Assembly (NCBI GenBank): GCA_027061725.1
Contig: JAMOVG010000382.1
Coordinates: 15,644-79,643 of the forward strand
Length of the DNA stretch: 64,000 bases
Source of the DNA: Desulfobacteraceae bacterium
GTDB taxonomy: Bacteria > Desulfobacterota > Desulfobacteria > Desulfobacterales > JALSRD01
Direction: 5' to 3'
Shown: positions 1 to 64,000 of the stretch, in pieces
Layout: each line of letters starts with the position of its first letter
How positions within the stretch are numbered: the stretch's first letter is position 1
Position numbers and translations under genes: made by a program
Notes under the pieces: generated by a model
What the model was told of the DNA's origin: nothing
What the model saw: only the letters and a program-made list of their open reading frames with translations
Databases searched by the model: none

Positions 1-908
1 TCCTTTTCCACCAGGTCCCACTTGTTGAGCAGCACGACGCAGGCGCGGCCGCGGTCGACGGCGTATCCCGCCACGGTCAGGTCCTGGTCGGTGATGCCCT
101 CGCTGGCGTCCATCAGGATCAGGGCCACGTCGCAGCGCTCCAGGCTGCGCAGGGCCTTGACCACCGAAAATTTTTCCAGCCGGGCGGAAACCCTTCCCTT
201 GCGCCGGATGCCGGCCGTGTCGATGAGCAGAAAAGGCTTTCCGTCGACGCGCACGGGCGTGTCCACGGCATCGCGCGTGGTGCCGGGCACATCGCTGACC
301 ACCAGGCGTTCGCTGCCCACGATGCGGTTGATGAGCGAGGACTTGCCCACGTTGGGGCGCCCCACCACGGCCACCCGAATGGCTTCCCCGCTATCCCGGT
401 GTCGGGCCCCCTTGTGGGGCAGGGCCGCCACCACCGCCGTGAAAAGATCGGAAACGCCGTAGCCGTGCTCGGCCGACAGCGCGTAGAGCGGTTCGACACC
501 CAGGCCGTAGAATTCGAAAAGTGCATCCTCCTGTTCGGGCCCGTCGATCTTGTTGACCGCGAAAAAGACCGGCTTGCCGGCCTGGCGCAGCATATCCGCC
601 AGGTCGTGGTCGTAGGGCGACAGGCCCTGGCGGCCGTCGAGCAGCACCACCACGGCGTCGGCGTCGGCCACGGCCAGCTCCACCTGGCGGCGGATGCGGG
701 GAGCGAAGGCGTCGCTGTCGCCGCTGACGAAGCCGCCGGTGTCCACCAGTGTGAAGGCCGTCTCGTCCCACACGGCGTCGCCGTAATGGCGGTCGCGTGT
801 CACCCCCGGCATGTCGTCCACCAGCGCATCGCGGCTGCGGGTCAGGCGGTTAAAGAGGGTGGACTTGCCCACGTTGGGGCGCCCCACTAGAACGACGACG
901 GGTTTCAT
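1..908 (-). CDS. der: GTPase Der/EngA, N-terminal ~300 aa (gene runs off the left edge)
   Basis: Absent from the ORF track because it has no stop in the window. The reverse complement from ATG at 908-906 reads MKPVVVLVGRPNVGKSTLFNRLTRSRDALVDDMPGVTRDR. A second P-loop, VAVVGRPNVGKSSLINRI, lies near 340-390, and DTAG motifs are present. This is the tandem G-domain architecture of Der. Confidence 0.9.
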   Translation of the reverse strand, partial: MKPVVVLVGRPNVGKSTLFNRLTRSRDALVDDMPGVTRDRHYGDAVWDETAFTLVDTGGFVSGDSDAFAPRIRRQVELAVADADAVVVLLDGRQGLSPYDHDLADMLRQAGKPVFFAVNKIDGPEQEDALFEFYGLGVEPLYALSAEHGYGVSDLFTAVVAALPHKGARHRDSGEAIRVAVVGRPNVGKSSLINRIVGSERLVVSDVPGTTRDAVDTPVRVDGKPFLLIDTAGIRRKGRVSARLEKFSVVKALRSLERCDVALILMDASEGITDQDLTVAGYAVDRGRACVVLLNKWDLVEK

Positions 909-916
909 GAGGCGTC

Positions 917-1702
917 TCAGTGCAAAATTTGGCTGAGAAAGAGTTTGGTCCGTTCGTGGCGCGGGTTCTCGAAGAACATCTCGGGGGTGTTCTCCTCCAC
1001 GATGCGGCCATAGTCCATGAACAGTACCCGATGGGCCACGCTCTTGGCGAATCCCATCTCGTGGGTCACCACGATCATGGTCATGCCCTCCTGGGCCAGT
1101 TCGATCATGACGTCCAGGACTTCCTTAATCATCTCGGGGTCCAGTGCCGAGGTGGGCTCATCGAATAGCATCACCTTGGGCTCCATGCACAGGCTGCGGG
1201 CGATGGCCACGCGCTGCTGCTGCCCGCCCGACAGCTGCCCCGGGTACTTCTTGGCCTGCTCGGCGATGTGCACCTTCTCCAGGTAGTACATGGCCATCTC
1301 CTCGGCCTTGCGCTTGGGGGTCTTGCGCACCCAGATGGGGCCCAGGGTGAGGTTTTCCAGGATGGTCAGGTGCGGGAAGAGGTTGAAGTGCTGAAACACC
1401 ATGCCCACTTCGGCGCGGATCTGCTCGATGTTGCGGATGTTGTTGGTCAGCTCGATGCCGTCCACGATGATCTTGCCGCGCTGGTGCTCCTCGAGGCGGT
1501 TGATACAGCGGATAAGCGTGGACTTTCCCGACCCCGAAGGCCCGCAGATGACGATGCGCTCCTTCTTCTTGACCGTCAGGTTGATACCCTGCAGCACGTG
1601 GAATTCTCCGAACCACTTATGCATGTCGATGATCTCGATCATGACTTCGTCGGACGGTGCGGCCGGCACGGCCGGCTTCTTTGCAGCGCTTTGATCTCCC
1701 AT
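917..1702 (-). CDS. aapP: Polar amino-acid ABC transporter ATP-binding protein (AapP/GlnQ type)
   Basis: 261 aa. Walker [13 protein letters not shown] signature [13 protein letters not shown], Walker [13 protein letters not shown]-loop VTHEM. Last gene of a four-gene aap-like operon. Confidence 0.9.
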
Positions 1703-1737
1703 CGGATTACCTCTTTAAAACGGTGAACGGGGCGGTA

Positions 1738-2835
1738 TCAATACTCCTCGGTGGACAGCTCCTTCTCCAGCTTGCGGCTGTAGTTGGACATGGAGAAACA
1801 GCCCAGGAAGTACAGGATGGCCACGAAAATGTACGCCTCCGGGCTGAAACCCATCCACTTGGGATTGGACAGCACGGACTGCGTGGTCTTGAGCACGTCG
1901 TACAGGGCGATGATCACCACCAGCGAGGTGTCTTTGAAGGCCGATATCAGGATGCTGACGGTGGGCGGAATGACGATCTTGAGGGCCTGGGGCAGAATCA
2001 CCAGCCGCATGGTGAGGTAGTAATTCAGGCCCAGGGCCTCGGCCGCCTCGTACTGCCCCCGGGGCATGCCCTGCAGGCCGCCGCGCACCACCTCGGCGAT
2101 GTAAGCGGCCGTAAACAGGATGATGGCCACCTGGGCCCGCAGGATCTTGTTGATGGTGACCCCCTCGGGCAGGAAGAGCGGGAAGATGATCGAGGACATG
2201 AACAGCAGGCTGATGAGGGGCACGCCGCGGATGAGTTCGATGTACACCACGCAGAGCGTCTTGATGCCCTTCATCTGCGACTGCCGCCCCAGGGCCAGAA
2301 GCACCCCCAGGGGGTAGGCCGCGGTGAGCCCGAAAATCGACAGCAGCAGCGTCAGCGGCAGGCCGCCCCACTGGGTGCTTTCCACCGGCTGCAGGCCGAG
2401 AATTCCGCCGCGCATGAGAATGCCCATGGCGGTCAGCCCGATGACCCAGGTGTAGAGCAGGGACTTTTTCCAGTACCTGCGGTCCCGGCTGATGAAAAGC
2501 AGCAAAAAAAGCAGTAACATGGCGGTCAGCGGGCGCCACTGCTGGTCGTAGGGGTAAAAGCCGAAGATGATGAAGCGCAGGTTCTCGGTGACCACGGCCC
2601 AGCAGGCGCCCGTAGCCTGCCGGCACCCCTGCCCGCCGGTATGCCAGACGCTGTCGATGAAGGCCCAGCGAATCAGGGGCGGCACGGTTTTGTAGAGCAG
2701 GAAGATGGTCGCCAGGGTTAGCAGCGAGTTGAAAAAGCCGTTGAACAGGTTGGCGCGCACCCAGCCGACGACCCCCACGCTGGTCGGCGGCGGCTTGAGG
2801 ACTTCTCTTTCGGTGGGCTGTGCAGCGGATGCCAT
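1738..2835 (-). CDS. aapM: Amino-acid ABC transporter permease (AapM-like)
   Basis: 365 aa polytopic protein. Has the His/Glu/Gln/Arg-family permease EAA-type loop (EAAEALGLNYYLTMRLVILPQALKIVIPP). The size matches the large AapM class. Confidence 0.85.
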   Translation of the reverse strand: MASAAQPTEREVLKPPPTSVGVVGWVRANLFNGFFNSLLTLATIFLLYKTVPPLIRWAFIDSVWHTGGQGCRQATGACWAVVTENLRFIIFGFYPYDQQWRPLTAMLLLFLLLFISRDRRYWKKSLLYTWVIGLTAMGILMRGGILGLQPVESTQWGGLPLTLLLSIFGLTAAYPLGVLLALGRQSQMKGIKTLCVVYIELIRGVPLISLLFMSSIIFPLFLPEGVTINKILRAQVAIILFTAAYIAEVVRGGLQGMPRGQYEAAEALGLNYYLTMRLVILPQALKIVIPPTVSILISAFKDTSLVVIIALYDVLKTTQSVLSNPKWMGFSPEAYIFVAILYFLGCFSMSNYSRKLEKELSTEEY

Positions 2836-2842
2836 GGCGCGT

Positions 2843-4018
2843 CTACCTTTCCACCAGTGCGGCCTTTTGGTTGTACCAGTTCATGAACACGGAGGTCGAC
2901 AGGCTGAAAAACAGGTACACCGCCATGATCAGCGCGACCCCCTCGATGGACTGCCCGGTCTGGTTGATGGTGGTGTTGGCCACCGATACGAAGTCGGGGA
3001 AGCCGATGGCGACGGCCAGGGAACTGTTTTTGGTCAGGTTGAGCATCTGGCTGGTGAGCGGCGGTATGATGACCCGCAGGGCCTGGGGCAGAATCACCAG
3101 ATTGAGGACCTGGCTCTGCTTCAGGCCGATGGCCAGGGCCGCCTCGGTCTGCCCCTTGTTGACCGACTGGATGCCGGCCCGCACCACCTCGGCCACGAAG
3201 GCCGCCGTGTAGAGCACCAGCCCCATCAGCAGGGCGATAAACTCGGGCGAAAAGGTGATGCCGCCTTTGAAGTTGAACCCCACGAGCTTGGGCACGTTCA
3301 TGGCGTGCGGCATTCCGAAAGCCCACCACACGATCAGCGGAAACCCCAGCAGCATGGCCAGGCCGACCCGGAATACCGGGAAAATGAGTCCGCGTTCCTC
3401 CTGGCGCCGGCGCGCCCAGCGCCGCATCAGCCAGGTCAGCACGCAGGCCGCCAGGAAAGCCGCCAGCATCCACTTGTAGGCCGGGTGTGCGCTGGGCACC
3501 GCCACGGCCACGCCGCGGTTGCACAGGAAAACACCGGCGAAGGGGTGCAGCGCCTGGCGCGGCGACGGCAGCGTCTCATAGAAAATGGCGTACCAGAAGA
3601 AGAGCTGCAGCAGCACCGGGATGTCCTGCATGACCTCGATGTAAAGACCCGCCAAGCGGGCCACCAACCAGTTGGAGGACAGGCGGGCGATGCCGATGAT
3701 GGTGCCCAGCAGCACGCTGAGCACGATGCCGATGAAGGAGACCTTGAGGGTGTTCAGGGCGCCCACCAGCAGCGCCCGGGCGTAGGTGTCGGCCGACGAG
3801 TAGGGAATCATGGACTCGCCGATCTCGAAGGAGGCCTCTTTCTCCAGGAAGCCGAAACCGGTGGCAATGGACTGGCGTTTGAGGTTGGTCAGGGTGTTGG
3901 ACACCAGGTAGTAAGCCAGCAGTCCCACCAGGCAGAAAACCAGGATCTGGAACACCACGGCCCGCTTTTTGGGGTCGAGCCAGAATGGTATATTTTCGCC
4001 GGCAACGTCGGTCGCCAT
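2843..4018 (-). CDS. aapQ: Amino-acid ABC transporter permease (AapQ-like)
   Basis: 391 aa polytopic protein with the motif EAALAIGLKQSQVLNLVILPQALRVIIPP. Adjacent to aapM and aapJ. Confidence 0.85.
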   Translation of the reverse strand: MATDVAGENIPFWLDPKKRAVVFQILVFCLVGLLAYYLVSNTLTNLKRQSIATGFGFLEKEASFEIGESMIPYSSADTYARALLVGALNTLKVSFIGIVLSVLLGTIIGIARLSSNWLVARLAGLYIEVMQDIPVLLQLFFWYAIFYETLPSPRQALHPFAGVFLCNRGVAVAVPSAHPAYKWMLAAFLAACVLTWLMRRWARRRQEERGLIFPVFRVGLAMLLGFPLIVWWAFGMPHAMNVPKLVGFNFKGGITFSPEFIALLMGLVLYTAAFVAEVVRAGIQSVNKGQTEAALAIGLKQSQVLNLVILPQALRVIIPPLTSQMLNLTKNSSLAVAIGFPDFVSVANTTINQTGQSIEGVALIMAVYLFFSLSTSVFMNWYNQKAALVER

Positions 4019-4195
4019 GATAGAAGAATCCCGCTGGTCAGCCGTAGGCTACAGAAAGCAGGGGCCCGCCTGCGGCAGCACCCCTGCACATTTTACATCC
4101 GATCGGGCGGGGCGCCCGGGATCCTGCTCAGCCCCGGGGCGCGCCGCTTGCGGCGACAATCACACCCGGGGCAAAGTCCACGGGCACCGGTGCCA

Positions 4196-5212
4196 TTATC
4201 TGAACGGCCAGGCGTACATCAGGCCACCCTTGGTCCACAGGGCGTTGAGGCCCCGCTCGAGCTTGAGGGGCGTGTTGGGCCCCACGTTGCGGTCGAAGAT
4301 CTCGCCGTAGTTGCCCACCTGCTTGACAATGTTGTAGGCCCACTTGTCGTCCAGGCCCAGGGCCTTTCCAAGACCCGGGGTTACACCCAGGAAACGTTTG
4401 ACGCGCGGGTCTTTGCTCTTGAGTTTCTCGTCCACGTTCTTGGAGGTGATGCCCAGTTCCTCGGCCTGGATGAGGGCCATCACGGTCCAGTTGACGATGT
4501 CATACCACTGGTCGTCGCCGTGGCGCACCACCGGCGCCAGGGGCTCCTTGGAGATGATCTCGGGCAGCAGCACGTAGTCGTCCGGATTGGGGGCCACGCT
4601 GCGCTGGGCCGCCAGCTGGGAGGAGTCCGAGGTCAGGCAGTCGCAGCGGCCGGCGAAAAAGGCTTTGTTGAGTTCCGAGGTCTGCTCGATGACCACCGGT
4701 TTCCACTTCATGCCGTGGGAACGAAAGTAGTCGGCGGCGTTGAGTTCGGTGGTGGTGCCGGGCAGGACGCACACCGTGGCGCCGTCGAGTTCCTTGGCGC
4801 TCTTGACGCCCAGCTTCTTGGGCACCAGGAATCCCTGGCCGTCGTAGAAATTGACATGGGTGAAGTTCAGCCCGTTGGTGGTGTCGCGGGTCAGCGTGGC
4901 GGTGGTGTTGCGGCACAGTACGTCGATTTCCTTGGACTGCAGGGCCGGCAGGCGCTGCACGGCCGTCAGCGGCACGAACTTGACCTTGTTGGCGTCGCCG
5001 AATACGGCCGCGGCAATGGCCTTGGCGGTGTCCACGTCCAGGCCTTTCCAGACGCCCTTTTTATCGGGCATGCTGAAGCCAAAAACCCCGCCGTTGACGC
5101 CCACCTGCACAAAGCCCTTGGCACGTACATCCTGCAGGGTGCCCGCCATGGCCAGGGTGGAGACGGCGAAAAGGGCCACGGTCACTAGAACAGCCAGCTT
5201 CAACGATTTCAT
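4196..5212 (-). CDS. aapJ: General L-amino-acid ABC transporter periplasmic binding protein (AapJ-like)
   Basis: The track ORF 4196..5548 is over-extended. The real start is ATG at 5212, preceded by GGAGG at 5221-5226 (minus strand). The product begins MKSLKLAVLVTVALFAVSTLAMAG (signal peptide). The body (NFYDGQGFLVPKK, VCVLPGTTTE) matches the AapJ/BztA class. Confidence 0.85.
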   Translation of the reverse strand: MKSLKLAVLVTVALFAVSTLAMAGTLQDVRAKGFVQVGVNGGVFGFSMPDKKGVWKGLDVDTAKAIAAAVFGDANKVKFVPLTAVQRLPALQSKEIDVLCRNTTATLTRDTTNGLNFTHVNFYDGQGFLVPKKLGVKSAKELDGATVCVLPGTTTELNAADYFRSHGMKWKPVVIEQTSELNKAFFAGRCDCLTSDSSQLAAQRSVAPNPDDYVLLPEIISKEPLAPVVRHGDDQWYDIVNWTVMALIQAEELGITSKNVDEKLKSKDPRVKRFLGVTPGLGKALGLDDKWAYNIVKQVGNYGEIFDRNVGPNTPLKLERGLNALWTKGGLMYAWPFR

Positions 5213-5519
5213 CAGAACCCCTCCTTTCCGGTTACGGGTCATCCTCCCGGTCGATCGGGCAGTGTCCGGAAGGCTTTCAAAAGCCCACAAATCTGTAAAA
5301 TGCATACACCAGGACCAGGATCGTTGGCAAGGGAAAATGCCGCACCCGGCGCCCTGCCCCGGCCCCCAGCAGGCACGGTCGTCCGGCCGCGCTGACCCCT
5401 TGGCGCACAGAAAGAAATTGCACCCTACGCGGATTTGATCTATGATGGCCGGAGCCGGTGTGAACAGGCCTAGACGACGCCGGAAACGACACCAACCCCG
5501 GATTTCGACGGCGAAGAAC

Positions 5520-6152
5520 ATGCATTCAGAACGACCCGAAAACGGCACCCCCCTGCTGGAGATTTACTCCGATTTCATCTGACCCTGGTGCTACTTCAGT
5601 GCCGTGGGCATTGAACGTCTGCAGGCCGAGCACGGCGTGGCGGTCCGCTGGCGCGGCTTTCCGCTGCACCCCGAGATCCCCGAGGAGGGTATCCCGCTCG
5701 AACGGCTCTTCGACGCCGACAGCGGCCACGTGGCCGCCATGGTCGCCCGCCTGAAGCAGGTGGCGGCCGAACTGCATCTCCCCTTCGGCGACCGCAGCAT
5801 GAGCTACAACAGCCGACTGGCCCAGGAACTGGCCAAGTGGGCCGAGTCCCAGGGGCGCGGCGAAGCCTTCCACTGGGCGGCCTTCAGGGCCTACTTCGCC
5901 GATGGCCGCAACCTGGCCGACCGGCAGGTGCTGCGCGACCTGGCCCGCGAAGCCGGGCTGGACCCCGATGAAGCCGAAGCAGTGATCCGCGAGCGCCGTT
6001 TCCGCCCCGATGTGGACCGGGACTGGACGCTGGCCGCGGAGATGGGCGTCACCGTGATTCCCACATTCATCTACGGGAAAAACCGCATCACCGGCGCCCA
6101 AACCTATGAAGCCATGGCGGAACTGGTCACGGGCGGTTCGCGCCTTCTGTAA
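5520..6152 (+). CDS. DsbA/FrnE-family thiol oxidoreductase with in-frame TGA (putative selenocysteine) in the redox motif
   Basis: The track starts at 5604, but the frame is open from ATG 5520 apart from one TGA at 5580-5582. The translation is MHSERPENGTPLLEIYSDFI-[TGA]-PWCYFSAVGIERLQ. The context DFI-x-PWCY is the DsbA-family CPWC active site, with TGA replacing the first Cys. A hairpin follows directly. Confidence 0.7.
5583..5608 (+). promoter_or_regulatory. SECIS-like stem-loop immediately 3' of the in-frame UGA
   Basis: The fold is CCC-U-GGUGC-[UACUUCA]-GUGCC-GU-GGG. That is a 5-bp stem (2 G-U pairs) plus a 3-bp lower stem and a 7-nt loop, with the loop 10-16 nt after the UGA. Folded by eye only. 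Confidence 0.4.
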
Positions 6153-6179
6153 ACGGGCGCCGCTCGAGGAGAAAACAGC

Positions 6180-7181
6180 ATGCAAGAGGACTCCTGGACC
6201 CCGGGCAGAATCCTGGACACCGCCGGCGGCTACTGGCAGCCCTGCACACTCATGGCCGCCGTGGAACTGGACGTCTTCACCCGCATCGGCGACGGACACC
6301 TGACGGCCGAAGCGGTCGCCCGGCACGTAGGCGGCCGCCCCGGGGCTACGGCGCGCCTGCTGGATGCCCTGGCCGCCATGGGCCTGCTGGAAAAGTCCGA
6401 TGGCCGCTACCGCAACGGCGCCGCCGCCCGCCAGCACCTCTGCAGCGACGCTCCCGGCTACCTGGGCTACATGGTGCGCCATCACGCCGACCTGATCCGC
6501 TCCTGGGCGCGCCTGAAAACCGCCGTTCTGGCAGGCAATGCGGTCCCAAACCCCGAGGCCCCGCCGGCCGACACCAGCCGCCGGGACTTTCTCATGGGCA
6601 TGTTCAACGTCGCCAGCCAACTGGCGCCGCGTGTGGCGCCGCAGATCGACCTGTCCGGGCGGCGGCACCTGCTGGATCTGGGCGGCGGACCCGGCACCTG
6701 GGCCATCTATTTCTGCCGCAGCAACCCGCAGCTGAGCGCCACGGTGTGCGACCTGCCCACCACGCGCCCCTTCGCCGAAGAGGCCATCGCCCGCCACGGG
6801 CTGGCCGACCGCATCGCCTTCGCGGACTGCGACTACCTTTCCCAGCAGATCCCCGGCGCCTATGACGCCGCCTGGCTGTCGCATATCCTGCACGGCGAGG
6901 GCCCGGAGGACTGTGCCGCCATACTGGCCAAAACCGTGGCAGCCATGAAACCCGGTGCCGTGGTCATGATTCACGAGTTCATCCTGGACGACGACGGGGC
7001 CGGCCCCCTGTTTCCGGCGCTTTTTTCGCTCAACATGCTGCTGCGGACGGAAGCCGGTCGCAGTTACCGCCAGTGCGAACTCGAGGAGATGCTGACCATC
7101 GCCGGCGTGCGGCAGGTACGTCGGCTGCACCTGGACACCCCCAACGGCTCGGACGTGATCCTCGGCGAGGTGCCGGCATGA
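6180..7181 (+). CDS. Class I SAM-dependent O-methyltransferase (Methyltransf_2 / dimerisation-domain type)
   Basis: 333 aa. SAM-binding motif LLDLGGGPGTWAIYF. N-terminal winged-helix dimerisation region (AMGLLEKSDGRYRN). C-terminal HILHGEG...MIHEF, typical of the CrtF/ASMT-like O-methyltransferases. Confidence 0.8.
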   Translation: MQEDSWTPGRILDTAGGYWQPCTLMAAVELDVFTRIGDGHLTAEAVARHVGGRPGATARLLDALAAMGLLEKSDGRYRNGAAARQHLCSDAPGYLGYMVRHHADLIRSWARLKTAVLAGNAVPNPEAPPADTSRRDFLMGMFNVASQLAPRVAPQIDLSGRRHLLDLGGGPGTWAIYFCRSNPQLSATVCDLPTTRPFAEEAIARHGLADRIAFADCDYLSQQIPGAYDAAWLSHILHGEGPEDCAAILAKTVAAMKPGAVVMIHEFILDDDGAGPLFPALFSLNMLLRTEAGRSYRQCELEEMLTIAGVRQVRRLHLDTPNGSDVILGEVPA

Positions 7182-7684
7182 AACCCGCCGACGAACGCTT
7201 CCGGCCGGTGCCAAACCGCGGCGACCACAACTGCTTCGCCTGCGGCCCCGAAAACCCCGTGGGCCTGGCCATGAAATTTTACAGCGACGGGCAATCGGTG
7301 GTTTCCTGGCTGCGGGTGGACAACCACCTGTGCGGCTGGGATAACCTGCTGCACGGCGGCGTGATCTCCACCCTGCTCGACGAAATCATGAGCTGGACCA
7401 TCATCCACCTGCTGCAAAAGTTCATCCTCACCAAGCGCATCACGGTCGACTTTCTCAAACCGCTGTACGTCGACACCCCACTGAAGGTCGAGGGCCGCAT
7501 ACGCGAAGTCTGCAACGACAGGGAAGCCGTGGTCGAGGGCGTGGTCTGCGATGAGAAAAGAGGGCCCTGCGCCCGCTCGGTGGGTACCTTCGCCCTGCTC
7601 AAACCGGAAGTCGCCCGCCGCATGAAAATCATGAGCCCGGAAGCCATCGATGCATTCGTGCAACTGCTCGAAGCCCAGCGCTGA
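7178..7684 (+). CDS. PaaI-family hotdog-fold thioesterase
   Basis: ATG 7178 overlaps the methyltransferase stop (ATGA). The motifs NHNCFACGPENPVGL and GWDNLLHGGVISTLLDE are characteristic of the PaaI/YbgC-like hotdog thioesterases. Confidence 0.8.
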   Translation: MKPADERFRPVPNRGDHNCFACGPENPVGLAMKFYSDGQSVVSWLRVDNHLCGWDNLLHGGVISTLLDEIMSWTIIHLLQKFILTKRITVDFLKPLYVDTPLKVEGRIREVCNDREAVVEGVVCDEKRGPCARSVGTFALLKPEVARRMKIMSPEAIDAFVQLLEAQR

Positions 7685-9068
7685 GCCACAGCCGGCGGCA
7701 GCCGCCCCCCGCCGGGCCGAATACGTCTTCGTGGCCGCAGGCCTGATTCTGCTGGCGGCCGTGGCCCTGCGCCCGAGCATCCGCGGCAACGACGGCGTAG
7801 GGCACTACGTCTACCTGGCCTCGCTGCTGCGCGGCGGGGACCTGGACCTGGCCGACGACTACCGCGCCTTCGACCGCCTCAAGCACTACCCCTACCGCTT
7901 CAGAGACCTGCCGCGCTCCCCGTGCACCGGTCTGTACGGCAACCGCTTCGGGGTGGGGGCCGCCCTGCTGTGGGCCCCTTTCGTCTTCACGCTGCGGATA
8001 CTGCCCTGGGGACAGCCCGCCGACCCCGCCATGACGGGGCTCACCCGCCCCTACGAATGGGCCGTGGGCGTGGGCACGGCCGCCTATGTCTTTGCGGCCC
8101 TGCTGCTGCTCTACCGCCGGCTGCGTCGTCGGCAGGGGCCCTTTGCCGGCGCCCTGACGGTGTGCGCCCTGCTGCTGGCCACCCCCCTGGGGTTCTACGC
8201 TCTGGCCCACGGCTCCATGTCCCACGGGGTCGAGTTTTTCGCGGCCGTGCTGTCGCTGCTGGCCTTCGAAGCCGCCTGGACGCGGCCCTCTGCACGCCGC
8301 GCCGCGCTGCTGGGGGCGACCGCCGGCCTGCTGGCCATGATCCGCATCCAGGACGGCGCCTGGGGACTGGTTTTCGCGGCCGCCGTATGCCTGCGGGCCT
8401 GGCGGGTGCCGGCGGCGGCCGGAAGCGATGGACGGATCACAAAAGGCGCGGGCATCCCGAGGCTCCTGAAGCACGGACTGTCCTTTGCGGCGGCCGCCCT
8501 GCTGGCCTTTACCCCCCAGCTGGCGGTCTGGAAAATCCTCTACGGCAGCTGGCTGAGCGGGCCGGTGCCCTACCTCGACGGTTCGGTGGCCTACTTCTCC
8601 CCGTGGCCGAGGCACGCGCTGGAGGCGCTTTTCAGCGAACGCGGAGGGGTTCTGGCCTGGCACCCGGTGATGGCCCTGGGATTGGTGGGGCTCTGCAGCG
8701 CCCTGATGCGCCCGACACAGGACCGGCCGGCGGCGGCCGTTGGACTGGCCGGATTCGCGGCCCAGGTGGTGGTGGTGGGAAGCTGGTCCGCCTGGTGGGC
8801 GGGTGCCTCTTTCGGCAACCGCTATTTCATCGCGGCCCTGCCCTTCCTGGCCATCGGCCTGTCCCGCTGGCTGGAGAACGCAACGCCCTCCGGCAGGCGC
8901 CGCCGGGCGCTCCTGGTGGTGCTGCTCATCTTCTGGAACCTGGGCCTGCTGGTGCAGTACGCCACGCAAATGGTTCCCCGCGAGGACGCCGTTGCCTGGA
9001 GCCGGGTCGTCCGGCAGAACCTGACGGACGTACCGCGCTGGCTGTGGCACCGGATCTTCCCCGGTTGA
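7650..9068 (+). CDS. Polytopic integral membrane protein, possibly a GT-C-fold (ArnT/PMT-like) glycosyltransferase
   Basis: 472 aa with more than 10 hydrophobic segments. An acidic first loop (GGDLDLADDY) resembles GT-C family enzymes. The functional assignment is weak. The start is uncertain: ATG 7650 overlaps the thioesterase by 35 nt, and an in-frame GTG lies at 7731. Confidence 0.55.
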   Translation: MHSCNCSKPSAEPQPAAAAPRRAEYVFVAAGLILLAAVALRPSIRGNDGVGHYVYLASLLRGGDLDLADDYRAFDRLKHYPYRFRDLPRSPCTGLYGNRFGVGAALLWAPFVFTLRILPWGQPADPAMTGLTRPYEWAVGVGTAAYVFAALLLLYRRLRRRQGPFAGALTVCALLLATPLGFYALAHGSMSHGVEFFAAVLSLLAFEAAWTRPSARRAALLGATAGLLAMIRIQDGAWGLVFAAAVCLRAWRVPAAAGSDGRITKGAGIPRLLKHGLSFAAAALLAFTPQLAVWKILYGSWLSGPVPYLDGSVAYFSPWPRHALEALFSERGGVLAWHPVMALGLVGLCSALMRPTQDRPAAAVGLAGFAAQVVVVGSWSAWWAGASFGNRYFIAALPFLAIGLSRWLENATPSGRRRRALLVVLLIFWNLGLLVQYATQMVPREDAVAWSRVVRQNLTDVPRWLWHRIFPG

Positions 9069-9080
9069 CCGCCGCGCCGC

Positions 9081-9878
9081 CTACCACTGGCACTTGGAGC
9101 GGTCCTTTTTGAGCTGGTGAATGCGGCGGTCAATCTCCTTGATGATGTCGACGCCCAACTCCAAGTGCAGATTGGTGAAGCGCTTGAACACCTCGCTGGC
9201 GCGCTCCTTGTTCTTGATGCCGTCCTTGCGCAGCGGCATGTCGGAGATCAGCATCAACGCGCCCACCGGCACGTTCAGGGCGTAGCCCACGGCGAACAGC
9301 GTGGCGATCTCCATGTCGATGGCCAGAATACGTTGCTCCGTGAGGTAATCGATGAACTTCTCGTCGAACTCCCACATGCGGAAGTCGGTGGTGATCATGA
9401 TGCCGGATTTGGGGGGCTTTTCCAGTTTGCGGCTGACCACCTCCTCGCTCACCCGGTTGATCCAGAAGCTCGGCTGGGCCGGCACGTTTTGGGGCAGATA
9501 ATGCACGCTGGTGCCCTCGTCGCGCACGCTGGCGGTGGGAATCAGGAAATCCCCCACAGCCAGGCTGTCGTCGATACCGCCGCACATGCCCAGCATCAGC
9601 ACGCACTCCACCTTGTCCAGGTAAGACAGGCAGTGCATCACGATACCCGCCGACGGGGATCCCACGCCGAAGTCGATCAGGCTGATGTTGTTTTTTTCGT
9701 CGTGCACCACGGCCCAGTTGCCCGACTGTTCCGGGGCGCCGGCCAGGTCGACGAACTGGTCGATGTAGCGCTGGAAATTGCACAGCAGGATGTAGGAACC
9801 GAACTGGTCGAGACTGGAGCCGGTGTAGCGCTCCAGTGTCTGGCGGGCATAACTGTCGGGTCGTAACCGGAAAGCCAT
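9081..9878 (-). CDS. AMP nucleosidase-like / PNP_UDP_1 family nucleoside phosphorylase-fold protein (short form)
   Basis: 265 aa. GVGSPSAGIVMHCL, LMLGMCGG and VRDEGTSVHY motifs of the nucleoside phosphorylase-I fold. The overall layout resembles the catalytic domain of AMP nucleosidase. Confidence 0.7.
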   Translation of the reverse strand: MAFRLRPDSYARQTLERYTGSSLDQFGSYILLCNFQRYIDQFVDLAGAPEQSGNWAVVHDEKNNISLIDFGVGSPSAGIVMHCLSYLDKVECVLMLGMCGGIDDSLAVGDFLIPTASVRDEGTSVHYLPQNVPAQPSFWINRVSEEVVSRKLEKPPKSGIMITTDFRMWEFDEKFIDYLTEQRILAIDMEIATLFAVGYALNVPVGALMLISDMPLRKDGIKNKERASEVFKRFTNLHLELGVDIIKEIDRRIHQLKKDRSKCQW

Positions 9879-10023
9879 CGCATGTCCTCTCTTTGCATAA
9901 CTGATCTCCGGGGCGCCGGGCGCCCCTGCGTCTCAAAGGCCGCGGCGGCACCGAGGCTACGCGGCCGACGGCGACTATAGCTTTTTACCGCCTGCCAGGC
10001 AACCCCGCGGATAGACCGTCATT

Positions 10024-10052
10024 TTGATTTTTTCGGCCGCCGATGATATAAC
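10024..10052 (+). promoter_or_regulatory. Candidate sigma-70 promoter for the Cys-rich small protein
   Basis: TTGATT (10024-10029), a 17-nt spacer, then TATAAC (10047-10052), about 70 nt upstream of ATG 10125. Pattern match only. Confidence 0.3.
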
Positions 10053-10124
10053 GCCCGCGCAAAAAGGGCCTGCAACCATCATAGTTTCACAGCATCAACG
10101 AAATCCAGGAGGGGCCGTACGATC

Positions 10125-10328
10125 ATGGAGTGTAAAAAGGAAACCAACCTGATGTCCTGCAACTGCAGCTACGACCCCTGCCCGCGCAAGGGCATCTGCT
10201 GCGAGTGCATCCGCTACCACCTGAAAATGCGCCAGCTGCCGGCCTGCTGTTTCCCCGACGACGCCGAGCGCACCTACGACCGCTCCTTCGAACACTTCGC
10301 GCGGCTGGTCACCCAGGGTAGTTTGTAA
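10125..10328 (+). CDS. Small cysteine-rich protein (DUF6485-like)
   Basis: 67 aa, [43 protein letters not shown]. It has nine Cys in the first 43 residues. RBS GGAGG lies 9 nt upstream. The pattern matches a conserved small Cys-rich family that I recognise only by recollection. Confidence 0.6.
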
Positions 10329-11283
10329 ACCGGCAGCGGCGCGCCAGCCGTCGGACGCGCTGCATGCGCTCCGGCGACAGGAAGCGGCCCAGCACCGGGT
10401 CCGCAGGGTCCGGGGCGCGCCCCAGCAGGTGGCGCTCCAGCAGCGTGATGACCTCCACGGCCTTGTCGGCCGAGGGGTAGCCGTAGTCGTCCAGCGGGAT
10501 CTCTGCCTCATCGCCTACATCGCAGATATTGTTGATGTCCACCAGTTTGAGGGACCCGTCGCGCATCAGGATGAGGTTGCCGACACCCGACAGGTCCGGC
10601 ACCATGCCCGCCTCGCGGATCAGGCGCCGGGCGCCGGCCGTCAGCCGTGCGGCCTGGACCCGCGCGCGGCTGACGGCGCGCGCCACGATCTCTTCGCCAT
10701 CTTCGCACCCGACGTTCATGGCCTGCAGCAGGCGCCGCAGCCCGGCCACCGTCATGGGCAGCCAGGGGTCGAAAATCTCGCCGGCCACGAACTCCTGCAG
10801 GCCGCAGAGCATCACCTGTTTGCGTCCGTCGAAAATGTAGGCCACGATGAACTCGTTGGAGTGGGCGATCAGTTCGCGGCCCAGGCAAGCAGCCACCAGT
10901 TTAAAACGCCGGATTTCGTCAAAAACCTCCCGCAGGGCGACAAACTGCCGCCGGAAGAGCCGCAGCATTTTGACGGGACGCGCGCGGGGAAAGACCGTGA
11001 CGCCGTCTGCCACGACGCCCCGTGTCTCACGCTGCACGTCTTCGTCCCGCAGTACTTCCATGATGTGGGAACGCAACCCCTCGCGGTAGTGCTGGCGAAA
11101 GATGTAGCCGGTGTCGGAGCGGATAAAATTGAGCCCCGCGATGTCCTCGTGGGACAGGAAGGGTTTCACGCGGATATCGCTGCTGAGAGCCATGCGTTCC
11201 TGATACCAGAAAACAGCGCCGCGGCCCAGCACAATCGTAGCGGACTGGGTATCTGCTGTATAGCTGTATAAACGGCTTGACAC
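10309..11283 (-). CDS. Hypothetical protein with protein-kinase-like catalytic-loop signature
   Basis: 324 aa with no family I can name. The C-terminal half has [25 protein letters not shown], resembling the D-x-x-x-x-N catalytic loop plus metal-binding Asp of PK-like/APH-fold kinases. The start is uncertain (M1 at 11283 or M31 at 11193). The 3' end overlaps the convergent small gene by 20 nt. Confidence 0.45.
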
Positions 11284-11522
11284 ACCCCCCGGCCTCGACT
11301 AATAATTCGCCGGTGGGGCGGGATGCCCAAAAGCCGCCCGCCCCCTTACCACCACCTGAATCCTCCGACCGCAGCATCCGTCAACGTGATGCAGGTGACC
11401 TTCTTATGACCGCCAGCAGGCATTTTCAAGGGAACCCGGCCAAAGGGAGTTTTGCTCAGGAAGGCCGGCAGGTTTCGCTACCGGTCACACCTGCCTGAAC
11501 CCGTGGTAAGCAATCCCTGAAG

Positions 11523-11555
11523 GGGGCGGAGTGGTACTCCGACCCCTTTGTTCTT
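11523..11555 (+). terminator. Intrinsic-terminator-like hairpin in the glpK leader (possible attenuator)
   Basis: GGGGCGGAGT-[GGT]-ACTCCG-A-CCCC gives a 10-bp stem with one bulge. It is followed by TTTGTTCTT and ends about 10 nt before the glpK RBS (GGAAAGG) and ATG 11572. Confidence 0.5.
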
Positions 11556-11571
11556 CGAAAGGAAAGGTACC

Positions 11572-13083
11572 ATGGCCAACTACATCGGGGCCCTGGACCA
11601 GGGCACCACCAGCAACCGCTTCATCATCTTCGACCACGACGGACAGCTTGTGGCCATCGACCAGAAGGAACACCGCCAGATCTTCCCGCAGCCCGGCTGG
11701 GTGGAGCATGACCCGCTCGAGATCTGGCACAACGCGCAGGGCGTCATGCGCGGGGCGCTGGCCCGCGCCGGCATCACGGGCGCCGATCTGGCGGCCGTGG
11801 GCATCACCAACCAGCGTGAGACCACCGTCATCTGGGACAAAAACACCGGAAAGCCCTTTGCCAACGCCGTGGTCTGGCAATGCACGCGCACCGACAACAT
11901 CTGCCGCGAGTTGGAAAGAGAAGGCGGCCAGGACCGCTTCCGCCAGAAGACCGGTCTGCCCGTGGCCACCTACTTTTCGGGTCCCAAGATCAAGTGGCTG
12001 CTGGCGCACCATCCCGAGGCCCGGCGCGCCGCGGAAAAGGGCGAGGCCCTGTTCGGCACCATGGAGACCTGGATCATTTGGTGGCTCACCGGCGGACCGG
12101 CCGGCGGCGCCCATGTCACCGACGTGACCAACGCCAGCCGCACGCTGCTCATGAACCTCGAAACCCTGGAATGGGACGAGGAGATCCTGGCCGTCCTGGA
12201 CATCCCGCGCCGGATGCTGCCGCGCATCGTGCCTTCGGTGGACACGCACACCTGGGGCACCACGGCGGCCGACGGCCCGCTGGGGGCCGCCGTGCCGGTG
12301 TGCGGGGCGCTGGGCGACCAGCAGGCCGCCCTGGTGGGCCAGGCCTGCTTTGATGTGGGCGAAGCCAAAAACACCTACGGCACGGGCTGCTTCCTGCTGC
12401 TCAACACCGGCACCGCGCCGGTGGTTTCGCGCCACGGCCTACTGACCACGGTGGGCTACCGCATGGACAACCGACCGCCGGTTTACTGCCTGGAGGGATC
12501 CATCGCCATCGCCGGCGCCCTGGTGCAGTGGCTGCGCGACAACCTGGGACTGATCGAAAAGGCCCCCGACATTGAGGCCCTGGCCACCAGTGTGCCGGAC
12601 AACGGCGGCGCCTACTTCGTGCCGGCCTTCTCGGGCCTCTTCGCCCCCCATTGGCGCGCCGATGCGCGCGGCGTCATCGCCGGTCTGACGCGCTTCGTCA
12701 ACAAAGGCCACCTGGCGCGCGCCGTGCTCGAGGCTACAGCCTACCAGACGCGCGACATCGTGGAGGCCATGAACCGCGACTCGGGCGTGGCGCTCAAGAA
12801 ACTCAAGGTCGACGGCGGCATGGTGGCCAACGAACTGCTCATGCAATTTCAGGCCGACATCCTGGACGTGCCCGTCATACGCCCGCGGGTGGCCGAAACC
12901 ACGGCCCTGGGCGCGGCCTACGCCGCCGGCATGGCGGTAGGCTTCTGGCAGGGGCTGGACGAACTGCGGCGCAACTGGGCCGTGGACCGAACCTGGCAGC
13001 CGGCCATGGAGGCCGCCGTGCGGGAGCAGTACTGCCGGCAGTGGCAAAAGGCCGTGGAGAAAACCCTCGGCTGGAAAGAATAG
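11572..13083 (+). CDS. glpK: Glycerol kinase
   Basis: The start was moved to ATG 11572 ([21 protein letters not shown]). FGGY-family motifs run throughout ([42 protein letters not shown]). 503 aa. Confidence 0.95.
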
Positions 13084-13097
13084 CAGAGGCCGCCGAC

Positions 13098-13730
13098 ATG
13101 CCGCCCACGCTTACGCTGCTGGCTGCGCTCTCGGCCGTGATTCACATCCGCGCGGAGTACCGCGGCCCGCGGTGGTGCGTCTACATCTTCAAGCCCCTGA
13201 CCATGGGGTTCATCGTGCTGATCGCCGTCACGGGCCCACCGGGTCCGGGCGCCTACCGGCACCTGGTCATCGGCGGGCTGCTCTTTTCGCTGGCGGGCGA
13301 CGTCTTTCTGATGCTGCCGTCGGACGGCTTCGTGGCCGGGCTCGTGGCCTTTCTGGTGGCGCACCTCTTCTATATTGCGGCCTTCGCCCCGGCCGCAGGC
13401 GCTCTGCAGTGGTGGCCCGTCCTGCCCCTGGCCGCCTACGGCGTGGGGATCTACCGCACATTGGCGCCCGGCCTGGGAAAACTGAAACCGCCGGTGCTGG
13501 CCTACATCGCGGTTATCATGGTGATGGCCTGGATGGGGTGGGAGCAATGGCTCCAGGCGGGCCGAACCGGGGCGCTGATGGCTTTTGCGGGGGCCCTGCT
13601 GTTCGTGGTCTCGGACACCGTGCTGGCACTCAACCGCTTCGGCCGAGGCTTCAAAGCGGCCCGCGCCCTGAACCTGTCGACCTACTTCGCTGCCCAGTGG
13701 CTGATCGCCGGGTCGGTGCGCATGGGATGA
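13098..13730 (+). CDS. YhhN-family membrane protein (lysoplasmalogenase family)
   Basis: The real start is ATG 13098 within track ORF 12651..13730. The product, MPPTLTLLAALSAVIHIRAEY...FKPLTM...GDVFLM...FLVAHLFYI, has the YhhN signature. 14 nt downstream of glpK. Confidence 0.8.
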   Translation: MPPTLTLLAALSAVIHIRAEYRGPRWCVYIFKPLTMGFIVLIAVTGPPGPGAYRHLVIGGLLFSLAGDVFLMLPSDGFVAGLVAFLVAHLFYIAAFAPAAGALQWWPVLPLAAYGVGIYRTLAPGLGKLKPPVLAYIAVIMVMAWMGWEQWLQAGRTGALMAFAGALLFVVSDTVLALNRFGRGFKAARALNLSTYFAAQWLIAGSVRMG

Positions 13731-13745
13731 GGAAGGAAGGTGCGG

Positions 13746-13775
13746 CGCGCAGGCGGAAAACACCTTGCCTGCGCG
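13746..13775. terminator. 9-bp perfect hairpin between convergent yhhN and permease genes
   Basis: CGCGCAGGC-[12 nt]-GCCTGCGCG. No clear U-tract on either strand, so only a candidate bidirectional terminator. Confidence 0.35.
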
Positions 13776-13823
13776 TCCGGGCTGGCGTGAAAACCGGCGG
13801 CGACTACCTGCCGCCGTCGCCGG

Positions 13824-14942
13824 CTAGCCGATCAGCGCATTGAAAAGATACCCCACCAGCAGGATGCCGCTGCCCACCACGGCCACAAACACGCCGATCA
13901 GGCGGGGCTTGAGCACTTTGCGCAGGATCACCATCTCGGGCAGCGACAGGGCGATCACCGACATCATGAAGGCCAGCGCCGTGCCCAGGGCGGCGCCCTT
14001 GCCGATGAGGGCCTCCAGGATGGGCACCATGCCGGCGGCGTTGGAGTACATGGGAATGCCCATCAACACGGCCGCCGGCACCGACCACCAGGCGCCCTTG
14101 CCCATGATGGCGGCCATCATGCCCTCGGGCACGTAGCCGTGAATAACAGCCCCCACGGCGATGCCGGCCACCACGAAGATCCATACCTTGCCCACAATGT
14201 CGCGCACCGCCTGCCAGCCCTGGCCGAAACGCTGGGACCAGGTGAGCCGCACCTCCGGCACCTGCGAGGCGTCGGTGCGCATCTGCAGCACCCAGCCCTC
14301 GATATGGCGCTCCATCTTCAGACGCCCGATGACCCAGCCGGCCACGATGGCCACGGCCAGGCCGGTGGCCACGTACAGCGCCGCGACCTTCCAGCCCAGA
14401 AGCCCGAAGAGCAGCACCACGGCCACCTCGTTGATCATGGGCGCGGCAATGAGAAAGGAGAAGGTCACCCCCAGGGGCACCCCGGCGGTCACAAAACCGA
14501 TGAACAGCGGCACCGCCGAACACGAGCAGAAGGGCGTGGCGATGCCCAGCAGGGCCGCCAATCCGTTGCCCAGGGACTCGCGCTTTCCGGCCAGCACGGC
14601 CCGGGAGCGCTCGGGCGTGAAAAACGTGCGCAGCACGCCCACCCCGAATACCACCAGGGTCAGCAGCAACAGCACCTTGGGCGTGTCGTAGAGGAAAAAC
14701 TGTACAGCCTCTCCCAGTCGGCTGCCTTTCGTGATGCCCAGCAGGGTGAAGGTGATCCAGTGCGACAGCGGCAGCAACTGACTGTAAACCGCGTACCAGA
14801 TCCCCAGCCCCACCAGGGCCTGCAGGATTTTTCCGGCCGTGATGCCGCCCCCGCCCTCCGGGGCGGAAAAATCGGCCGCCTTGGCAGTCTTTTCGGCCGT
14901 GCAGCCGCAACTAGCCATGGGTAGTGTTTCCATTTTTTTCAT
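13824..14942 (-). CDS. COG0701/UPF0718 (ArsP-type) permease
   Basis: The start was moved to ATG 14942 (MKKMETLPMASCGCTAEK). The conserved TPFCSCSAVPLF motif and 8 or more TM segments are typical of this permease family. Confidence 0.8.
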   Translation of the reverse strand: MKKMETLPMASCGCTAEKTAKAADFSAPEGGGGITAGKILQALVGLGIWYAVYSQLLPLSHWITFTLLGITKGSRLGEAVQFFLYDTPKVLLLLTLVVFGVGVLRTFFTPERSRAVLAGKRESLGNGLAALLGIATPFCSCSAVPLFIGFVTAGVPLGVTFSFLIAAPMINEVAVVLLFGLLGWKVAALYVATGLAVAIVAGWVIGRLKMERHIEGWVLQMRTDASQVPEVRLTWSQRFGQGWQAVRDIVGKVWIFVVAGIAVGAVIHGYVPEGMMAAIMGKGAWWSVPAAVLMGIPMYSNAAGMVPILEALIGKGAALGTALAFMMSVIALSLPEMVILRKVLKPRLIGVFVAVVGSGILLVGYLFNALIG

Positions 14943-15007
14943 CGTTCGACAAACCTTATTTCTAAAAGCCTGGGGGAAAAACCATCTTGAAGCACCACTC
15001 ATATAAC

Positions 15008-15021
15008 TATATAGCTATATA
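15008..15021. repeat. 14-bp perfect AT-rich palindrome TATATAGCTATATA (possible operator)
   Basis: Read directly from the sequence. It lies 66 nt upstream of the permease start, in the divergent permease/H-NOX intergenic region. Confidence 0.4.
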
Positions 15022-15220
15022 TAACACTTGTTTTTTCCTGTCAAGGAAAGAAACGGGACGGACTGCGAAACTCGTCCTTGCCGGTCTCAATGAGCGTCGA
15101 AAATAGCGGGCGTATTGAATTTTGACTCAAGGAAATCGCATGGATGTCGATACTTTCAAACATATCAGTAATATCCTGCCAAGACACTCTTGCGCAGCAA
15201 CCCGGCTCGGGGAGAAGAAA

Positions 15221-15760
15221 ATGAAGGGAATCGTATTTGTTCACTTCATGGAAATGATAGGGGAAAAGTTCGGCCTGCAGATGGAAGACCACCTTGTGAG
15301 CATTTCCGATCTTCCCAGCGACGGCATCTATACAACAGTCGGCACCTACGATCACACGGAACTGCTTGAACTGGTGGGGCGTTTGAGCAACGAGACCGGT
15401 GAGGCGGCTGGCGATATTGTAACGGATTTCGGCCGCTACCTGTTTTCAAAACTCGCGGAATCCTACGGACGGCTGCTGAACAACATTCCGGACGTCTTTT
15501 CCCTGCTCACTCAAGTTGACGATTTTATCCACGTGGAGGTGCGCAAGCTCTACCCGGAAGCGGAACTGCCGAGTTTTCAACACCAACTGCTCAATGGCGG
15601 CCGACTCGAATTGATATACCAGTCCCCAAGACCTTTCGAGAACCTCGCCCGGGGACTGATCGAAGGGGCCATCGCCTACTACAATGAACCCGTTCAACTG
15701 GAAAAAATGGAGCCGATGCCGGGCGGTCCCAATCAATATCGGTTCCTGCTGACCCGGTAA
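15221..15760 (+). CDS. hnoX: H-NOX (heme nitric oxide/oxygen-binding) sensor protein
   Basis: The start was moved to ATG 15221 (RBS GGAGA), giving MKGIVFVHFMEMIGEKFG. The proximal-His motif DDFIHVEVRKLYP and the heme-propionate Y-x-S-x-R motif (YQSPR) are both present. 179 aa, stand-alone. Confidence 0.85.
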   Translation: MKGIVFVHFMEMIGEKFGLQMEDHLVSISDLPSDGIYTTVGTYDHTELLELVGRLSNETGEAAGDIVTDFGRYLFSKLAESYGRLLNNIPDVFSLLTQVDDFIHVEVRKLYPEAELPSFQHQLLNGGRLELIYQSPRPFENLARGLIEGAIAYYNEPVQLEKMEPMPGGPNQYRFLLTR

Positions 15761-15775
15761 AAAAAGGCATTTTCC

Positions 15776-18700
15776 ATGAATGAAATAGAGCTCTTAACCC
15801 GCAAACTGGCCCGCGAGAAAAAAGCGCGCCAGCTCGCCGAAAGCCTCCTGGAGAAAAAGAGCCAGGAGCTTTATATAACGAACCGCAGACTGACCGGAAG
15901 CAACCGCAGACTGGTCGAAATCAACAGCAGTCTGAATGAGGAAATCCGCAGGCACCGCCTCACGGCGGCGGCACTTGCCGAAAAATCCGTTCTGTTGGAC
16001 AACATTCTGCGAAGCGCCACCGAATCGGCAATCACCACGGCGGACCTGGATTTCCGCATCACCTACTTCAACTCCAAGGCAGAAGAGTTTTTCGGATGTT
16101 CCGCGAACCAAGTTGTTGGAAAAACGATACAAGAATCCGGTTTAATACATAATTTCGACCCGGTCCGTTTTCAACGTACGGTAGACAAGATTAAAAGAGA
16201 GGGGGTGCACCGGTTTGAGACCAAAATTCTGGGCGAAAGCGGCGCCCAGTTCTTTGAGGTCAGGGCCTCGGGCATCTGGGATGAAGCCGGTCAACTGACG
16301 GGATACGCTCTTTTCATACGGGATACAACAGCGCAAAAGTCGGCTGAATTCGCATTGAAAGAAAGCGAAACAAAATATCGCACCCTGTTCGATGCCTCCA
16401 ACGATGCCGTCATCCTTCTCGATGAGAATGCATTCTCCTTCGAATGCAACCCGGCCACCCTATCGCTCTTTGGTTACACGCAAAAAACGGAGTTCTTTGG
16501 GCAATTCTTCCAACAGTGTTCACCGGCCTGTCAGCCGTGCGGTGAAAAATCCATGATACTGGCCGCCGAGAAGCTTGAAAAGGCCATTGATGAGGGCTTT
16601 TGCCGCTTCGATTGGACGTACAAGCGACTGGATGGCACCTGTTTCCCGGCCGAGGTGCTGTTGAGCCGGATGGACTACGGTCAACGCATGATCCTCATGA
16701 TGGTGGTTCGCGACATTACGGAGCGCAAACAGGTCGAGGATCAACTCCGCAAGGCCAAAGAACTGGCCGAGGCGGCCAACCTGGCCAAAAGCGCATTCCT
16801 GGCCAACATGAGCCATGAAATCCGGACACCGCTCAACGGGATCCTCGGAATGCTGACGCTGCTGCAGAATGCAGACTTAAATCATACGGACAGGGAATAT
16901 GTCCAGACGGCCATCACATCGGCGGAATCCCTCCTGGGAATTATCAACAAGGTTCTGGATTTTTCCAAAATCGAAGCCGGCGAACTTGTCCTGGAAAGGC
17001 ATGTTTTCGATTTGGAAAAATTGCTCCAGGAAGTTGGCGAAATACTGGCGCCCATGGCTTTTGAAAAGCAGATTGACCTTGTCCTGCGGTATGCGCCCGA
17101 AGCCCCCCGCTGGTTTATCGGCGACAGGACGCGTCTGCACCAAATCCTGAATAATCTGGGAAGCAATGCTGTAAAATTTACGAACAGCGGATATGTCAGC
17201 ATCGAAATTGACATCCGCAAAATAAATGCCAATAGCGCTGCTGCAAAGATACAGGTTAGGGATACCGGCATCGGCATAGAACCATCCAAACAGTCCATCA
17301 TTTTCAACCACTTCACTCAGGCCGACAACTCGACCACGCGGCGCTATGGGGGAACCGGGCTTGGGCTTGCGATATGCCGCCAGCTCGTAGAACTTATGGG
17401 AGGGGATCTGCGCTTGGAAAGCGAACCCGGCGTCGGAACAATTTTCTCCTTTACCATTCGTATGCCGCTGGCTTCCGAGCTACAAAATGACTCTTCCCTC
17501 TACAAACAAGGCCTTCCTCGAGTACTGGTTGTATGTCAAGAACGCAGGCAGCGGCAAATACTTGAGACTTACTTAAAGGCATGGAAAACGGATTTTGATA
17601 TCGCAGACGATGCACAGGCAGCATATAGATTGCTGCAATACACCGGCAATCAGTTTGCGATCGTTATCGCGGATGATCGCGATGTTGAGGCCGAAAGCTT
17701 CGGGAAGACGATAAGAAATGATCTTTCCTTAGATAATCTCGCCCTGGTTCTGCTTTCCACCATCGGGCACCATGGTCAAAAAGCAGCAATTGAAGCCGGC
17801 TTCACTGCTGTCATTAATCGTCCCTGCACCCCGTCATCTCTATTCGACCGCTTAACATCGATTGTCAATGGAGAGCAATCCGTCGGAAACAATCGCCGGC
17901 GGAAAAACGAGGCGGATATGCAAAAGCCCGACAGGGCATCCGCACTGCAGTCTGTTCGAATACTGCTTGTCGAAGACAATAAAGTTAACCGGATGGGCAC
18001 TCTGGGGATCCTCAAACTGTTGGGATACACGCAGGTGGACGTTGCTGAGAACGGACAAATCGCCGTCGACAAGGCCCGCGAACAGTCTTTCGATCTTATC
18101 CTGATGGATATTCAGATGCCTGTGATGGACGGTTACGAAGCCACACGCCTTATCCGTCTTCTCGAAATGCGCCGCATGCAAAACGAAAAATCGCCGAACA
18201 TACGACACCATGTCCCCATCGTTGCTATGACCGCCAGCGCATTCGAGGAAGAGCGTCAGCGGTGCCTTCGAGCGGGGATGGACGACTTCGTGAGCAAACC
18301 TGTTCGAAAGGAGACTCTCAGGAATGTCGTCGTCCGCCTGACCAATCAATCATCCGGGAGTAAAGATGAGTCCACGTCTAGAGGCGAAAATAACGGGTCG
18401 GACAATCGGGATGAACTGCCGGTTTTCAACTTCGAGGAGGCCATGGAGCGATATGAAGGAGACCGGGACATTCTAAAAGCGATCATCGATGAATTCCTGT
18501 CCCAGACGCAGGTAGCGATAGAGGAAATAGAGAAGGGCATTTTGTCCGGGGATCTTCAGATGGTGAGAAAAAAGGCTCATGCACTAAAAGGCGGCGCCGC
18601 CTATATTGCGGCCGAGCGTTTCCGCCATGCGGCCTATGAATTGGAAACCCTCGGAACCAACCGGAAGGCAACCCTTTCCCTGCTCCCGAAACTGCGTGAG

Positions 18701-18781
18701 GAGTTCCACCGTTTCAAGAATCAGTTGTCCGATTTCGACTGGTCCGAAGGCTCGTCACTGGCATCCGTGGCAAATGGGTAA
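15776..18781 (+). CDS. Hybrid sensor histidine kinase (coiled coil, 2 PAS, HisKA-HATPase, pseudo-REC, REC, Hpt)
   Basis: 1001 aa. H-box [11 protein letters not shown]; N/G boxes [21 protein letters not shown]; receiver [13 protein letters not shown]...MTA; C-terminal Hpt [11 protein letters not shown]. It starts 15 nt after the H-NOX gene. Confidence 0.9.
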
Positions 18782-18860
18782 GTGCATCGGATGCAAGTAG
18801 ATCCATTGCCAACGAAACAGTCGCCTACCGACCCATCCCCAAAAGAGGCAGGGAACCGAT

Positions 18861-19865
18861 ATGAAAGTCCTGGTGGCTGACGACGAAATTGTCAGTTTGA
18901 AGACGCTTGAAATCTTTGTTAGCAAGTTGGGATACGAGGTTCTCACAGCCAAAAATGGGCAGGAAGCCTACGACATCTGGCAGCGGGAGCGGCCTCAACT
19001 GGTGATTACCGACTGGGAGATGCCTTACATCAACGGTCGCGATTTGTGCACACGCATCAGGCAGTGGCCACAGGACAACTACACCTACATCATTCTGGTA
19101 ACCAGCAGGGACAAAGTACAGGATATTGTCGAGGGCATGCATGCCGGGGCCGATGACTATATCACCAAACCCTTCAATAAAGATGAACTCAACGCACGCA
19201 TCAGGGCGGGCAAACGTATCATCGACTTCCAGAGCAAAGACATACTGATCTTTGCTCTGGCCAAATTGGCCGAATCCAGAGACGAAGATACCGGCGATCA
19301 TCTCGAGCGCGTCCGGCACTATTCAAAGACTTTGGCGGAGACACTGTACAACAGCGGTGACGGTTCTGGCGAACTGGACAGTCAACTGATCGACAATATT
19401 TTCCTGACCAGTCCCCTGCACGATATCGGCAAAGTGGGAATCCCCGATTACGTACTTTTAAAACCCGGCAGGCTTGACGACAACGAATTTGAGGTCATGA
19501 AAAGCCATACCATCATCGGCTATAAGACGCTGACGGAAGCCATGGAAAAAGCCCCCAGCGCCGGATACCTGCGGGTTGCAGCAGAGATTGCACGCCACCA
19601 CCACGAAAAATGGGATGGGAGCGGGTATCCCGACAGGCTCAAGGGGGACCAGATCCATATCGCCAGCCGCATCTTTGCGATAGCAGACGTCTACGACGCC
19701 CTGGTTTCGAAAAGGCCCTACAAATCGCCCATGAGCCACGAACGGGCCAAGGCCATCATTACCGACGCCAATGGCACTCATTTCGACCCCGTGGTCGTAA
19801 AAGCCTTTTTACGTTGTGAACAGCGATTTCTAGAAATATTCAGGTCCATCGGCGACATTAAATAA
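18861..19865 (+). CDS. Response regulator with HD-GYP c-di-GMP phosphodiesterase domain
   Basis: 334 aa. REC domain (MKVLVADDE...VITDWEMPYINGRDL...VTS). HD-GYP domain (HLERV, PLHDIGKVGIP, HHEKWDGSGYP). Confidence 0.9.
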   Translation: MKVLVADDEIVSLKTLEIFVSKLGYEVLTAKNGQEAYDIWQRERPQLVITDWEMPYINGRDLCTRIRQWPQDNYTYIILVTSRDKVQDIVEGMHAGADDYITKPFNKDELNARIRAGKRIIDFQSKDILIFALAKLAESRDEDTGDHLERVRHYSKTLAETLYNSGDGSGELDSQLIDNIFLTSPLHDIGKVGIPDYVLLKPGRLDDNEFEVMKSHTIIGYKTLTEAMEKAPSAGYLRVAAEIARHHHEKWDGSGYPDRLKGDQIHIASRIFAIADVYDALVSKRPYKSPMSHERAKAIITDANGTHFDPVVVKAFLRCEQRFLEIFRSIGDIK

Positions 19866-20456
19866 TGGCAATAAAATGGGATCGCTCAGTATCCGCATTG
19901 AATATGGCCCAGTTCCAATTTCCTAGCCTGCCTGCCAAATCTTTTCTCCGGATGCATAAAACATAAAAAATACGGAGAGGTTTTATCCGCTTTCCGTGAA
20001 ACGGCAACGGAGGCCAATCGTCGGAAAACGCCATCGCCGGTTTGGAAAAGGGGGGAGGCCGGCCCGGGAATCCAGGAGGTGGTGCCCGCCTTTTACCAGG
20101 GGCCCATGCCGGCAGTGTGGGGTCGGCAGCGGTCTCCCCGACGCATTGATTCTTCCCTTAAAGCAAAAATACGGCCTCAGACTCTCCACCGTGGTCCCCG
20201 AGGGGAATGATTCCCGCTTTCAGGCCGGAACGCCAAAACGGATTCGTCGGAGAGATACAGTGGTGCTTCGCGCCCATACAGATCACCCGTCGCCGGCGAA
20301 TCCCTGGATGCCCCTCGAGGCCTACAGGATGCAGGAGTCATCTGCCCTGGCCCCACGCTTCTTCGTGCTTGAAAAGATCTCCCCCCTGCGCTAAGCTGTT
20401 CTGGAAAATCAGCCAAACCGGTCCCTGCACCCGTAATTCACAATAGGAGATCAAAG

Positions 20457-20852
20457 ATGTCCGACAAAGAGATCCTCACATCCATCGCTACGCCTGCGGC
20501 ACCAGCCGCTATCGGTCCCTACTCCCAGGCCGTCGTGGCCGGCAACCTTCTTTTCGTATCCGGCCAGATTCCGCTGGAGCCCGAAAGCGGTGAACTGGTG
20601 GGCGGTGACATCGAGGACCAGACCCGCCGCGTGCTCGACAACCTGAGGGCCATCATCCAGGCCGCGGGCGCCGACATGGACCGCGTGGTCAAGACCACCA
20701 TCTTCCTGGCCGACATGAACGACTTTGCGGCCGTCAACGGGGTGTACGCCGAGTACTTCGAGGCTACCCTTCCGGCCCGCGCCACGGTGCAGGTGGCGGG
20801 GCTGCCCAAGGGAGTTCCGGTGGAAATCGAGGCCGTGGTGCTGCTGAAGTAG
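20457..20852 (+). CDS. ridA: RidA/YjgF-family reactive intermediate deaminase
   Basis: 131 aa. [26 protein letters not shown] and [21 protein letters not shown] are hallmark RidA motifs. RBS AGGAGA. Confidence 0.9.
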
Positions 20853-20905
20853 CCACGGCCGCCGTTGACGATTCTCCTGACACGCACCAACGCAGTGAGG
20901 AAACC

Positions 20906-21940
20906 ATGAAAGCAGCCATCATCGGACTTGCGGGCGCCGGCCGGCAGACCGTCTTCGAGGCCCTCAGCGCCAAGCCCGTGGACCCGGCCCACCGGCACCA
21001 GGACCAGATTTCCGTGGTGACCGTGCCCGACGAGCGCATCGACGTGCTCTCGGACATGTACAAGCCCAAAAAGACCATCTACGCCCGGGTGGAGTACCTG
21101 CTGCCGGCCAAGTCCGAGTACGGCGCGGAGAGCGGACCCGACCAGGGGTTCTGGACCAAGGTGCGCGACGCCGACGCACTGATCCACGTGCTGCGCAACT
21201 TTGAGGGCATGGGCGGGGAGGCGCCGCAGCCCGAGAAGGACTACACGGCCCTGGAGCAGGAGATGATGCTCTCGGACCTCATCGTGGTGGAAAAGCGCCT
21301 GGAGCGCCTGGCCCTGGATGCCAAGCGCGGCAAGAAGCCCAACCCCGAGGAAATGGCCCTGCTGGAACGCTGCCGCGAGCACCTGGAGGCCGAGCAGCCC
21401 CTGCGGGGCATCCCCGAGCTGGCCGAGGCTAAGCTGCTGCGGGGCTATGCTTTCCTGTCGGCCAAACCCATGCTGGCGCTCTTCAACAACGGCGACGATG
21501 ACGAGACCCTGCCGGCGAGGGAGGCGCCCGGCCCCAACGAGGACGCCATGGTCATCCGCGGCAAATTGGAACTGGAGCTATCCCAGATGAGCGACGAGGA
21601 GGCCGCCGAGTTCCTGTCCGAGTTCAACATCTCCACGCCGGCCCGCAACCGGGTCATCCGGCGCTCTTACGATCTGCTGGGGCTGATCTCCTTTTTCACC
21701 GTGGGCGATGACGAGGTGCGCGCCTGGACCATTCGCGGCAACACGCCGGCGCTGGAGGCCGCCGGGGTCATCCACTCGGACATCCAGCAGGGTTTCATCC
21801 GTGCCGAGGTGGTGTCCTACGACGACCTCATGGCGGCCGGCAGCTACGCCGAGGCGCGCAAGCAGGGCACCGTGCGCCTGGAGGGCAAGACCTACACCGT
21901 CCAGGACGGCGACATCATAAACTTCCGCTTCAACGTCTGA
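20906..21940 (+). CDS. YchF-like protein (DUF933/TGS-like C-terminus) with degenerate P-loop
   Basis: 344 aa. The C-terminus (IHSDIQQGFIRAEVVSYDDL...VRLEGKTYTVQDGDIINFRFNV) is YchF-like. The N-terminal loop is GLAGAGRQT where GxxxxGK[ST] is expected. Confidence 0.7.
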   Translation: MKAAIIGLAGAGRQTVFEALSAKPVDPAHRHQDQISVVTVPDERIDVLSDMYKPKKTIYARVEYLLPAKSEYGAESGPDQGFWTKVRDADALIHVLRNFEGMGGEAPQPEKDYTALEQEMMLSDLIVVEKRLERLALDAKRGKKPNPEEMALLERCREHLEAEQPLRGIPELAEAKLLRGYAFLSAKPMLALFNNGDDDETLPAREAPGPNEDAMVIRGKLELELSQMSDEEAAEFLSEFNISTPARNRVIRRSYDLLGLISFFTVGDDEVRAWTIRGNTPALEAAGVIHSDIQQGFIRAEVVSYDDLMAAGSYAEARKQGTVRLEGKTYTVQDGDIINFRFNV

Positions 21941-21941
21941 T

Positions 21942-22745
21942 CTAAATGGGGGACGTCCCCCTGGCCTCCTTGGGCCACCGGCGGCGGGCCTGCCGGGGGT
22001 TTTTGGCGATAACGCCGTCGGCCCCCAGCGCGGCCAGCCGTCCGATGCGGTCGGCGCTGTCGGCGCCGAACGCATAGACCTGGATGCCGGCGCCGTGCAT
22101 GGCCCGGACCAGCGCACCCGTGGTGACGTCGAACCGGGGGTGAAAGGAAAAGACGCCCAGACGCCGGCAGGCTTCCAGCGTCTCTTCGTCGAAGGCGACC
22201 TTAGAGATCAGCGCCAGGGCCGGCGCCCCGGTCATGCGGCCGGCCCGTTTCAGGATGTTCGCGTCAAAACTGGAAATCAGCACCCCCCCGACTATTTCCT
22301 TCTCCGCCACCATGCGAACCACTTCCCGCTCCACCCTGCCCCGGACCGCGGGACCCGACTCGTCGTAAGCCTTGATCTCGATGTTGAGCACCACCCGGCC
22401 GCCGAAACGGTCGAGCACTTCCTGCAGGGTCGGCACACGTTCGGCGGCAAACTGCGGGCCGAACCAGCGGCCGGCGTCCAGTTCGCGGATCTCCTTTAGC
22501 AGCATATCCCCCACCCGCCCCCGACCATCGGTGGTGCGGTCCACGGTCTCGTCGTGGATGACCACCGGCACCCCGTCGCGGGTCAGGTGTACGTCCATCT
22601 CGATCACGTCGGCGCCGGCTTCCACAGCAGCCGCAAAGGAGACTATGGTGTTCTCCGGATACCGCTCCTGGAAGCCGCGGTGCCCTGTAATCACCGGGTA
22701 GCGCTCTCTTAATTCGTCAACGCACACTTTCATTGTCATCTCCAA
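21942..22745 (-). CDS. Glycerophosphodiester phosphodiesterase
   Basis: 267 aa. GHRGFQERYPENT, EMDVHLTRDGVPVVIHDETVDRTT and RVPTLQEVL are GDPD-family motifs. Its stop is 1 nt from the convergent ychF-like stop. Confidence 0.85.
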   Translation of the reverse strand: MEMTMKVCVDELRERYPVITGHRGFQERYPENTIVSFAAAVEAGADVIEMDVHLTRDGVPVVIHDETVDRTTDGRGRVGDMLLKEIRELDAGRWFGPQFAAERVPTLQEVLDRFGGRVVLNIEIKAYDESGPAVRGRVEREVVRMVAEKEIVGGVLISSFDANILKRAGRMTGAPALALISKVAFDEETLEACRRLGVFSFHPRFDVTTGALVRAMHGAGIQVYAFGADSADRIGRLAALGADGVIAKNPRQARRRWPKEARGTSPI

Positions 22746-22833
22746 AGGAAAATGGCATTGTTCGCCACTTAATCAGTCGTTTCTCCACGATGCCGGCCGG
22801 GCCGGGAAAAACCGGATGGCTGCAGTTACTGAA

Positions 22834-23874
22834 TTATTTAAGGACGTCCCCGGCGAAAATTTCTTCTTTGAGCAGGCAGCAGGCGATGCGCCAGGCCGGG
22901 CGGCCGTCGGGGCGGTAGGACAGGTTGCCGGGCTGCACCAGGCGGTTCATAACACAGCCCTCCGGGATGCGCAGGGCGAAGAGGTCCTTTTCGTTGATAG
23001 GCGGCCGCTGGACCAGGCGGCCGTCAGCGATCTCCAGGCTGTGCAACGCGAAGTCCTCGCACAGCGGGCAGCGATAGACGCGGCCGTTGGGAAAGACGAA
23101 GTAGTTGTCGGCCACCTGGCCGGCGCACGCGAAGGCCTCGTCTTCTTTGAGAAACACCCTGGGGTAGCTGACGGTGATGCCCCGCGCGGCGATGTCTGCA
23201 GCCACGGACGGCACGGTCTCCAGCCACTGGTCGCGGGAAACCTGCAGGCTGTCGGACTGCGCATCCCGGGCCGAGGCGCCCCGCAGGCCGATGACCTGGA
23301 TGAAGAAACGCTCCACCCCCAGGTTTTCCAGCAGCGGTGCCATGGCCGCCAGCTCGTGGCGGTTGATGCTGCTGACGGTAAAAATCACGCTGACGCCAAA
23401 ACCCTTCTTCACGGCGCGTCGGATGCCTTCCGTGCAGCGCCGGTAGCACCCCTCCCCCCTTATGGCGTCGTTTACCCCCGCGCTGGCGCCGTCCAGGCTG
23501 AAGCTGAAAAAATCCACTTCCTCGGGCCCCACACGGTCCAGGATGTCGTGGAACAGGTAGCCGTTGGTGTCCACCGTGACGGAGGCGTAGCCCAGGCTTC
23601 TCGCTCGGCGGATGATGCCGGACAAGTCCGGGTGCAGCGTGGGTTCGCCGCCCAGCAGCACCAGATTGGGGGATTTGCCGGGGCCCGCGAAAAGCTGCAG
23701 CCACCGCCCGACGGTGTCTGCGGCCAGGGTCTGGTCGCCGTGCTGCGCGGGGTCGATGTAACAGTGGCGGCAGCGCAGGTTGCAGGCGGTCAGGACGTGG
23801 AAAAAAACATTGGCCTGGTCGCGGGAAAAGGCCACCGTGCGTTTTTCGCCGGCGCCGCGGGTGCCGGCGGCCAT
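22834..23874 (-). CDS. Radical SAM protein of unknown function (possible truncated SPASM/twitch C-terminus)
   Basis: 346 aa. The radical SAM cluster motif is CNLRCRHC. GGEPTL is present. Additional C-terminal Cys (CAGQ...CPLC...C...CC). The start ATG overlaps the purF stop (ATGA-type overlap at 23872-23876). Confidence 0.75.
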   Translation of the reverse strand: MAAGTRGAGEKRTVAFSRDQANVFFHVLTACNLRCRHCYIDPAQHGDQTLAADTVGRWLQLFAGPGKSPNLVLLGGEPTLHPDLSGIIRRARSLGYASVTVDTNGYLFHDILDRVGPEEVDFFSFSLDGASAGVNDAIRGEGCYRRCTEGIRRAVKKGFGVSVIFTVSSINRHELAAMAPLLENLGVERFFIQVIGLRGASARDAQSDSLQVSRDQWLETVPSVAADIAARGITVSYPRVFLKEDEAFACAGQVADNYFVFPNGRVYRCPLCEDFALHSLEIADGRLVQRPPINEKDLFALRIPEGCVMNRLVQPGNLSYRPDGRPAWRIACCLLKEEIFAGDVLK

Positions 23875-25276
23875 CAGCGCTCCAGACAGTTCTTGGTGAG
23901 GTTCTCGTCGAAGGCCACGGGGTAGTCGCCGTCGAAACAGGCCTTGCAGAAGGTGTTCTGGGGATCCGGCAGGCCCGTGGACTCCAGCAGTCCCGGCAGG
24001 CTGAGGTAGTACAGCGAGTCCAGGTTGAGAAAATCGCGCAGTTCGTCAGCCTTCATGCGCGAGGCGATCAGTTCGCCGCGGGTGGAAAAATCAATGCCGT
24101 AGTGGCAGGGAAAGCGGTGCGCCGGGCCGCTGACGCGCAGGTGCACGCGGCGAACGCCCAGCTCGCGCAGGGCCCGCACGCGGGTGCGCACGGTGGTGCC
24201 GCGGATGATGGAGTCCTCGATGATGATGATGTCCTTGCCCTTGAGCAGTTCGCGGATGGGGTTGAGTTTGACGCGCACGCCAAAGTCGCGCATGCTCTGG
24301 GTGGGCTGGATGAAGGTGCGGCCCACGTAATGGTTGCGGATCATGCCCATCTCGAAAGGTATGCCCGAGGCCTCGGAGTAGCCCAGGGCGGCGTAAGTGC
24401 CCGAGTCCGGAAAAGGCATCACCAGGTCGGCGTCCACGGGCGCCTCCTGGGCCAGGCGCCGGCCGTGGGCCTTGCGCGTGAGGTACACGTTGTGGCCGAA
24501 AATGGTGCTGTCGGGTCGCGCAAAGTAAATGAACTCGAAAATGCAGAAGGCCCGCCGCGGCGACGGGTCCACCTTAATGCTGCGCACGCCCTCCTCGCCG
24601 ATGATCACGATCTCGCCGGGCTCCAGTTCGCGGATGAAGCGCGCCTCAACCAGGTCCAGGGCGCAGGTCTCCGAGGCCAGCAGGTAGCTGCCGCTGAGTT
24701 CCCCCAGGCACAGCGGCCGGAAGCCGTGGGGATCCTTGATGCCGATGACCTCACCCTTGTTGGTGAGCATGATCATGGAAAAGGCGCCCTTGAGGCCCGC
24801 CGCCGCCCTTACCAGGGCTCCCTCGAAGCCGTGGGTCAGGTTCTTGACGAACAGGTGCAGAAACACCTCGCTGTCCATGGTGGTCTGAAAAATGGAGCCG
24901 CTCTCCTCCAGCTCGTCCTTGAGCCGCACGGCGTTGACCAGATTGCCGTTGTGGGCCACGGCGTAAGAGCGCTGGCGGTGGTGCACCACGAAGGGTTGGG
25001 CGTTTTCCAGGATCGAACTGCCCGTGGTGGAGTAGCGCACGTGGCCCACGGCGCTGGTGCCCGTGAGCTGTTTGAGCTGCCGGGTGCTGAACACGTCGGG
25101 CACCAGGCCCATGCCCTTGTGGGAGGTGATGCTGCCGTTCTGGGTGACGGCGATGCCGGTGCTCTCCTGGCCGCGGTGCTGCAAGGCGTAGAGCCCGAAA
25201 TAGGTCATGCGGGCCGCCTCCGGGTGGTTGTAGATGCCGAACAGGCCGCAGGATTCCCGGGGTTTGTCGCAGGTGT

Positions 25277-25280
<4 letters not shown>
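23874..25280 (-). CDS. purF: Amidophosphoribosyltransferase
   Basis: 468 aa. A short propeptide precedes the catalytic CGLFGI. The PRPP loop is [14 protein letters not shown]-terminal Cys residues for the Fe-S cluster ([10 protein letters not shown]). Confidence 0.95.
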
Positions 25281-28504
<3,224 letters not shown>

Positions 28505-28511
28505 GGACAGG

Positions 28512-29660
28512 TTACCCCTGGGCGCTTTCCTTCATCAAGCGGGTGAAGTTTTCAAACAGGTAACGGGCGTCGTGGGGCCCCGGGGCCGCCTCGGGGTGGT
28601 ACTGCACGGCGAACAGCGGCAGCCGCCGGTGGCGGAAGCCCTCCAGGGTGTCGTCGTTGAGGTTGACGTGGGTGATCTCCACCTCCCCGTCCTCCAGGCT
28701 GTCGAGGTCCACGGCGAAGCCGTGGTTCTGGGAGGTGATCTCAATGCGCCCGGTCAGCAGGTTCTTGACGGGCTGGTTGGCGCCGCGGTGGCCGAACTTG
28801 AGCTTGTAGGTGCGCCCCCCCAGGGCCAGGGCCAGCAGTTGGATGCCGAGGCAGATGCCGAACATGGGGCGAAAGCCGATCAGTTCGCCGATGGTCTCCA
28901 CGGCATAATCCACCGGTTCGGGATCGCCGGGCCCGTTGGACAGAAAGATGCCGTCAGGCGCCATACGCCGCACGGTTTCGGCCGGGGTGGCGGCCGGCAG
29001 CACGATCACCTCGCAGCCGGCCTGCTCCAGACAGCGCAGGATGTTGTACTTGATGCCAAAGTCGAAGGCCGCCACGGCGTACCGCTCGCCGCGCCGGCGC
29101 CAGCAACCGTCGTCCAGGGCGGCGGGGTCGCCCTCGATGGGTTCGGCCCGGCCGTCGCGCCAGTAGAAAGCGCCGGGTGCGGTCACGGACCGGACCAGGT
29201 CCTGGCCCTCCATGGAGGGCACGTCGGCCAGCTTGCGCAGGTGCGACTCGGGGTCCAGGTCCTCGGTGGACAGCAGGGCCTTCATGGCGCCGGCCTTGCG
29301 AATGTGGCGCGTCAAGGCCCGGGTGTCCAACTGGTCCACGCCCAGCACGCCCTGGCGCCGGAGGTAGTCGCCCAGGCTGCCGGTGGCGCGCCAGTTGCTG
29401 GGCACCTCCTGGTACTCGCGCACCAGAAAAGCCGATACCTGGACGCGGTCGGACTCCACATCTTCGGGGTTGACGCCGTAATTGCCGATCAGCGGGTAGG
29501 TCATGGTGACCATCTGGCCGCGGTAGGAAGGGTCGGTGAGCACTTCCTGGTAGCCGGTCATGCCGGTGTTGAAGACCACTTCGGCGGCGGTCTCCCCGCG
29601 TCCGGTAAAGGACCGGCAGGCAAAGCTGCGTCCGTCTTCCAGGGTCAACAGGGCTCGCAT
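28512..29660 (-). CDS. carA: Carbamoyl-phosphate synthase small (glutaminase) subunit
   Basis: 382 aa. [15 protein letters not shown]; the class I GATase triad context GICLGIQLL and QYHPEA. Confidence 0.95.
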
Positions 29661-29780
29661 GGGATCCTTGGCACCTTACGCGCTCAGGCCGGTCGAAAGG
29701 ACAGAAGACCGCCCGATGCGCAACATCGTGAAATCATTTACCGCTAAGGAGGGAAACTGGACTGCTCCCCTCCACCAAAA

Positions 29781-29815
29781 CCACAAAAGACGCGAACCGG
29801 GCGACCTGACGCGTC
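29781..29815 (-). terminator. Candidate intrinsic terminator after the glutamate synthase operon
   Basis: The minus strand reads GACGCG-[15 nt, containing the palindrome CCTGACGCGTCAGG]-CGCGTC followed by TTTTGTGGTTTT. It lies 60-90 nt after the stop at 29874. Confidence 0.45.
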
Positions 29816-29873
29816 AGGGTAGGGGCTGTTCCCGGACCGGCATCCACCGTGCGCCTTTTTTATGACCCTCCCC

Positions 29874-32204
29874 TTACACCAAAGGATCGTTTTCCACAAG
29901 GTTCCATATGCCGCAGGGGCAGGCCCCGGCGCAGAATCCGCAGGCGATGCACTTGTCCGCGTCCACCACGTACTCAAATTCGCCGTCGTCTGGCTCGATG
30001 CGCTCGATGGCGGCCTGGGGGCAGATGGTGGCGCACACGCCGCAGTCGCGGCAGCTGCCGCACGACGAGCACTGCGACCCGCAGTGGTCCAGGTCCTCGA
30101 AGTCCGTCAGCCGCGGGTCGAAGTATTCCAGCTTGACCCGGCGGGTGTCGATGACCTGCTGCAGGTTGGCGCTGGGCCGTTTTCCGTCGAGCATATCGGC
30201 GATGGCCTCGGCCGCGCGGCGGCCGGCGCCGATGGCGTCGGTCAGCAGCCCGGGCCGCACGATGTCGCCGATGGCGAAGATTTTGGGATCCGAGGTCTGG
30301 CCGAATTCGTTGACCGTCACGAAGCCGCGCTCGGCGGCGACGGTCTCGGGCAGGAAGTCCAGGTCCGGCACGTCGCCGATGGAAATCACCACCGTATCGG
30401 CCGGGATCCGCTCGCCGTCGGCCAGCACGACCCCCTCTTCCGTTATCTCACGGGTGAAGCACGGCCAGCGGAAACGGGCGCCGGCGGCCTCGGCCGCCCG
30501 GCGCTCGGCGCCGAAGGAGGCCGGCTCCTGCACGTCGATAAGCAGCAGCGAACGCGCCCCCAGCCGGGCGGCCTCGGTGGCCACATCGCAGCCCACGTTG
30601 CCGGCGCCGATGATCACCACGCGCTCGCCCACGCGGGCGCGGCCGGCCTTGGCGTCGGCCAGGAAATCGCTGGCCGTGATCAGGCGCTCCCTGCCGGGTA
30701 CGTCCAGCATGCGGGGTTTGGACGCGCCGGTGGCGATGACCACGAAATCGTAGTCCTCGCGCAGCTGGGCCAGGTCCGCGCGGCGCAGCTTCTGCTGCAG
30801 GTGAATATGGGGGATCACCTCGCGCACGCGCTGCAGTTCGGCCGAGACCACTTCTTCCGGGATGCGCGAGGAAGGGATGACCGAGGCGATTTTGCCGCCC
30901 AGGGTCCCGGAGAGGTCGTAGACCGTGGCCTCGTGGCCGCGCATGCGCAGCTGCCAGGCCACGGAGAGGCCCGCCGGCCCGCCGCCGATGACGGCCACCT
31001 TGCGGCCGCTGGGTTCGGGCAGGTCGGGCAGCCCGGCCGCCAGGCTGGCCCGGCCCAGCTGGCGCACGTCCACCGGCGCCATGATGGACTGCTGGCGCGT
31101 GCAGGCCTGCATGCAGGGACCGGGGCACAGGTAGCCGCACACCGTGGCCGGAAAAGGCGTGTAGGCCAGCGCCAGGTCCACGGCCTCGTCCACGCGGCCG
31201 TCGCGCACCAGCTGCCAGCGCTGCTGCACCGGTATGCCCGTGGGGCAGGTGGCCTCGCAGGGCGCCAGGTATTTGCGGTTTTCCCAGACGGGCACGTAGC
31301 GCCGCAGATCGCCGCTGACAATCAGGCCGATGGGGCTGCGGTCCAGGTTCGTCAGGTCCCCGATGAGCCCGCCGCGGCCCAGTTCGGCCTCCCAGCTGCG
31401 CACCTTGAAGTCGGCCATGGACATCAGCTGCCGGCCGCGCTTTTCCTGGGCCGTGCGCGCCCGCAGCAGCTGCCACTGATCGCGCCGGCTGAGGTCCTGC
31501 AGCAGGTCCGGGCGGTTGATGGCGGTCAGAAACGCCTCCAGGTTCTCCACCAGCCACGCGAAATCAGCGTCCTCGATGGGAACCAGCCGGGCATCGGCCT
31601 GGCTGAAGCCCTTGATGGGGCCGCGGAAAAACACGCGGCCGCCCACCATGCCCACCAGGGGCCGGTAGCCCAGCACGTTTTCCGGGTCCTGGGCCTCGAC
31701 CCCGCAGACCACGGCCACACCGCCGGCCATAAACTCGCCGAAGTAGTCGCCCACCGAGCCCAGCACCCACAGTTCGGGCGGTGCAAAGCGCGGGTTCTGC
31801 TTGGTCATGGTCATGCCGCGGGCGCCGATGTTGCCGGCCACGTAAATCTTGCCCTGGGCCATGGCGTTTCCCACGCCGTTGGAGGCGTTGCCGTGCACGA
31901 CGATCCTGGCGCCGGCGTTTAGCCAGCCGACGTCGTCCGAAGAGGGGCCCAGCACCTCGATGGTGGTGTTGGCATACCCCATGGCCCCCACACGCTGGCC
32001 GGCGTGGCCGGTGATGCGCACGTGCACGGGGTCGTCGCCGGCGCGCCACAGGCGGCCGCCGATGCCGTGCTGGCCGAAAGCCTCCACTTCCAGCCGCCGA
32101 CAGCCGTCGGCCACGGCACGCTGGATACGCTCCTCCAGCACCCGCGATTCGATGCGCGTGCCGTTTTCCCTTCCCGATATGGTCCGATGCAGGTTATCGC
32201 TCAT
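29874..32204 (-). CDS. Glutamate synthase fusion: GXGXG (GltB C-terminal) domain + GltD-like NAD(P)H oxidoreductase + 2x[4Fe-4S] ferredoxin tail
   Basis: 776 aa. N-terminal GXGXG repeats (GHAGQRVGAMG, VHGNASNGVGNAM, VAGNIGARG). Two Rossmann motifs (VAVIGGGPAGLS, VVIIGAGNVGCD). C-terminal CxxCxxCxxxCP motifs. Confidence 0.85.
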   Translation of the reverse strand: MSDNLHRTISGRENGTRIESRVLEERIQRAVADGCRRLEVEAFGQHGIGGRLWRAGDDPVHVRITGHAGQRVGAMGYANTTIEVLGPSSDDVGWLNAGARIVVHGNASNGVGNAMAQGKIYVAGNIGARGMTMTKQNPRFAPPELWVLGSVGDYFGEFMAGGVAVVCGVEAQDPENVLGYRPLVGMVGGRVFFRGPIKGFSQADARLVPIEDADFAWLVENLEAFLTAINRPDLLQDLSRRDQWQLLRARTAQEKRGRQLMSMADFKVRSWEAELGRGGLIGDLTNLDRSPIGLIVSGDLRRYVPVWENRKYLAPCEATCPTGIPVQQRWQLVRDGRVDEAVDLALAYTPFPATVCGYLCPGPCMQACTRQQSIMAPVDVRQLGRASLAAGLPDLPEPSGRKVAVIGGGPAGLSVAWQLRMRGHEATVYDLSGTLGGKIASVIPSSRIPEEVVSAELQRVREVIPHIHLQQKLRRADLAQLREDYDFVVIATGASKPRMLDVPGRERLITASDFLADAKAGRARVGERVVIIGAGNVGCDVATEAARLGARSLLLIDVQEPASFGAERRAAEAAGARFRWPCFTREITEEGVVLADGERIPADTVVISIGDVPDLDFLPETVAAERGFVTVNEFGQTSDPKIFAIGDIVRPGLLTDAIGAGRRAAEAIADMLDGKRPSANLQQVIDTRRVKLEYFDPRLTDFEDLDHCGSQCSSCGSCRDCGVCATICPQAAIERIEPDDGEFEYVVDADKCIACGFCAGACPCGIWNLVENDPLV

Positions 32205-32207
32205 GTT

Positions 32208-33842
32208 CTACACCACATATTTGATCTTCAGCCGCCGGGCGGCGTTGGAATCGTCGATGCCCAGGGCGTCGGCCATGCCGATGGGCAGCGAAGTCGAACG
32301 GCCCAGGGGCGCAATGATCTTTTTCAGCTCGGTGTCGAAGGTCAGGAATACATCCACCACCCGCTGGGCCACGTCCTCGACATCCAGGCGCCGGTAGAGG
32401 CGCGGGTCCTGGGAGGTGATGCCCTTGGGGCACTGCCCGATGTTGCAGATATTGCAGCGGTCCGACTCGGAGCCCAGGCACCCGGCGGCGGCCTGCATGA
32501 TGTACTTGCCGGTCTGCACGGCGCTGGCGCCCAGCATGATGAGCGCCGCGGCGTTGGCCGCCAGGTTGCCGCTCTTGCCTACACCGCCGCCGGCAATGAG
32601 CGGAATTTCGTTCTGCCTGCCCACCGTCACCAGGTTGAGGTAGGCGTCGCGCAGACTGCTGGCGATGGGGTGGCCCATGTGGTCCATGGATACGTTGTAG
32701 GCCGCGCCGGTACCGCCGTCCTCACCGTCGATGGCCAACCCGGCGGCGTAAGGGTTGCGCACCAAATTGTTCAGCACCGCCAGGGTAGTGGAAGTGGCCG
32801 ATATCTTGGGAAATACCGGCACCCGGAAATCCCAGGCCATGTACATGGACTGGATCATCTTGGCCACCGACTCCTCGATGGAGTATTTGGTCTGGTGGGT
32901 CGGCGGGCTGGGCAGGCTGACCCCCGGCGGCACACCGCGGATGGCGGCGATCAGCTCGTTGACCTTGTACCACATGAGCAGGCCGCCGTCGCCGGGCTTG
33001 GCGCCCTGGCCGTACTTGATCTCGATGGCGCAGGGGTCCTCCTTCATCTCGGGGATGGCGTGGATGATCTCGTCCCAGCCGAAGTAGCCGCTGGCGATCT
33101 GCAGGATGACGTTTTTCAAAAAACGCGAGCGCAGCAGCCGCGGCGGGCAGCCGCCCTCGCCCGTGCAGATGCGCACCGGCATGCCCAGCTCGTCGTTGAG
33201 GTAGGCCACCCCCATCTGCAGCCCCTCCCACATGTTGGGCGACAGGGCGCCGAAGGACATGCCGCCGATGACCAGCGGGTAGATCTCGCGCACCGGCGGG
33301 ATCCAGCCGTTGCTGCTCAGAAAGGCCAGGTTGTCCTCGGGCGGCAGCACGCGGCCCAGCAACGTGCGCAGCTCGAACTCGTGGCGCCCGGCGTCCAGGG
33401 CCGGGTCGGTGAGCATGGAGATGCGGATGAACTTGATGCGGTCCAGGATGGTGCCGCCCACGTTGCGCCGTCCGCCCCGGCGGCGGGGCTGTCCGCCGCG
33501 GTCCATGTGGAAGACCAGCTTGTTGGCCTCGTCGCTGCGCTGCGGCATGATGGCATCATTGGGACACACCATGGTGCACATGGCGCACCCCACGCAGCGG
33601 TAGGCGGGGTCGGTGCGCTGGCGGATGCCGTAGTAAATGCGGTAGTCATGCCGCGGTTTCTCGGCGATGCCCAGCGCGGGCTCCACGATGCGCTTTCGAA
33701 AAACCCCCAGCTCGATGGCGCTGACCGGACAGACCGCCGTGCACTTGCCGCACAAGGTGCACTTGTCCTTGTCCCAGAAAATCTGCCAGGGCAGGTCCTT
33801 GACGCTCAGTGTGGAAGGGGTAATTTTTCCGTCTGCCGGCAT
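32208..33842 (-). CDS. Glutamate synthase FMN-binding (GltB domain 2-like) subunit with N-terminal 2x[4Fe-4S] ferredoxin
   Basis: Track ORF 32208..34610 is over-extended. The real start is ATG 33842, with GGAGG 8 nt upstream. The product begins MPADGKITP...CTLCGKCTAVCP...CVGCAMCTMVCP. It continues with GGMSFGALS, KYGQGAKPGDGG and IAGGGVGKSGN (FMN/substrate site). Confidence 0.85.
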   Translation of the reverse strand: MPADGKITPSTLSVKDLPWQIFWDKDKCTLCGKCTAVCPVSAIELGVFRKRIVEPALGIAEKPRHDYRIYYGIRQRTDPAYRCVGCAMCTMVCPNDAIMPQRSDEANKLVFHMDRGGQPRRRGGRRNVGGTILDRIKFIRISMLTDPALDAGRHEFELRTLLGRVLPPEDNLAFLSSNGWIPPVREIYPLVIGGMSFGALSPNMWEGLQMGVAYLNDELGMPVRICTGEGGCPPRLLRSRFLKNVILQIASGYFGWDEIIHAIPEMKEDPCAIEIKYGQGAKPGDGGLLMWYKVNELIAAIRGVPPGVSLPSPPTHQTKYSIEESVAKMIQSMYMAWDFRVPVFPKISATSTTLAVLNNLVRNPYAAGLAIDGEDGGTGAAYNVSMDHMGHPIASSLRDAYLNLVTVGRQNEIPLIAGGGVGKSGNLAANAAALIMLGASAVQTGKYIMQAAAGCLGSESDRCNICNIGQCPKGITSQDPRLYRRLDVEDVAQRVVDVFLTFDTELKKIIAPLGRSTSLPIGMADALGIDDSNAARRLKIKYVV

Positions 33843-34936
33843 ATGCTGACCTCCTTGCGGTCCGGACCGACGATGGCCGTGTCCAGATACATGGGCTGAA
33901 AATCGCTGCTCTTGTCGCGGTCGGGAATGGCGGCGTCCAGACCGCAGATCTCCGAGGAGAAGGCGTACATGCCCGGGCGGCCGCCCACCACCCCGGGCCG
34001 CAGCTTCTTGCGGTCCTGAACCATGAAAAGCGTGTGGTCCGAGAGGCACCCGATGACGCAGTTGGGGCCGTCGATGATCATGCGGCGGCAGCTGTGCTTG
34101 AGGTGCTTGAGAAACGCGGCGTCGGGGTGCCGCGCGATGTCCTCGTCCTTGAGCGGTGTGATGACGTGCTTGTAGGCCTCCAAGCCCAGCCCCAGCTTGG
34201 CCATGGTGTAGTGCAGGATGTGGGTGAACACCTCGGAGTCGGACTGGTAGCCCGAGTAGCCGGGAAAATTGCGCGAGGCCAGGAACTCGCGGATGGGGAT
34301 GAAGGCCGTGTTTTCGCCGTTGGTCATGGTGGAAAAGCCCTGGATGAAAAAGGGGTGACAGGCGTAGAGGTTGATCTCGTAGTTGGTGTTCTGGCGGCCC
34401 TGGGCCATGAGCACGCGGGCCTTGAGTTCCTTGCGGCCCAGGTCCAGGTATTCGGCCACCTTCATGGGGTCGCCGATCTCCTTGATCATGATGACATCCG
34501 GCCAGAAGGAGAACACGATCATGTCCCCCTGCTCCTCTCCCATGCGACGCAGCTGCAGCCGGGTCTCCAGCAGGCGGTCGTAGAGCTCCTCCTGGCTGCA
34601 GCCCTCCCATTCCTCGGGATACTCGTAGGCGCGGATGAGATAGCTGTCGCGCCGCGGCGTACCCGGCGGCGGGGTCTTGGGCACCTTGATGGTCAGCTTG
34701 TACTGGGTCATGAAGCCGATGTCCATCATGAAGCGGTCCAGGCGCTTGATCCCCTCGCGGGTAAAGATGCCCGACAGGATAGGGGCGGTCTTGAGGTCCT
34801 CGAAGGGCCCCGAGAGGTCGCGCATGAACAGCCCTACCCCGGACCCGTCGTGCCCCTCGCGCATGACGTCCAGGGCCTCGATGGCCACCATGGGCGACAG
34901 GGGCTCTTCACTGGTTATGGCAAACAGTCGACACAT
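33806..34936 (-). CDS. Glutamate synthase class II glutamine amidotransferase subunit (GltB domain 1-like)
   Basis: The real start is ATG 34936, giving MCRLFAITS (Ntn-type Cys2), with RBS AGGAGA. 376 aa. The 3' end overlaps the next gene by 37 nt. Confidence 0.85.
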   Translation of the reverse strand: MCRLFAITSEEPLSPMVAIEALDVMREGHDGSGVGLFMRDLSGPFEDLKTAPILSGIFTREGIKRLDRFMMDIGFMTQYKLTIKVPKTPPPGTPRRDSYLIRAYEYPEEWEGCSQEELYDRLLETRLQLRRMGEEQGDMIVFSFWPDVIMIKEIGDPMKVAEYLDLGRKELKARVLMAQGRQNTNYEINLYACHPFFIQGFSTMTNGENTAFIPIREFLASRNFPGYSGYQSDSEVFTHILHYTMAKLGLGLEAYKHVITPLKDEDIARHPDAAFLKHLKHSCRRMIIDGPNCVIGCLSDHTLFMVQDRKKLRPGVVGGRPGMYAFSSEICGLDAAIPDRDKSSDFQPMYLDTAIVGPDRKEVSICRQTEKLPLPH

Positions 34937-35055
34937 ATGGCATTTCTCCTTTGCTGCCGCACGCTGCAAAAGAAACAGCTTCACGGAAAAGATGAGACAC
35001 CGCAAAACCCCGACGGACGTCGGAGCCTTGAGAGGGAGGGGAAATAGAAATAGAG

Positions 35056-35070
35056 GCAAACCCCGTGCCA
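35056..35070 (-). promoter_or_regulatory. Sigma-54 (-24/-12) promoter for the glutamate synthase operon
   Basis: The minus strand reads TGGCACGGGGTTTGC. This matches TGGCAC-N5-TTGC with correct spacing. It lies about 120 nt upstream of ATG 34936, and an AT-rich tract sits further upstream (35130-35170). Confidence 0.65.
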
Positions 35071-35399
35071 GGGGCCGGAAATGCGGACAATCCTATTCTA
35101 TCGACAAGTTACCGTTTTGGTCTCCAAACTTCCCCGGTGAAAAAAATAACAATCTTGTAATATAGCACCCGTAAATCTCGCAAAATTGTCACAAACGGTA
35201 GGAAAAAGCGGCTCAAAAATCAAGCAAAAACTGTTCCAGCACAGGGCCATCGGCGGGTAGCCACCGACACGCTTACGGCGATTGCGCTTCACTGTCCGGG
35301 TCTATCCGTGTGGGAGGGGCGTGCAGGCGGCTTATGATTTCCCGGATTCCGGCACTACCGGCTTTACAATTTCAACCGCTTGTGAGAGTAAGGGGCATC

Positions 35400-37154
35400 A
35401 TGCTGCGGGAACTGCTGATCCGAGACTTCGCCATCATCGAAAAGCTGCGTATCCGCTTCGACAACGGCCTGACGATCCTGAGCGGCGAAACAGGGGCCGG
35501 CAAATCCATCATCATTCGGGCCGTCAACCTGCTGCTGGGCAGCCGGGCCAGCACCACGGTGATCCGCACCGGCGCCGACCAGGCCGAAGTCCAGGGCCTC
35601 TTCGAGATCCCCCCCGCCAACCCGGCCTGGAACGGCATGCGGGAACTGGGCTTTGACCCCGCCGAGGGGCTTCTCATCCGGCGCATCGTGGCTGCCAACA
35701 ACCGCCATCGCGTCTTCATCAACGACCGCCTGGTCACGTCCCAGGCCCTCACCGGCCTGACCCAGCACCTGGCCAGCATCTCGGGCCAGCACGCCCACCA
35801 GGGCCTCCTCAAAGAGCGGCTGCACCTGCAGATGCTGGACCAGTTCGCCGGCCTCACGGGCCTTGGAAACGAGGTGCGTGACCGCTTTCGGGAACTGCTG
35901 CCGCTGCTCGCACGGGAAAAGGCGCTGACCGACAAGCAGCGCCACCAGGATGCACACCGCGAACTGCTGACCTTCCAGCGCCAGGAGATCCTGGCCGCCG
36001 CCGTCACGCCCGGCGAAGACGAAACTCTGGAGGCCGAACGCCAACGGCTGCGCCACGCAGAGGAACTCTACACGCTGGTGTACGGCGGCATCGAGCGACT
36101 CTACGGCGAAAAGGGCGCCATCATGGACGGGGTGGCCCGGGTCACCGAAGACCTGCGCAGGGCCGCCGCCATCGATGCCGGCCTGGATGGTGCCTTGCAG
36201 CAGCTCGAGGACATCGGCTACCGCATCGAGGACATCGTCCAGGTCCTGCGCGCCCACCTGGCCGGTGTGCAGGTGGACGAAAAGCGCCTGGAGGAGGTGG
36301 AAGACCGCCTGGACGCCCTGTTCAAACTCAAGCGCAAGTACGGCGGCAGCCTGGAGGCCGTAACGCAGCACCTGGTCACGATCGAAGCCGAACTGGGCGC
36401 CATCGAAAACATAGAAGAAGCGCTGGCCGATGTGCGCCGGCGCATCGAGGACCAGTGCCGCCGGCTGGCCGACAGCGCCCGCCGCCTTTCCGCCGGGCGC
36501 ACGGCGGCGGCGGAGAAACTGGCCCGGGCCATGGAAAAAGAGCTGGCCCAGCTGGGCATGCCGCGCACACGCTTTGCCATCGACCTGCGGCCGGTGCCCG
36601 TCGCCGAAGCGGCCGACCCCCGCCTGGTGGCCGACGGCGCCGCGTTGACCGAAAGCGGCCGTGAGCAGGCCGGCTTCCTGATCGCCCCTAATGTGGGCGA
36701 GGATCCGAAACCGCTGGCGGCCATCGCCTCGGGCGGCGAACTGTCGCGCGTGGTGCTGGCGCTCAAGGCCATCCTGGCCGGCACCGAAACCGTGGAAACC
36801 ATCGTTTTCGACGAGGTGGACGCCGGCATCGGCGGTGCCGTAGCCGAAGTCGTGGGCCGCAAGCTGACCGAACTGGCCCGCCGCCACCAGGTCATCTGCA
36901 TCACTCATCTGCCCCAGATCGCCCGCTTCGGCGACCATCATTTCCGCATCTCCAAGGAGGTCCGCAGCGGCAGGACGCGCACCCGTTTTGTTCCCATCGG
37001 CGAGGAACACCGGGCCGAAGAAATCGCCCGCATGCTGGGCGGCGAGAAGATCACCGCCGCCACCCTGGCGCACGCCCGCGAAATGCTCCTAGACACCCGC
37101 ACGGACGGCACGAAAAAGAAACAGCGAAAAGGGGCCGCAGGTTCCCGATCTTGA
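35400..37154 (+). CDS. recN: DNA repair protein RecN
   Basis: The start was moved to ATG 35400, giving MLRELLIRDFAIIEKLRIRFDNGLTILSGETGAGKSIII. Long coiled coil. C-terminal SGGELSRVVLALK and FDEVDAGIGG (SMC-type signature and Walker B). Confidence 0.93.
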   Translation: MLRELLIRDFAIIEKLRIRFDNGLTILSGETGAGKSIIIRAVNLLLGSRASTTVIRTGADQAEVQGLFEIPPANPAWNGMRELGFDPAEGLLIRRIVAANNRHRVFINDRLVTSQALTGLTQHLASISGQHAHQGLLKERLHLQMLDQFAGLTGLGNEVRDRFRELLPLLAREKALTDKQRHQDAHRELLTFQRQEILAAAVTPGEDETLEAERQRLRHAEELYTLVYGGIERLYGEKGAIMDGVARVTEDLRRAAAIDAGLDGALQQLEDIGYRIEDIVQVLRAHLAGVQVDEKRLEEVEDRLDALFKLKRKYGGSLEAVTQHLVTIEAELGAIENIEEALADVRRRIEDQCRRLADSARRLSAGRTAAAEKLARAMEKELAQLGMPRTRFAIDLRPVPVAEAADPRLVADGAALTESGREQAGFLIAPNVGEDPKPLAAIASGGELSRVVLALKAILAGTETVETIVFDEVDAGIGGAVAEVVGRKLTELARRHQVICITHLPQIARFGDHHFRISKEVRSGRTRTRFVPIGEEHRAEEIARMLGGEKITAATLAHAREMLLDTRTDGTKKKQRKGAAGSRS

Positions 37155-37319
37155 CATCGCGGGCAGAAATAGTATTCTTCCGTGGCAAAAATATCGTCCT
37201 CAATTCACGTTCCCGAAAATTTTCGGGCGGGATCGATGGGTGCCAGTGGGGAAACGATCCAAAAGTTGGTGTAAATCCCGCCTGCCCCCAGAAAGATCGC
37301 CGAAATCCGAGGAGGCGTC

Positions 37320-37562
37320 ATGCCCATCTATGAATTCAAGTGCCTGCAGTGCAGCCATGTTTTCGAACTGCTTTTGATGAACAGCGACGAGCAGGTGGAG
37401 ATGTGCTGCCCCCAGTGCAAATCCGAAAATTTCGAGCGCATCATCAGCACTACCCACTACAGTATGGCCACCGGTGCATCCGGAGCGCGGCCCAGTGCCC
37501 AGACCCGCACCTGCTCCAGCGGATCGTGCACCACCTACGATCTGCCCGGGCACGGGGATTGA
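37320..37562 (+). CDS. FmdB-family zinc-ribbon protein
   Basis: 80 aa. MPIYEFKCLQCSHVFELL...CPQCKSENFERIIS is the CxxC...CxxC FmdB/Zn-ribbon signature. RBS GGAGG. Confidence 0.75.
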   Translation: MPIYEFKCLQCSHVFELLLMNSDEQVEMCCPQCKSENFERIISTTHYSMATGASGARPSAQTRTCSSGSCTTYDLPGHGD

Positions 37563-37706
37563 CCCCCGGGTTCTGCGCATCGACGTTTTGCGCCTGCCCG
37601 GTGGCCGCAGAAGAGGAGACCCCGCTTTACCTGCCCCCGCAAACCACCAGACCCGCGGAAAAAGCCCCGTGACGCATCGGGTGGCGGGGGGTGTCCGCGT
37701 CAGACG

Positions 37707-38648
37707 ATGACACACGACGAACCGGCATCCTATGTGACCCTGCACCAAAATGGCGAACTGGCGGATCGCGCGGCCGCTGCCCGCAACCGGCTGAAGGCCT
37801 GCGTCCTCTGCCCCCGTACGTGTGCCGTGGACCGCCTGGCGGGTGATCGGGGGACATGCCGCACCGCTGGACGGGCAGTGGTGGCCAGCTACGACGCCCA
37901 CTTCGGCGAAGAGGCGCCCCTGGTGGGCCGCCACGGGTCCGGCACCATTTTTTTCAGCTTCTGCAACCTGGGGTGCATTTTCTGCCAGAACTATGACATC
38001 AGCCACGACGGGGCCGGACGGCCCGTGGACGATGGTGAACTGGCCGGCATGATGCTGGCCCTGCAGCACGCCGGCTGCCACAACATCAACTTCGTCACCC
38101 CTTCCCACGTGGTGCCGCAGATTCTGGGCGCGCTGGAAATCGCCGCCGCCCGGGGGCTGCGGGTGCCCCTGGTCTACAACACCTCGGGCTACGACCGGGT
38201 GCGCACGCTGCGCCTGCTCGAGGGCGTCATCGACATCTACATGCCCGACTTCAAATTCTGGGACCCCCAAGTCGCCGAGCGGCTGGCCGGCGCGGCAGAC
38301 TACCCGGAGCGCACCCGCCGGGCCGTACGGGAGATGCATCGGCAAGTGGGGGATCTGGTGGTCGACGAAGCGGGCATCGCCCGCCGGGGGTTGCTGGTCC
38401 GCCACCTGGTCATGCCCGAAGGGCTGGCCGGCACCCGGGAGATCATGAATTTCATCGCCGGTGAAATCTCCGCCGACACCTACGTCAACGTCATGGGCCA
38501 GTACCGCCCCTGCGGACGAGCGGGCGAGGTGGAGGCGCTGTCACGGCCGCTGCGGCCCACCGAATTCCAGCAGGCGCTACGACTGGCGCGGCAGGCGGGT
38601 CTGCGCCGCCTGGACCGCCCCCGGCGGGTGTTTGCCGTCGAATGCTGA
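37707..38648 (+). CDS. Radical SAM protein, PflX/COG1313-like (pyruvate formate-lyase activase-related)
   Basis: 313 aa. An N-terminal Cys cluster (CVLCPRTCAVDR...GTC) is followed by the radical SAM motif CNLGCIFCQN. The layout is typical of the PflX-like family. Confidence 0.78.
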   Translation: MTHDEPASYVTLHQNGELADRAAAARNRLKACVLCPRTCAVDRLAGDRGTCRTAGRAVVASYDAHFGEEAPLVGRHGSGTIFFSFCNLGCIFCQNYDISHDGAGRPVDDGELAGMMLALQHAGCHNINFVTPSHVVPQILGALEIAAARGLRVPLVYNTSGYDRVRTLRLLEGVIDIYMPDFKFWDPQVAERLAGAADYPERTRRAVREMHRQVGDLVVDEAGIARRGLLVRHLVMPEGLAGTREIMNFIAGEISADTYVNVMGQYRPCGRAGEVEALSRPLRPTEFQQALRLARQAGLRRLDRPRRVFAVEC

Positions 38649-38879
38649 AAACGGGGCGGCGGCTTTTGAATCCGGCAGGCCTGGGGCGCCCCGGCGGATT
38701 TTTCCCCGCCGGTTATCCGACGGTGCACACCTGGAGACTGTCCACCCTTTGCGCACGGGAAATCCGTATAGCGGCGGGTTGCCCGGCAAGCATGCCAAAA
38801 CAGCGACTTGCGACTGCCCTGGACGAAACGGGCTTTTCTCTTGATCCGGGAACCTTTTTATTGTAAAGGTGGCGCCGAA

Positions 38880-39386
38880 ATGAACGTTGCAGGCAACCAT
38901 CGATACAACGGGGGATTTCAGACCGACGGACGGAACAGCCGTCGCATGGGGTGCGTGTATGCCACCCTGGCGGTTGCGGCGCTGCTGATAATGACGGCGA
39001 CGGCGCATGCGGCGCAGCGGCTGGCGGTGAACGTCCCCAAGGCCAACATCCGCTCTGGACCGGGCACCCAGTACGAAATCCTGTGGCAGGCGGAACGCTA
39101 TTACCCCGTGGTGGTCATCCAGAAAAAGGGGCAGTGGGTTCTCTTCCGCGACTTTGAAAACGACGAGGGCTGGATCAAGAAAAACCTGCTGGCCAAGATC
39201 CCCACGGTGATCACGGTAAAGAGTGAGTGCAACATCCGGTCGGGGCCGGGCACCAATTTCCCGATCGTATTTAAAACCCAGGACAAGGGCGTGCCGTTCA
39301 AGGTTCTCAAGACCAAGGGGAAATGGCTGCAGATTCAACACGCTGACGGAGACAAGGGGTGGATTTTCAAGCCCTTGGTGTGGTGA
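38880..39386 (+). CDS. Secreted tandem SH3b-domain protein
   Basis: Two copies of the bacterial SH3 signature (ANIRSGPGTQYEILW...GWIKK and CNIRSGPGTNFPIVF...GWIFK) follow a signal-like ATLAVAALLIMTATAHA. The start is uncertain (38880 or 38946). Confidence 0.7.
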   Translation: MNVAGNHRYNGGFQTDGRNSRRMGCVYATLAVAALLIMTATAHAAQRLAVNVPKANIRSGPGTQYEILWQAERYYPVVVIQKKGQWVLFRDFENDEGWIKKNLLAKIPTVITVKSECNIRSGPGTNFPIVFKTQDKGVPFKVLKTKGKWLQIQHADGDKGWIFKPLVW

Positions 39387-39433
39387 GGCAGCCGCCCGCC
39401 GGGTAAGAGGCTTCAACGGCCGCCGGAGATGAC

Positions 39434-40126
39434 ATGGCCCGAAAAAAAGTTACCCGCAAACAACTGCTGAAAGAACCCGACGAGTTTCTGACCCTGTCGG
39501 CCAAGACCATCCAGTGGGCGCGTGCCAACAGCCGCCAGCTGAGCTGGACCGTGGCCGCCATACTGCTGGTGGCCATCGTTTTTTCGGCCGTACGATTTTT
39601 CTCGGCGCGGGCCGAGGCGAGGTCGCTGGCCCTATACGACCAGCAGCGAAGCGCCTACCAGCAACTCCTAAAAAAGGACGCCACCCCGGAAAAAGCCTGG
39701 GAACAGCTCAAACCTTCCCTGGAAGAGATCATTCAGAAGTACAACGGAAAAAACGGGGCCAAGATGGCGACGGTATTTTACGCCGACATCAGCTACCGTG
39801 CCGGGAAATATGACCAGGCCGTCAAGCTCTACCGCCAGGCGCTGGACGACTACCGCGAGGAACCTGTGATCCACGATCTGGTGGTCATCAGTCTGGCTTA
39901 CGCCTACGCCGGCAAGAAAGACTACCCCTCGGCAGAAAAGTATTTCCAACAGATCGTCGACGGCGCGCGTCCCACCCTGAAACCCGAGGCCCTGTTTAAC
40001 CTGGCGATCGTGTACGCCCAGTCCGGTGACGGCGCCAAAGAAAAGGAAGCCCTGCAGAAAATTGTGGCCGAGTTCGACAACTCGGTCTACGCACCGGTGG
40101 CCCGCGAAAAACTGGCTGTATTATAG
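39434..40126 (+). CDS. Membrane-anchored TPR-like protein (YfgM/UPF0070-like)
   Basis: 230 aa. The N-terminal basic segment is followed by one TM (LSWTVAAILLVAIVFSAV). Helical-repeat Ala/Tyr-rich units follow (YRAGKYDQAVKLYRQAL, AYAYAGKKDYPSAEKYFQ). Confidence 0.6.
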   Translation: MARKKVTRKQLLKEPDEFLTLSAKTIQWARANSRQLSWTVAAILLVAIVFSAVRFFSARAEARSLALYDQQRSAYQQLLKKDATPEKAWEQLKPSLEEIIQKYNGKNGAKMATVFYADISYRAGKYDQAVKLYRQALDDYREEPVIHDLVVISLAYAYAGKKDYPSAEKYFQQIVDGARPTLKPEALFNLAIVYAQSGDGAKEKEALQKIVAEFDNSVYAPVAREKLAVL

Positions 40127-40209
40127 CGTTCAGCACTGCACTGCCTACAGCGCCGGAAGTGACACAAACGGGGGGCAATCGCGCATCTGGTTCGATAGGA
40201 GCCAAAAGG

Positions 40210-41592
40210 CTACTTCCTGGGGCCGACGTCCAGCTTGAATTTTTTGATCTTCTGATTCAGCCCGCTCTTTCCGATGCCCAGTAGTTTGGCGGCGCGGGAT
40301 TGTACGTTGCCGCTCATCTTCAGGGCCCGCTCGATCATCATCTTCTCCACCTGGGACAAGGTTTCAGACAGCTTGGCGTCCGGGGCGATGCCCTCCAGCG
40401 GCAGCGTGTGGTCCGAGTGCTGCCGGAACTGACGCGGCAGGTCGGCTACGCGAATGGTGGGGCCCGGACACAGCACCAGGGCCCGCTCGATGACATTCTC
40501 CAGTTCGCGCACATTGCCCGGCCAGCTGTATTCATAAAACAGCCGGTAGACATCCTGTTCCACGTCCGTGACCGGAACCTGCCCCTTGCGCTCAGCGGAA
40601 TACTTCTGAATGAAATGCTCCACTAGCGGCGGGATGTCTTCGGTCCGCTTTCTCAGCGGCGGCAGCACCAGGTGCAACACGTTGAGGCGATAGTACAGGT
40701 CCTCGCGAAAACGTCCGGCCTCGGTTTCTCTTTTCAGGCTGCGGTTGGTGGCGGCGATAATGCGGATATCCACCGGGATGGGCCGGATGCCGCCCACCCG
40801 CTCGATGGTCCGCTCCTGGATGACCCGCAGCAGCTTGACCTGCAGGTTGGCGGACAGTTCCCCGATCTCGTCCAGGAAAAGGGTCCCCCCCTCGGCCAGT
40901 TCGAAGCGGCCTTTCTTCATGGAAACCGCGCCGGTGAAAGCGCCCCTTTCGTGCCCGAAGAGCTCACTTTCGAGCAGGTTTTCCGCCAGGGCCGAACAGT
41001 TGACGGCCACGAAGGGCTTGTTGCTTCTCGGGCTGTTGAAGTGGATGGACTTGGCCACCAGTTCCTTGCCGGTGCCGCTTTCGCCCTCCAGCAGCACCGT
41101 GGCCGAAGCCGGTGCAATCTTCTCGATGGTGGCAAAAACGTCCCGCATGGCCCGGCTGCGCCCGATAATGTTGCCAAAACGGTACTGCACCTCCACGGCG
41201 TGCCGCAGACGCCGGTTCTCCTTTACCATCTGGTACAGGGCGCAGGCCTTTTTGACGTAGAGGATCAGGCGCTCGTTCTCGAAGGGCTTCAGGATGTAGT
41301 TGTAAGCCCCCTTCTGCATGGCCTCGACGGCTTTTTCCACCGTTCCGTGGGCGGTCATCATGATGACCGGCAGTTCCGGGTCGCGGGCCTTGATCTGTTC
41401 GAGCAGTTCGATGCCGTCCATGACCGGCATCTTCATATCGGTGAGCACCAGATCCACGTCGGAATGCGCCAGAATCGAAAGCGCTTCCTGGCCGCTGTTG
41501 GCCGTAAGCGTGGCGTAACCTTCTTCCTTCAACACCTCGCTGAGAATCAGGGGGTAGTTCTTCTCATCATCAACGATCAGTACGGTATCCAT
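40210..41592 (-). CDS. Sigma-54-dependent response regulator (NtrC/PilR/AtoC class)
   Basis: 460 aa. REC domain (LIVDDE...LVLTDMKMPVMDG). AAA+ domain with GESGTGKE and the sigma-54 contact loop ERGAFTGA. C-terminal Fis-type HTH (AAKLLGIGKSGLNQKIKKF). Confidence 0.9.
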   Translation of the reverse strand: MDTVLIVDDEKNYPLILSEVLKEEGYATLTANSGQEALSILAHSDVDLVLTDMKMPVMDGIELLEQIKARDPELPVIMMTAHGTVEKAVEAMQKGAYNYILKPFENERLILYVKKACALYQMVKENRRLRHAVEVQYRFGNIIGRSRAMRDVFATIEKIAPASATVLLEGESGTGKELVAKSIHFNSPRSNKPFVAVNCSALAENLLESELFGHERGAFTGAVSMKKGRFELAEGGTLFLDEIGELSANLQVKLLRVIQERTIERVGGIRPIPVDIRIIAATNRSLKRETEAGRFREDLYYRLNVLHLVLPPLRKRTEDIPPLVEHFIQKYSAERKGQVPVTDVEQDVYRLFYEYSWPGNVRELENVIERALVLCPGPTIRVADLPRQFRQHSDHTLPLEGIAPDAKLSETLSQVEKMMIERALKMSGNVQSRAAKLLGIGKSGLNQKIKKFKLDVGPRK

Positions 41593-41646
41593 GACAGGCC
41601 ACCCGTATGTTGGTTTGGTTCTCCATCGCGCGCCAGCAGCACGGTA

Positions 41647-43062
41647 CTAAGGTTCCAGGGGCAGTTCCACCACCACCCGGGCGCCGCCCTGCTCACGGTT
41701 CTCCATGTGGATGGTGCCGCCGTGGGCCTCGATGATGTTGCGCACGATCCCCAGCCCCAAGCCGGTGCCTTTTTCCTTGGTGGTGAAAAAGGGGTCCCAA
41801 ATCTTTTCGCCGATCTCCTCGGAAAACCCGGGGCCGGTATCTTCGAAAAAGAGGCGCACGCGGGCATCGTCCGCTTCGGCGTGAATTCGGATGGTGCCGC
41901 CATCGGGCATGGCTTGCAGGGCGTTGAGCAGGATGTTCAGAAACGCCTGGTAGAGCATGTTCGCATCCGCATGGATCTGCGGCAAGTCGTCGTCGAGCCG
42001 CTGCTCCACCACGATGCCCTGCTCCCGGAAACGAGGGGCCAGGAAACCGATGTTGCGCGCCACGATGTCACCCAGACAGCAGGGCGCCAAGTCCGGCTCG
42101 CGGGGTTTGGCAAAGTTGAGAAAATCGGTGATGATGTTGTTCAGGCGCGTGGCTTCCTGTACGATCACATCCGGAATGGGATTGCCGGGGTCCACAACGG
42201 CCATTTTCTTCTTCAGCAGTTCGGCGGAACTCTTGATGATGCCCAGGGGGTTTCGGATTTCATGCGAAACGCCGGCGGTCATTTCGCCCAGGGAAGACAG
42301 GTGCCGGGCGCGATTGAGTTTCTGCTCCAGGCGCTGCCTCTCCAGGGAGCGTTTCTCGATAATGGCCTCGCCGCGCTTGACCACGAAAATCAGCACCAGC
42401 AGCAGAATGGACATCACCAGCGTCGAGGTGATGATGATGGTCACTTGGTAGCGAAAAATGGCGCGGTAATCCTCGGTGACGTCCTGCACGATTTCCACCA
42501 CCCCGAGGACCGGGCCGGAGATCCGCAAAAACTCCCTCTCGGCCCGCAACGGTGCAAAGGTGATCAGCAGGCTTTTTTTGGGGATGCCCAGGGGAATGCC
42601 CCATTTGTAGCCCTGCTGCACCAGCTTGTAGCCGATGTGCCCTTCGCGGGCGCGGGTGTAGAGCGCACCGCCCAGGTTCTCCTTGCCCACCAGTTCGGGA
42701 TCGAAACTGTAGGATATCTTGTTTTTCATATCGTAGATGTTCACCATGGCCACGTGAAAACTGTGCAACGTGCTGCGCACCACGTTGTCCATGCGCTGGA
42801 ACTGCTCGGGATTGCTGAGTTCGATCTTGCCGTATTTCAACACCACCGGCACGATGAACTGCAAAAAAACCTGGTGGTTGAGGTTCTCCATGAGCACCAG
42901 CGCATAGGCTTGGCTTTTTTTCAGCTGAAAAGACCGTGCCCAGTGGATATTGAGCAAAGAGAGTACCAGCGTACCGATGAAAACCGCGATGAGACTCGAA
43001 AAAGTGAAATATTTCACAAGCCTGAAGGGCTTTATTTTTTCGGAATTTGCGCGGCTCTTCAT
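41647..43062 (-). CDS. Sensor histidine kinase with extracytoplasmic sensing domain
   Basis: 471 aa. Two TM segments flank a loop of about 170 aa. H-box GVSHEIRNPLG. N/G boxes NALQAM, DTGPGF, GTGLGLGIV. Immediately upstream of the sigma-54 regulator on the same strand. Confidence 0.85.
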   Translation of the reverse strand: MKSRANSEKIKPFRLVKYFTFSSLIAVFIGTLVLSLLNIHWARSFQLKKSQAYALVLMENLNHQVFLQFIVPVVLKYGKIELSNPEQFQRMDNVVRSTLHSFHVAMVNIYDMKNKISYSFDPELVGKENLGGALYTRAREGHIGYKLVQQGYKWGIPLGIPKKSLLITFAPLRAEREFLRISGPVLGVVEIVQDVTEDYRAIFRYQVTIIITSTLVMSILLLVLIFVVKRGEAIIEKRSLERQRLEQKLNRARHLSSLGEMTAGVSHEIRNPLGIIKSSAELLKKKMAVVDPGNPIPDVIVQEATRLNNIITDFLNFAKPREPDLAPCCLGDIVARNIGFLAPRFREQGIVVEQRLDDDLPQIHADANMLYQAFLNILLNALQAMPDGGTIRIHAEADDARVRLFFEDTGPGFSEEIGEKIWDPFFTTKEKGTGLGLGIVRNIIEAHGGTIHMENREQGGARVVVELPLEP

Positions 43063-43304
43063 ACGGGCCGAATCTCCCTGGGATCGATGTTGCCGGTTCG
43101 CTCAACTTTTTTATATGGTGTGCGAAATTTAGCGTAAAGGTCAAGCTTTTTTGGCCGATAACCACATTAACCGTATCGGACGATACTGTTGGCGGGCCTT
43201 CAATCATTCTCCTCATCCAGGAGAGGCAACCCTGAAAAACCCAAGACGCGGGCGTTGGAAACACAGCGGATACTCCGAAAGTGTGGTTCAAAGCAATTAT
43301 ATGC

Positions 43305-43320
43305 TAATTATGCATAATTA
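43305..43320. repeat. 16-bp perfect palindrome TAATTATGCATAATTA (candidate operator)
   Basis: Read directly from the sequence. It lies in the divergent intergenic region between the kinase gene (start 43062) and the XRE/pilM operon, next to a TTGACA hexamer at 43333-43338. Confidence 0.4.
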
Positions 43321-43446
43321 ACCAAAAAAGTTCTTGACATGACCGAAATTAAATGCCATGGGTTTTCGAAACATATCCAGAATGCTCCCGCACCCCTTTG
43401 CATTACCCAGCAGCGCCCTGAAAAACCGCACATACAGGCGATTCAA

Positions 43447-43647
43447 ATGAGCAGAAACCGTTTGAAGGCTGTCAGAGAATCTCTTCTCATGAGCAAAGCA
43501 GAGCTGGCTCGCAAAGCAAACGTCTCTCCAATGACCATCGCCCGCATCGAAAAGGGAAAGCCCTGTCGGCTGGAAACCAAACGTAAAATCATTCTGGCTC
43601 TGGGGCTGAATCTTGCAGATAAAGATGAAATTTTCCAAGATGATTGA
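43447..43647 (+). CDS. XRE-family helix-turn-helix transcriptional regulator (short)
   Basis: MSRNRLKAVRESLLMSKAELARKANVSPMTIARIEKGKPCRLETKRKIILALGL is the classic Cro/C1-type HTH. I prefer ATG 43447 (66 aa) over the track start 43339. It ends 9 nt before pilM. Confidence 0.65.
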   Translation: MSRNRLKAVRESLLMSKAELARKANVSPMTIARIEKGKPCRLETKRKIILALGLNLADKDEIFQDD

Positions 43648-43656
43648 GAGATATTC

Positions 43657-44712
43657 ATGCTGTTTGCCAAGAAAAACCACTTAGTCGGACTCGACATCGG
43701 TTCCCGCACCATCAAAGTCGCAGAAATCACCGGGCTCAGCAAGGGCGGTGCCTTTAAGGCCTTCGGCCTCATCGACATCCCGCCCGGTCTCATCGAGGAC
43801 GGCACCATCAAGGAGCCGGAAAAGGTGGCCGAGTTCATCCGCGAACTGTTTTCCACCCACAAAATCAAGGAGCAGAACGTCGCCACCTCCATCGGCGGAT
43901 ACTCGGTGATCGTCAAGAAAATCGACGTACAGACCATCAGCGAAGAGCAGCTGCAGGAAAACATCCATCTCGAGGCCGAGCAGTACATCCCTTACGACAT
44001 TAACGATGTGTACTTGGATTTTCACATCATCGGGGAAAACGAGAACAACGCCAACCTGACCAGCGTGCTGCTCACGGCGGCCAAAAAGGAGATGGTGGAC
44101 GACTACGCAGGCGTCATTGACATGGCGGGGCTGAACCCCTGCGTGGTGGACGTGGACGCCTTCGCCCTGCAGAATATTTTCGAGTTCACTCAGGGCGGGG
44201 GTGATGAAAACATCGCCCTTATCGACATCGGCGCCTCCAAGACCTCGCTGAACATCCTCAAGAACAATCAGTCCCTCTTCATGCGGGATGTCTCGCTGGG
44301 ATGCGCCCAGATCAACCACAAGATCGCCTCCATGGCCGACTGCTCCGCTGAAGAGGCTGAAGAGATCAAACTGACCGGCAAATCCGACACCCTGTCCTCC
44401 GAACAGATCAAGGAAATCATCTCGACCATCGTGGCCGACTGGTGCCAGGAGATCCGGCGGGCGCTGGATTTCTTCTACTCCACCTACCCGGACGACCAGA
44501 TCAAGCGCATCGTGCTGAGCGGCGGCGGGGCCAACATCAAGGAGTTCAGGGAATTACTGGGCGTCGAAACCTCCGCCGAAGTGGAAGTGATCAACCCCTT
44601 CGCGCCTTTCAGGGCCGACAGCGGACGGCTCGACCCCGCCTATCTGTCACAGGTGGCTCCCCAGGCGGCCATTTGCATGGGGCTGGCTACACGAAGAATC
44701 GACGACAAATGA
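43657..44712 (+). CDS. pilM: Type IV pilus assembly protein PilM (actin-like ATPase fold)
   Basis: 351 aa. LVGLDIGSRTIKVAE, EAEQYIPYDINDVYLDF, ALIDIGASKTSLNI and VLSGGGANIKEF are typical PilM motifs. Confidence 0.9.
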   Translation: MLFAKKNHLVGLDIGSRTIKVAEITGLSKGGAFKAFGLIDIPPGLIEDGTIKEPEKVAEFIRELFSTHKIKEQNVATSIGGYSVIVKKIDVQTISEEQLQENIHLEAEQYIPYDINDVYLDFHIIGENENNANLTSVLLTAAKKEMVDDYAGVIDMAGLNPCVVDVDAFALQNIFEFTQGGGDENIALIDIGASKTSLNILKNNQSLFMRDVSLGCAQINHKIASMADCSAEEAEEIKLTGKSDTLSSEQIKEIISTIVADWCQEIRRALDFFYSTYPDDQIKRIVLSGGGANIKEFRELLGVETSAEVEVINPFAPFRADSGRLDPAYLSQVAPQAAICMGLATRRIDDK

Positions 44713-45317
44713 TACGAATCAACCTGTTACCATTCCGAGATGCTCGCAGAAAAGAGACCGCCCGCAAACAGGTGGGTATTTTCCTGTTGACCATGGCCGT
44801 GGTGCTGGGCCTTCTGCTGGTTGTCCACTTCTACCTGAAAAATCAGGAGAAAAGCCTGCAGACCCGGGTCAAATCCACCAAGGCCCAACTGGCCAAGTAC
44901 GAAAAGATCAACAAGGAAATCACCGCAATCAAAAAGAAGCTGGAGATTCTCAAGAAAAAGACCGACGTCATCAAGAGTTTGGAGGCCAACCGCCGCCAGG
45001 CGGTGGAACTGCTGGATGCCTTCACAAGGTTGGTGATCAAGAAGCGCATGTGGTTCACGCGACTGGAAAGCCACGGCTCACTGTCGGGTACCGTGCGAAT
45101 CCTCGGCATCGCTATGGACAACAAGACCGTGGCCGATTTCATGACACGGCTGGAAAAATCGGGTCTCTTCGCCAGTGTGCAGCTCAAGAACCTGCAAAAG
45201 CACACCATCAAGGAAAACCAGAGCATCGATCTGAAGAAATTTGAGATTGACTGTCAACGGATAGCCAAGAACCCGGTTCAGACGGACAAGAAGAAGAAGA
45301 AGGCCAAAAAGAAATGA
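44709..45317 (+). CDS. pilN: Type IV pilus assembly protein PilN, with Lys-rich C-terminal tail
   Basis: ATG 44709 overlaps the pilM stop. The product has MIRINLLPFRDARRKE, one TM, a coiled coil and a ferredoxin-like domain. It ends QTDKKKKKAKKK. Confidence 0.8.
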   Translation: MIRINLLPFRDARRKETARKQVGIFLLTMAVVLGLLLVVHFYLKNQEKSLQTRVKSTKAQLAKYEKINKEITAIKKKLEILKKKTDVIKSLEANRRQAVELLDAFTRLVIKKRMWFTRLESHGSLSGTVRILGIAMDNKTVADFMTRLEKSGLFASVQLKNLQKHTIKENQSIDLKKFEIDCQRIAKNPVQTDKKKKKAKKK

Positions 45318-45979
45318 AATCAGGCGCATCCGCAGATAAAACCGCACTGTTCGAAAGGATAGAGCAGCTTTCCAAAACCCAGAAGGTCCTGATTTACGTG
45401 GTCTGTATCCTGCTGGTGACAGCCGCGTTCGGATACTTCTCCTTCTACCGCTCGTGGCAGGCCGTCAACAGGCTGTCCAAGGAAGAGAAGCAGCTGCAGG
45501 AAAAACTGACCATCGCAAAGCGCAACGCGCGCCAGATCAAAGCCTATCGCGAGCGCATCGAACAGGCCAAGGCCCGCCTCAAGATGGCCATGCGGGCACT
45601 TCCCGAAAAGCAGGAGATCCCCTCGCTGCTGGCCGGCATCTCCCGGGCCGGGCAACGGGCCGGGCTGGAGTTCACGCTCTTTCAGCCCAAGGCGGAAATC
45701 CCCAAGGACTTCTACGCCGAACTCCCCCTGGCCATCAAGGTCACCGGCACCTATCACCAGGTAGCCACCTTCTTTGACAAGGTTTCCCGGCTGGACCGGA
45801 TCGTCAACATTCAGGACATCACCATGACACCGCTGCCGGATAAAGAACAGTCCGGACCTGACATTAAACTGATGACGGCCTGCACGGCGGTGACCTACAA
45901 GTTCATTGAGCAGTCCCAGCAGAAAAAATCCGGCAAGGACAAGAAGAGAAAGAAGAAGAAAAAGAACAAGAAAAAATAA
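45314..45979 (+). CDS. pilO: Type IV pilus assembly protein PilO, with Lys-rich C-terminal tail
   Basis: 221 aa. ATGA overlap with pilN. One TM, a coiled coil, and the PilO core (IPSLLAGISRAGQRAGLEFTLFQP...VTGTYHQVATFFDKVSRLDRIVNI). It ends KKSGKDKKRKKKKKNKKK. Confidence 0.8.
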   Translation: MKSGASADKTALFERIEQLSKTQKVLIYVVCILLVTAAFGYFSFYRSWQAVNRLSKEEKQLQEKLTIAKRNARQIKAYRERIEQAKARLKMAMRALPEKQEIPSLLAGISRAGQRAGLEFTLFQPKAEIPKDFYAELPLAIKVTGTYHQVATFFDKVSRLDRIVNIQDITMTPLPDKEQSGPDIKLMTACTAVTYKFIEQSQQKKSGKDKKRKKKKKNKKK

Positions 45980-45999
45980 CAGCAGAAACGGCACTGATT

Positions 46000-46611
46000 A
46001 TGTTCAAAGCGAACGCCACCCTGACCCGACTGGCCTGTGTTTTCTGTTTTGCGGCCTTTCTGACAGCCGGCTGCGACAGCGGCACCGAAAAACCCGTCCA
46101 GAAAACCGTCGTAGGACAGAAAATCATGACTTCCTCCAAGAAAAGTGCACCGGCAGCTAAGAAAGAGGCCGCTGCTCATGCGCAGCAGAAAACGACGGCG
46201 CCTGCCTCAGACACCCGTGTGGCCAGCATAAAGCCATACAGCCCTGCAGGCAAAACCGACCCGTTTGTCCCCCTGTTCCGCAAGTCGGAAACCGAAGACA
46301 CCCAGCCCACAGCTTCTCCCAAGAAGAAGCGCAGGAAGCACATCCCCCGCACGCCGCTGGAACGGGTCGACCTCAGCCAGCTGAAACTCACCGCCATCAT
46401 CCGTTCGCCCCAGGGCAACAAGGCATTGGTGGAAGAAGCCACCGGCAAGGGATACGTCGTCACGGTGGGCACCTACTTGGGCAACCAGGGCGGGAAAATC
46501 ACGAAAATACTTGACGATCGCATCATCGTCGAAGAAGAGATAGAACAGCCATTAGGGGGAATCAAAAAAGTACCACGCCAACTGAAACTTCAGAAATCTT
46601 CAGGGGAATGA
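46000..46611 (+). CDS. pilP: Type IV pilus assembly lipoprotein PilP
   Basis: 203 aa. Lipobox LTAGC. DPFVPLF motif. C-terminal beta-domain (LKLTAIIRSPQGNKALVEEATGKGYVVTVGTYLG). Confidence 0.75.
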   Translation: MFKANATLTRLACVFCFAAFLTAGCDSGTEKPVQKTVVGQKIMTSSKKSAPAAKKEAAAHAQQKTTAPASDTRVASIKPYSPAGKTDPFVPLFRKSETEDTQPTASPKKKRRKHIPRTPLERVDLSQLKLTAIIRSPQGNKALVEEATGKGYVVTVGTYLGNQGGKITKILDDRIIVEEEIEQPLGGIKKVPRQLKLQKSSGE

Positions 46612-46615
46612 CACC

Positions 46616-49600
46616 ATGGATGACAGGAAGTGGATGCGCTCCAGTGCTGCAGCTCTTGCAATGGCCCTGCTACTGACCGCTTTCTGGCTGGGAGGATGTG
46701 CCACCAGCCGCGGTGCGGGGCAAACTGCTGAAGTCCAGGCCGATGTTGCCGAAGCCGAAAGCCCGCCGGCGGAAGTGCCGGCCGACGGTAAAAACATTAC
46801 GACCATCCGGGCTGTGCCGCAACCGGACTCGGTGAAGGTACTCATCGAGGGAAACCAGAACCTGACGTACACGTCGATCAAGCAGGCCGTGCCGCTGCGC
46901 ATGGTGTTCTACTTTCCCGGCGCCGCGTTCGCCCCGGACCTCAAACCCGCCATTCCGGAAAACAGCGTTGTCGAGTCCGTCAAAGTGATCCCGGCGGACG
47001 AGGACAACGACACCCCACGGATTGAGCTCTTCCTGAAAAAGGACGTCCCCTGCGACGTCACAAGAGAAGAAGGGCGTGGCCTGAAACTGTCATTTCCCAC
47101 CGGCATGGCCATCGCAGAGAATCAGGATGAGCCGACCGCGAAGGCGGACATCGAGGAACAAAACCTGACGGAACCGACTGCTGACCAGGCGCAATCGTCC
47201 GACACTCCGTCTGCTGCGGCCGTGACCGCTGCAGACGAGCAGGAGACACCGGCGGCGGCCAACGAGTCCCCCGAGAAAGCCGTCCCCCCGCAGGATGCGC
47301 CGCCGGCCACACGGCTGGAATCGGTTTCCGCCCAGGCCGGGGATCAGGGCGTACAGGTGCTGCTGGCGGCCAACGGGGTCATCAACGAATACAGCACGTT
47401 CACGCTCAAATCTCCGCCAAGGATCGTTTACGACATCCCCAACCTGGAGAGCCCCTACCATCGTGAACAGCGTGTCACGGTGGACACGCCGTGGGTAAAG
47501 CGCGTGCGCTATTATGCGGACCCCTTCAAACTGCGGGTGGTGCTGGATACGGATGACGCTTACCTGGCGGCTTATAACGCCAAGCCAACGGGAAACGGCC
47601 TGGCCATCTCGGTGGGCCAACCTGCCCTGGCGTCCGTTGAAACGCCGGCCGAACCGCAACCTAAAGCCGCCGCACCCGAGCCGCAGTCCGGAACCGTAAC
47701 GGCCCAGGTGCAGCCTGCGGAAAGCGTCGTGGAGGCCCCAAAAGCCCCTGAGAAAAAAGCACCCCTGGTAGCCCAGGCGCAAAGCGCCAAAAAACCGGCG
47801 CCGGCGCCAGCCGCAGGGACCACCCGTGCCTGGCTCAACCGACTGGACTTCTCCAGCGAAGCCGGCGGAAAATCGACCGTGGTGATCGGCACCACGGCCC
47901 CGGTCAAGTACGATGTCGTCAAAGAAAACGACCGCCATATCGTGATCCGCCTCCAGAACACCAAAATCCCGGACTATCGCAAACGGCCACTGATCACCAC
48001 CCGCTTCGAGAGCGCGGTGGACCGCATCATCCCCATCCAGAGGCCGGACATGCGTGACCGGGCGCTGATTTCCATCGAACTGCGCGAGGGCGTCAAGTAC
48101 CGCACGGAAACGGAGGGCAACCGGATCCTGGTGCATTTCGAAGCGTCCTCGGTACCCCCCAAGCCTTTTGCCGAGGCCCAGCTTCCGCCCTGGGAGGAAG
48201 TGGCCAACGCCACCGTCGCCGCCATGGAGCAGAAGCAGGCGGCCGACCAGGCCATTCAGGCGGCCGGTGGCGCCGCCGCGCCCGGCCTGCAACAGGCGGC
48301 CGGCACCCCGGCATGGGACCGTGTGAAGCCCAAAAAATTCACCGGCGAAAAGATCGCCCTGGATTTCTATGAAACCGATATCAAGAACGTTTTCCGAATT
48401 CTGCAGGACGTCAGCGGAAAGAACTTTGCCATCGACCAGGATGTGACGGGCAAGGTCACCTTGAGCCTGCACAAACCCGTCCCCTGGGATCAGGTGCTGG
48501 ACCTGGTACTGAAAATGAACCAGCTGGCCATGGTCACCGAGGGCGATGTCATCCGCATCGGCACCCAGGCCAAATTCGAGGCCGAGGAAAGGGCCCGTCG
48601 CAAGCGCTGGGAGGAAGAACTCAAGCGCCAGAAGCTGGAAGTGCAGCTGGCCCAGGCCGTCACCGAGTACATTCCTATCAATTACGCCAACGCCAAAGAC
48701 ATCTACGATATGATTTCACGCGGCAGCGGAAGCACCGGCGGCAGCAGTCGTTCACAGATGGGCAGCGTGGTGGCCGAAGAGAGCGCCAGCGCCAATGCGC
48801 TGCTGACCCCCGGCGTGGGCAGCATCATGTTCGACGAACGCACCAACCAGGTCATCGTGACCGACCTGCCGCCCAAAATCGAGCAGATCAAGCGCATCAT
48901 CTCCCAGCTGGACCGCCCCACCCGGCAGGTCAGCATCGAAGCCCGCATCGTGGAGGCCAGCAGCAGCTTCGCCCGTGAGATCGGCGTGCAGTGGGGCGTC
49001 GAGGGCGGCATCTCCAGCACCGGCAACGAGCCTTACACGGCCAGCCGGCTTCCCGGATCCGGCACGGCCGCCGATCCCAACCAGCCCAGCTGGCTACGGG
49101 AGATGGGCGCTGAGGGCCAGCCGGGCGTCGGCCCCCAGCGCGGCTTCGACACCCTGGGCGGAACCTACGGCTGGGACAGCGCCGTCAACCTGCCCATCAA
49201 TGCAGCAGCCGGCGCAATCGGGTTCAACTTTCTGCGCATCGCCGGCACAGGGCTGGTCATCAATGCACGCCTGATGGCCTCGGAAACCACCGGGGAGAGC
49301 AAGATCATCTCGGCCCCCAAAATCGCGACGCTGGACAACGTCAAAGCGATCATCAAGTCGGGACTGCGCTACCCGTACAACAAGCTGGACGAATCGGGAA
49401 ACACGGTCACCGAATTCGAGGACATCGATCTGGTCCTGGAAGTCACGCCTCACGTAACACTGGACCAGCGCATTTCCATGAAACTGAAAATTACCAAGAA
49501 AGATCTCGGCGATGTCATCAACGGCCAACAGTCCTTCACCACCAAGGAAGCCGAGACTGTGCTGCTGGTCAACGACGGCGACACGGTGGTCATCGGCGGC

Positions 49601-49786
49601 ATCATCAAATCTTCCAAGGGGGCCAGCCAGACAGGGCTGCCTTTCCTGTCCAAGATTCCCATTCTGGGGTGGCTCTTCAAGACCGAGTCCAACGCCAAGC
49701 GCAAAGAGGAACTGCTCATCTTTATCACGCCCAGAATCGTGAACCTGGAAAAACGTGGAAGCGAGAAGGTGACGGTCTCCTCGTGA
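46616..49786 (+). CDS. pilQ: Type IV pilus secretin PilQ with lipobox and three AMIN-like domains
   Basis: 1056 aa. N-terminal WLGGCATS (lipoprotein signal). Three AMIN-like beta modules are separated by Ala/Pro/Glu/Gln-rich linkers. N0/N1 domains follow. The C-terminal secretin core includes GLPFLSKIPILGWLFK...LLIFITPRIV. Confidence 0.9.
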   Translation: MDDRKWMRSSAAALAMALLLTAFWLGGCATSRGAGQTAEVQADVAEAESPPAEVPADGKNITTIRAVPQPDSVKVLIEGNQNLTYTSIKQAVPLRMVFYFPGAAFAPDLKPAIPENSVVESVKVIPADEDNDTPRIELFLKKDVPCDVTREEGRGLKLSFPTGMAIAENQDEPTAKADIEEQNLTEPTADQAQSSDTPSAAAVTAADEQETPAAANESPEKAVPPQDAPPATRLESVSAQAGDQGVQVLLAANGVINEYSTFTLKSPPRIVYDIPNLESPYHREQRVTVDTPWVKRVRYYADPFKLRVVLDTDDAYLAAYNAKPTGNGLAISVGQPALASVETPAEPQPKAAAPEPQSGTVTAQVQPAESVVEAPKAPEKKAPLVAQAQSAKKPAPAPAAGTTRAWLNRLDFSSEAGGKSTVVIGTTAPVKYDVVKENDRHIVIRLQNTKIPDYRKRPLITTRFESAVDRIIPIQRPDMRDRALISIELREGVKYRTETEGNRILVHFEASSVPPKPFAEAQLPPWEEVANATVAAMEQKQAADQAIQAAGGAAAPGLQQAAGTPAWDRVKPKKFTGEKIALDFYETDIKNVFRILQDVSGKNFAIDQDVTGKVTLSLHKPVPWDQVLDLVLKMNQLAMVTEGDVIRIGTQAKFEAEERARRKRWEEELKRQKLEVQLAQAVTEYIPINYANAKDIYDMISRGSGSTGGSSRSQMGSVVAEESASANALLTPGVGSIMFDERTNQVIVTDLPPKIEQIKRIISQLDRPTRQVSIEARIVEASSSFAREIGVQWGVEGGISSTGNEPYTASRLPGSGTAADPNQPSWLREMGAEGQPGVGPQRGFDTLGGTYGWDSAVNLPINAAAGAIGFNFLRIAGTGLVINARLMASETTGESKIISAPKIATLDNVKAIIKSGLRYPYNKLDESGNTVTEFEDIDLVLEVTPHVTLDQRISMKLKITKKDLGDVINGQQSFTTKEAETVLLVNDGDTVVIGGIIKSSKGASQTGLPFLSKIPILGWLFKTESNAKRKEELLIFITPRIVNLEKRGSEKVTVSS

Positions 49787-49843
49787 CGCGGGGGATCCTG
49801 GAAAGCCATGAAACGCAAAACCCATGGAACTGAAAGGAAGTTT

Positions 49844-50677
49844 ATGAAATTCAAGAATCTGTCAACAACGATACTGGTGGTGGTGATCCTGTCGCTGATT
49901 GGCTACATGGCAGGCTGCGGTTCGAAGGGCGGCGTGGCCGACCCGCAGGCCGGTTACATCGAGCTGACGGCCACCCCGTCCTGTCTCAGGCCGCTGGAAC
50001 GCACGTCGTCGGTCATCGTGGCCACGGTGTACAAATCTGGCGGCGAGCCCGCCGACATCGGCACCCGCGTGACCTTCCGCATCTCGACGGGCATCGGTAC
50101 ATTCGCCAACGGCACCCGTGAGCTGACCACGCACACCACCGGTGCCAACGGTGTCGCTTCGGTGGTGGCCATCGCGGGCGATATCGAGGGCACCATGGCC
50201 GTCACCGCCGAGTCCAGCGGCATGAAACAGCGCGTGGATATTCCCATCGACGAAAACTGCGACCCGGACACCGGCTCCACCGACACCGAGACGGACACCA
50301 GCACCGCAACGGATACCAGTACCAGTACAGCCACAGACACGGATACGGGAACCGACACTGGCGCAACCACCAACGCCATGATTATGGTGGACGTGCCCAC
50401 CCAGGCCATGGCGGCCGACGGCAACTCCTCCGTCACCCTGACGGTCAGCGTAGCCGACAGCGAAGCGCATATCGTACCCATCGGTACCCCGGTGACCTTT
50501 TCCACCACCCTGGGCACCTTCGCCAACGGCCGGCAGACGTACAGCCTGCCCACCACCGACGAGAGCGGTACGGTTCAGGCGCAGTTGTTCGCCGGCACCA
50601 CCCCTGGAATGGCCGAGGTGACGGTTGCCGCCGAGGGCAGCTACCAGGTGATCCACGTCGCCATGGTCGCACCGTAG
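49844..50677 (+). CDS. Lipoprotein with two bacterial Ig-like (Big_1/invasin-type) domains joined by a Thr/Asp-rich linker
   Basis: The start was moved to ATG 49844, giving MKFKNLSTTILVVVILSLIGYMAGCGS (lipobox). Two repeats follow the pattern A(T/D)G.S...V.V...G.P...GT.VTF.T.LGTFANG...T...G.....(AE)VTV/A. The family call is by pattern only. Confidence 0.65.
   Translation: MKFKNLSTTILVVVILSLIGYMAGCGSKGGVADPQAGYIELTATPSCLRPLERTSSVIVATVYKSGGEPADIGTRVTFRISTGIGTFANGTRELTTHTTGANGVASVVAIAGDIEGTMAVTAESSGMKQRVDIPIDENCDPDTGSTDTETDTSTATDTSTSTATDTDTGTDTGATTNAMIMVDVPTQAMAADGNSSVTLTVSVADSEAHIVPIGTPVTFSTTLGTFANGRQTYSLPTTDESGTVQAQLFAGTTPGMAEVTVAAEGSYQVIHVAMVAP
50261..50371 (+). repeat. Low-complexity Thr/Asp-coding repeat (DPDTGSTDTETDTSTATDTSTSTATDTDTGTDTGATT)
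   Basis: Degenerate tandem ACC/ACG/GAC/GAT codon units, read directly. It forms the inter-domain linker of the lipoprotein. Confidence 0.8.
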
Positions 50678-50706
50678 CGAAAACCGCAGAGACCTTTCGT
50701 TCCGAT

Positions 50707-50734
50707 AAGAGGCCGTGGCAACACGGCCTCTTTT
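50707..50734 (+). terminator. Rho-independent terminator ending the pil/lipoprotein operon
   Basis: AAGAGGCCGTG-[GCAA]-CACGGCCTCTT gives an 11-bp perfect stem. It is followed by TTTG and lies 30 nt after the stop at 50677. Confidence 0.75.
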
Positions 50735-50780
50735 GCGTCGCCGCTTCGCGTATCGTACATCCACGCCCGCACAGTGCCCC

Positions 50781-50808
50781 TTGCAAAGCGGCACCAATGG
50801 GGTATAAT
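50781..50808 (+). promoter_or_regulatory. Near-consensus sigma-70 promoter for the gsp operon
   Basis: TTGCAA (50781-50786), a 16-nt spacer, then TATAAT (50803-50808), about 90 nt upstream of gspF ATG 50901. Confidence 0.55.
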
Positions 50809-50900
50809 CCGAGCATGCAGGCGAAATGCTCTTGCGGTTCCCTTTTCGGCGCGGCCGGGACGTGCCGCCGGTCTCCGGGAAACCGCCACGGATAACCGCC

Positions 50901-52127
50901 ATGCCGGTATACGACTACACCGCCCTTAACGCCAAGGGCAGAAAAGTTACAGGCATTATCGATGCCGACAGCCCGGTGGTGGCGCGGCAGCGGCTGCGCG
51001 AATCCCGCATCTACCCCGTGACGATCCGGGAAGTCAGTGCGGGCGAGGCCTCGCGGGAAAAGCACACACCGGAATCCCTGCGGGTTTTCTCGCGGGTGCG
51101 GCCGGTGGAGATATCCATGATGACGCGCCAGCTGGCCACCCTGGTGGGAGCGGGCTTCCCCCTGGTCTCGGCCATGGACGTGCTCATCCCCCAGACCAAG
51201 GCGCCGGCGCTCAAGAAGGTGCTGGCCCAGGTGCGCGAGTCGGTGGTGGAAGGCGCTGACTTCGCCACGGCCCTGTCCTCCTATCCCCGCCTGTTTTCGC
51301 CGCTTTACGTAAACATGGTACGGGCCGGTGAAACATCGGGAACCCTGGAAATCGTACTGGAACGACTGGCGGAAATCAGCGAGCGGCAGCAGGAGCTCAA
51401 GACACGCATCCGCGCCGCCCTGGCCTATCCCCTGTTCATGTCCCTGATCGGCATCGTGGTGCTGTTTCTGCTGATGATCTTCATCGTGCCCAACATCACC
51501 TCCATTTTCACGGACATGCACCAGACGCTGCCGGCGCCCACCCGTATGCTGATCGCGGTGAGCGCCTTTTTCAAGCGCTACTGGTGGCTGATGGCATTGG
51601 CCGTGGTCGCCGCCGCTGTGGTGCTGCGCCGTCTGAAAAAGACCCCCCGCGGCGAGTACATTTACCACCGCACGATTCTGCGGCTGCCGGTCATCGGCCT
51701 GCTGGTCCGAAAGCTGGCTGTAGCGCGTTTCGCGCGCACCCTGGGCTCGCTGCTGGAAAACGGCGTCCCGCTGCTCAATTCGCTGGACATCGTTAAGAAC
51801 ATCACCGGAAACCGCTTGATCGCCGAGGCCATCGAGGCGGCGGCCGTGGAAGTGGGCCGAGGGCAGCCGTTGGCCCGATCCCTGGAGCCGGGCGACACCT
51901 TCCCCGACCTCTCGATCCAGATGATCCAGGTGGGGGAACAGAGTGGCAACCTGGAACAGATGCTGAAGAAAATCGCCGATGTCTACGAAACCGAGGTGGC
52001 ATCACGGGTGCTGGCCATGACATCCCTGCTCGAACCGGTCATGATCCTCGTAATGGGGGTGGTGGTCGGCTTCATCGTGCTGTCCATCTGCCTGCCCATT
52101 TTTGAGATGAACCAGTTGGTGAAGTGA
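50901..52127 (+). CDS. gspF: Type II secretion system inner-membrane platform protein GspF
   Basis: The start was moved to ATG 50901, giving MPVYDYTALNAKGRKVTGIIDADSPVVARQRLRESRIYP. It has the duplicated T2SF domain and three TM segments. 408 aa. Confidence 0.9.
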   Translation: MPVYDYTALNAKGRKVTGIIDADSPVVARQRLRESRIYPVTIREVSAGEASREKHTPESLRVFSRVRPVEISMMTRQLATLVGAGFPLVSAMDVLIPQTKAPALKKVLAQVRESVVEGADFATALSSYPRLFSPLYVNMVRAGETSGTLEIVLERLAEISERQQELKTRIRAALAYPLFMSLIGIVVLFLLMIFIVPNITSIFTDMHQTLPAPTRMLIAVSAFFKRYWWLMALAVVAAAVVLRRLKKTPRGEYIYHRTILRLPVIGLLVRKLAVARFARTLGSLLENGVPLLNSLDIVKNITGNRLIAEAIEAAAVEVGRGQPLARSLEPGDTFPDLSIQMIQVGEQSGNLEQMLKKIADVYETEVASRVLAMTSLLEPVMILVMGVVVGFIVLSICLPIFEMNQLVK

Positions 52128-52255
52128 GCAAGGGTTTCAGCGATCAGCTGTCGGGGACCGGGTACTATCGTGAAGCGAACCGTCATTAATTCATTGCTGG
52201 ACTGATTGGCGTCCGGGTCGCCTTGGAAGCGGCGACGGGTGCCAAGGGAGGAAAT

Positions 52256-52711
52256 ATGCGAATCAGGAAACAACTGTTCCGAACCCATTGCGAGGGGTTC
52301 ACGCTGATCGAACTGATGGTGGTCATCGTCATTCTGGGTATTTTGGCTACGTTCATCGTCCCCCGCATAATGGGAGAGCCTGAAAAGGCCAAAAGAGTAA
52401 AAGCGCGCATCCAAATTGAAAGTCTGGAAACCGCGCTGAAATCCTATAAACTCGACAACGGATTCTACCCCACCACCGAGCAGGGGCTGCAGGCCCTGGT
52501 GGAAAAGCCCGAGTCGGCCCCCGTGCCCAAGAACTGGCGCAAGGGCGGCTACATCGAGAAGGGCAAAATCCCCAAGGATCCCTGGGGCAACGACTTCGTC
52601 TACTTGAGCCCCGGCGCCCACGGCGACTACGACATCATCTGCTACGGGGCCGACGGCGTACCGGGCGGCGAGGACAACAACAAGGACATCAACAGCTGGG
52701 AAGTCGAGTGA
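52256..52711 (+). CDS. gspG: Type II secretion major pseudopilin GspG
   Basis: The start was moved to ATG 52256 (RBS GGGAGG). Prepilin leader and cleavage site CEG|[17 protein letters not shown]. GspG core ([22 protein letters not shown]...[26 protein letters not shown]). Confidence 0.9.
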
Positions 52712-52715
52712 GGCC

Positions 52716-53228
52716 ATGAGGGGTCACGCCGGCCGACAGAGCGGCTTCACGCTTATCGAACTGGTGGTGGTCACCGCTCTGATCACGCTGATGCTTTTCA
52801 TGGCCGTGCCCCGTTTCCAGGTGCTGGTGTCGGGAGACGACGCCCGCCGGACGGCCCGCTGGCTGCTGATGGAAGTGCCGCTGCTCAAAAGCCGCGCCGT
52901 CCAGGAGCAACGCGACTACCTGCTGCATTTCGATTTCGACCGCCAACTGGCCTGGGTGACCCACGAAGGCATGCAGGAAGAGCAAGCCCGGGCGGCGGCC
53001 GAGAACGGGTACCGGCCGCCGGAGAGTGTGCGATGGGCGGACTTGACCTTCGCCGGCGGCCCCACGGTTTCCAGCGCGCAGGCGGTGCTGCGCTTCTACC
53101 GGCAGGGCTACTCGGACCGGGTGTTCATTCACCTGCGCGACGACAACGACCGGCGCTTTTCGGTAAAGGTGGAGCCCTTTCTGCCGCGCCCTGAATTTTA
53201 CGACCACTTCGTCGATTTCCATGAATGA
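52716..53228 (+). CDS. gspH: Minor pseudopilin, GspH-like
   Basis: 170 aa. Prepilin motif QSG|FTLIELVVV. The assignment rests on position after gspG and on size. Confidence 0.7.
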   Translation: MRGHAGRQSGFTLIELVVVTALITLMLFMAVPRFQVLVSGDDARRTARWLLMEVPLLKSRAVQEQRDYLLHFDFDRQLAWVTHEGMQEEQARAAAENGYRPPESVRWADLTFAGGPTVSSAQAVLRFYRQGYSDRVFIHLRDDNDRRFSVKVEPFLPRPEFYDHFVDFHE

Positions 53229-53637
53229 CAACGGCGCCACGAACCGGTTTTCAACCGCCACCGGCCGGCGGGGCTTCACCTTTCTCGAGATCATGGTGGC
53301 CCTGGCCATCCTGTCCATCGTGCTGACCGCCGTCTACCGCATGCAGTCCCAGACCATCTCCATGAACACGCAGAAGCAGTTCCTCACCCTGGCGCCGCTG
53401 CTGGGCGCAGGCCGGCTGGCGTCACTGGAAAGCACGAACCTGGAAGACGGCGCGGACGAATCCGGCGATTTCGGCGAGGACTACCCCGGCTACCGCTGGC
53501 AGGTCACGGCGACACCGGTGGAATCGGAACTGCTGACGGCCGCCGGGGCCCTGCTGGTGCGCATCGACATGACCGTCTCCTATCAGGAGAACACCTACAC
53601 TCTCCACCTCAAGACTTACCGTTTCGTAGCGAAATGA
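53221..53637 (+). CDS. gspI: Minor pseudopilin, GspI-like
   Basis: 138 aa. Prepilin motif RRG|FTFLEIMVALAIL. It overlaps gspH by 8 nt. Confidence 0.7.
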   Translation: MNDNGATNRFSTATGRRGFTFLEIMVALAILSIVLTAVYRMQSQTISMNTQKQFLTLAPLLGAGRLASLESTNLEDGADESGDFGEDYPGYRWQVTATPVESELLTAAGALLVRIDMTVSYQENTYTLHLKTYRFVAK

Positions 53638-54335
53638 CTGGCCTTTCCAAGATCGCCCCGCCCGTTCGCCAACGCGGATTCACCCTGGTGGAAATCCTGG
53701 TGGCCATCTTTATCTTCGCGGTGGTTATGGCCACGGTTTTCGGCTCCTTCCAGGCCGTCTTTTTCAACAGCGAGAAAATCCGGGGTGCCGACGCCGCCAC
53801 CGAAGCCGCCCAGGCTTGCTTCGACCGCATGGTCGTCGACCTGCTGGAGATCTATATCGCCCAGCCGCCCTACTACAAACCGCCGGGGATGAACGACCCG
53901 CCCACCGACTACCGCCTGGTGGCGGACACCACCGTGGTGGACGGCCGCGAGTTCTCGCGACTGCGGTTCACTTCGCTGGCCCACACCCCCATGGGAATGA
54001 ACCCCGGTGAGGGCATCGCCCAGATCGTATACTACGTGACGGCCGCCGAAGACGGCCCGCCGGAGCTGCGGCGATCCGACACCCTGTTTCCCTACAAAGA
54101 CATCAAGCCCGGACCGGCCGACCCGTTGCTGTGCCGCAATGTCGACGCTTTCACCGTGGAACTGATCGACCACGAGGGCAAAAGCCATCCCAGCTGGAAT
54201 TCAGACAACGAGGATTTCGGCTACGCCACGCCCCGGGCGGTGCGTATCGCCCTGTCCATCGGTCGCCCACCGGAGGTGCGCAAGTTCGAAACCACCGTGA
54301 AGCTGCCCGCGTTCCGCAGGCCGAGGAACCCATGA
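53634..54335 (+). CDS. gspJ: Minor pseudopilin, GspJ-like
   Basis: 233 aa. Prepilin motif QRG|FTLVEILVAIFIF. ATGA overlap with gspI. Confidence 0.7.
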   Translation: MTGLSKIAPPVRQRGFTLVEILVAIFIFAVVMATVFGSFQAVFFNSEKIRGADAATEAAQACFDRMVVDLLEIYIAQPPYYKPPGMNDPPTDYRLVADTTVVDGREFSRLRFTSLAHTPMGMNPGEGIAQIVYYVTAAEDGPPELRRSDTLFPYKDIKPGPADPLLCRNVDAFTVELIDHEGKSHPSWNSDNEDFGYATPRAVRIALSIGRPPEVRKFETTVKLPAFRRPRNP

Positions 54336-55408
54336 AGCGACCGTCCGCCATCGGAAACAGACGCGGCATTGCCCTGCTGATCACGCTGGCGGTGACCACC
54401 GTACTGGTCACCACGGTGCTGGAGATGAACCGCCAGGCGCGTTCGAGTCTCAGCACCGCCGCCGTAATGCGCGACCGCACGTCACTGCTGCTCATGGCCG
54501 AATCGGGTGTCCAGGTGGCCATGGCCGTGCTCATTCACGACAAGCAGACATCACGCACCGACACCATCCAGGAAGACTGGGCCAACCCCCTTTTCCTGCA
54601 GCAGGCCATGGAGGCGCTGTCCTTCGAGGACGGCAAGGTGGAGCTGGCCATCGAGGACGAAATGGGCAAGATCCAGGTCAACGCGCTGGTGGACCCGCCC
54701 GGCGGACACCGCTTCAACACCCACCAGCAGCAGCTGTGGGAACGATTCCTGGGCATCATGGGCCCGTTGCTGGAGATGGACGAGAATTTTGAGGCCACAG
54801 CCGTCATCAACGCCGTCAAAGACTGGATCGACGCCGGAGACGACGACGCCATCACCGGCCTGACGGGGGCCGAGTCGGACTATTACCGCGAACTCGATCC
54901 GCCCTACGCCTGCCGCAACGCCCCCCTGCCCTACCTGCCTGAAATGCTGAAGATAAAGGGTGTCACCCCGCACCTTTTCTTCGGCACCGAACAGCAGCCC
55001 GGCATCGCCGCCTACCTGACGGTATGGGGTGCGGCCCAGCCGACCGATAATACCTTGACATTCAATGGAAAAATAAATATAAATACCGCGGCATTACCCG
55101 TGATCGCGGCCATGCTGCCAACCGAAAATCAGGATCTGGCCCAGGCGATCTTCGACTATCGCCAAGAGATCTCCGACGACCAGTTTGCCAACGACATATC
55201 CGCTCCCGGGTGGATCAAAAACGTTCCGGGGGCCGCAGGCCTCAAGATCGACCCGAAAATCATGACAACCGCCAGCGACGTTTTCCGAATCGAGTCCAAG
55301 GCCACTGCCAGGGGGCGTACCCTGACGGTGACCACGGTGGTGCAGCGCGTTCAGGACACCACCAGCAAAAAGACGACTTGCAGGGTGTTGACTTGGCGCA
55401 TCGACTGA
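54332..55408 (+). CDS. gspK: Minor pseudopilin GspK
   Basis: The start was moved to ATG 54332 (ATGA overlap with gspJ). The N-terminus RRG|IALLITLAV lacks Glu5, as in GspK. About 358 aa. It has the helix-hairpin-helix-like region typical of GspK (GKININTAALPVIAAML). Confidence 0.75.
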   Translation: MKRPSAIGNRRGIALLITLAVTTVLVTTVLEMNRQARSSLSTAAVMRDRTSLLLMAESGVQVAMAVLIHDKQTSRTDTIQEDWANPLFLQQAMEALSFEDGKVELAIEDEMGKIQVNALVDPPGGHRFNTHQQQLWERFLGIMGPLLEMDENFEATAVINAVKDWIDAGDDDAITGLTGAESDYYRELDPPYACRNAPLPYLPEMLKIKGVTPHLFFGTEQQPGIAAYLTVWGAAQPTDNTLTFNGKININTAALPVIAAMLPTENQDLAQAIFDYRQEISDDQFANDISAPGWIKNVPGAAGLKIDPKIMTTASDVFRIESKATARGRTLTVTTVVQRVQDTTSKKTTCRVLTWRID

Positions 55409-55434
55409 CGGGGCGCAACCCCCGCCCGTAACAG

Positions 55435-55453
55435 CTGCCGCAGCGTGCGGCAG
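55435..55453 (+). other. 8-bp perfect hairpin in the gspK-gspL spacer
   Basis: CTGCCGCA-[GCG]-TGCGGCAG, read directly. No U-tract. It may be an RNA stability or processing element, or may have no function. Confidence 0.25.
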
Positions 55454-55488
55454 TCGTAACAGGCTGCAAAACAATCAGAATCCACGCA

Positions 55489-56946
55489 ATGGCCAAAAAA
55501 GTTCTCGGCTTGGATGTCAGCTCGGACGGAATCGGCGCCGTATTGCTCAAGCGCGGCGTCAAGACCCACGCGATTGAGGCCTGCGCCCACATCGCCCTGG
55601 CCCAGAACGCCCCTTTCGAGGAATCCCTGGCGGCCGCGCTTGAAAAGCTGTGCGCGCAGATGGACATCGGCGACGTCATCTGCTCCGCCTCCTTCCCGGC
55701 CGAACGCATCTCCTACCGCCATGTGGAAGTGCCCTTCAGGGCGGCGCGCAAGATCCGCCAGGTGTTGCCCTTCGAACTGGAACCCGGCCTGCCCTTCCCC
55801 GTGGAGGACACGGTGTGGGCCTACCAGGGACTGGGCGGCACCCGCCAGAACACCCTGCTGGCTGCGGCGGCCGTCAAGGCCGAGTTCGATGCCTACCTGG
55901 CCTGCCTGAAACATTTCGGCCTCGATCCGGCCTCCGTATCCCCGGCCGGCTATGCCCTGGCGCTGTTGACCGACGAACAGGCAAAAAAACAGGAGACCGG
56001 CGACGACCGGTGGATGCTGATCGACATCGGTCGTCAGGCGGCGACCGTTTTCCTTCTGGCCGGCGGCCTCATCCAGGCGGTGCGGCCGGTGGCCCGCAAA
56101 AGCGCCCACCCCTGGTCAGCGGCGGAAGTGGCCGCCACCATCCGTCGGACCCTGCATGCCTTTTCCGAACGCGTCCCCGGCGGCTATACTCCCGGGCAGA
56201 TTTTCATCACCGGCTACGACCTGCTGGACGTAAACCTGGAATCCGAGCTGGCGGGCCTGCTGTCCCTTCCGGTGAAACGCACCGACCTGTCGGGCAGCCT
56301 GCCGGTGAGCCTTGACGAGCGGGCGCTCGAAAACTGGCGCGCCCATCGCATGGACAAGGCCCTGGCCCTGGCGTATGCCGGCTTCGGGCTTTCCGGCCGC
56401 CAGCTGCTGGATTTCCGTGAGGGCTCTGCGCCGCGCATCCGTTTCTGGTCCCAGTACCGCCGGCAACTGGTCACGGCCGGGGTGCTGGCCCTGCTGGTGG
56501 TAGTCCTCATGGGCGCCGACCTGCTGTCGCAGACGCACGTCCTGGAGCGAAGACTGGAGATGCTCAACGCACGCATCACCGAAGTCTTCCGGTCGACTTT
56601 CCCGGAAGTCAAAAACATCGTCGACCCTCTGCAGCAGATGCGCGTCAAATTGCGTGAGATCGACCAGCGCATGCCCGAAGGAATCAGCACACGGCCGTCG
56701 GCCTTGGCGATCCTGGACGACATCAGCCGCAGCATCCCCAACAGCATCGACGTGGTGTTTTCGCGGCTGGTGATCACCGGTGACAACGTGCAGATCTCGG
56801 CCGAAACCGACACGTTCAACGCTGTGGACGAGATTAAGAACCGCCTGACGCAATCCGAATTGTTCGGCAAGGTGGACATTACGTCGGCCAACATGGACAA
56901 AACCAGCCGGCGTGTCCGCTTCAAACTCAAGCTGCACCTGGCCTGA
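55489..56946 (+). CDS. gspL: GspL-like assembly-platform protein (PilM-like cytoplasmic domain, one TM, PilN-like periplasmic domain)
   Basis: 485 aa. N-terminal actin-like start VLGLDVSSDGIGAVLL. A central TM (LVTAGVLALLVVVLMGA). A periplasmic ferredoxin-like C-terminus. Position after gspK. Confidence 0.7.
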   Translation: MAKKVLGLDVSSDGIGAVLLKRGVKTHAIEACAHIALAQNAPFEESLAAALEKLCAQMDIGDVICSASFPAERISYRHVEVPFRAARKIRQVLPFELEPGLPFPVEDTVWAYQGLGGTRQNTLLAAAAVKAEFDAYLACLKHFGLDPASVSPAGYALALLTDEQAKKQETGDDRWMLIDIGRQAATVFLLAGGLIQAVRPVARKSAHPWSAAEVAATIRRTLHAFSERVPGGYTPGQIFITGYDLLDVNLESELAGLLSLPVKRTDLSGSLPVSLDERALENWRAHRMDKALALAYAGFGLSGRQLLDFREGSAPRIRFWSQYRRQLVTAGVLALLVVVLMGADLLSQTHVLERRLEMLNARITEVFRSTFPEVKNIVDPLQQMRVKLREIDQRMPEGISTRPSALAILDDISRSIPNSIDVVFSRLVITGDNVQISAETDTFNAVDEIKNRLTQSELFGKVDITSANMDKTSRRVRFKLKLHLA

Positions 56947-57013
56947 TGAATTCTATGGACGGGCGGGAGATGGACAAGATGCACAAATCCGAAAGGCGAG
57001 GCCGGCGCCGGCC

Positions 57014-57544
57014 ATGAGAAACCTGACCCTCGGCAGACGCGAGAAGATCCTGGTCATCACGGCGGCCGTGCTGGTGACGCTTTTCGTGGTGACGCAGTTC
57101 GTGGTGGGCCCCCTGCTGGACAGGCGTCAGCGCCTGCGCGACAGTATCGCCTCCCAGAAAAAAAATCTGGCGGAAATCCTGGCGCTCAAGTCCGAGTACG
57201 AACGCCTGCGTCGCCAAGCGGACCAGGCCCGCGCGCGCCTCATGCACCGGGAAAAGGGATTCACCCTATTCTCCTTTCTTGAGGGGCTGGCAGGGCAGAC
57301 CGGCCTCAAGGAGAGCATCAGCTACATGAAGCCGGCGGTGAAGGAACACCGCCAGGGCGGCTTCAGGAGCGCCAGCGTGGAGATGAAGTTCAAATCCATC
57401 ACCCTGAAACAGCTGGCCGAATTCCTCAAACGGGTGGAGACCGCCAACAAGAGCATCTTCATCAAGCGCCTTTCGGTTACCCGCCAGGGGAAACGGCAGA
57501 AACGCATCGATGCCGTACTGCTGGTGGAGACCTACGTGCTTTGA
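57014..57544 (+). CDS. gspM: GspM-like bitopic protein
   Basis: The start was moved to ATG 57014. About 176 aa, with an N-terminal TM (ILVITAAVLVTLFVVTQFVV), a coiled coil and a small alpha/beta domain. Called by position and architecture. Confidence 0.6.
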   Translation: MRNLTLGRREKILVITAAVLVTLFVVTQFVVGPLLDRRQRLRDSIASQKKNLAEILALKSEYERLRRQADQARARLMHREKGFTLFSFLEGLAGQTGLKESISYMKPAVKEHRQGGFRSASVEMKFKSITLKQLAEFLKRVETANKSIFIKRLSVTRQGKRQKRIDAVLLVETYVL

Positions 57545-57663
57545 GCTTCCGGCAGGGAGGCGCTGACGGGGGAGGAACCGTTGGGCGCGGTTTGCGAAAA
57601 GCGCCGTAATATCATGAGCCTGCGTATTTTTTGGCTATCAGGAGAACAGCGTTGGCATCGAAG

Positions 57664-58518
57664 ATGAAAAATACACCGCCGTGGGTGCTCTACGTTCTCT
57701 ACTTCCTGGCCGTCACGGCGGTCTTGCTCTACATGCTGTTCCCCGCCGATACGGTAAAGCGCTACGTGGAGAGCCTGGGCAGCCGACTGGACCCGGCCCT
57801 GCAAACCACCGTCGATCGGGTGCGCCCCGCGTTTCCCGCCAGCGTGCGCCTTTCCGGCATCCGGCTGCGCTACAACCGCCGGCTGCTGTTCGGGGCGGAC
57901 CGGGCCACAGTGTCCCCGCGGCTGATGGCGTATCTTGCGGGCAAAAGGGGCTACACGCTGCGCTGTGAAACTTACGGCGGAAGGATCACGGCCCGGTTGG
58001 AAATCGCATCCGACCAGCCGGCCGGACGCATTCGCATCGACGCCCTGGACCTGTCGAAGATCCCGCTACTGCAGGGACTCGGCCGCCTGAAACCGGCCGG
58101 ACGCCTTGACCTCGCCGTTGATTTTCGGACCACCGACGGGGTGCTGACGGGCAAGGGAGGTTTCCATGTAAGGGATTTAAAAGTTCACCTCGAAGAAATG
58201 GTCCCGGCCGCAGCCGAACTGTCCTTCGCCAGCGTGGACGGCAAGCTCCGTCTGGAGGGAAAACAGCTGACCATCACCGGCGGCCGCGCCAAGGGGCGCC
58301 AGGCCGACGCCGCCATCCAGGGGTCGCTCAACGTGACGGCGCCTTTCACGGAAAGCGGCCTGGACCTGTCGCTGACGCTCCGCCCCCACGCGGAGTTCAT
58401 CGCCGCACTGCGCAAGGATCCATCCCTGCGGTGGTTGTCGGCCGGCATGGCGGGCAGCCGGGGATTGCCCCTGCGCATCTTCGGCACCATCGAGAAACCG
58501 CAGGTAGCGGTGCAGTAA
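57664..58518 (+). CDS. gspN: GspN-like protein
   Basis: The start was moved to ATG 57664. An N-terminal TM (PPWVLYVLYFLAVTAVLLYMLF) is followed by a beta-rich periplasmic domain. The size and position match GspN. Confidence 0.6.
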   Translation: MKNTPPWVLYVLYFLAVTAVLLYMLFPADTVKRYVESLGSRLDPALQTTVDRVRPAFPASVRLSGIRLRYNRRLLFGADRATVSPRLMAYLAGKRGYTLRCETYGGRITARLEIASDQPAGRIRIDALDLSKIPLLQGLGRLKPAGRLDLAVDFRTTDGVLTGKGGFHVRDLKVHLEEMVPAAAELSFASVDGKLRLEGKQLTITGGRAKGRQADAAIQGSLNVTAPFTESGLDLSLTLRPHAEFIAALRKDPSLRWLSAGMAGSRGLPLRIFGTIEKPQVAVQ

Positions 58519-58534
58519 CCGGATCACAGCGCCT

Positions 58535-59401
58535 ATGAAACGTCTGTTCGTCATCGTCAACCTGATCCTGCTGACGGCCGCGTCCTACTACGCCGTCCGG
58601 ATTTTCTATCGCTTGTCCATGGCCGACCTGGTGGTGGAGACCCTGCCCGTTACGCCCGCGTCCGCCGCGGCGGTTCAGAAAACCCGGCAACCCCATCCGG
58701 TGGCGGACATCCGTGCGATCGTAGAGCGCAACCTCTTCAAGACCGACACGCAGGTGGCCTCGACGCCGGCAGCGGAAAAACCGGTGGACGTGGAAGAGCT
58801 GCAACCGACAAAACTCAACCTGAAACTGTGGGGCACGGTGGCCTCGCCGGGAGGCCGATCCTTCGCCGTTATCGAGGATGTCAAGAACCGGCGCCAGCGC
58901 CTGATCCGCGAAAATGACCGCATCGAAAACGCCACGGTCAAGAAAATCCTGCGGGGACGCGTCATCCTGTCGGTCGACGGGCGCGACGAAGTGCTGGAGA
59001 TGGAGAAGATCCGCACCGCCTCACGCCGGGGGCCGCGCCTGCCCTCCCGCGCACAACGCGGCGAAGGCGAGGAACCGCCCGAAGAACACGTGCGCGTCCA
59101 GCAGAGCGAGATCGAGAGCGCCGTCAGAAACGTCAACCAGCTGATGAAGCAGGTGCGTATCCGACCCCACTTCACCAACGGCAGGGCCGACGGACTGCGG
59201 CTGACCGGAATCCGCTCGGGATCCATCTTCAGCCGCATGGGGCTGCGCAGCGGCGACATCCTGGTGGGCGTGGACGGCGAACGCATCCAGTCGGTGGACG
59301 ACGCCCTCAAGTTCTATCGGAGTCTTAAGTCCGCCACCAATGTCAAGCTGACCGTCAAACGCGGCGGACGAGAAAAAACCATCGATTATCAGGTGGAATA
59401 G
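58535..59401 (+). CDS. gspC: GspC with C-terminal PDZ domain
   Basis: 288 aa. N-terminal TM (LFVIVNLILLTAASYYAV). An HR-like domain (LKLWGTVASPGGRSFAVIEDVKNRRQRLIRENDRI). PDZ domain (GLRLTGIRSGSIFSRMGLRSGDILVGVDGERI). Confidence 0.72.
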   Translation: MKRLFVIVNLILLTAASYYAVRIFYRLSMADLVVETLPVTPASAAAVQKTRQPHPVADIRAIVERNLFKTDTQVASTPAAEKPVDVEELQPTKLNLKLWGTVASPGGRSFAVIEDVKNRRQRLIRENDRIENATVKKILRGRVILSVDGRDEVLEMEKIRTASRRGPRLPSRAQRGEGEEPPEEHVRVQQSEIESAVRNVNQLMKQVRIRPHFTNGRADGLRLTGIRSGSIFSRMGLRSGDILVGVDGERIQSVDDALKFYRSLKSATNVKLTVKRGGREKTIDYQVE

Positions 59402-59427
59402 TGCTACTTTACACTGCTTGCAGAAAA

Positions 59428-61536
59428 ATGAATCCGGCAAACGACGACATAGGCGGCCTGCGGGCCCCCGCTTGGATCCTGTGGCTGATGGTGTGGGCGA
59501 CGCTCTGCCTGGCGCCGTCCGCAACCTGCGCACAGAGCGCCCGGAAAACGGCGGCCGACTCCGCCGCCCGTTTCGTTACCATCGATTTCAACGATGTGGA
59601 CATCGGGGTCTTCATCAAGTTCATCAGCGAGCTGACCGGCAAGAATTTTGTCATCGACCGCCGCGTGCGTGGCAAGGTGACCGTTATTTCGCCCTCCCGC
59701 ATATCGGTGCAGGAAGCCTACCGCGTGTTCGAATCGGTGCTCGAGGTGCACGGCTACACCACGGTCAGGGCCGGAAAGGTCATCAAGATCGTGCCGGCCC
59801 CCGACGCCCGCACCAAAAACATCGAGACCCTGCTGCGCGAAGAGCACGGCCGCGCCGAAGACAAGGTCGTCACCCAGCTGATCCAGCTGAAATACGCCGA
59901 CGCCACCGAGATCCGCCGCCTGTTCACGCCGCTGATCTCCAAGAGCAGCGTCATGCTGGCCTACCCGCCCACCAACACCGTCATCGTCACCGACGTCTAC
60001 TCCAACATCAAGCGCCTGCTCAAGATCCTGAAGGCCGTCGACGTGCCCGGCATGGGCCAGGAACTGACGGTCATGCCCCTGAAGTACGCCGATGCCGCCG
60101 ATCTGGTCAAAATCCTGCAGACCGTTTTCCGCACCCGGCGCAAGCCCAAAAAGGGCGAGCCGTCCGCGGTGGCACGCTTTGTGGCCGACGAACGCACCGG
60201 CAGCATCATTCTGCTGGCCAGCGAAATCGAGACCAAGAAGATCAAGAACCTGATCCAGATGCTCGACAAGGAGGCGCCCAAGGGCAGCGAGCGCGTGCGG
60301 GTCTACTACCTGGAAAACGCCTCGGCCGAAGAACTGGTCAAAGTGCTCCAGGAGATGCCCAAAAAGAAAACCACCGCCAAGAAGGGCAAAACACAGCCCT
60401 CGGCCATCTCCGAAGACGTCAAGATCACGGCCGACAAGGCCACCAACAGCCTGATCATCACCGCCAAAAAGGAGGACTACGCCGTCCTCGAGGAAATCAT
60501 CCGCAAATTGGACATCCCGCGGGCCATGGTCTACATCGAGGCGCTGATCATGGAGGTCAACGTCACCAAGGACTTTCGCCTGGGCACCGAGTGGGTGCTC
60601 GGCGACCAGGTCAACGTACGCGGCCGCAAGGCCATCGCGGGGGGCGGTTTTTCAGGTGGATCTCTGGGGGCGCTGCCCGGCGACGACGGCTACCAGGGCC
60701 TGGCGCCCGGCGATGGGGCCAAGATCCCCCTGCCGCCCGGCTTCAGCATGGGCATCTTCGGGCCGGCTCTGAAAATCGGGAACCTCGTCTTTCCCAACAT
60801 CTCGGCCATCGTGCAGGCCTACCAGAAAGACCGTGACGTCAACATCCTGTCCACCCCCCAGATCCTGACCACCGACAACCAGGAGGCCAGCATCATGGTG
60901 GGCAAGAACATCCCCTTCCAGACCAAGTCCACCACCACCAACAACGAGACATTCAGCTCCTTCGAGTACCGCGACGTGGGCAAAATGCTCAAGGTGACCC
61001 CCATCATCAGCAAGGACAACATGGTGCGCCTGAATATCTCGCTGGAGGTCACGGCGCTGGAGTCCACCACCGACTTCCGGCCCACCACGCTCAAGCGCAA
61101 CATCAACACCACGGTCATCGTGCGCGACGGCGGCACCGTGGTGCTCGGTGGCCTGATCGAGGACCTGGGCGTCACGGCGGACTACAAGCTGCCGTGCCTG
61201 GGAAGCGTGCCGCTCATCGGCTGGCTTTTCCGCTCACGGGCCAACGCAGGCGAAAAATCCAATCTCTACATCTTTCTCACGCCCCACGTGATCAACAATC
61301 CCAAGGACGCCCTGCACGTTTACGAGAAGAAACGCGGGTACATCGACCGTATCAAGAGCGGGCACATCAAGATGTACGAAAGGGGGCTGAAGAGCAACCC
61401 GCCGACCGGCGAGCCTTCCCGGGGCCAGGGAATTTCTCCCGGTGAGGCCGTGAAAAAACCGATTCAGCCCCAGAGCGGTGGGATCGACAATCCGGCCGGC
61501 AGCGGGGTGCCGCCAACGAAATCCGGCAGCTTCTGA
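59428..61536 (+). CDS. gspD: Type II secretion system secretin GspD
   Basis: I prefer ATG 59428; the track uses GTG 59401. N0 domain (FVTIDFNDVDIGVFIKFISELTGKNFVID), N1-N3 repeats, and secretin core (LPCLGSVPLIGWLFRSRANAGEKSNLYIFLTPHVI). The C-terminal tail is Pro/Gly-rich. Confidence 0.9.
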   Translation: MNPANDDIGGLRAPAWILWLMVWATLCLAPSATCAQSARKTAADSAARFVTIDFNDVDIGVFIKFISELTGKNFVIDRRVRGKVTVISPSRISVQEAYRVFESVLEVHGYTTVRAGKVIKIVPAPDARTKNIETLLREEHGRAEDKVVTQLIQLKYADATEIRRLFTPLISKSSVMLAYPPTNTVIVTDVYSNIKRLLKILKAVDVPGMGQELTVMPLKYADAADLVKILQTVFRTRRKPKKGEPSAVARFVADERTGSIILLASEIETKKIKNLIQMLDKEAPKGSERVRVYYLENASAEELVKVLQEMPKKKTTAKKGKTQPSAISEDVKITADKATNSLIITAKKEDYAVLEEIIRKLDIPRAMVYIEALIMEVNVTKDFRLGTEWVLGDQVNVRGRKAIAGGGFSGGSLGALPGDDGYQGLAPGDGAKIPLPPGFSMGIFGPALKIGNLVFPNISAIVQAYQKDRDVNILSTPQILTTDNQEASIMVGKNIPFQTKSTTTNNETFSSFEYRDVGKMLKVTPIISKDNMVRLNISLEVTALESTTDFRPTTLKRNINTTVIVRDGGTVVLGGLIEDLGVTADYKLPCLGSVPLIGWLFRSRANAGEKSNLYIFLTPHVINNPKDALHVYEKKRGYIDRIKSGHIKMYERGLKSNPPTGEPSRGQGISPGEAVKKPIQPQSGGIDNPAGSGVPPTKSGSF

Positions 61537-61563
61537 CGACGGCTGCCGCGGGGACGTTTGCCA

Positions 61564-63339
61564 ATGGCCGAACAGGAAACCACCACCAGCGCCGCCTCCC
61601 TCGAAGAGCTGCTGACCGAACGGTTCGGGTTGTCGGAGGAGGCGCTCTCCGAGGCGCGCCGCATCCAGTCCGAAAAGGGCGGCAGCCTGGGAGACATCCT
61701 GGTGCGCCGCAAGGCGCTCAGCGAGGTCCAGCTGCAGGAGGCGCGCAGCGCCCTCTACGGCCTGCCCTTCTGGCGGACCCTGCCGCTGGAGCGGCTCAAG
61801 GGAGACTTCACCGAGAAAGTGCCCATCGGCTACCTCAAGCGTTACCTGGTGGTGCCGCTGGAAATGCCCCCCGATGAGCCGACGGGCGAGGGCCCGGCAG
61901 CGCCGGGCGGTGAGGGCGGCAACAGCCGGGGTGCAGGCGTCGTGCTGGCCATCAACGATCCGTCCCGCTTTCCCATGGTCGACGACCTGGCCCGGCTGCT
62001 GGAACTGGAACACTGGGAAGTGGTACTCGCCACCCGCAACGCCATCCTGGATGCCGTCAACATGGCCTACGACCTGACCCGCGACTCGGCCGAACAGCTG
62101 GTCCAGGACATGGAAGAGGACGGCAGCGACATCCTCGACGAGATCGAGGAATCGGCCGACCTGCTGGACGACACCAGCGACGCGCCCATCATTAAACTAG
62201 TCAACCACATCATATCGCAGTCCGTCAAGGCGCGTGCCAGCGACATCCACATCGAACCCTACCAGGACAGCTTCAAGGTGCGCTACCGGGTGGACGGCAT
62301 CCTCTACGATCTGCTCACGCCGCCCAAGTGGATCCAACCGGCCCTGACGTCGCGCATCAAGGTCATGGCCAAGCTCAACATTGCCGAAAAGCGCCTGCCC
62401 CAGGACGGCCGCATCAACGTCAAGATCGGCGACCAGGAGGTCGACATCCGGGTGTCCACCATCCCGACTTCCTTCGGCGAGCGGGTTGTGCTGCGGCTGC
62501 TCAACAAGTCCGGCGCCCTTTTCCAGCTCTCCGACCTTGGGCTGGTGCCGGAACAGCGCCGGCAACTCGAGGCCCTGATCAAGTCACCCAACGGCATTTT
62601 CCTTGTGACCGGCCCCACGGGCAGCGGCAAGACCACTACGCTCTACGCCATCCTGTCCTCCATCAACAAACCGGACATCAACATCATCACGGTCGAAGAC
62701 CCGGTGGAGTACCAGATCAAGGGCATCAGCCAGATCCAGGTCAACCCCAAGATCGACCTGACCTTCGCCCGCGGCCTGCGCTCCATCGTGCGCCAGGACC
62801 CCGACGTCATCCTGATCGGCGAAATCCGCGACCGCGAGACAGCCGACATCGCGGTGCAGTCGGCGCTGACCGGGCACCTGGTCTTCTCCACGCTGCACAC
62901 CAACGACTCGGCCAGTGCCATCACGCGCCTGGTGGACATCGGCGTGGAACCTTTCCTGATCTCCTCGTCGGTACTTGCGGTGGCGGCCCAGCGCCTGGTG
63001 CGCCGGCTGTGTGACGCGTGCAAGGAGCCTTTCAAACCCAGCGACGCGGTCCTGAAAACGGCCGGCATCTCCCCGCAGGACCTTACGGACGGACGCCTGT
63101 ACCGCGCCAAGGGGTGCCCCAAGTGCTTCAACACCGGCTACCGCGGGCGGGTGGGGATCTTCGAGATCATGGTGATGGACGATGCCCTGCGCAACCTCAT
63201 CCTGGAAACATACGACTCCAACCGCATCAAGGCCGAGGCCCTGCGCCAGGGCATGACCACCCTGCGCCAGGACGGCATCGCCAAGGTCATCGCCGGGATT
63301 TCCACCATCGAGGAAATCCTGAGGGTCACGCGGGTATGA
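61564..63339 (+). CDS. gspE: Type II secretion ATPase GspE
   Basis: I prefer ATG 61564; the track uses TTG 61558. Walker A GPTGSGKTTT, Asp box, Walker B DPDVILIGEIRD, His box. The tetracysteine motif CDACKE...CPKC is present. Confidence 0.93.
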   Translation: MAEQETTTSAASLEELLTERFGLSEEALSEARRIQSEKGGSLGDILVRRKALSEVQLQEARSALYGLPFWRTLPLERLKGDFTEKVPIGYLKRYLVVPLEMPPDEPTGEGPAAPGGEGGNSRGAGVVLAINDPSRFPMVDDLARLLELEHWEVVLATRNAILDAVNMAYDLTRDSAEQLVQDMEEDGSDILDEIEESADLLDDTSDAPIIKLVNHIISQSVKARASDIHIEPYQDSFKVRYRVDGILYDLLTPPKWIQPALTSRIKVMAKLNIAEKRLPQDGRINVKIGDQEVDIRVSTIPTSFGERVVLRLLNKSGALFQLSDLGLVPEQRRQLEALIKSPNGIFLVTGPTGSGKTTTLYAILSSINKPDINIITVEDPVEYQIKGISQIQVNPKIDLTFARGLRSIVRQDPDVILIGEIRDRETADIAVQSALTGHLVFSTLHTNDSASAITRLVDIGVEPFLISSSVLAVAAQRLVRRLCDACKEPFKPSDAVLKTAGISPQDLTDGRLYRAKGCPKCFNTGYRGRVGIFEIMVMDDALRNLILETYDSNRIKAEALRQGMTTLRQDGIAKVIAGISTIEEILRVTRV

Positions 63340-64000
63340 CGCGGCGCAGACGACTGCCGGCCATGGGCGGTAACGTCCTCCTGGCAGCAGCTCTGATCCT
63401 CACGGTGCTGTGCCGCGGCGCCATGGCCGGCGACATCCTGGTCATCGACGCCGATCGGCAGTTCGCCTTTGCCGAATCCCTTTTCGAACGGCACGAGTTT
63501 TCCCAGGCGGCCGCCGAATACGAGCGCTTCGTGCACTTTTTCCCCGACGACCAGCGGGTTCCGCTGGCCGCTTTCAAGATCGGGCAGTCCTACTTCGAGG
63601 GGCAGCGCTGGCAGGACGCCATCCGCCAACTGGGGACCTTTGCCGAGCGCTTCAGGGGCTCTCCGCTGGCGGCCCGGGCGCGTCTGCTGATGAGCCGCTG
63701 CTACCTGCGGCTGGGCGACGAGCGCAGCGCCCTGGCGGTGCTGTCACGCCTGACGGCGCAGCCGGAAAACCCGGCCGTGGCCGACGAGGCCTGGTACCGC
63801 ACGGGGTGGATTTACCTGGAAAACCTGGACTGGGAAAACGCCCGCAGGGCCTTCGGCCACATCGACACCGCCCGCGCCGACGCCTATCACCTGCCGGCGC
63901 TCTACGCCGGGTTGGACACGGCCGGGCAGCTGCCCGCCAAAGACCCCCGCGTGGCCGGGCTGCTGGCCGTGGTGCCCGGGGCGGGTTTCGCCTACTGCGG
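63336..64000 (+). CDS. Secreted or membrane TPR-repeat protein (partial, runs off the right edge)
   Basis: Not in the ORF track because it has no stop in the window. ATG 63336 overlaps the gspE stop (ATGA). My translation begins MTRRRRLPAMGGNVLLAAALILTVLCRGAMAG. TPR-like units follow (FAFAESLFERHEFSQAAAEYERFV, AAFKIGQSYFEGQRWQDAI, EAWYRTGWIYLENLDWENARRAF). Confidence 0.6.
   Translation, partial: MTRRRRLPAMGGNVLLAAALILTVLCRGAMAGDILVIDADRQFAFAESLFERHEFSQAAAEYERFVHFFPDDQRVPLAAFKIGQSYFEGQRWQDAIRQLGTFAERFRGSPLAARARLLMSRCYLRLGDERSALAVLSRLTAQPENPAVADEAWYRTGWIYLENLDWENARRAFGHIDTARADAYHLPALYAGLDTAGQLPAKDPRVAGLLAVVPGAGFAYC

Follow-up and report, generated by a model that had tools for sequence, protein, structure and literature searches.

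A gene whose reading frame is broken by a single in-frame TGA may be a damaged gene, or it may be a complete one in which UGA is read as selenocysteine (Sec), and in the latter case the question follows of where the signal for this reading lies. The locus studied here raises both questions for a DsbA-like gene at 5520-6152 (+) of the window, by which we mean the whole 64-kb stretch of DNA that was analysed. Our reading, in which we place high confidence on comparative grounds, is that the gene encodes a 210-residue cytoplasmic thiol-disulfide oxidoreductase of the DsbA fold (FrnE/COG2761-type), that its UGA is decoded as Sec, and that U21-P-W-C24 is its redox centre.

An oxidoreductase gene with UGA at the active site

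The frame opens at ATG 5520 and runs to the TAA at 6150-6152, and the TGA at 5580-5582 is its sole interruption; these coordinates, which an earlier note on this DNA had given, were confirmed. Read through the TGA, the complete CDS of the DsbA-like (FrnE-type) selenoprotein (5520-6152, +) comprises 210 residues with Sec as residue 21, its N-terminus is MHSERPENGTPLLEIYSDFI-U-PWCYFSAVG, and the residues flanking Sec are IYSDFI-U-PWCYFSAVGIER. The redox motif U-P-W-C is encoded by TGA CCC TGG TGC (5580-5591, +), and the protein has a single cysteine, C24, besides U21. In the mechanical ORF list the gene begins at GTG 5604, where the ORF track quoted by the same note also began it, and so comprises 182 aa (5604-6152), with a separate 46-aa ORF ending at 5582; this 182-aa call is without strand 1 and the redox motif. 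The most likely start codon is the ATG at 5520-5522 (+), 20 codons in frame before the UGA, as indicated by the spacing of start codons in relatives and by L001, a syntenic relative with a stop codon just upstream of the equivalent ATG. The frame is also open further upstream to ATG 5442 (5442-5519, +), which would add an Arg-rich extension of 26 residues, MMAGAGVNRPRRRRKRHQPRISTAKN. Because the stop codon of L001 interrupts the equivalent stretch, this extension is probably untranslated, and ATG 5442 finds no support from relatives.

The family assignment is clear when U is written as C: Pfam DSBA (PF01323) matches residues 13-202 with an E-value of 8.9e-36 and over positions 2-189 of the 191 in the profile. 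The match starts at residue 13, and therefore the fold begins upstream of the TGA. Among solved structures the best match is Deinococcus radiodurans FrnE (PDB 5cnw; E 5.5e-21, residues 12-199), whose strand-1/CPWC segment DIWSDIACPWCY aligns on EIYSDFI-U-PWCY. Further downstream, the V-I-P-T-F segment (6054-6068, +) carries the conserved Pro-Thr of the thioredoxin fold; both residues are invariant in the alignment of Cys-form homologs, and the proline would, from the fold, be the cis-proline. Over its first 20 residues the protein is polar (mean Kyte-Doolittle -0.56), and no segment of the first 55 is hydrophobic. Since there is no hydrophobic N-terminus, only one Cys besides U21 and no C-terminal extension of the FrnE kind, the protein appears to be a cytoplasmic thiol-disulfide oxidoreductase of the FrnE-core type and not a periplasmic DsbA. 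Two other identities were considered and rejected, that of classical periplasmic DsbA, as the N-terminus is not hydrophobic and the motif is U-P-W-C instead of CPHC, and that of the Rcas_1661 family of thioredoxin-like (seleno)lipoproteins (NF041057), whose model matched only the C-terminal part with 46 bits, below the NCBIfam cutoff of 190.

The distribution of the UGA among relatives was followed at the protein and DNA levels. In a search of a 5.8-billion-protein collection, the closest homologs were 165-190 aa long and covered 78-87% of the query, and more distant ones were 197-210 aa long and covered 91-96%; the long homologs carry C-P-W-C-Y, and the short ones begin downstream of that motif. 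It had been expected that Cys-containing homologs would align across the UGA, and they do, C-P-W-C standing opposite U-P-W-C in P0009-P0013, P0016, P0018, P0020, P0021, P0063 and FrnE. At the DNA level, 160 related loci were collected, of which 80 are GTDB species-representative loci and the rest metagenome loci, and 159 of them show the motif. The codon at the Sec site (5580-5582 in the window), which aligns with the first Cys of CPWC, is TGA in 141 of the 159 motif-bearing loci and TGC or TGT in 18. TGA occupies the first position of xPWC in 79 of the 80 GTDB loci, where a Planctomycetaceae MAG (L042) is the sole one with TGC, and in 62 of the 79 metagenome loci with the motif, the remaining 17 having TGC or TGT. 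The metagenome scan was aimed at Cys-form controls and mostly returned Sec forms; the control set consists of these 17 Cys loci and L042. Across 129 distinct Sec sequences, the P, W and C of the motif are invariant or nearly invariant. Judged by its codons, the locus thus bears out the proposal of a DsbA/FrnE-type protein with UGA at the first Cys of its CxxC motif, and such alternation of Sec and Cys at the nucleophilic position is a classic selenoprotein signature.

The sequence on the 5' side of the TGA is also conserved. In the GTDB loci, whose hosts belong to Desulfobacterota, Syntrophales, Syntrophorhabdales, Planctomycetota, Acidobacteriota, Candidatus Abyssobacteria and others, the peptide preceding the TGA is L-E-[IV]-F-S-D-Y-[IV], with a Met about 8-20 codons further upstream. 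A start codon stands in frame 8-20 codons before the UGA in 135/138 Sec loci (130 ATG, 8 GTG). Mean entropy over the nine codons upstream of the UGA is 0.65, 0.38 and 1.28 bits at codon positions 1, 2 and 3, respectively (129 distinct Sec-form sequences), and this periodicity indicates that these codons are translated. The earlier note had named, as an observation that would speak against its proposal, homologs that start at the equivalent of 5604 with nothing conserved upstream; this is not what was found, since the upstream peptide is conserved and the codon equivalent to GTG 5604 is GGG or GGT in many relatives, so that there is no conserved start at this position. The truncated gene calls of the relatives range from 165 to 190 aa.

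Two overlapping hairpins downstream of the UGA

A SECIS element had been proposed for the stem-loop at 5583-5608 (+), here called hairpin A. This stem-loop, with the loop ACUUC, does exist, with an energy of -12.8 kcal/mol (5580-5613), and it pairs the U and the G of the UGA itself. It overlaps with hairpin B at 5595-5615 (+), and the two are mutually exclusive; in naked RNA the pair probability is about 0.9 for hairpin A and about 0.05 for hairpin B. Since the 64-nt region folds no better than shuffled sequence (z = -0.34) and its sequence is 62.5% G+C, hairpin A alone is not beyond chance. It is the comparative pattern, with TGA at the same codon in locus after locus, that lies far beyond chance.

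Hairpin B consists of the arms 5595-5603 and 5607-5615 and an apical GUG loop at 5604-5606, and the core that is conserved in the family pairs 5596-5602 with 5608-5614. The GUG of the loop is the same GTG that the ORF lister chose as a start codon, an overlap which is a coincidence. With -10.3 kcal/mol, a 9-bp stem, a distance of 21 nt from the UGA and G as the first loop base, hairpin B falls within all four bSECIS constraints quoted in PMC13188914 (a loop of 3-9 nt and a stem of 4-16 bp, G among the first two bases of the loop, a distance of 16-37 nt to the UGA, and an energy of -7.5 kcal/mol or lower), whereas hairpin A fails two of them, as its loop contains no G and its spacing from the UGA is 10 nt. 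In a gapless alignment of 80 Sec-form sequences, 95.2% of the cells of hairpin B are paired, and compensatory changes are found in four of its seven pairs. The number of cells changed on both sides is 29, against at most 9 in slid registers, and this was reached by none of 500 shuffles. Only one pair (G-U) is often broken, being unpaired in 21 of 75 sequences, and the others are broken in 0-1. The corresponding figures for hairpin A are 87.3% of cells paired, a compensatory change in one of eight pairs, 11 cells changed on both sides, and three pairs broken in 19-25 of 75 sequences. RNAalifold predicted hairpin B without any hint. In L001, a single difference (CCC to CCG) breaks one pair of hairpin A and leaves hairpin B intact. 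Thus, the expectation that the hairpin would be conserved in orthologous loci holds for hairpin B, which covaries, and does not extend to hairpin A.

The stem of hairpin B is also specific to the Sec forms. Of its seven pairs, Sec forms keep 6.77 on average (n = 112 distinct sequences) and Cys forms 3.71, and the energies are -5.96 and -1.17 kcal/mol, respectively. In the Cys-form locus L107, almost the same peptide (L-S-T-P-R-I-E) is encoded by other synonymous codons, and the stem is lost. Third-position entropy at codons +5 to +10 is 0.07-0.77 bits, compared with 1.25-1.87 bits further downstream, while the third positions of codons +1 to +4, the 5' arm of hairpin A, vary as freely as codon degeneracy permits. 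The covariation of the stem can be seen at the protein level, where the partner codons are AGU (Ser) and AUU (Ile), GGU (Gly) and ACC (Thr), UGU (Cys) and either AUA (Ile) or ACA (Thr), and UGC (Cys) and GUG (Val). In the window and L001, a change of Thr to Ala (GCC) is matched by one of Arg to Gly (GGC), which turns an A-U pair into a G-C pair and is compensatory. In alignment A1 (columns 20-38), the covarying residue pairs, S/I, G/T, C/I and C/V, with A/G in the window, stand six to seven codons apart. We conclude from these comparisons that the SECIS-like element is most plausibly 5595-5615 and not 5583-5608, and that hairpin A is probably not the SECIS. The earlier note was accordingly right that a hairpin follows the UGA, and the part of its claim that did not stand is the assignment of the SECIS to 5583-5608.

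The near-invariant core of the element is AGUACCGUGCGUAUUGA, 13 nt after the UGA (hairpin +13 to +33; this anatomy comes from the present analysis alone). A lower-stem extension of hairpin B is possible in the window only, pairing 5589-5591 with 5621-5623 and 5593-5594 with 5617-5618 (5589-5623, +) in the MFE fold of 5583-5640; its partner columns are not conserved in the family, and the extension is a prediction only. A search of the whole 64-kb window with Rfam at gathering thresholds gave no match, so no curated SECIS family applies. A separate observation concerns a soil/sediment clade, in which Cys and Sec forms (L081-L091, L096, L101, L104, L107, L118 and L122 versus L092-L160) resemble the same Cys-form query to about the same degree (69-84% identity). 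The Cys forms of this clade have lost the SECIS stem, and their codons have drifted to be G+C-rich, which is consistent with a recent Sec/Cys interconversion after which the RNA constraint relaxed.

Rival readings, decoding and genomic context

Hairpin A, and not B, could be the functional SECIS, or both could be required, an alternative that we regard as improbable. In the naked RNA of the window hairpin A is more stable than hairpin B, and it is largely paired across the family, but this pairing is mostly due to the invariant P-W-C-Y codons, with a single compensatory pair, three frequently broken pairs and a 5' arm whose third positions are unconstrained. With the UGA in the A site, that arm would, by the known footprint, be inside the ribosome. 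Some bacterial SECIS elements do depart from the consensus model (PMC13188914), as hairpin A would have to, with no G in its loop and a spacing of 10 nt that lies outside the 16-37 nt range. A different idea would give both structures a role: the two hairpins might form a conformational switch in which hairpin A, as long as it is not unwound, hides the SECIS or stalls the ribosome, and thereby sets the moment at which SelB is recruited or adjusts how often Sec is inserted relative to termination. We consider this a long shot; if it were true, a bacterial SECIS regulated through two states would be a novel form of the recoding signal.

The two remaining rivals deny Sec insertion altogether. If the TGA were a true stop, created by a nonsense mutation or a sequencing error, the gene would be truncated or a pseudogene that makes nothing functional, or else a 182-aa protein without CxxC from GTG 5604. 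The mechanical ORF call (5604-6152), the likewise shortened public gene calls of relatives and the failure to see Sec machinery in the 64-kb window agree with this, but the same TGA recurs in 141 loci from several phyla, the upstream peptide is conserved in frame with codon periodicity, the Pfam domain starts before the TGA, and many relatives have GGG or GGT in place of GTG 5604, with no conserved start. Moreover, a DsbA fold without strand 1 and CxxC would have no redox function. Conservation thus appears to refute truncation effectively, and we give it next to no chance of being correct. Alternatively, the UGA might be read through without Sec, either under a reassigned code (Trp or Gly) or by a near-cognate or suppressor tRNA that inserts Trp, Cys or Arg. 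Database entries P0015, P0028 and P0030 do show W at this codon, and no Sec machinery was seen in the 64-kb window. However, TGA is the most used stop in the window and ends 14 of its 27 family-assigned genes, which indicates the standard genetic code without reassignment; the position is that of the catalytic Cys of CxxC, and in relatives the TGA alternates with no codons other than those for Cys; the bSECIS-fitting hairpin is conserved only where the codon is TGA; and a Trp in place of the nucleophile would leave no redox chemistry. Read-through without Sec is therefore very improbable, and decoding of the UGA as Sec is the reading that we carry forward.

The first 10-12 nt after a UGA in the A site lie inside the mRNA channel of the ribosome. 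Hairpin A could thus not persist at the moment of decoding, if this footprint applies, whereas hairpin B would stand at the channel entrance and there bind SelB.GTP.Sec-tRNA(Sec), so that Sec is delivered to the A site. In the folded protein, Sec21 would be placed at the N-terminus of the first thioredoxin-fold helix and would be the attacking nucleophile; in the course of thiol-disulfide exchange, it and Cys24 would join in a selenenylsulfide. As for the machinery, ARAGORN found no tRNA of any kind, and thus no selC, in the 64-kb window, and no selA, selB or selD was found among the approximately 57 window ORFs that were scanned against NCBIfam or Pfam. Judged by its nearest relative, L001, the window organism falls in a lineage known to be rich in selenoproteins (PMC1794560), which is no more than circumstantial evidence. 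A crude scan of the window for further selenoprotein genes, in which the DsbA-like gene itself also went undetected, yielded none; the only candidate passing its crude filter, an ORF that continues across an in-frame TGA upstream of glpK (11452-11518), was unconvincing and was rejected.

Next to the gene, the opposite strand encodes an amino-acid ABC transporter; downstream of the gene follow an O-methyltransferase-like gene, a hotdog thioesterase and a glycosyltransferase-like membrane protein. Only the close relative L001 has these neighbours as well. L001 is an uncultured Desulfobacteraceae MAG, and the substrate-binding protein of its neighbouring ABC transporter is 99.7% identical to that of the window. 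When the flanking ORFs of all 160 loci were clustered, no partner gene recurred, and no neighbour conserved across these loci suggests a substrate or partner; the second-largest cluster of flanking ORFs looks like a spurious antisense ORF.

Several other features of the window were observed in passing. At 13824-15002 (-) lies a permease with weak similarity to SaoE, a selenoprotein-associated efflux component, and to SO_0444 Cu/Zn efflux proteins (134 bits, where the cutoff is 325). A small selenoprotein gene beside this permease was considered and rejected, since the adjacent stretch that had looked free of genes, 13100-13730 (+), is an ordinary membrane-protein ORF. The signalling cluster at 15122-19865 (+) consists of three genes, one for a haem-NO-binding (H-NOX) protein, one for a PAS hybrid histidine kinase of 1001 aa that has receiver and Hpt domains, and one for a protein with receiver and HD domains. 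Because its third-position G+C (about 0.60-0.65) is below that of the flanking genes (about 0.85), this cluster may be a horizontally acquired island. A split glutamate-synthase-like set at 29874-35059 (-) comprises a 776-aa NAD(P)-binding GltD-like protein, a 530-aa protein with Fer4 and Glu_synthase domains, and a 417-aa ORF (33806-35059, -) that matches no family; the 776-aa protein has a far sub-threshold match to the 'diclust_near_Sec' model. A type IV pilus cluster (pilM-pilN-pilO...pilQ; 43657-49786, +) and a full type II secretion cluster (gspF, G, pseudopilins, K, L, M, C, D, E; 50826-63339, +) place two secretins less than 15 kb apart. The regions 10309-11283 (-) and 63138-63629 (-) have coding-like composition and no NCBIfam or Pfam match.

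Annotation and comparison with known systems

NCBIfam contains no model for the DsbA-like selenoprotein family, and the public entries of the nearest homologs are either N-terminally truncated without the active site or have Trp at the Sec position. That such genes would be mis-annotated as truncated proteins had been predicted, and the NCBI entries P0001 and P0092, both 182 aa without CxxC, are examples. P0015, P0028 and P0030 read FSDYI-W-PWCY, so that UGA is rendered as Trp, which is a second type of mis-annotation beside truncation and presumably came from a gene caller with an alternative genetic code. The same annotation problem affects at least 141 loci from two public collections, and a rule built on the near-invariant SECIS core 13 nt after the UGA would be simple as well as specific for annotation. 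The family also illustrates cleanly how an in-frame RNA structure constrains a protein through codon-level covariation (S/I, G/T, C/V), a constraint on the protein sequence that relaxes after Sec is replaced by Cys.

The biology itself is not new, as Sec/Cys pairs in thioredoxin-fold oxidoreductases, including the DsbA-like family, have been catalogued since 2005, and in this respect too the earlier note was correct. Zhang, Fomenko and Gladyshev described the DsbA-like protein (COG2761, UxxC) in 2005 as a new selenoprotein family with nine sequences from the Sargasso Sea metagenome (PMC1088965), and in 2006 the DsbA-like selenoprotein was reported in Anaeromyxobacter dehalogenans, Desulfovibrio desulfuricans and Desulfotomaculum reducens (PMC1794560). 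In a 2026 review it appears as "DsbA-like protein form 1, PF01323, UxxC"; the review states that nearly all such families come from computational identification and that their functions are largely uncharacterized (PMC13188914). The window protein has the same PF01323 domain and the same UxxC motif with Sec first, COG2761 is the JGI name of its homologs, and the occurrence of the family in deltaproteobacterial anaerobes matches. Compared by domain, motif, COG name and occurrence, the two showed no essential difference. Thus, by its sequence features, all of which agree with those that define the family, the window gene is a member of this already catalogued selenoprotein family.

Among proteins of solved structure, D. 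radiodurans FrnE (PDB 5cnw, 5cp1 and others) is a cytoplasmic DsbA-like thiol-disulfide oxidoreductase with CPWC after strand 1, as in the window protein. The window protein has no signal peptide, and FrnE is not known to have one. FrnE has Cys where the window protein has Sec, and identity over the aligned stretch is modest. The FrnE chain has 260 aa and a C-terminal extension that carries a second CxxxxC motif, whereas the window protein ends at residue 210 and has no second cysteine pair. Since it ends there with C24 as its single Cys, it is FrnE-like in the core only. Classical periplasmic DsbA of E. coli shares the thioredoxin fold with the inserted helical domain (Pfam DSBA) and a motif of the CxxC type, but its motif is CPHC and it is exported by a Sec signal, whereas the window protein has U-P-W-C and no signal peptide. 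At the RNA level, the comparison is with the fdhF SECIS of E. coli, the paradigm for bacteria, which stands at the mRNA channel entrance when the UGA is in the A site. The upper stem of hairpin B begins 12-13 nt after the UGA. Both elements are hairpins within the CDS just 3' of the UGA, with G and then U in a small apical loop, although they have no resemblance in sequence.

Follow-up and report, generated by a model that had tools for sequence, protein, structure and literature searches.

[quoted passage not shown] This question is raised by positions 43447-64000 of the window (the whole 64-kb stretch of DNA that was analysed, from a metagenome-assembled genome of the Desulfobacterales), for which a sequence-only reading had offered two options: two standard machines side by side or, as a novelty, a common set of ATPase, platform and pseudopilins serving two secretins. 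The first option is favoured by our analysis, as the adjacency is confined to one clade. The locus very probably encodes two standard machines of the type IV filament superfamily, independent of each other and placed in neighbouring, separate transcription units. Their adjacency is a rearrangement restricted to one small clade and not a functional fusion, and there is no supporting sign that the pil and gsp machines share parts.

Gene identities were assigned from Pfam and from NCBIfam matches judged against curated cut-offs, which were exceeded by PilM, PilQ and GspF, G, L, N, C, D and E. All genes named in the sequence-only reading are present on the plus strand, essentially where it had placed them. 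The pil unit is headed by a small XRE-family HTH regulator of about 66 aa (43447..43647; HTH_3, E 6e-9), whose start, read from the sequence, is the in-frame ATG at 43447, a correction of the earlier assignment; a 65-aa orthologue lies directly 5' of pilM in the relatives L085, L086 and L087. The cytoplasmic actin-like T4aP alignment protein PilM (43657..44712; PilM_2, E 3e-76; TIGR01175, 268 bits against a cut-off of 133) has best 120 database homologues that are 64-97% identical, and all of those named by their source are labelled PilM. PilN (44709..45317; Pfam PilN), 202 aa long according to the gene call on the identical ENA contig, begins with MIRINLLPFR, which contains the PilM-binding motif INLLP. 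It is followed by PilO (45314..45979; Pfam PilO, E 2e-45), by the lipoprotein PilP (46000..46611; Pfam PilP, E 1e-18; lipobox LTAGC), and by the 1056-aa secretin PilQ (46616..49786; three AMIN domains, N0, Secretin_N and Secretin; TIGR02515, 371 bits against 284), which is possibly lipidated, judging from its N-terminus ...FWLGGC. The unit ends with a Big/invasin-D3-like lipoprotein (49844..50677; Invasin_D3, E 1e-8; lipobox YMAGC) that gave no match in the NCBIfam search. This gene is found 3' of pilQ only in the clade of the window (L004, L085), is absent from that place in L087, and evolves fast (47% amino acid identity and dN/dS 0.54 against L085).

Divergently from XRE-pilM, the minus strand carries a sensor histidine kinase (41647..43062; HisKA and HATPase_c; AtoS/ZraS-class NCBIfam matches, under cut-offs) and its partner, a flanking sigma-54-dependent NtrC-type response regulator (40210..41592; Response_reg, Sigma54_activat and HTH_8; NCBIfam matches of NtrC/AtoC class, every one under its equivalog cut-off). 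A homologue of the response regulator also lies 5' of pilM in L085 and L087, and it may take part in controlling pil or gsp. This pair (40210-43062) had been omitted from the sequence-only reading.

The gsp unit opens with the inner-membrane platform protein GspF (50826..52127; two T2SSF domains; TIGR02120, 456 bits against 424), followed by the major pseudopilin GspG (52256..52711; T2SSG, E 4e-44; TIGR01710, 186 bits against 89; cleavage motif G|FTLIE). The start of GspG, previously misplaced, is the ATG at 52256, giving a leader of 14 residues before FTLIE. Four minor pseudopilins come next: GspH (52716..53228; N_methyl; top NCBIfam match gspH, under cut-off; G|FTLIE), GspI (53221..53637; N_methyl; gspI/XpsI matches under cut-off; G|FTFLE), GspJ (53634..54335; N_methyl and T2SSJ; G|FTLVE) and GspK (54332..55408; T2SSK_1st, E 3e-11; NF037980, 124.6 bits, slightly below the cut-off of 130). 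GspL (55489..56946; T2SSL, GspL_C, PilN and PilM_2; TIGR01709, 92.6 bits against 65) joins a PilM-like N-domain to a PilN-like C-domain, and is followed by GspM (57014..57544; T2SSM, 33.3 bits against 27.8; NF040576 under cut-off). GspN (57664..58518), without a match in the Pfam search, is of the Leptospira/delta type (TIGR04411 T2SS_GspN_Lepto, 127 bits against 50). The unit continues with GspC, which carries a PDZ domain (58535..59401; T2SSC and PDZ; NF041515 'GspC_delta', 193.5 bits against 150), the secretin GspD (59428..61536; N0, three Secretin_N and Secretin; TIGR02517, 533 bits against 351) and the ATPase GspE (61564..63339; T2SSE, E 2e-145; TIGR02533, 672 bits against 630). An assignment of GspE as PilB was rejected, the PilB model scoring 603 bits, below its cut-off of 676. 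As had been proposed, the gspE stop is overlapped by the start of a TPR protein (63336..64000, i.e. from 63336 against 63339; TPR_6/TPR_16), which is truncated by the window end and reaches 313 aa in full length on the ENA contig. TPR homologues lie directly 3' of gspE in L089 and, with yidD in between, also in L090 and L091; the L088 homologue lies 3' of yidD, distant from any gsp gene. The T2SS had been called complete, and it does hold all other components, GspO being absent.

The order F-G-H-I-J-K-L-M-N-C-D-E, described earlier as circularly permuted, is real and not peculiar to this locus: 79 of 80 loci from Desulfobacterales genomes follow it colinearly as far as each extends (junctions N to C, n=33; C to D, n=33; D to E, n=19), and L090 and L091 likewise run F...N-C-D-E. 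Since this arrangement is standard in Desulfobacterales and has a precedent in the xps genes of Xanthomonas (E-F-...-M-C-D; PMC7777525), whose order departs from it only in the place of gspE, it does not set the locus apart.

The two units are separated by clear signals, and both the strong terminator and the near-consensus sigma-70 promoter of the sequence-only reading withstood scrutiny. An intrinsic-terminator-like hairpin closes the pil unit (50707..50735, plus strand), with a perfect 11-bp stem and a GCAA loop at 50707-50732, a UUUUG tail and a folding energy of -24.7 kcal/mol (z = -4.2); it escaped the consensus scan only through its T-run (4 T versus 5). As its tail has only 4 U, some read-through from pilQ to gspF may occur. 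The sigma-70-like promoter of the gsp operon (50781..50808, plus strand; TTGCAA-16-TATAAT, 10/12) is the top match of its kind within 44-64 kb. Hairpin and promoter are identical in L004, while L085 has a different spacer with its own hairpin at the equivalent position and TTGCCA...TATAAT 5' of gspF.

The statement that pilin, pilus ATPase and peptidase genes are missing was borne out by six-frame motif scans, Pfam scans and gene calls: no pilin, second ATPase or prepilin peptidase was found in the whole 64-kb window, and no further pilus genes were seen there or in the 10 kb beyond. Only four class-III signal peptides occur in the 64 kb, those of GspG, H, I and J, and a single GspE-type Walker A motif makes GspE the sole secretion ATPase. 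Pfam scans covering most of the other large ORFs, together with the genes called along the matching contig, showed only housekeeping and signalling functions. Stand-alone pilMNOPQ operons and T2SSs that borrow PilD are textbook arrangements. The genes for T4aP commonly occupy several loci, and gspO has been treated in models as a 'loner' interchangeable with pilD (PMC6668835). Among 66 outgroup genomes, most had no T4aP cluster other than pilMNOPQ, and T4aP genes lie apart in deltaproteobacterial orders, Desulfobacterales included, other than Myxococcales, Bdellovibrionales and Desulfuromonadales; PilA and PilT homologues of Desulfobacterales are present in the trees of the same study (PMC6060248). 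From relatives and this literature, pilA/B/C/T/D and a prepilin peptidase would be expected elsewhere in the genome.

Conservation of the pil-gsp adjacency in relatives had been named beforehand as a test, and it does not extend beyond one small clade. We found pilMNOPQ beside gspF only in L004 (GspF 96%) and L085/L089 (PilM 74%), where synteny also extends into the flanks seen, about 10 kb either way. In 46 other loci that could be read for 5 kb or more upstream of gspF (in 34 of these, for 9 kb or more), no PilM, N, O or P match occurred there; the upstream neighbours included CDF transporter, alcohol dehydrogenase-like and DHFR-like genes, among others. Orthologues of pilMNOPQ at 66-71% PilM identity are abundant in the database, and in L087 (PilM 68%, 1.1-Mb contig) XRE-pilMNOPQ is followed by convergent unrelated genes, with no gsp adjoining. 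The adjacency persists across lineages with saturated synonymous sites (dS against L085 about 1 or more), which would fit weak selection to keep the units together, although the surrounding genes are equally conserved.

Domain matches agree with the earlier observation that each half has its own secretin and its own PilM/N/O-type platform, PilQ versus GspD and PilMNO versus GspL/M. With 27% identity between PilQ and GspD in the secretin core and 22% between PilM and the GspL N-domain, the paired components are, on sequence comparison, ancient paralogues. All pil and gsp genes compared have dN/dS of 0.04-0.36 against L004, and pilMNOPQ, intact in all five genes in each lineage seen, evolves under values as low as those of the gsp genes (0.07-0.12 against L004, 0.12-0.30 against L085).

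The small number of motor parts might suggest that a single GspE/GspF/GspG-K set drives both secretins, PilMNOPQ being a second conduit or an alignment complex for that motor, so that no separate PilB, PilC or pilin would be needed. One ATPase, one platform protein and no T4a pilin in the window and the 10 kb beyond would fit such coupling, as would the retention of the adjacency by three or more lineages of the clade and the purifying selection on pilMNOPQ. We nevertheless consider it highly improbable: paralogy between the two sets runs deep (22-27% identity), without a sign of convergence, terminator and promoter lie between them, GspE is classed by score as GspE and not PilB, GspL/M already cover the PilM/N/O function for the T2SS, and pilMNOPQ operons normally stand alone (PMC6060248). 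Moreover, L087, the one relative examined among those abundant orthologues, lacks an adjoining gsp unit, and among gsp operons from outside the clade whose upstream sequence could be read, none adjoins pilMNOPQ. The novel option is left without support. The unseen pilus genes could also mean that the pilus was lost from the lineage, leaving pilMNOPQ to decay next to a functional T2SS, which is scarcely credible for five genes intact in all lineages seen and with the low dN/dS given above.

Alternatively, two mechanically independent machines could form a co-regulated envelope island, their adjacency selected via the common XRE and histidine kinase/sigma-54 regulator. The XRE gene and the kinase/regulator pair are conserved beside pilM, a few other Desulfobacterales have similar genes 5' of gspF (the pair in L078, just the regulator in L034 and L043), and the adjacency is kept at saturated dS. 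However, neither intergenic region holds a match to the sigma-54 promoter, the 28 matches across the window fall below the 36.7 expected by chance, and the gsp unit possesses a sigma-70-like promoter of its own. Synteny within the clade covers the entire neighbourhood, so that conservation of the pil-gsp junction is not special, and selection for common control appears unlikely.

If, as we favour, the two machines are standard and functionally independent, the XRE-pilMNOPQ-lipoprotein unit would provide the alignment subcomplex and outer-membrane secretin of a type IVa pilus. Cytoplasmic PilM would clamp PilN by its N-terminal INLLP, PilN and PilO would span the inner membrane, the lipoprotein PilP would connect them to the N0 domain of PilQ, and the three AMIN domains would anchor PilQ to peptidoglycan; pilins, PilB, PilC, PilT and PilD would be encoded at a distance, as in most bacteria. 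The gspFGHIJKLMNCDE genes would specify a self-sufficient T2SS, in which a GspG pseudopilus with a GspH-K tip is built on the GspF/L/M platform, powered by GspE, and pushes folded periplasmic proteins out through GspD, GspC connecting platform and secretin. Its five prepilin-type subunits would be cut by a peptidase encoded outside the locus, probably the PilD that serves the pilus.

Known systems resemble both halves. As in the deltaproteobacterial orders of PMC6060248, pilMNOPQ is the sole clustered T4aP block and the remaining T4aP genes lie apart; a T2SS operon beside pilQ is not reported in that survey, whereas here the adjacency is confined to one uncultured clade. The gsp unit equals Xanthomonas Xps (xpsE-F-G-H-I-J-K-L-M-N(C)-D) in component set, in having the GspC-type and secretin genes at the operon end after gspM, and in lacking gspO, pseudopilins in Xps being processed by PilD from the type IV pilus cluster (PMC7777525). 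It differs in that gspE is last (F...N-C-D-E) and not first, in its Leptospira/delta-type GspN (TIGR04411), and in its host, a member of the Desulfobacterales and not a gammaproteobacterium. In Pseudomonas aeruginosa the pil and Xcp loci are far apart, whereas here, in one clade, a gap of 150 bp separates them; an XRE gene heads the operon, and PilQ carries three AMIN domains and begins with a lipobox-like sequence. It is nonetheless established for P. aeruginosa that pilMNOPQ forms a stand-alone operon apart from pilABCD and pilTU, that each machine has its own secretin and PilM/N/O-like platform (XcpY/Z), and that the prepilin peptidase PilD/XcpA is common to both (PMC6668835, PMC7777525).

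By ORF calling and searches of Pfam and NCBIfam, window positions 43447-64000 were found to carry 20 genes on the plus strand, arranged in two blocks; together with motif reading, this confirmed the gene content and two-block layout described in the sequence-only reading. The first block is headed by a small XRE-family HTH gene (43447-43647) and continues with pilM (PilM_2, E = 3e-76; TIGR01175, 268 bits, cut-off 133), pilN (Pfam PilN), whose product starts with MIRINLLPFR and contains the PilM-binding motif INLLP, pilO (Pfam PilO, E = 2e-45), pilP (Pfam PilP, with the lipobox LTAGC), and pilQ, encoding a 1056-aa protein with three AMIN domains, N0, Secretin_N and Secretin (TIGR02515, 371 bits, cut-off 284). 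The last gene encodes a lipoprotein of 277 aa in which an invasin-D3 (Big-like) domain was recognised. Pfam, NCBIfam and motif evidence thus places the block in the type IVa class, with a PilM-PilN-PilO-PilP alignment subcomplex and an AMIN-bearing PilQ secretin. In a protein database search, PilM orthologues of 66-71% identity were very common, so that the pilMNOPQ of the window is the ordinary Desulfobacterales version. The signal sequence of PilQ (window 46616-46720) terminates in a lipobox-like FWLGGC, a motif that GspD does not carry, which suggests that PilQ is a lipidated 'liposecretin' and may need no pilotin.

The second block, on the same strand, encodes a set of type II secretion system (T2SS) components that is complete but for GspO, with a GspD secretin, GspE and GspF, GspG with the H/I/J/K pseudopilins, and GspC with a GspL/GspM platform. 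Curated NCBIfam cut-offs were exceeded by GspF, G, L, N, C, D and E, including the GspF platform (TIGR02120, 456 bits, cut-off 424), GspL (TIGR01709, 92.6 bits, cut-off 65), GspC (T2SSC and PDZ; GspC_delta, 193.5 bits, cut-off 150) and GspD (N0, three Secretin_N and Secretin in Pfam; TIGR02517, 533 bits, cut-off 351). The ATPase matched the GspE model (TIGR02533, 672 bits, cut-off 630) and failed the PilB model (603 bits, cut-off 676). The gene called gspN had no match in Pfam and was assigned by TIGR04411, 'T2SS_GspN_Lepto' (127 bits, cut-off 50), and GspM passed in Pfam (33.3 bits, cut-off 27.8) and fell under the cut-off of the NCBIfam GspM model. The major pseudopilin GspG (T2SSG, E = 4e-44) and the minor pseudopilins GspH, I and J (T2SSJ for J) each have an N_methyl match and a class-III signal peptide of the form G|F(T)xxE; GspK (T2SSK_1st) has the usual signal-peptide variant without Glu5. 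The NCBIfam equivalog models of GspH, I, J and K scored under their cut-offs. Within the N-terminal region of GspE (window 61564-62100), a Pfam MshEN match covers residues 128-175, and residues 15-60 gave a sub-threshold match to the MshE-type c-di-GMP-binding motif (NF053729, 30.5 bits, cut-off 38); possibly this ATPase responds to c-di-GMP.

The spacer separating the lipoprotein gene from gspF contains a hairpin (50707-50735) whose perfect 11-bp stem carries a GCAA loop, with UUUUG as its tail (folding energy -24.7 kcal/mol, z = -4.2). It is followed by a sigma-70-like site (50781-50808, TTGCAA-16-TATAAT) which, with 10/12 positions, scored best in the entire 20 kb. L004, the closest relative (GspF 96% identical), has identical copies of the two elements, and the differing 386-bp spacer of L085, a more distant member of the clade, again has a GC-rich hairpin behind the lipoprotein gene and TTGCCA...TATAAT before gspF. 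On these elements, the two blocks are predicted to be separate transcription units. Base composition also differs, with a GC content of 53-55% over the histidine kinase-XRE-pilMNO stretch (window 42000-46000) versus 61-65% in the gsp operon, and a strongly positive AT skew (0.2-0.27) over pilM-pilQ; the two units may differ in their history or in codon usage.

Divergent from XRE-pilM, on the minus strand, are genes for a histidine kinase and a sigma-54 NtrC-type regulator (40210-43062). Their identification as PilS/PilR was rejected, as only generic AtoS/AtoC- and NtrC-class matches under equivalog cut-offs were obtained and no pilin gene lies downstream; the pair was kept simply as a two-component system. 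A homologous pair also stands upstream of pilM in L085 and in an outside relative (L087, PilM 68%), and similar genes occur upstream of gspF in a few further genomes (L078, L034 and L043).

Six-frame motif scans of all 64 kb returned class-III signal peptides only in the four pseudopilins and a single GspE-type Walker A. A prepilin peptidase (GspO/PilD) was found neither in the 64-kb window nor in the 10 kb downstream, and PilB, PilT, PilC, PilA and PilD were missing both from the window and from its flanks on a longer ENA contig containing the identical sequence (ERZ27262658:k141_188816, 109 kb); seeds of PilB, PilT and PilC were likewise absent from every locus fetched. The six-frame scan and the remaining gene content thus bear out the statement that the window has no pilin, pilus ATPase or peptidase. 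That remaining content comprises an ABC transporter, DsbA, a methyltransferase, an FGGY-family sugar kinase (glycerol kinase-like), a permease, an H-NOX/hybrid kinase/HD-GYP module, YchF, a glutamine amidotransferase (PurF-like), CarB, an SMC-like protein and radical-SAM proteins. An Rfam scan of the whole window gave zero matches, with no rRNA, tRNA, riboswitch or sRNA. The H-NOX module occupies a low-GC patch (15122-19865, 51-52% versus ~63-65% around it) encoding the haem-NO-binding H-NOX protein, a hybrid histidine kinase that combines PAS, receiver and Hpt domains, and a protein in which a receiver is joined to HD-GYP. Its make-up resembles that of a module signalling from NO to c-di-GMP, and it may have been gained by horizontal transfer. 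Of two overlapping ORFs of ~472 aa, one is on the minus strand (7629-9050) and the other on the plus strand (7650-9068); neither they nor a 324-aa ORF (10309-11283, minus) had a Pfam match.

To place the gsp operon among its relatives, GspF was scanned against one genome per GTDB species, yielding 80 loci nearly all labelled as Desulfobacterales, Desulfobacteraceae or 'delta proteobacterium' MAGs, with GspF identities of 96%, 88% and 70% in one locus each and 58-65% in the others. As far as the fetched DNA extends, 79 of the 80 are colinear with F-G-H-I-J-K-L-M-N-C-D-E. The F-to-G junction was seen in 73 loci, N-to-C and C-to-D in 33 each, and D-to-E in only 19, because the flank fetched was 10 kb; two additional contigs (L090 and L091) show J-K-L-M-N-C-D-E. 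Minor exceptions are L018, where a gspC-like gene separates F from G, and L079, which passes directly from M to E. The order that had been described as circularly permuted is therefore real and not peculiar, being the standard one of the Desulfobacterales T2SS as a group, often with yidD and a TPR gene after it. Eight Desulfobacterales genomes (L042 and seven other loci) carry, ~5-6 kb upstream of gspF, a gene for an AAA_22 protein similar to ExeA/GspA, whose AAA domain is N-terminal and whose membrane segment is C-terminal; the window has no such gene.

The TPR gene (63336-64000, plus strand, cut by the window end) overlaps the gspE stop with its start and gave weak YbgF/BamD-like matches. 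On the longer contig it encodes a full-length product of 313 aa, and the convergent amidohydrolase genes that come next mark the end of the cluster. Homologues of ~310 aa were located in L089 (10001-10948), L090 (9589-11035), L091 (9626-10936) and L088 (9727-10927). The gene trails gspE in four lineages, in two of which (L090 and L091) yidD intervenes, and in a fifth (L088, CP070660.1) a yidD-TPR pair is remote from any gsp gene; for these reasons a T2SS-specific role, as a dedicated part or a pilotin, was not established. By analogy with the TPR pilotins PilF, PilW and Tgl, the protein might aid secretin assembly, or its position might merely be conserved synteny with yidD.

The adjacency of the two units has a much narrower distribution. 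L004 shows the full arrangement, from the histidine kinase/regulator pair through XRE-pilMNOPQ and the lipoprotein gene to gspF, and contigs L085 and L089 (PilM 74%, TPR 49%) have it as well, with syntenic neighbours upstream (glutamate-synthase-like, SMC-like, radical SAM, SH3 and TPR_21 genes) and downstream (amidohydrolases and PNP_UDP). Two further close relatives, L005 and L006, end at gspF and are uninformative. Of the other loci, 46 had 5 kb or more of sequence upstream of gspF (34 of them 9 kb or more); none of the 46 had tblastn matches to PilM, N, O or P there, and the 'PilQ' matches were cross-matches on GspD only. Upstream genes included one for CDF-type cation efflux, in 17 loci, and others that by eye resembled alcohol dehydrogenase and dihydrofolate reductase genes. 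On a 1.1-Mb contig with a PilM of 68% identity, XRE-pilMNOPQ is followed by convergent unrelated genes, with neither the lipoprotein gene nor gsp after pilQ. A metagenome scan with PilQ added a single 4.5-kb contig, uninformative on pilQ neighbourhoods. Conservation of the adjacency across related genomes thus does not extend beyond the window's own clade: one uncultured clade brought a pilMNOPQ operon beside a Desulfobacterales-type T2SS operon.

Two explanations had been offered, coincidental neighbours or a sharing of components between the machines. With an adjacency limited to one clade and halves that are deep paralogues, the former is supported and the latter is not. PilQ and GspD are 27% identical over the secretin core, and PilM and the GspL N-domain 22%; at these identities the two halves are neither closely related nor converging, and represent the usual deep paralogy between families. 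A motor, platform or pseudopilin set shared by both machines is very unlikely, and nothing observed points there; if it existed, the locus would count as a rare extant intermediate in type IV filament diversification. Much the same holds for a functional link between the clade's pilus alignment/secretin module and its T2SS, for example with GspE/GspF driving filament assembly through PilQ and GspD alike, or with the two units making up one regulon and read-through past the weak 4-U terminator; it would make the locus a natural intermediate between pilus and secretion system, and we give it little credence. Retention of the adjacency for co-regulation is somewhat less improbable, and an NtrC-type regulator is indeed encoded next to pilM, but no sigma-54 promoter appears to tie it to either the pil or the gsp unit: none (TGGCAC-N5-TTGCW, at most two mismatches) was found in the relevant intergenic regions near pilM and gspF, and motif matches over the whole window numbered 28 against 36.7 expected. 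That pilMNOPQ, here without its motor genes, is a relic is scarcely credible. All pil and gsp genes show dN/dS of 0.04-0.36 against L004 (dS 0.2-0.5, unsaturated), and this purifying selection indicates that both units are maintained.

Two independent standard machines, in a neutral and clade-specific adjacency, are thus very probably the right explanation. The first unit would provide a type IVa pilus with its PilQ pore and its trans-envelope alignment complex; the motor, platform and pilins of that pilus would, judging from relatives and the literature, be encoded elsewhere. The second would be a self-contained T2SS in which a GspG pseudopilus is assembled on GspE/F/L/M and folded periplasmic proteins are predicted to be expelled through GspC-GspD, the pseudopilins being matured by a peptidase presumably encoded elsewhere and probably common to the pilus. 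The adjacency itself would be a neutral rearrangement specific to the clade.

The mundane interpretation is supported and the shared-machine one is not; the locus belongs to known kinds of system, and as a further example of two well-understood envelope machines it matters little. The features that had been flagged as odd, namely pilMNOPQ standing alone without the other pil genes, a T2SS without peptidase, two secretins and two PilM/N/O-like platforms, are all standard in light of the literature on type IVa pili and T2SS. Type IVa pili are usually encoded at several loci, and published models accordingly treat the peptidase gene gspO as a 'loner' for which pilD can stand in (PMC6668835). In most of 66 outgroup genomes pilMNOPQ formed the sole cluster of pilus genes, and Desulfobacterales homologues of PilA and PilT have been placed in the trees of that study (PMC6060248); the T2SS of Xanthomonas and Pseudomonas have no peptidase of their own and use PilD (PMC7777525). 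The xps operon of Xanthomonas, with the order E-F-G-H-I-J-K-L-M-N(C)-D, is also a published precedent for C and D after M (PMC7777525), from which the operon of the window differs only in the position of gspE.
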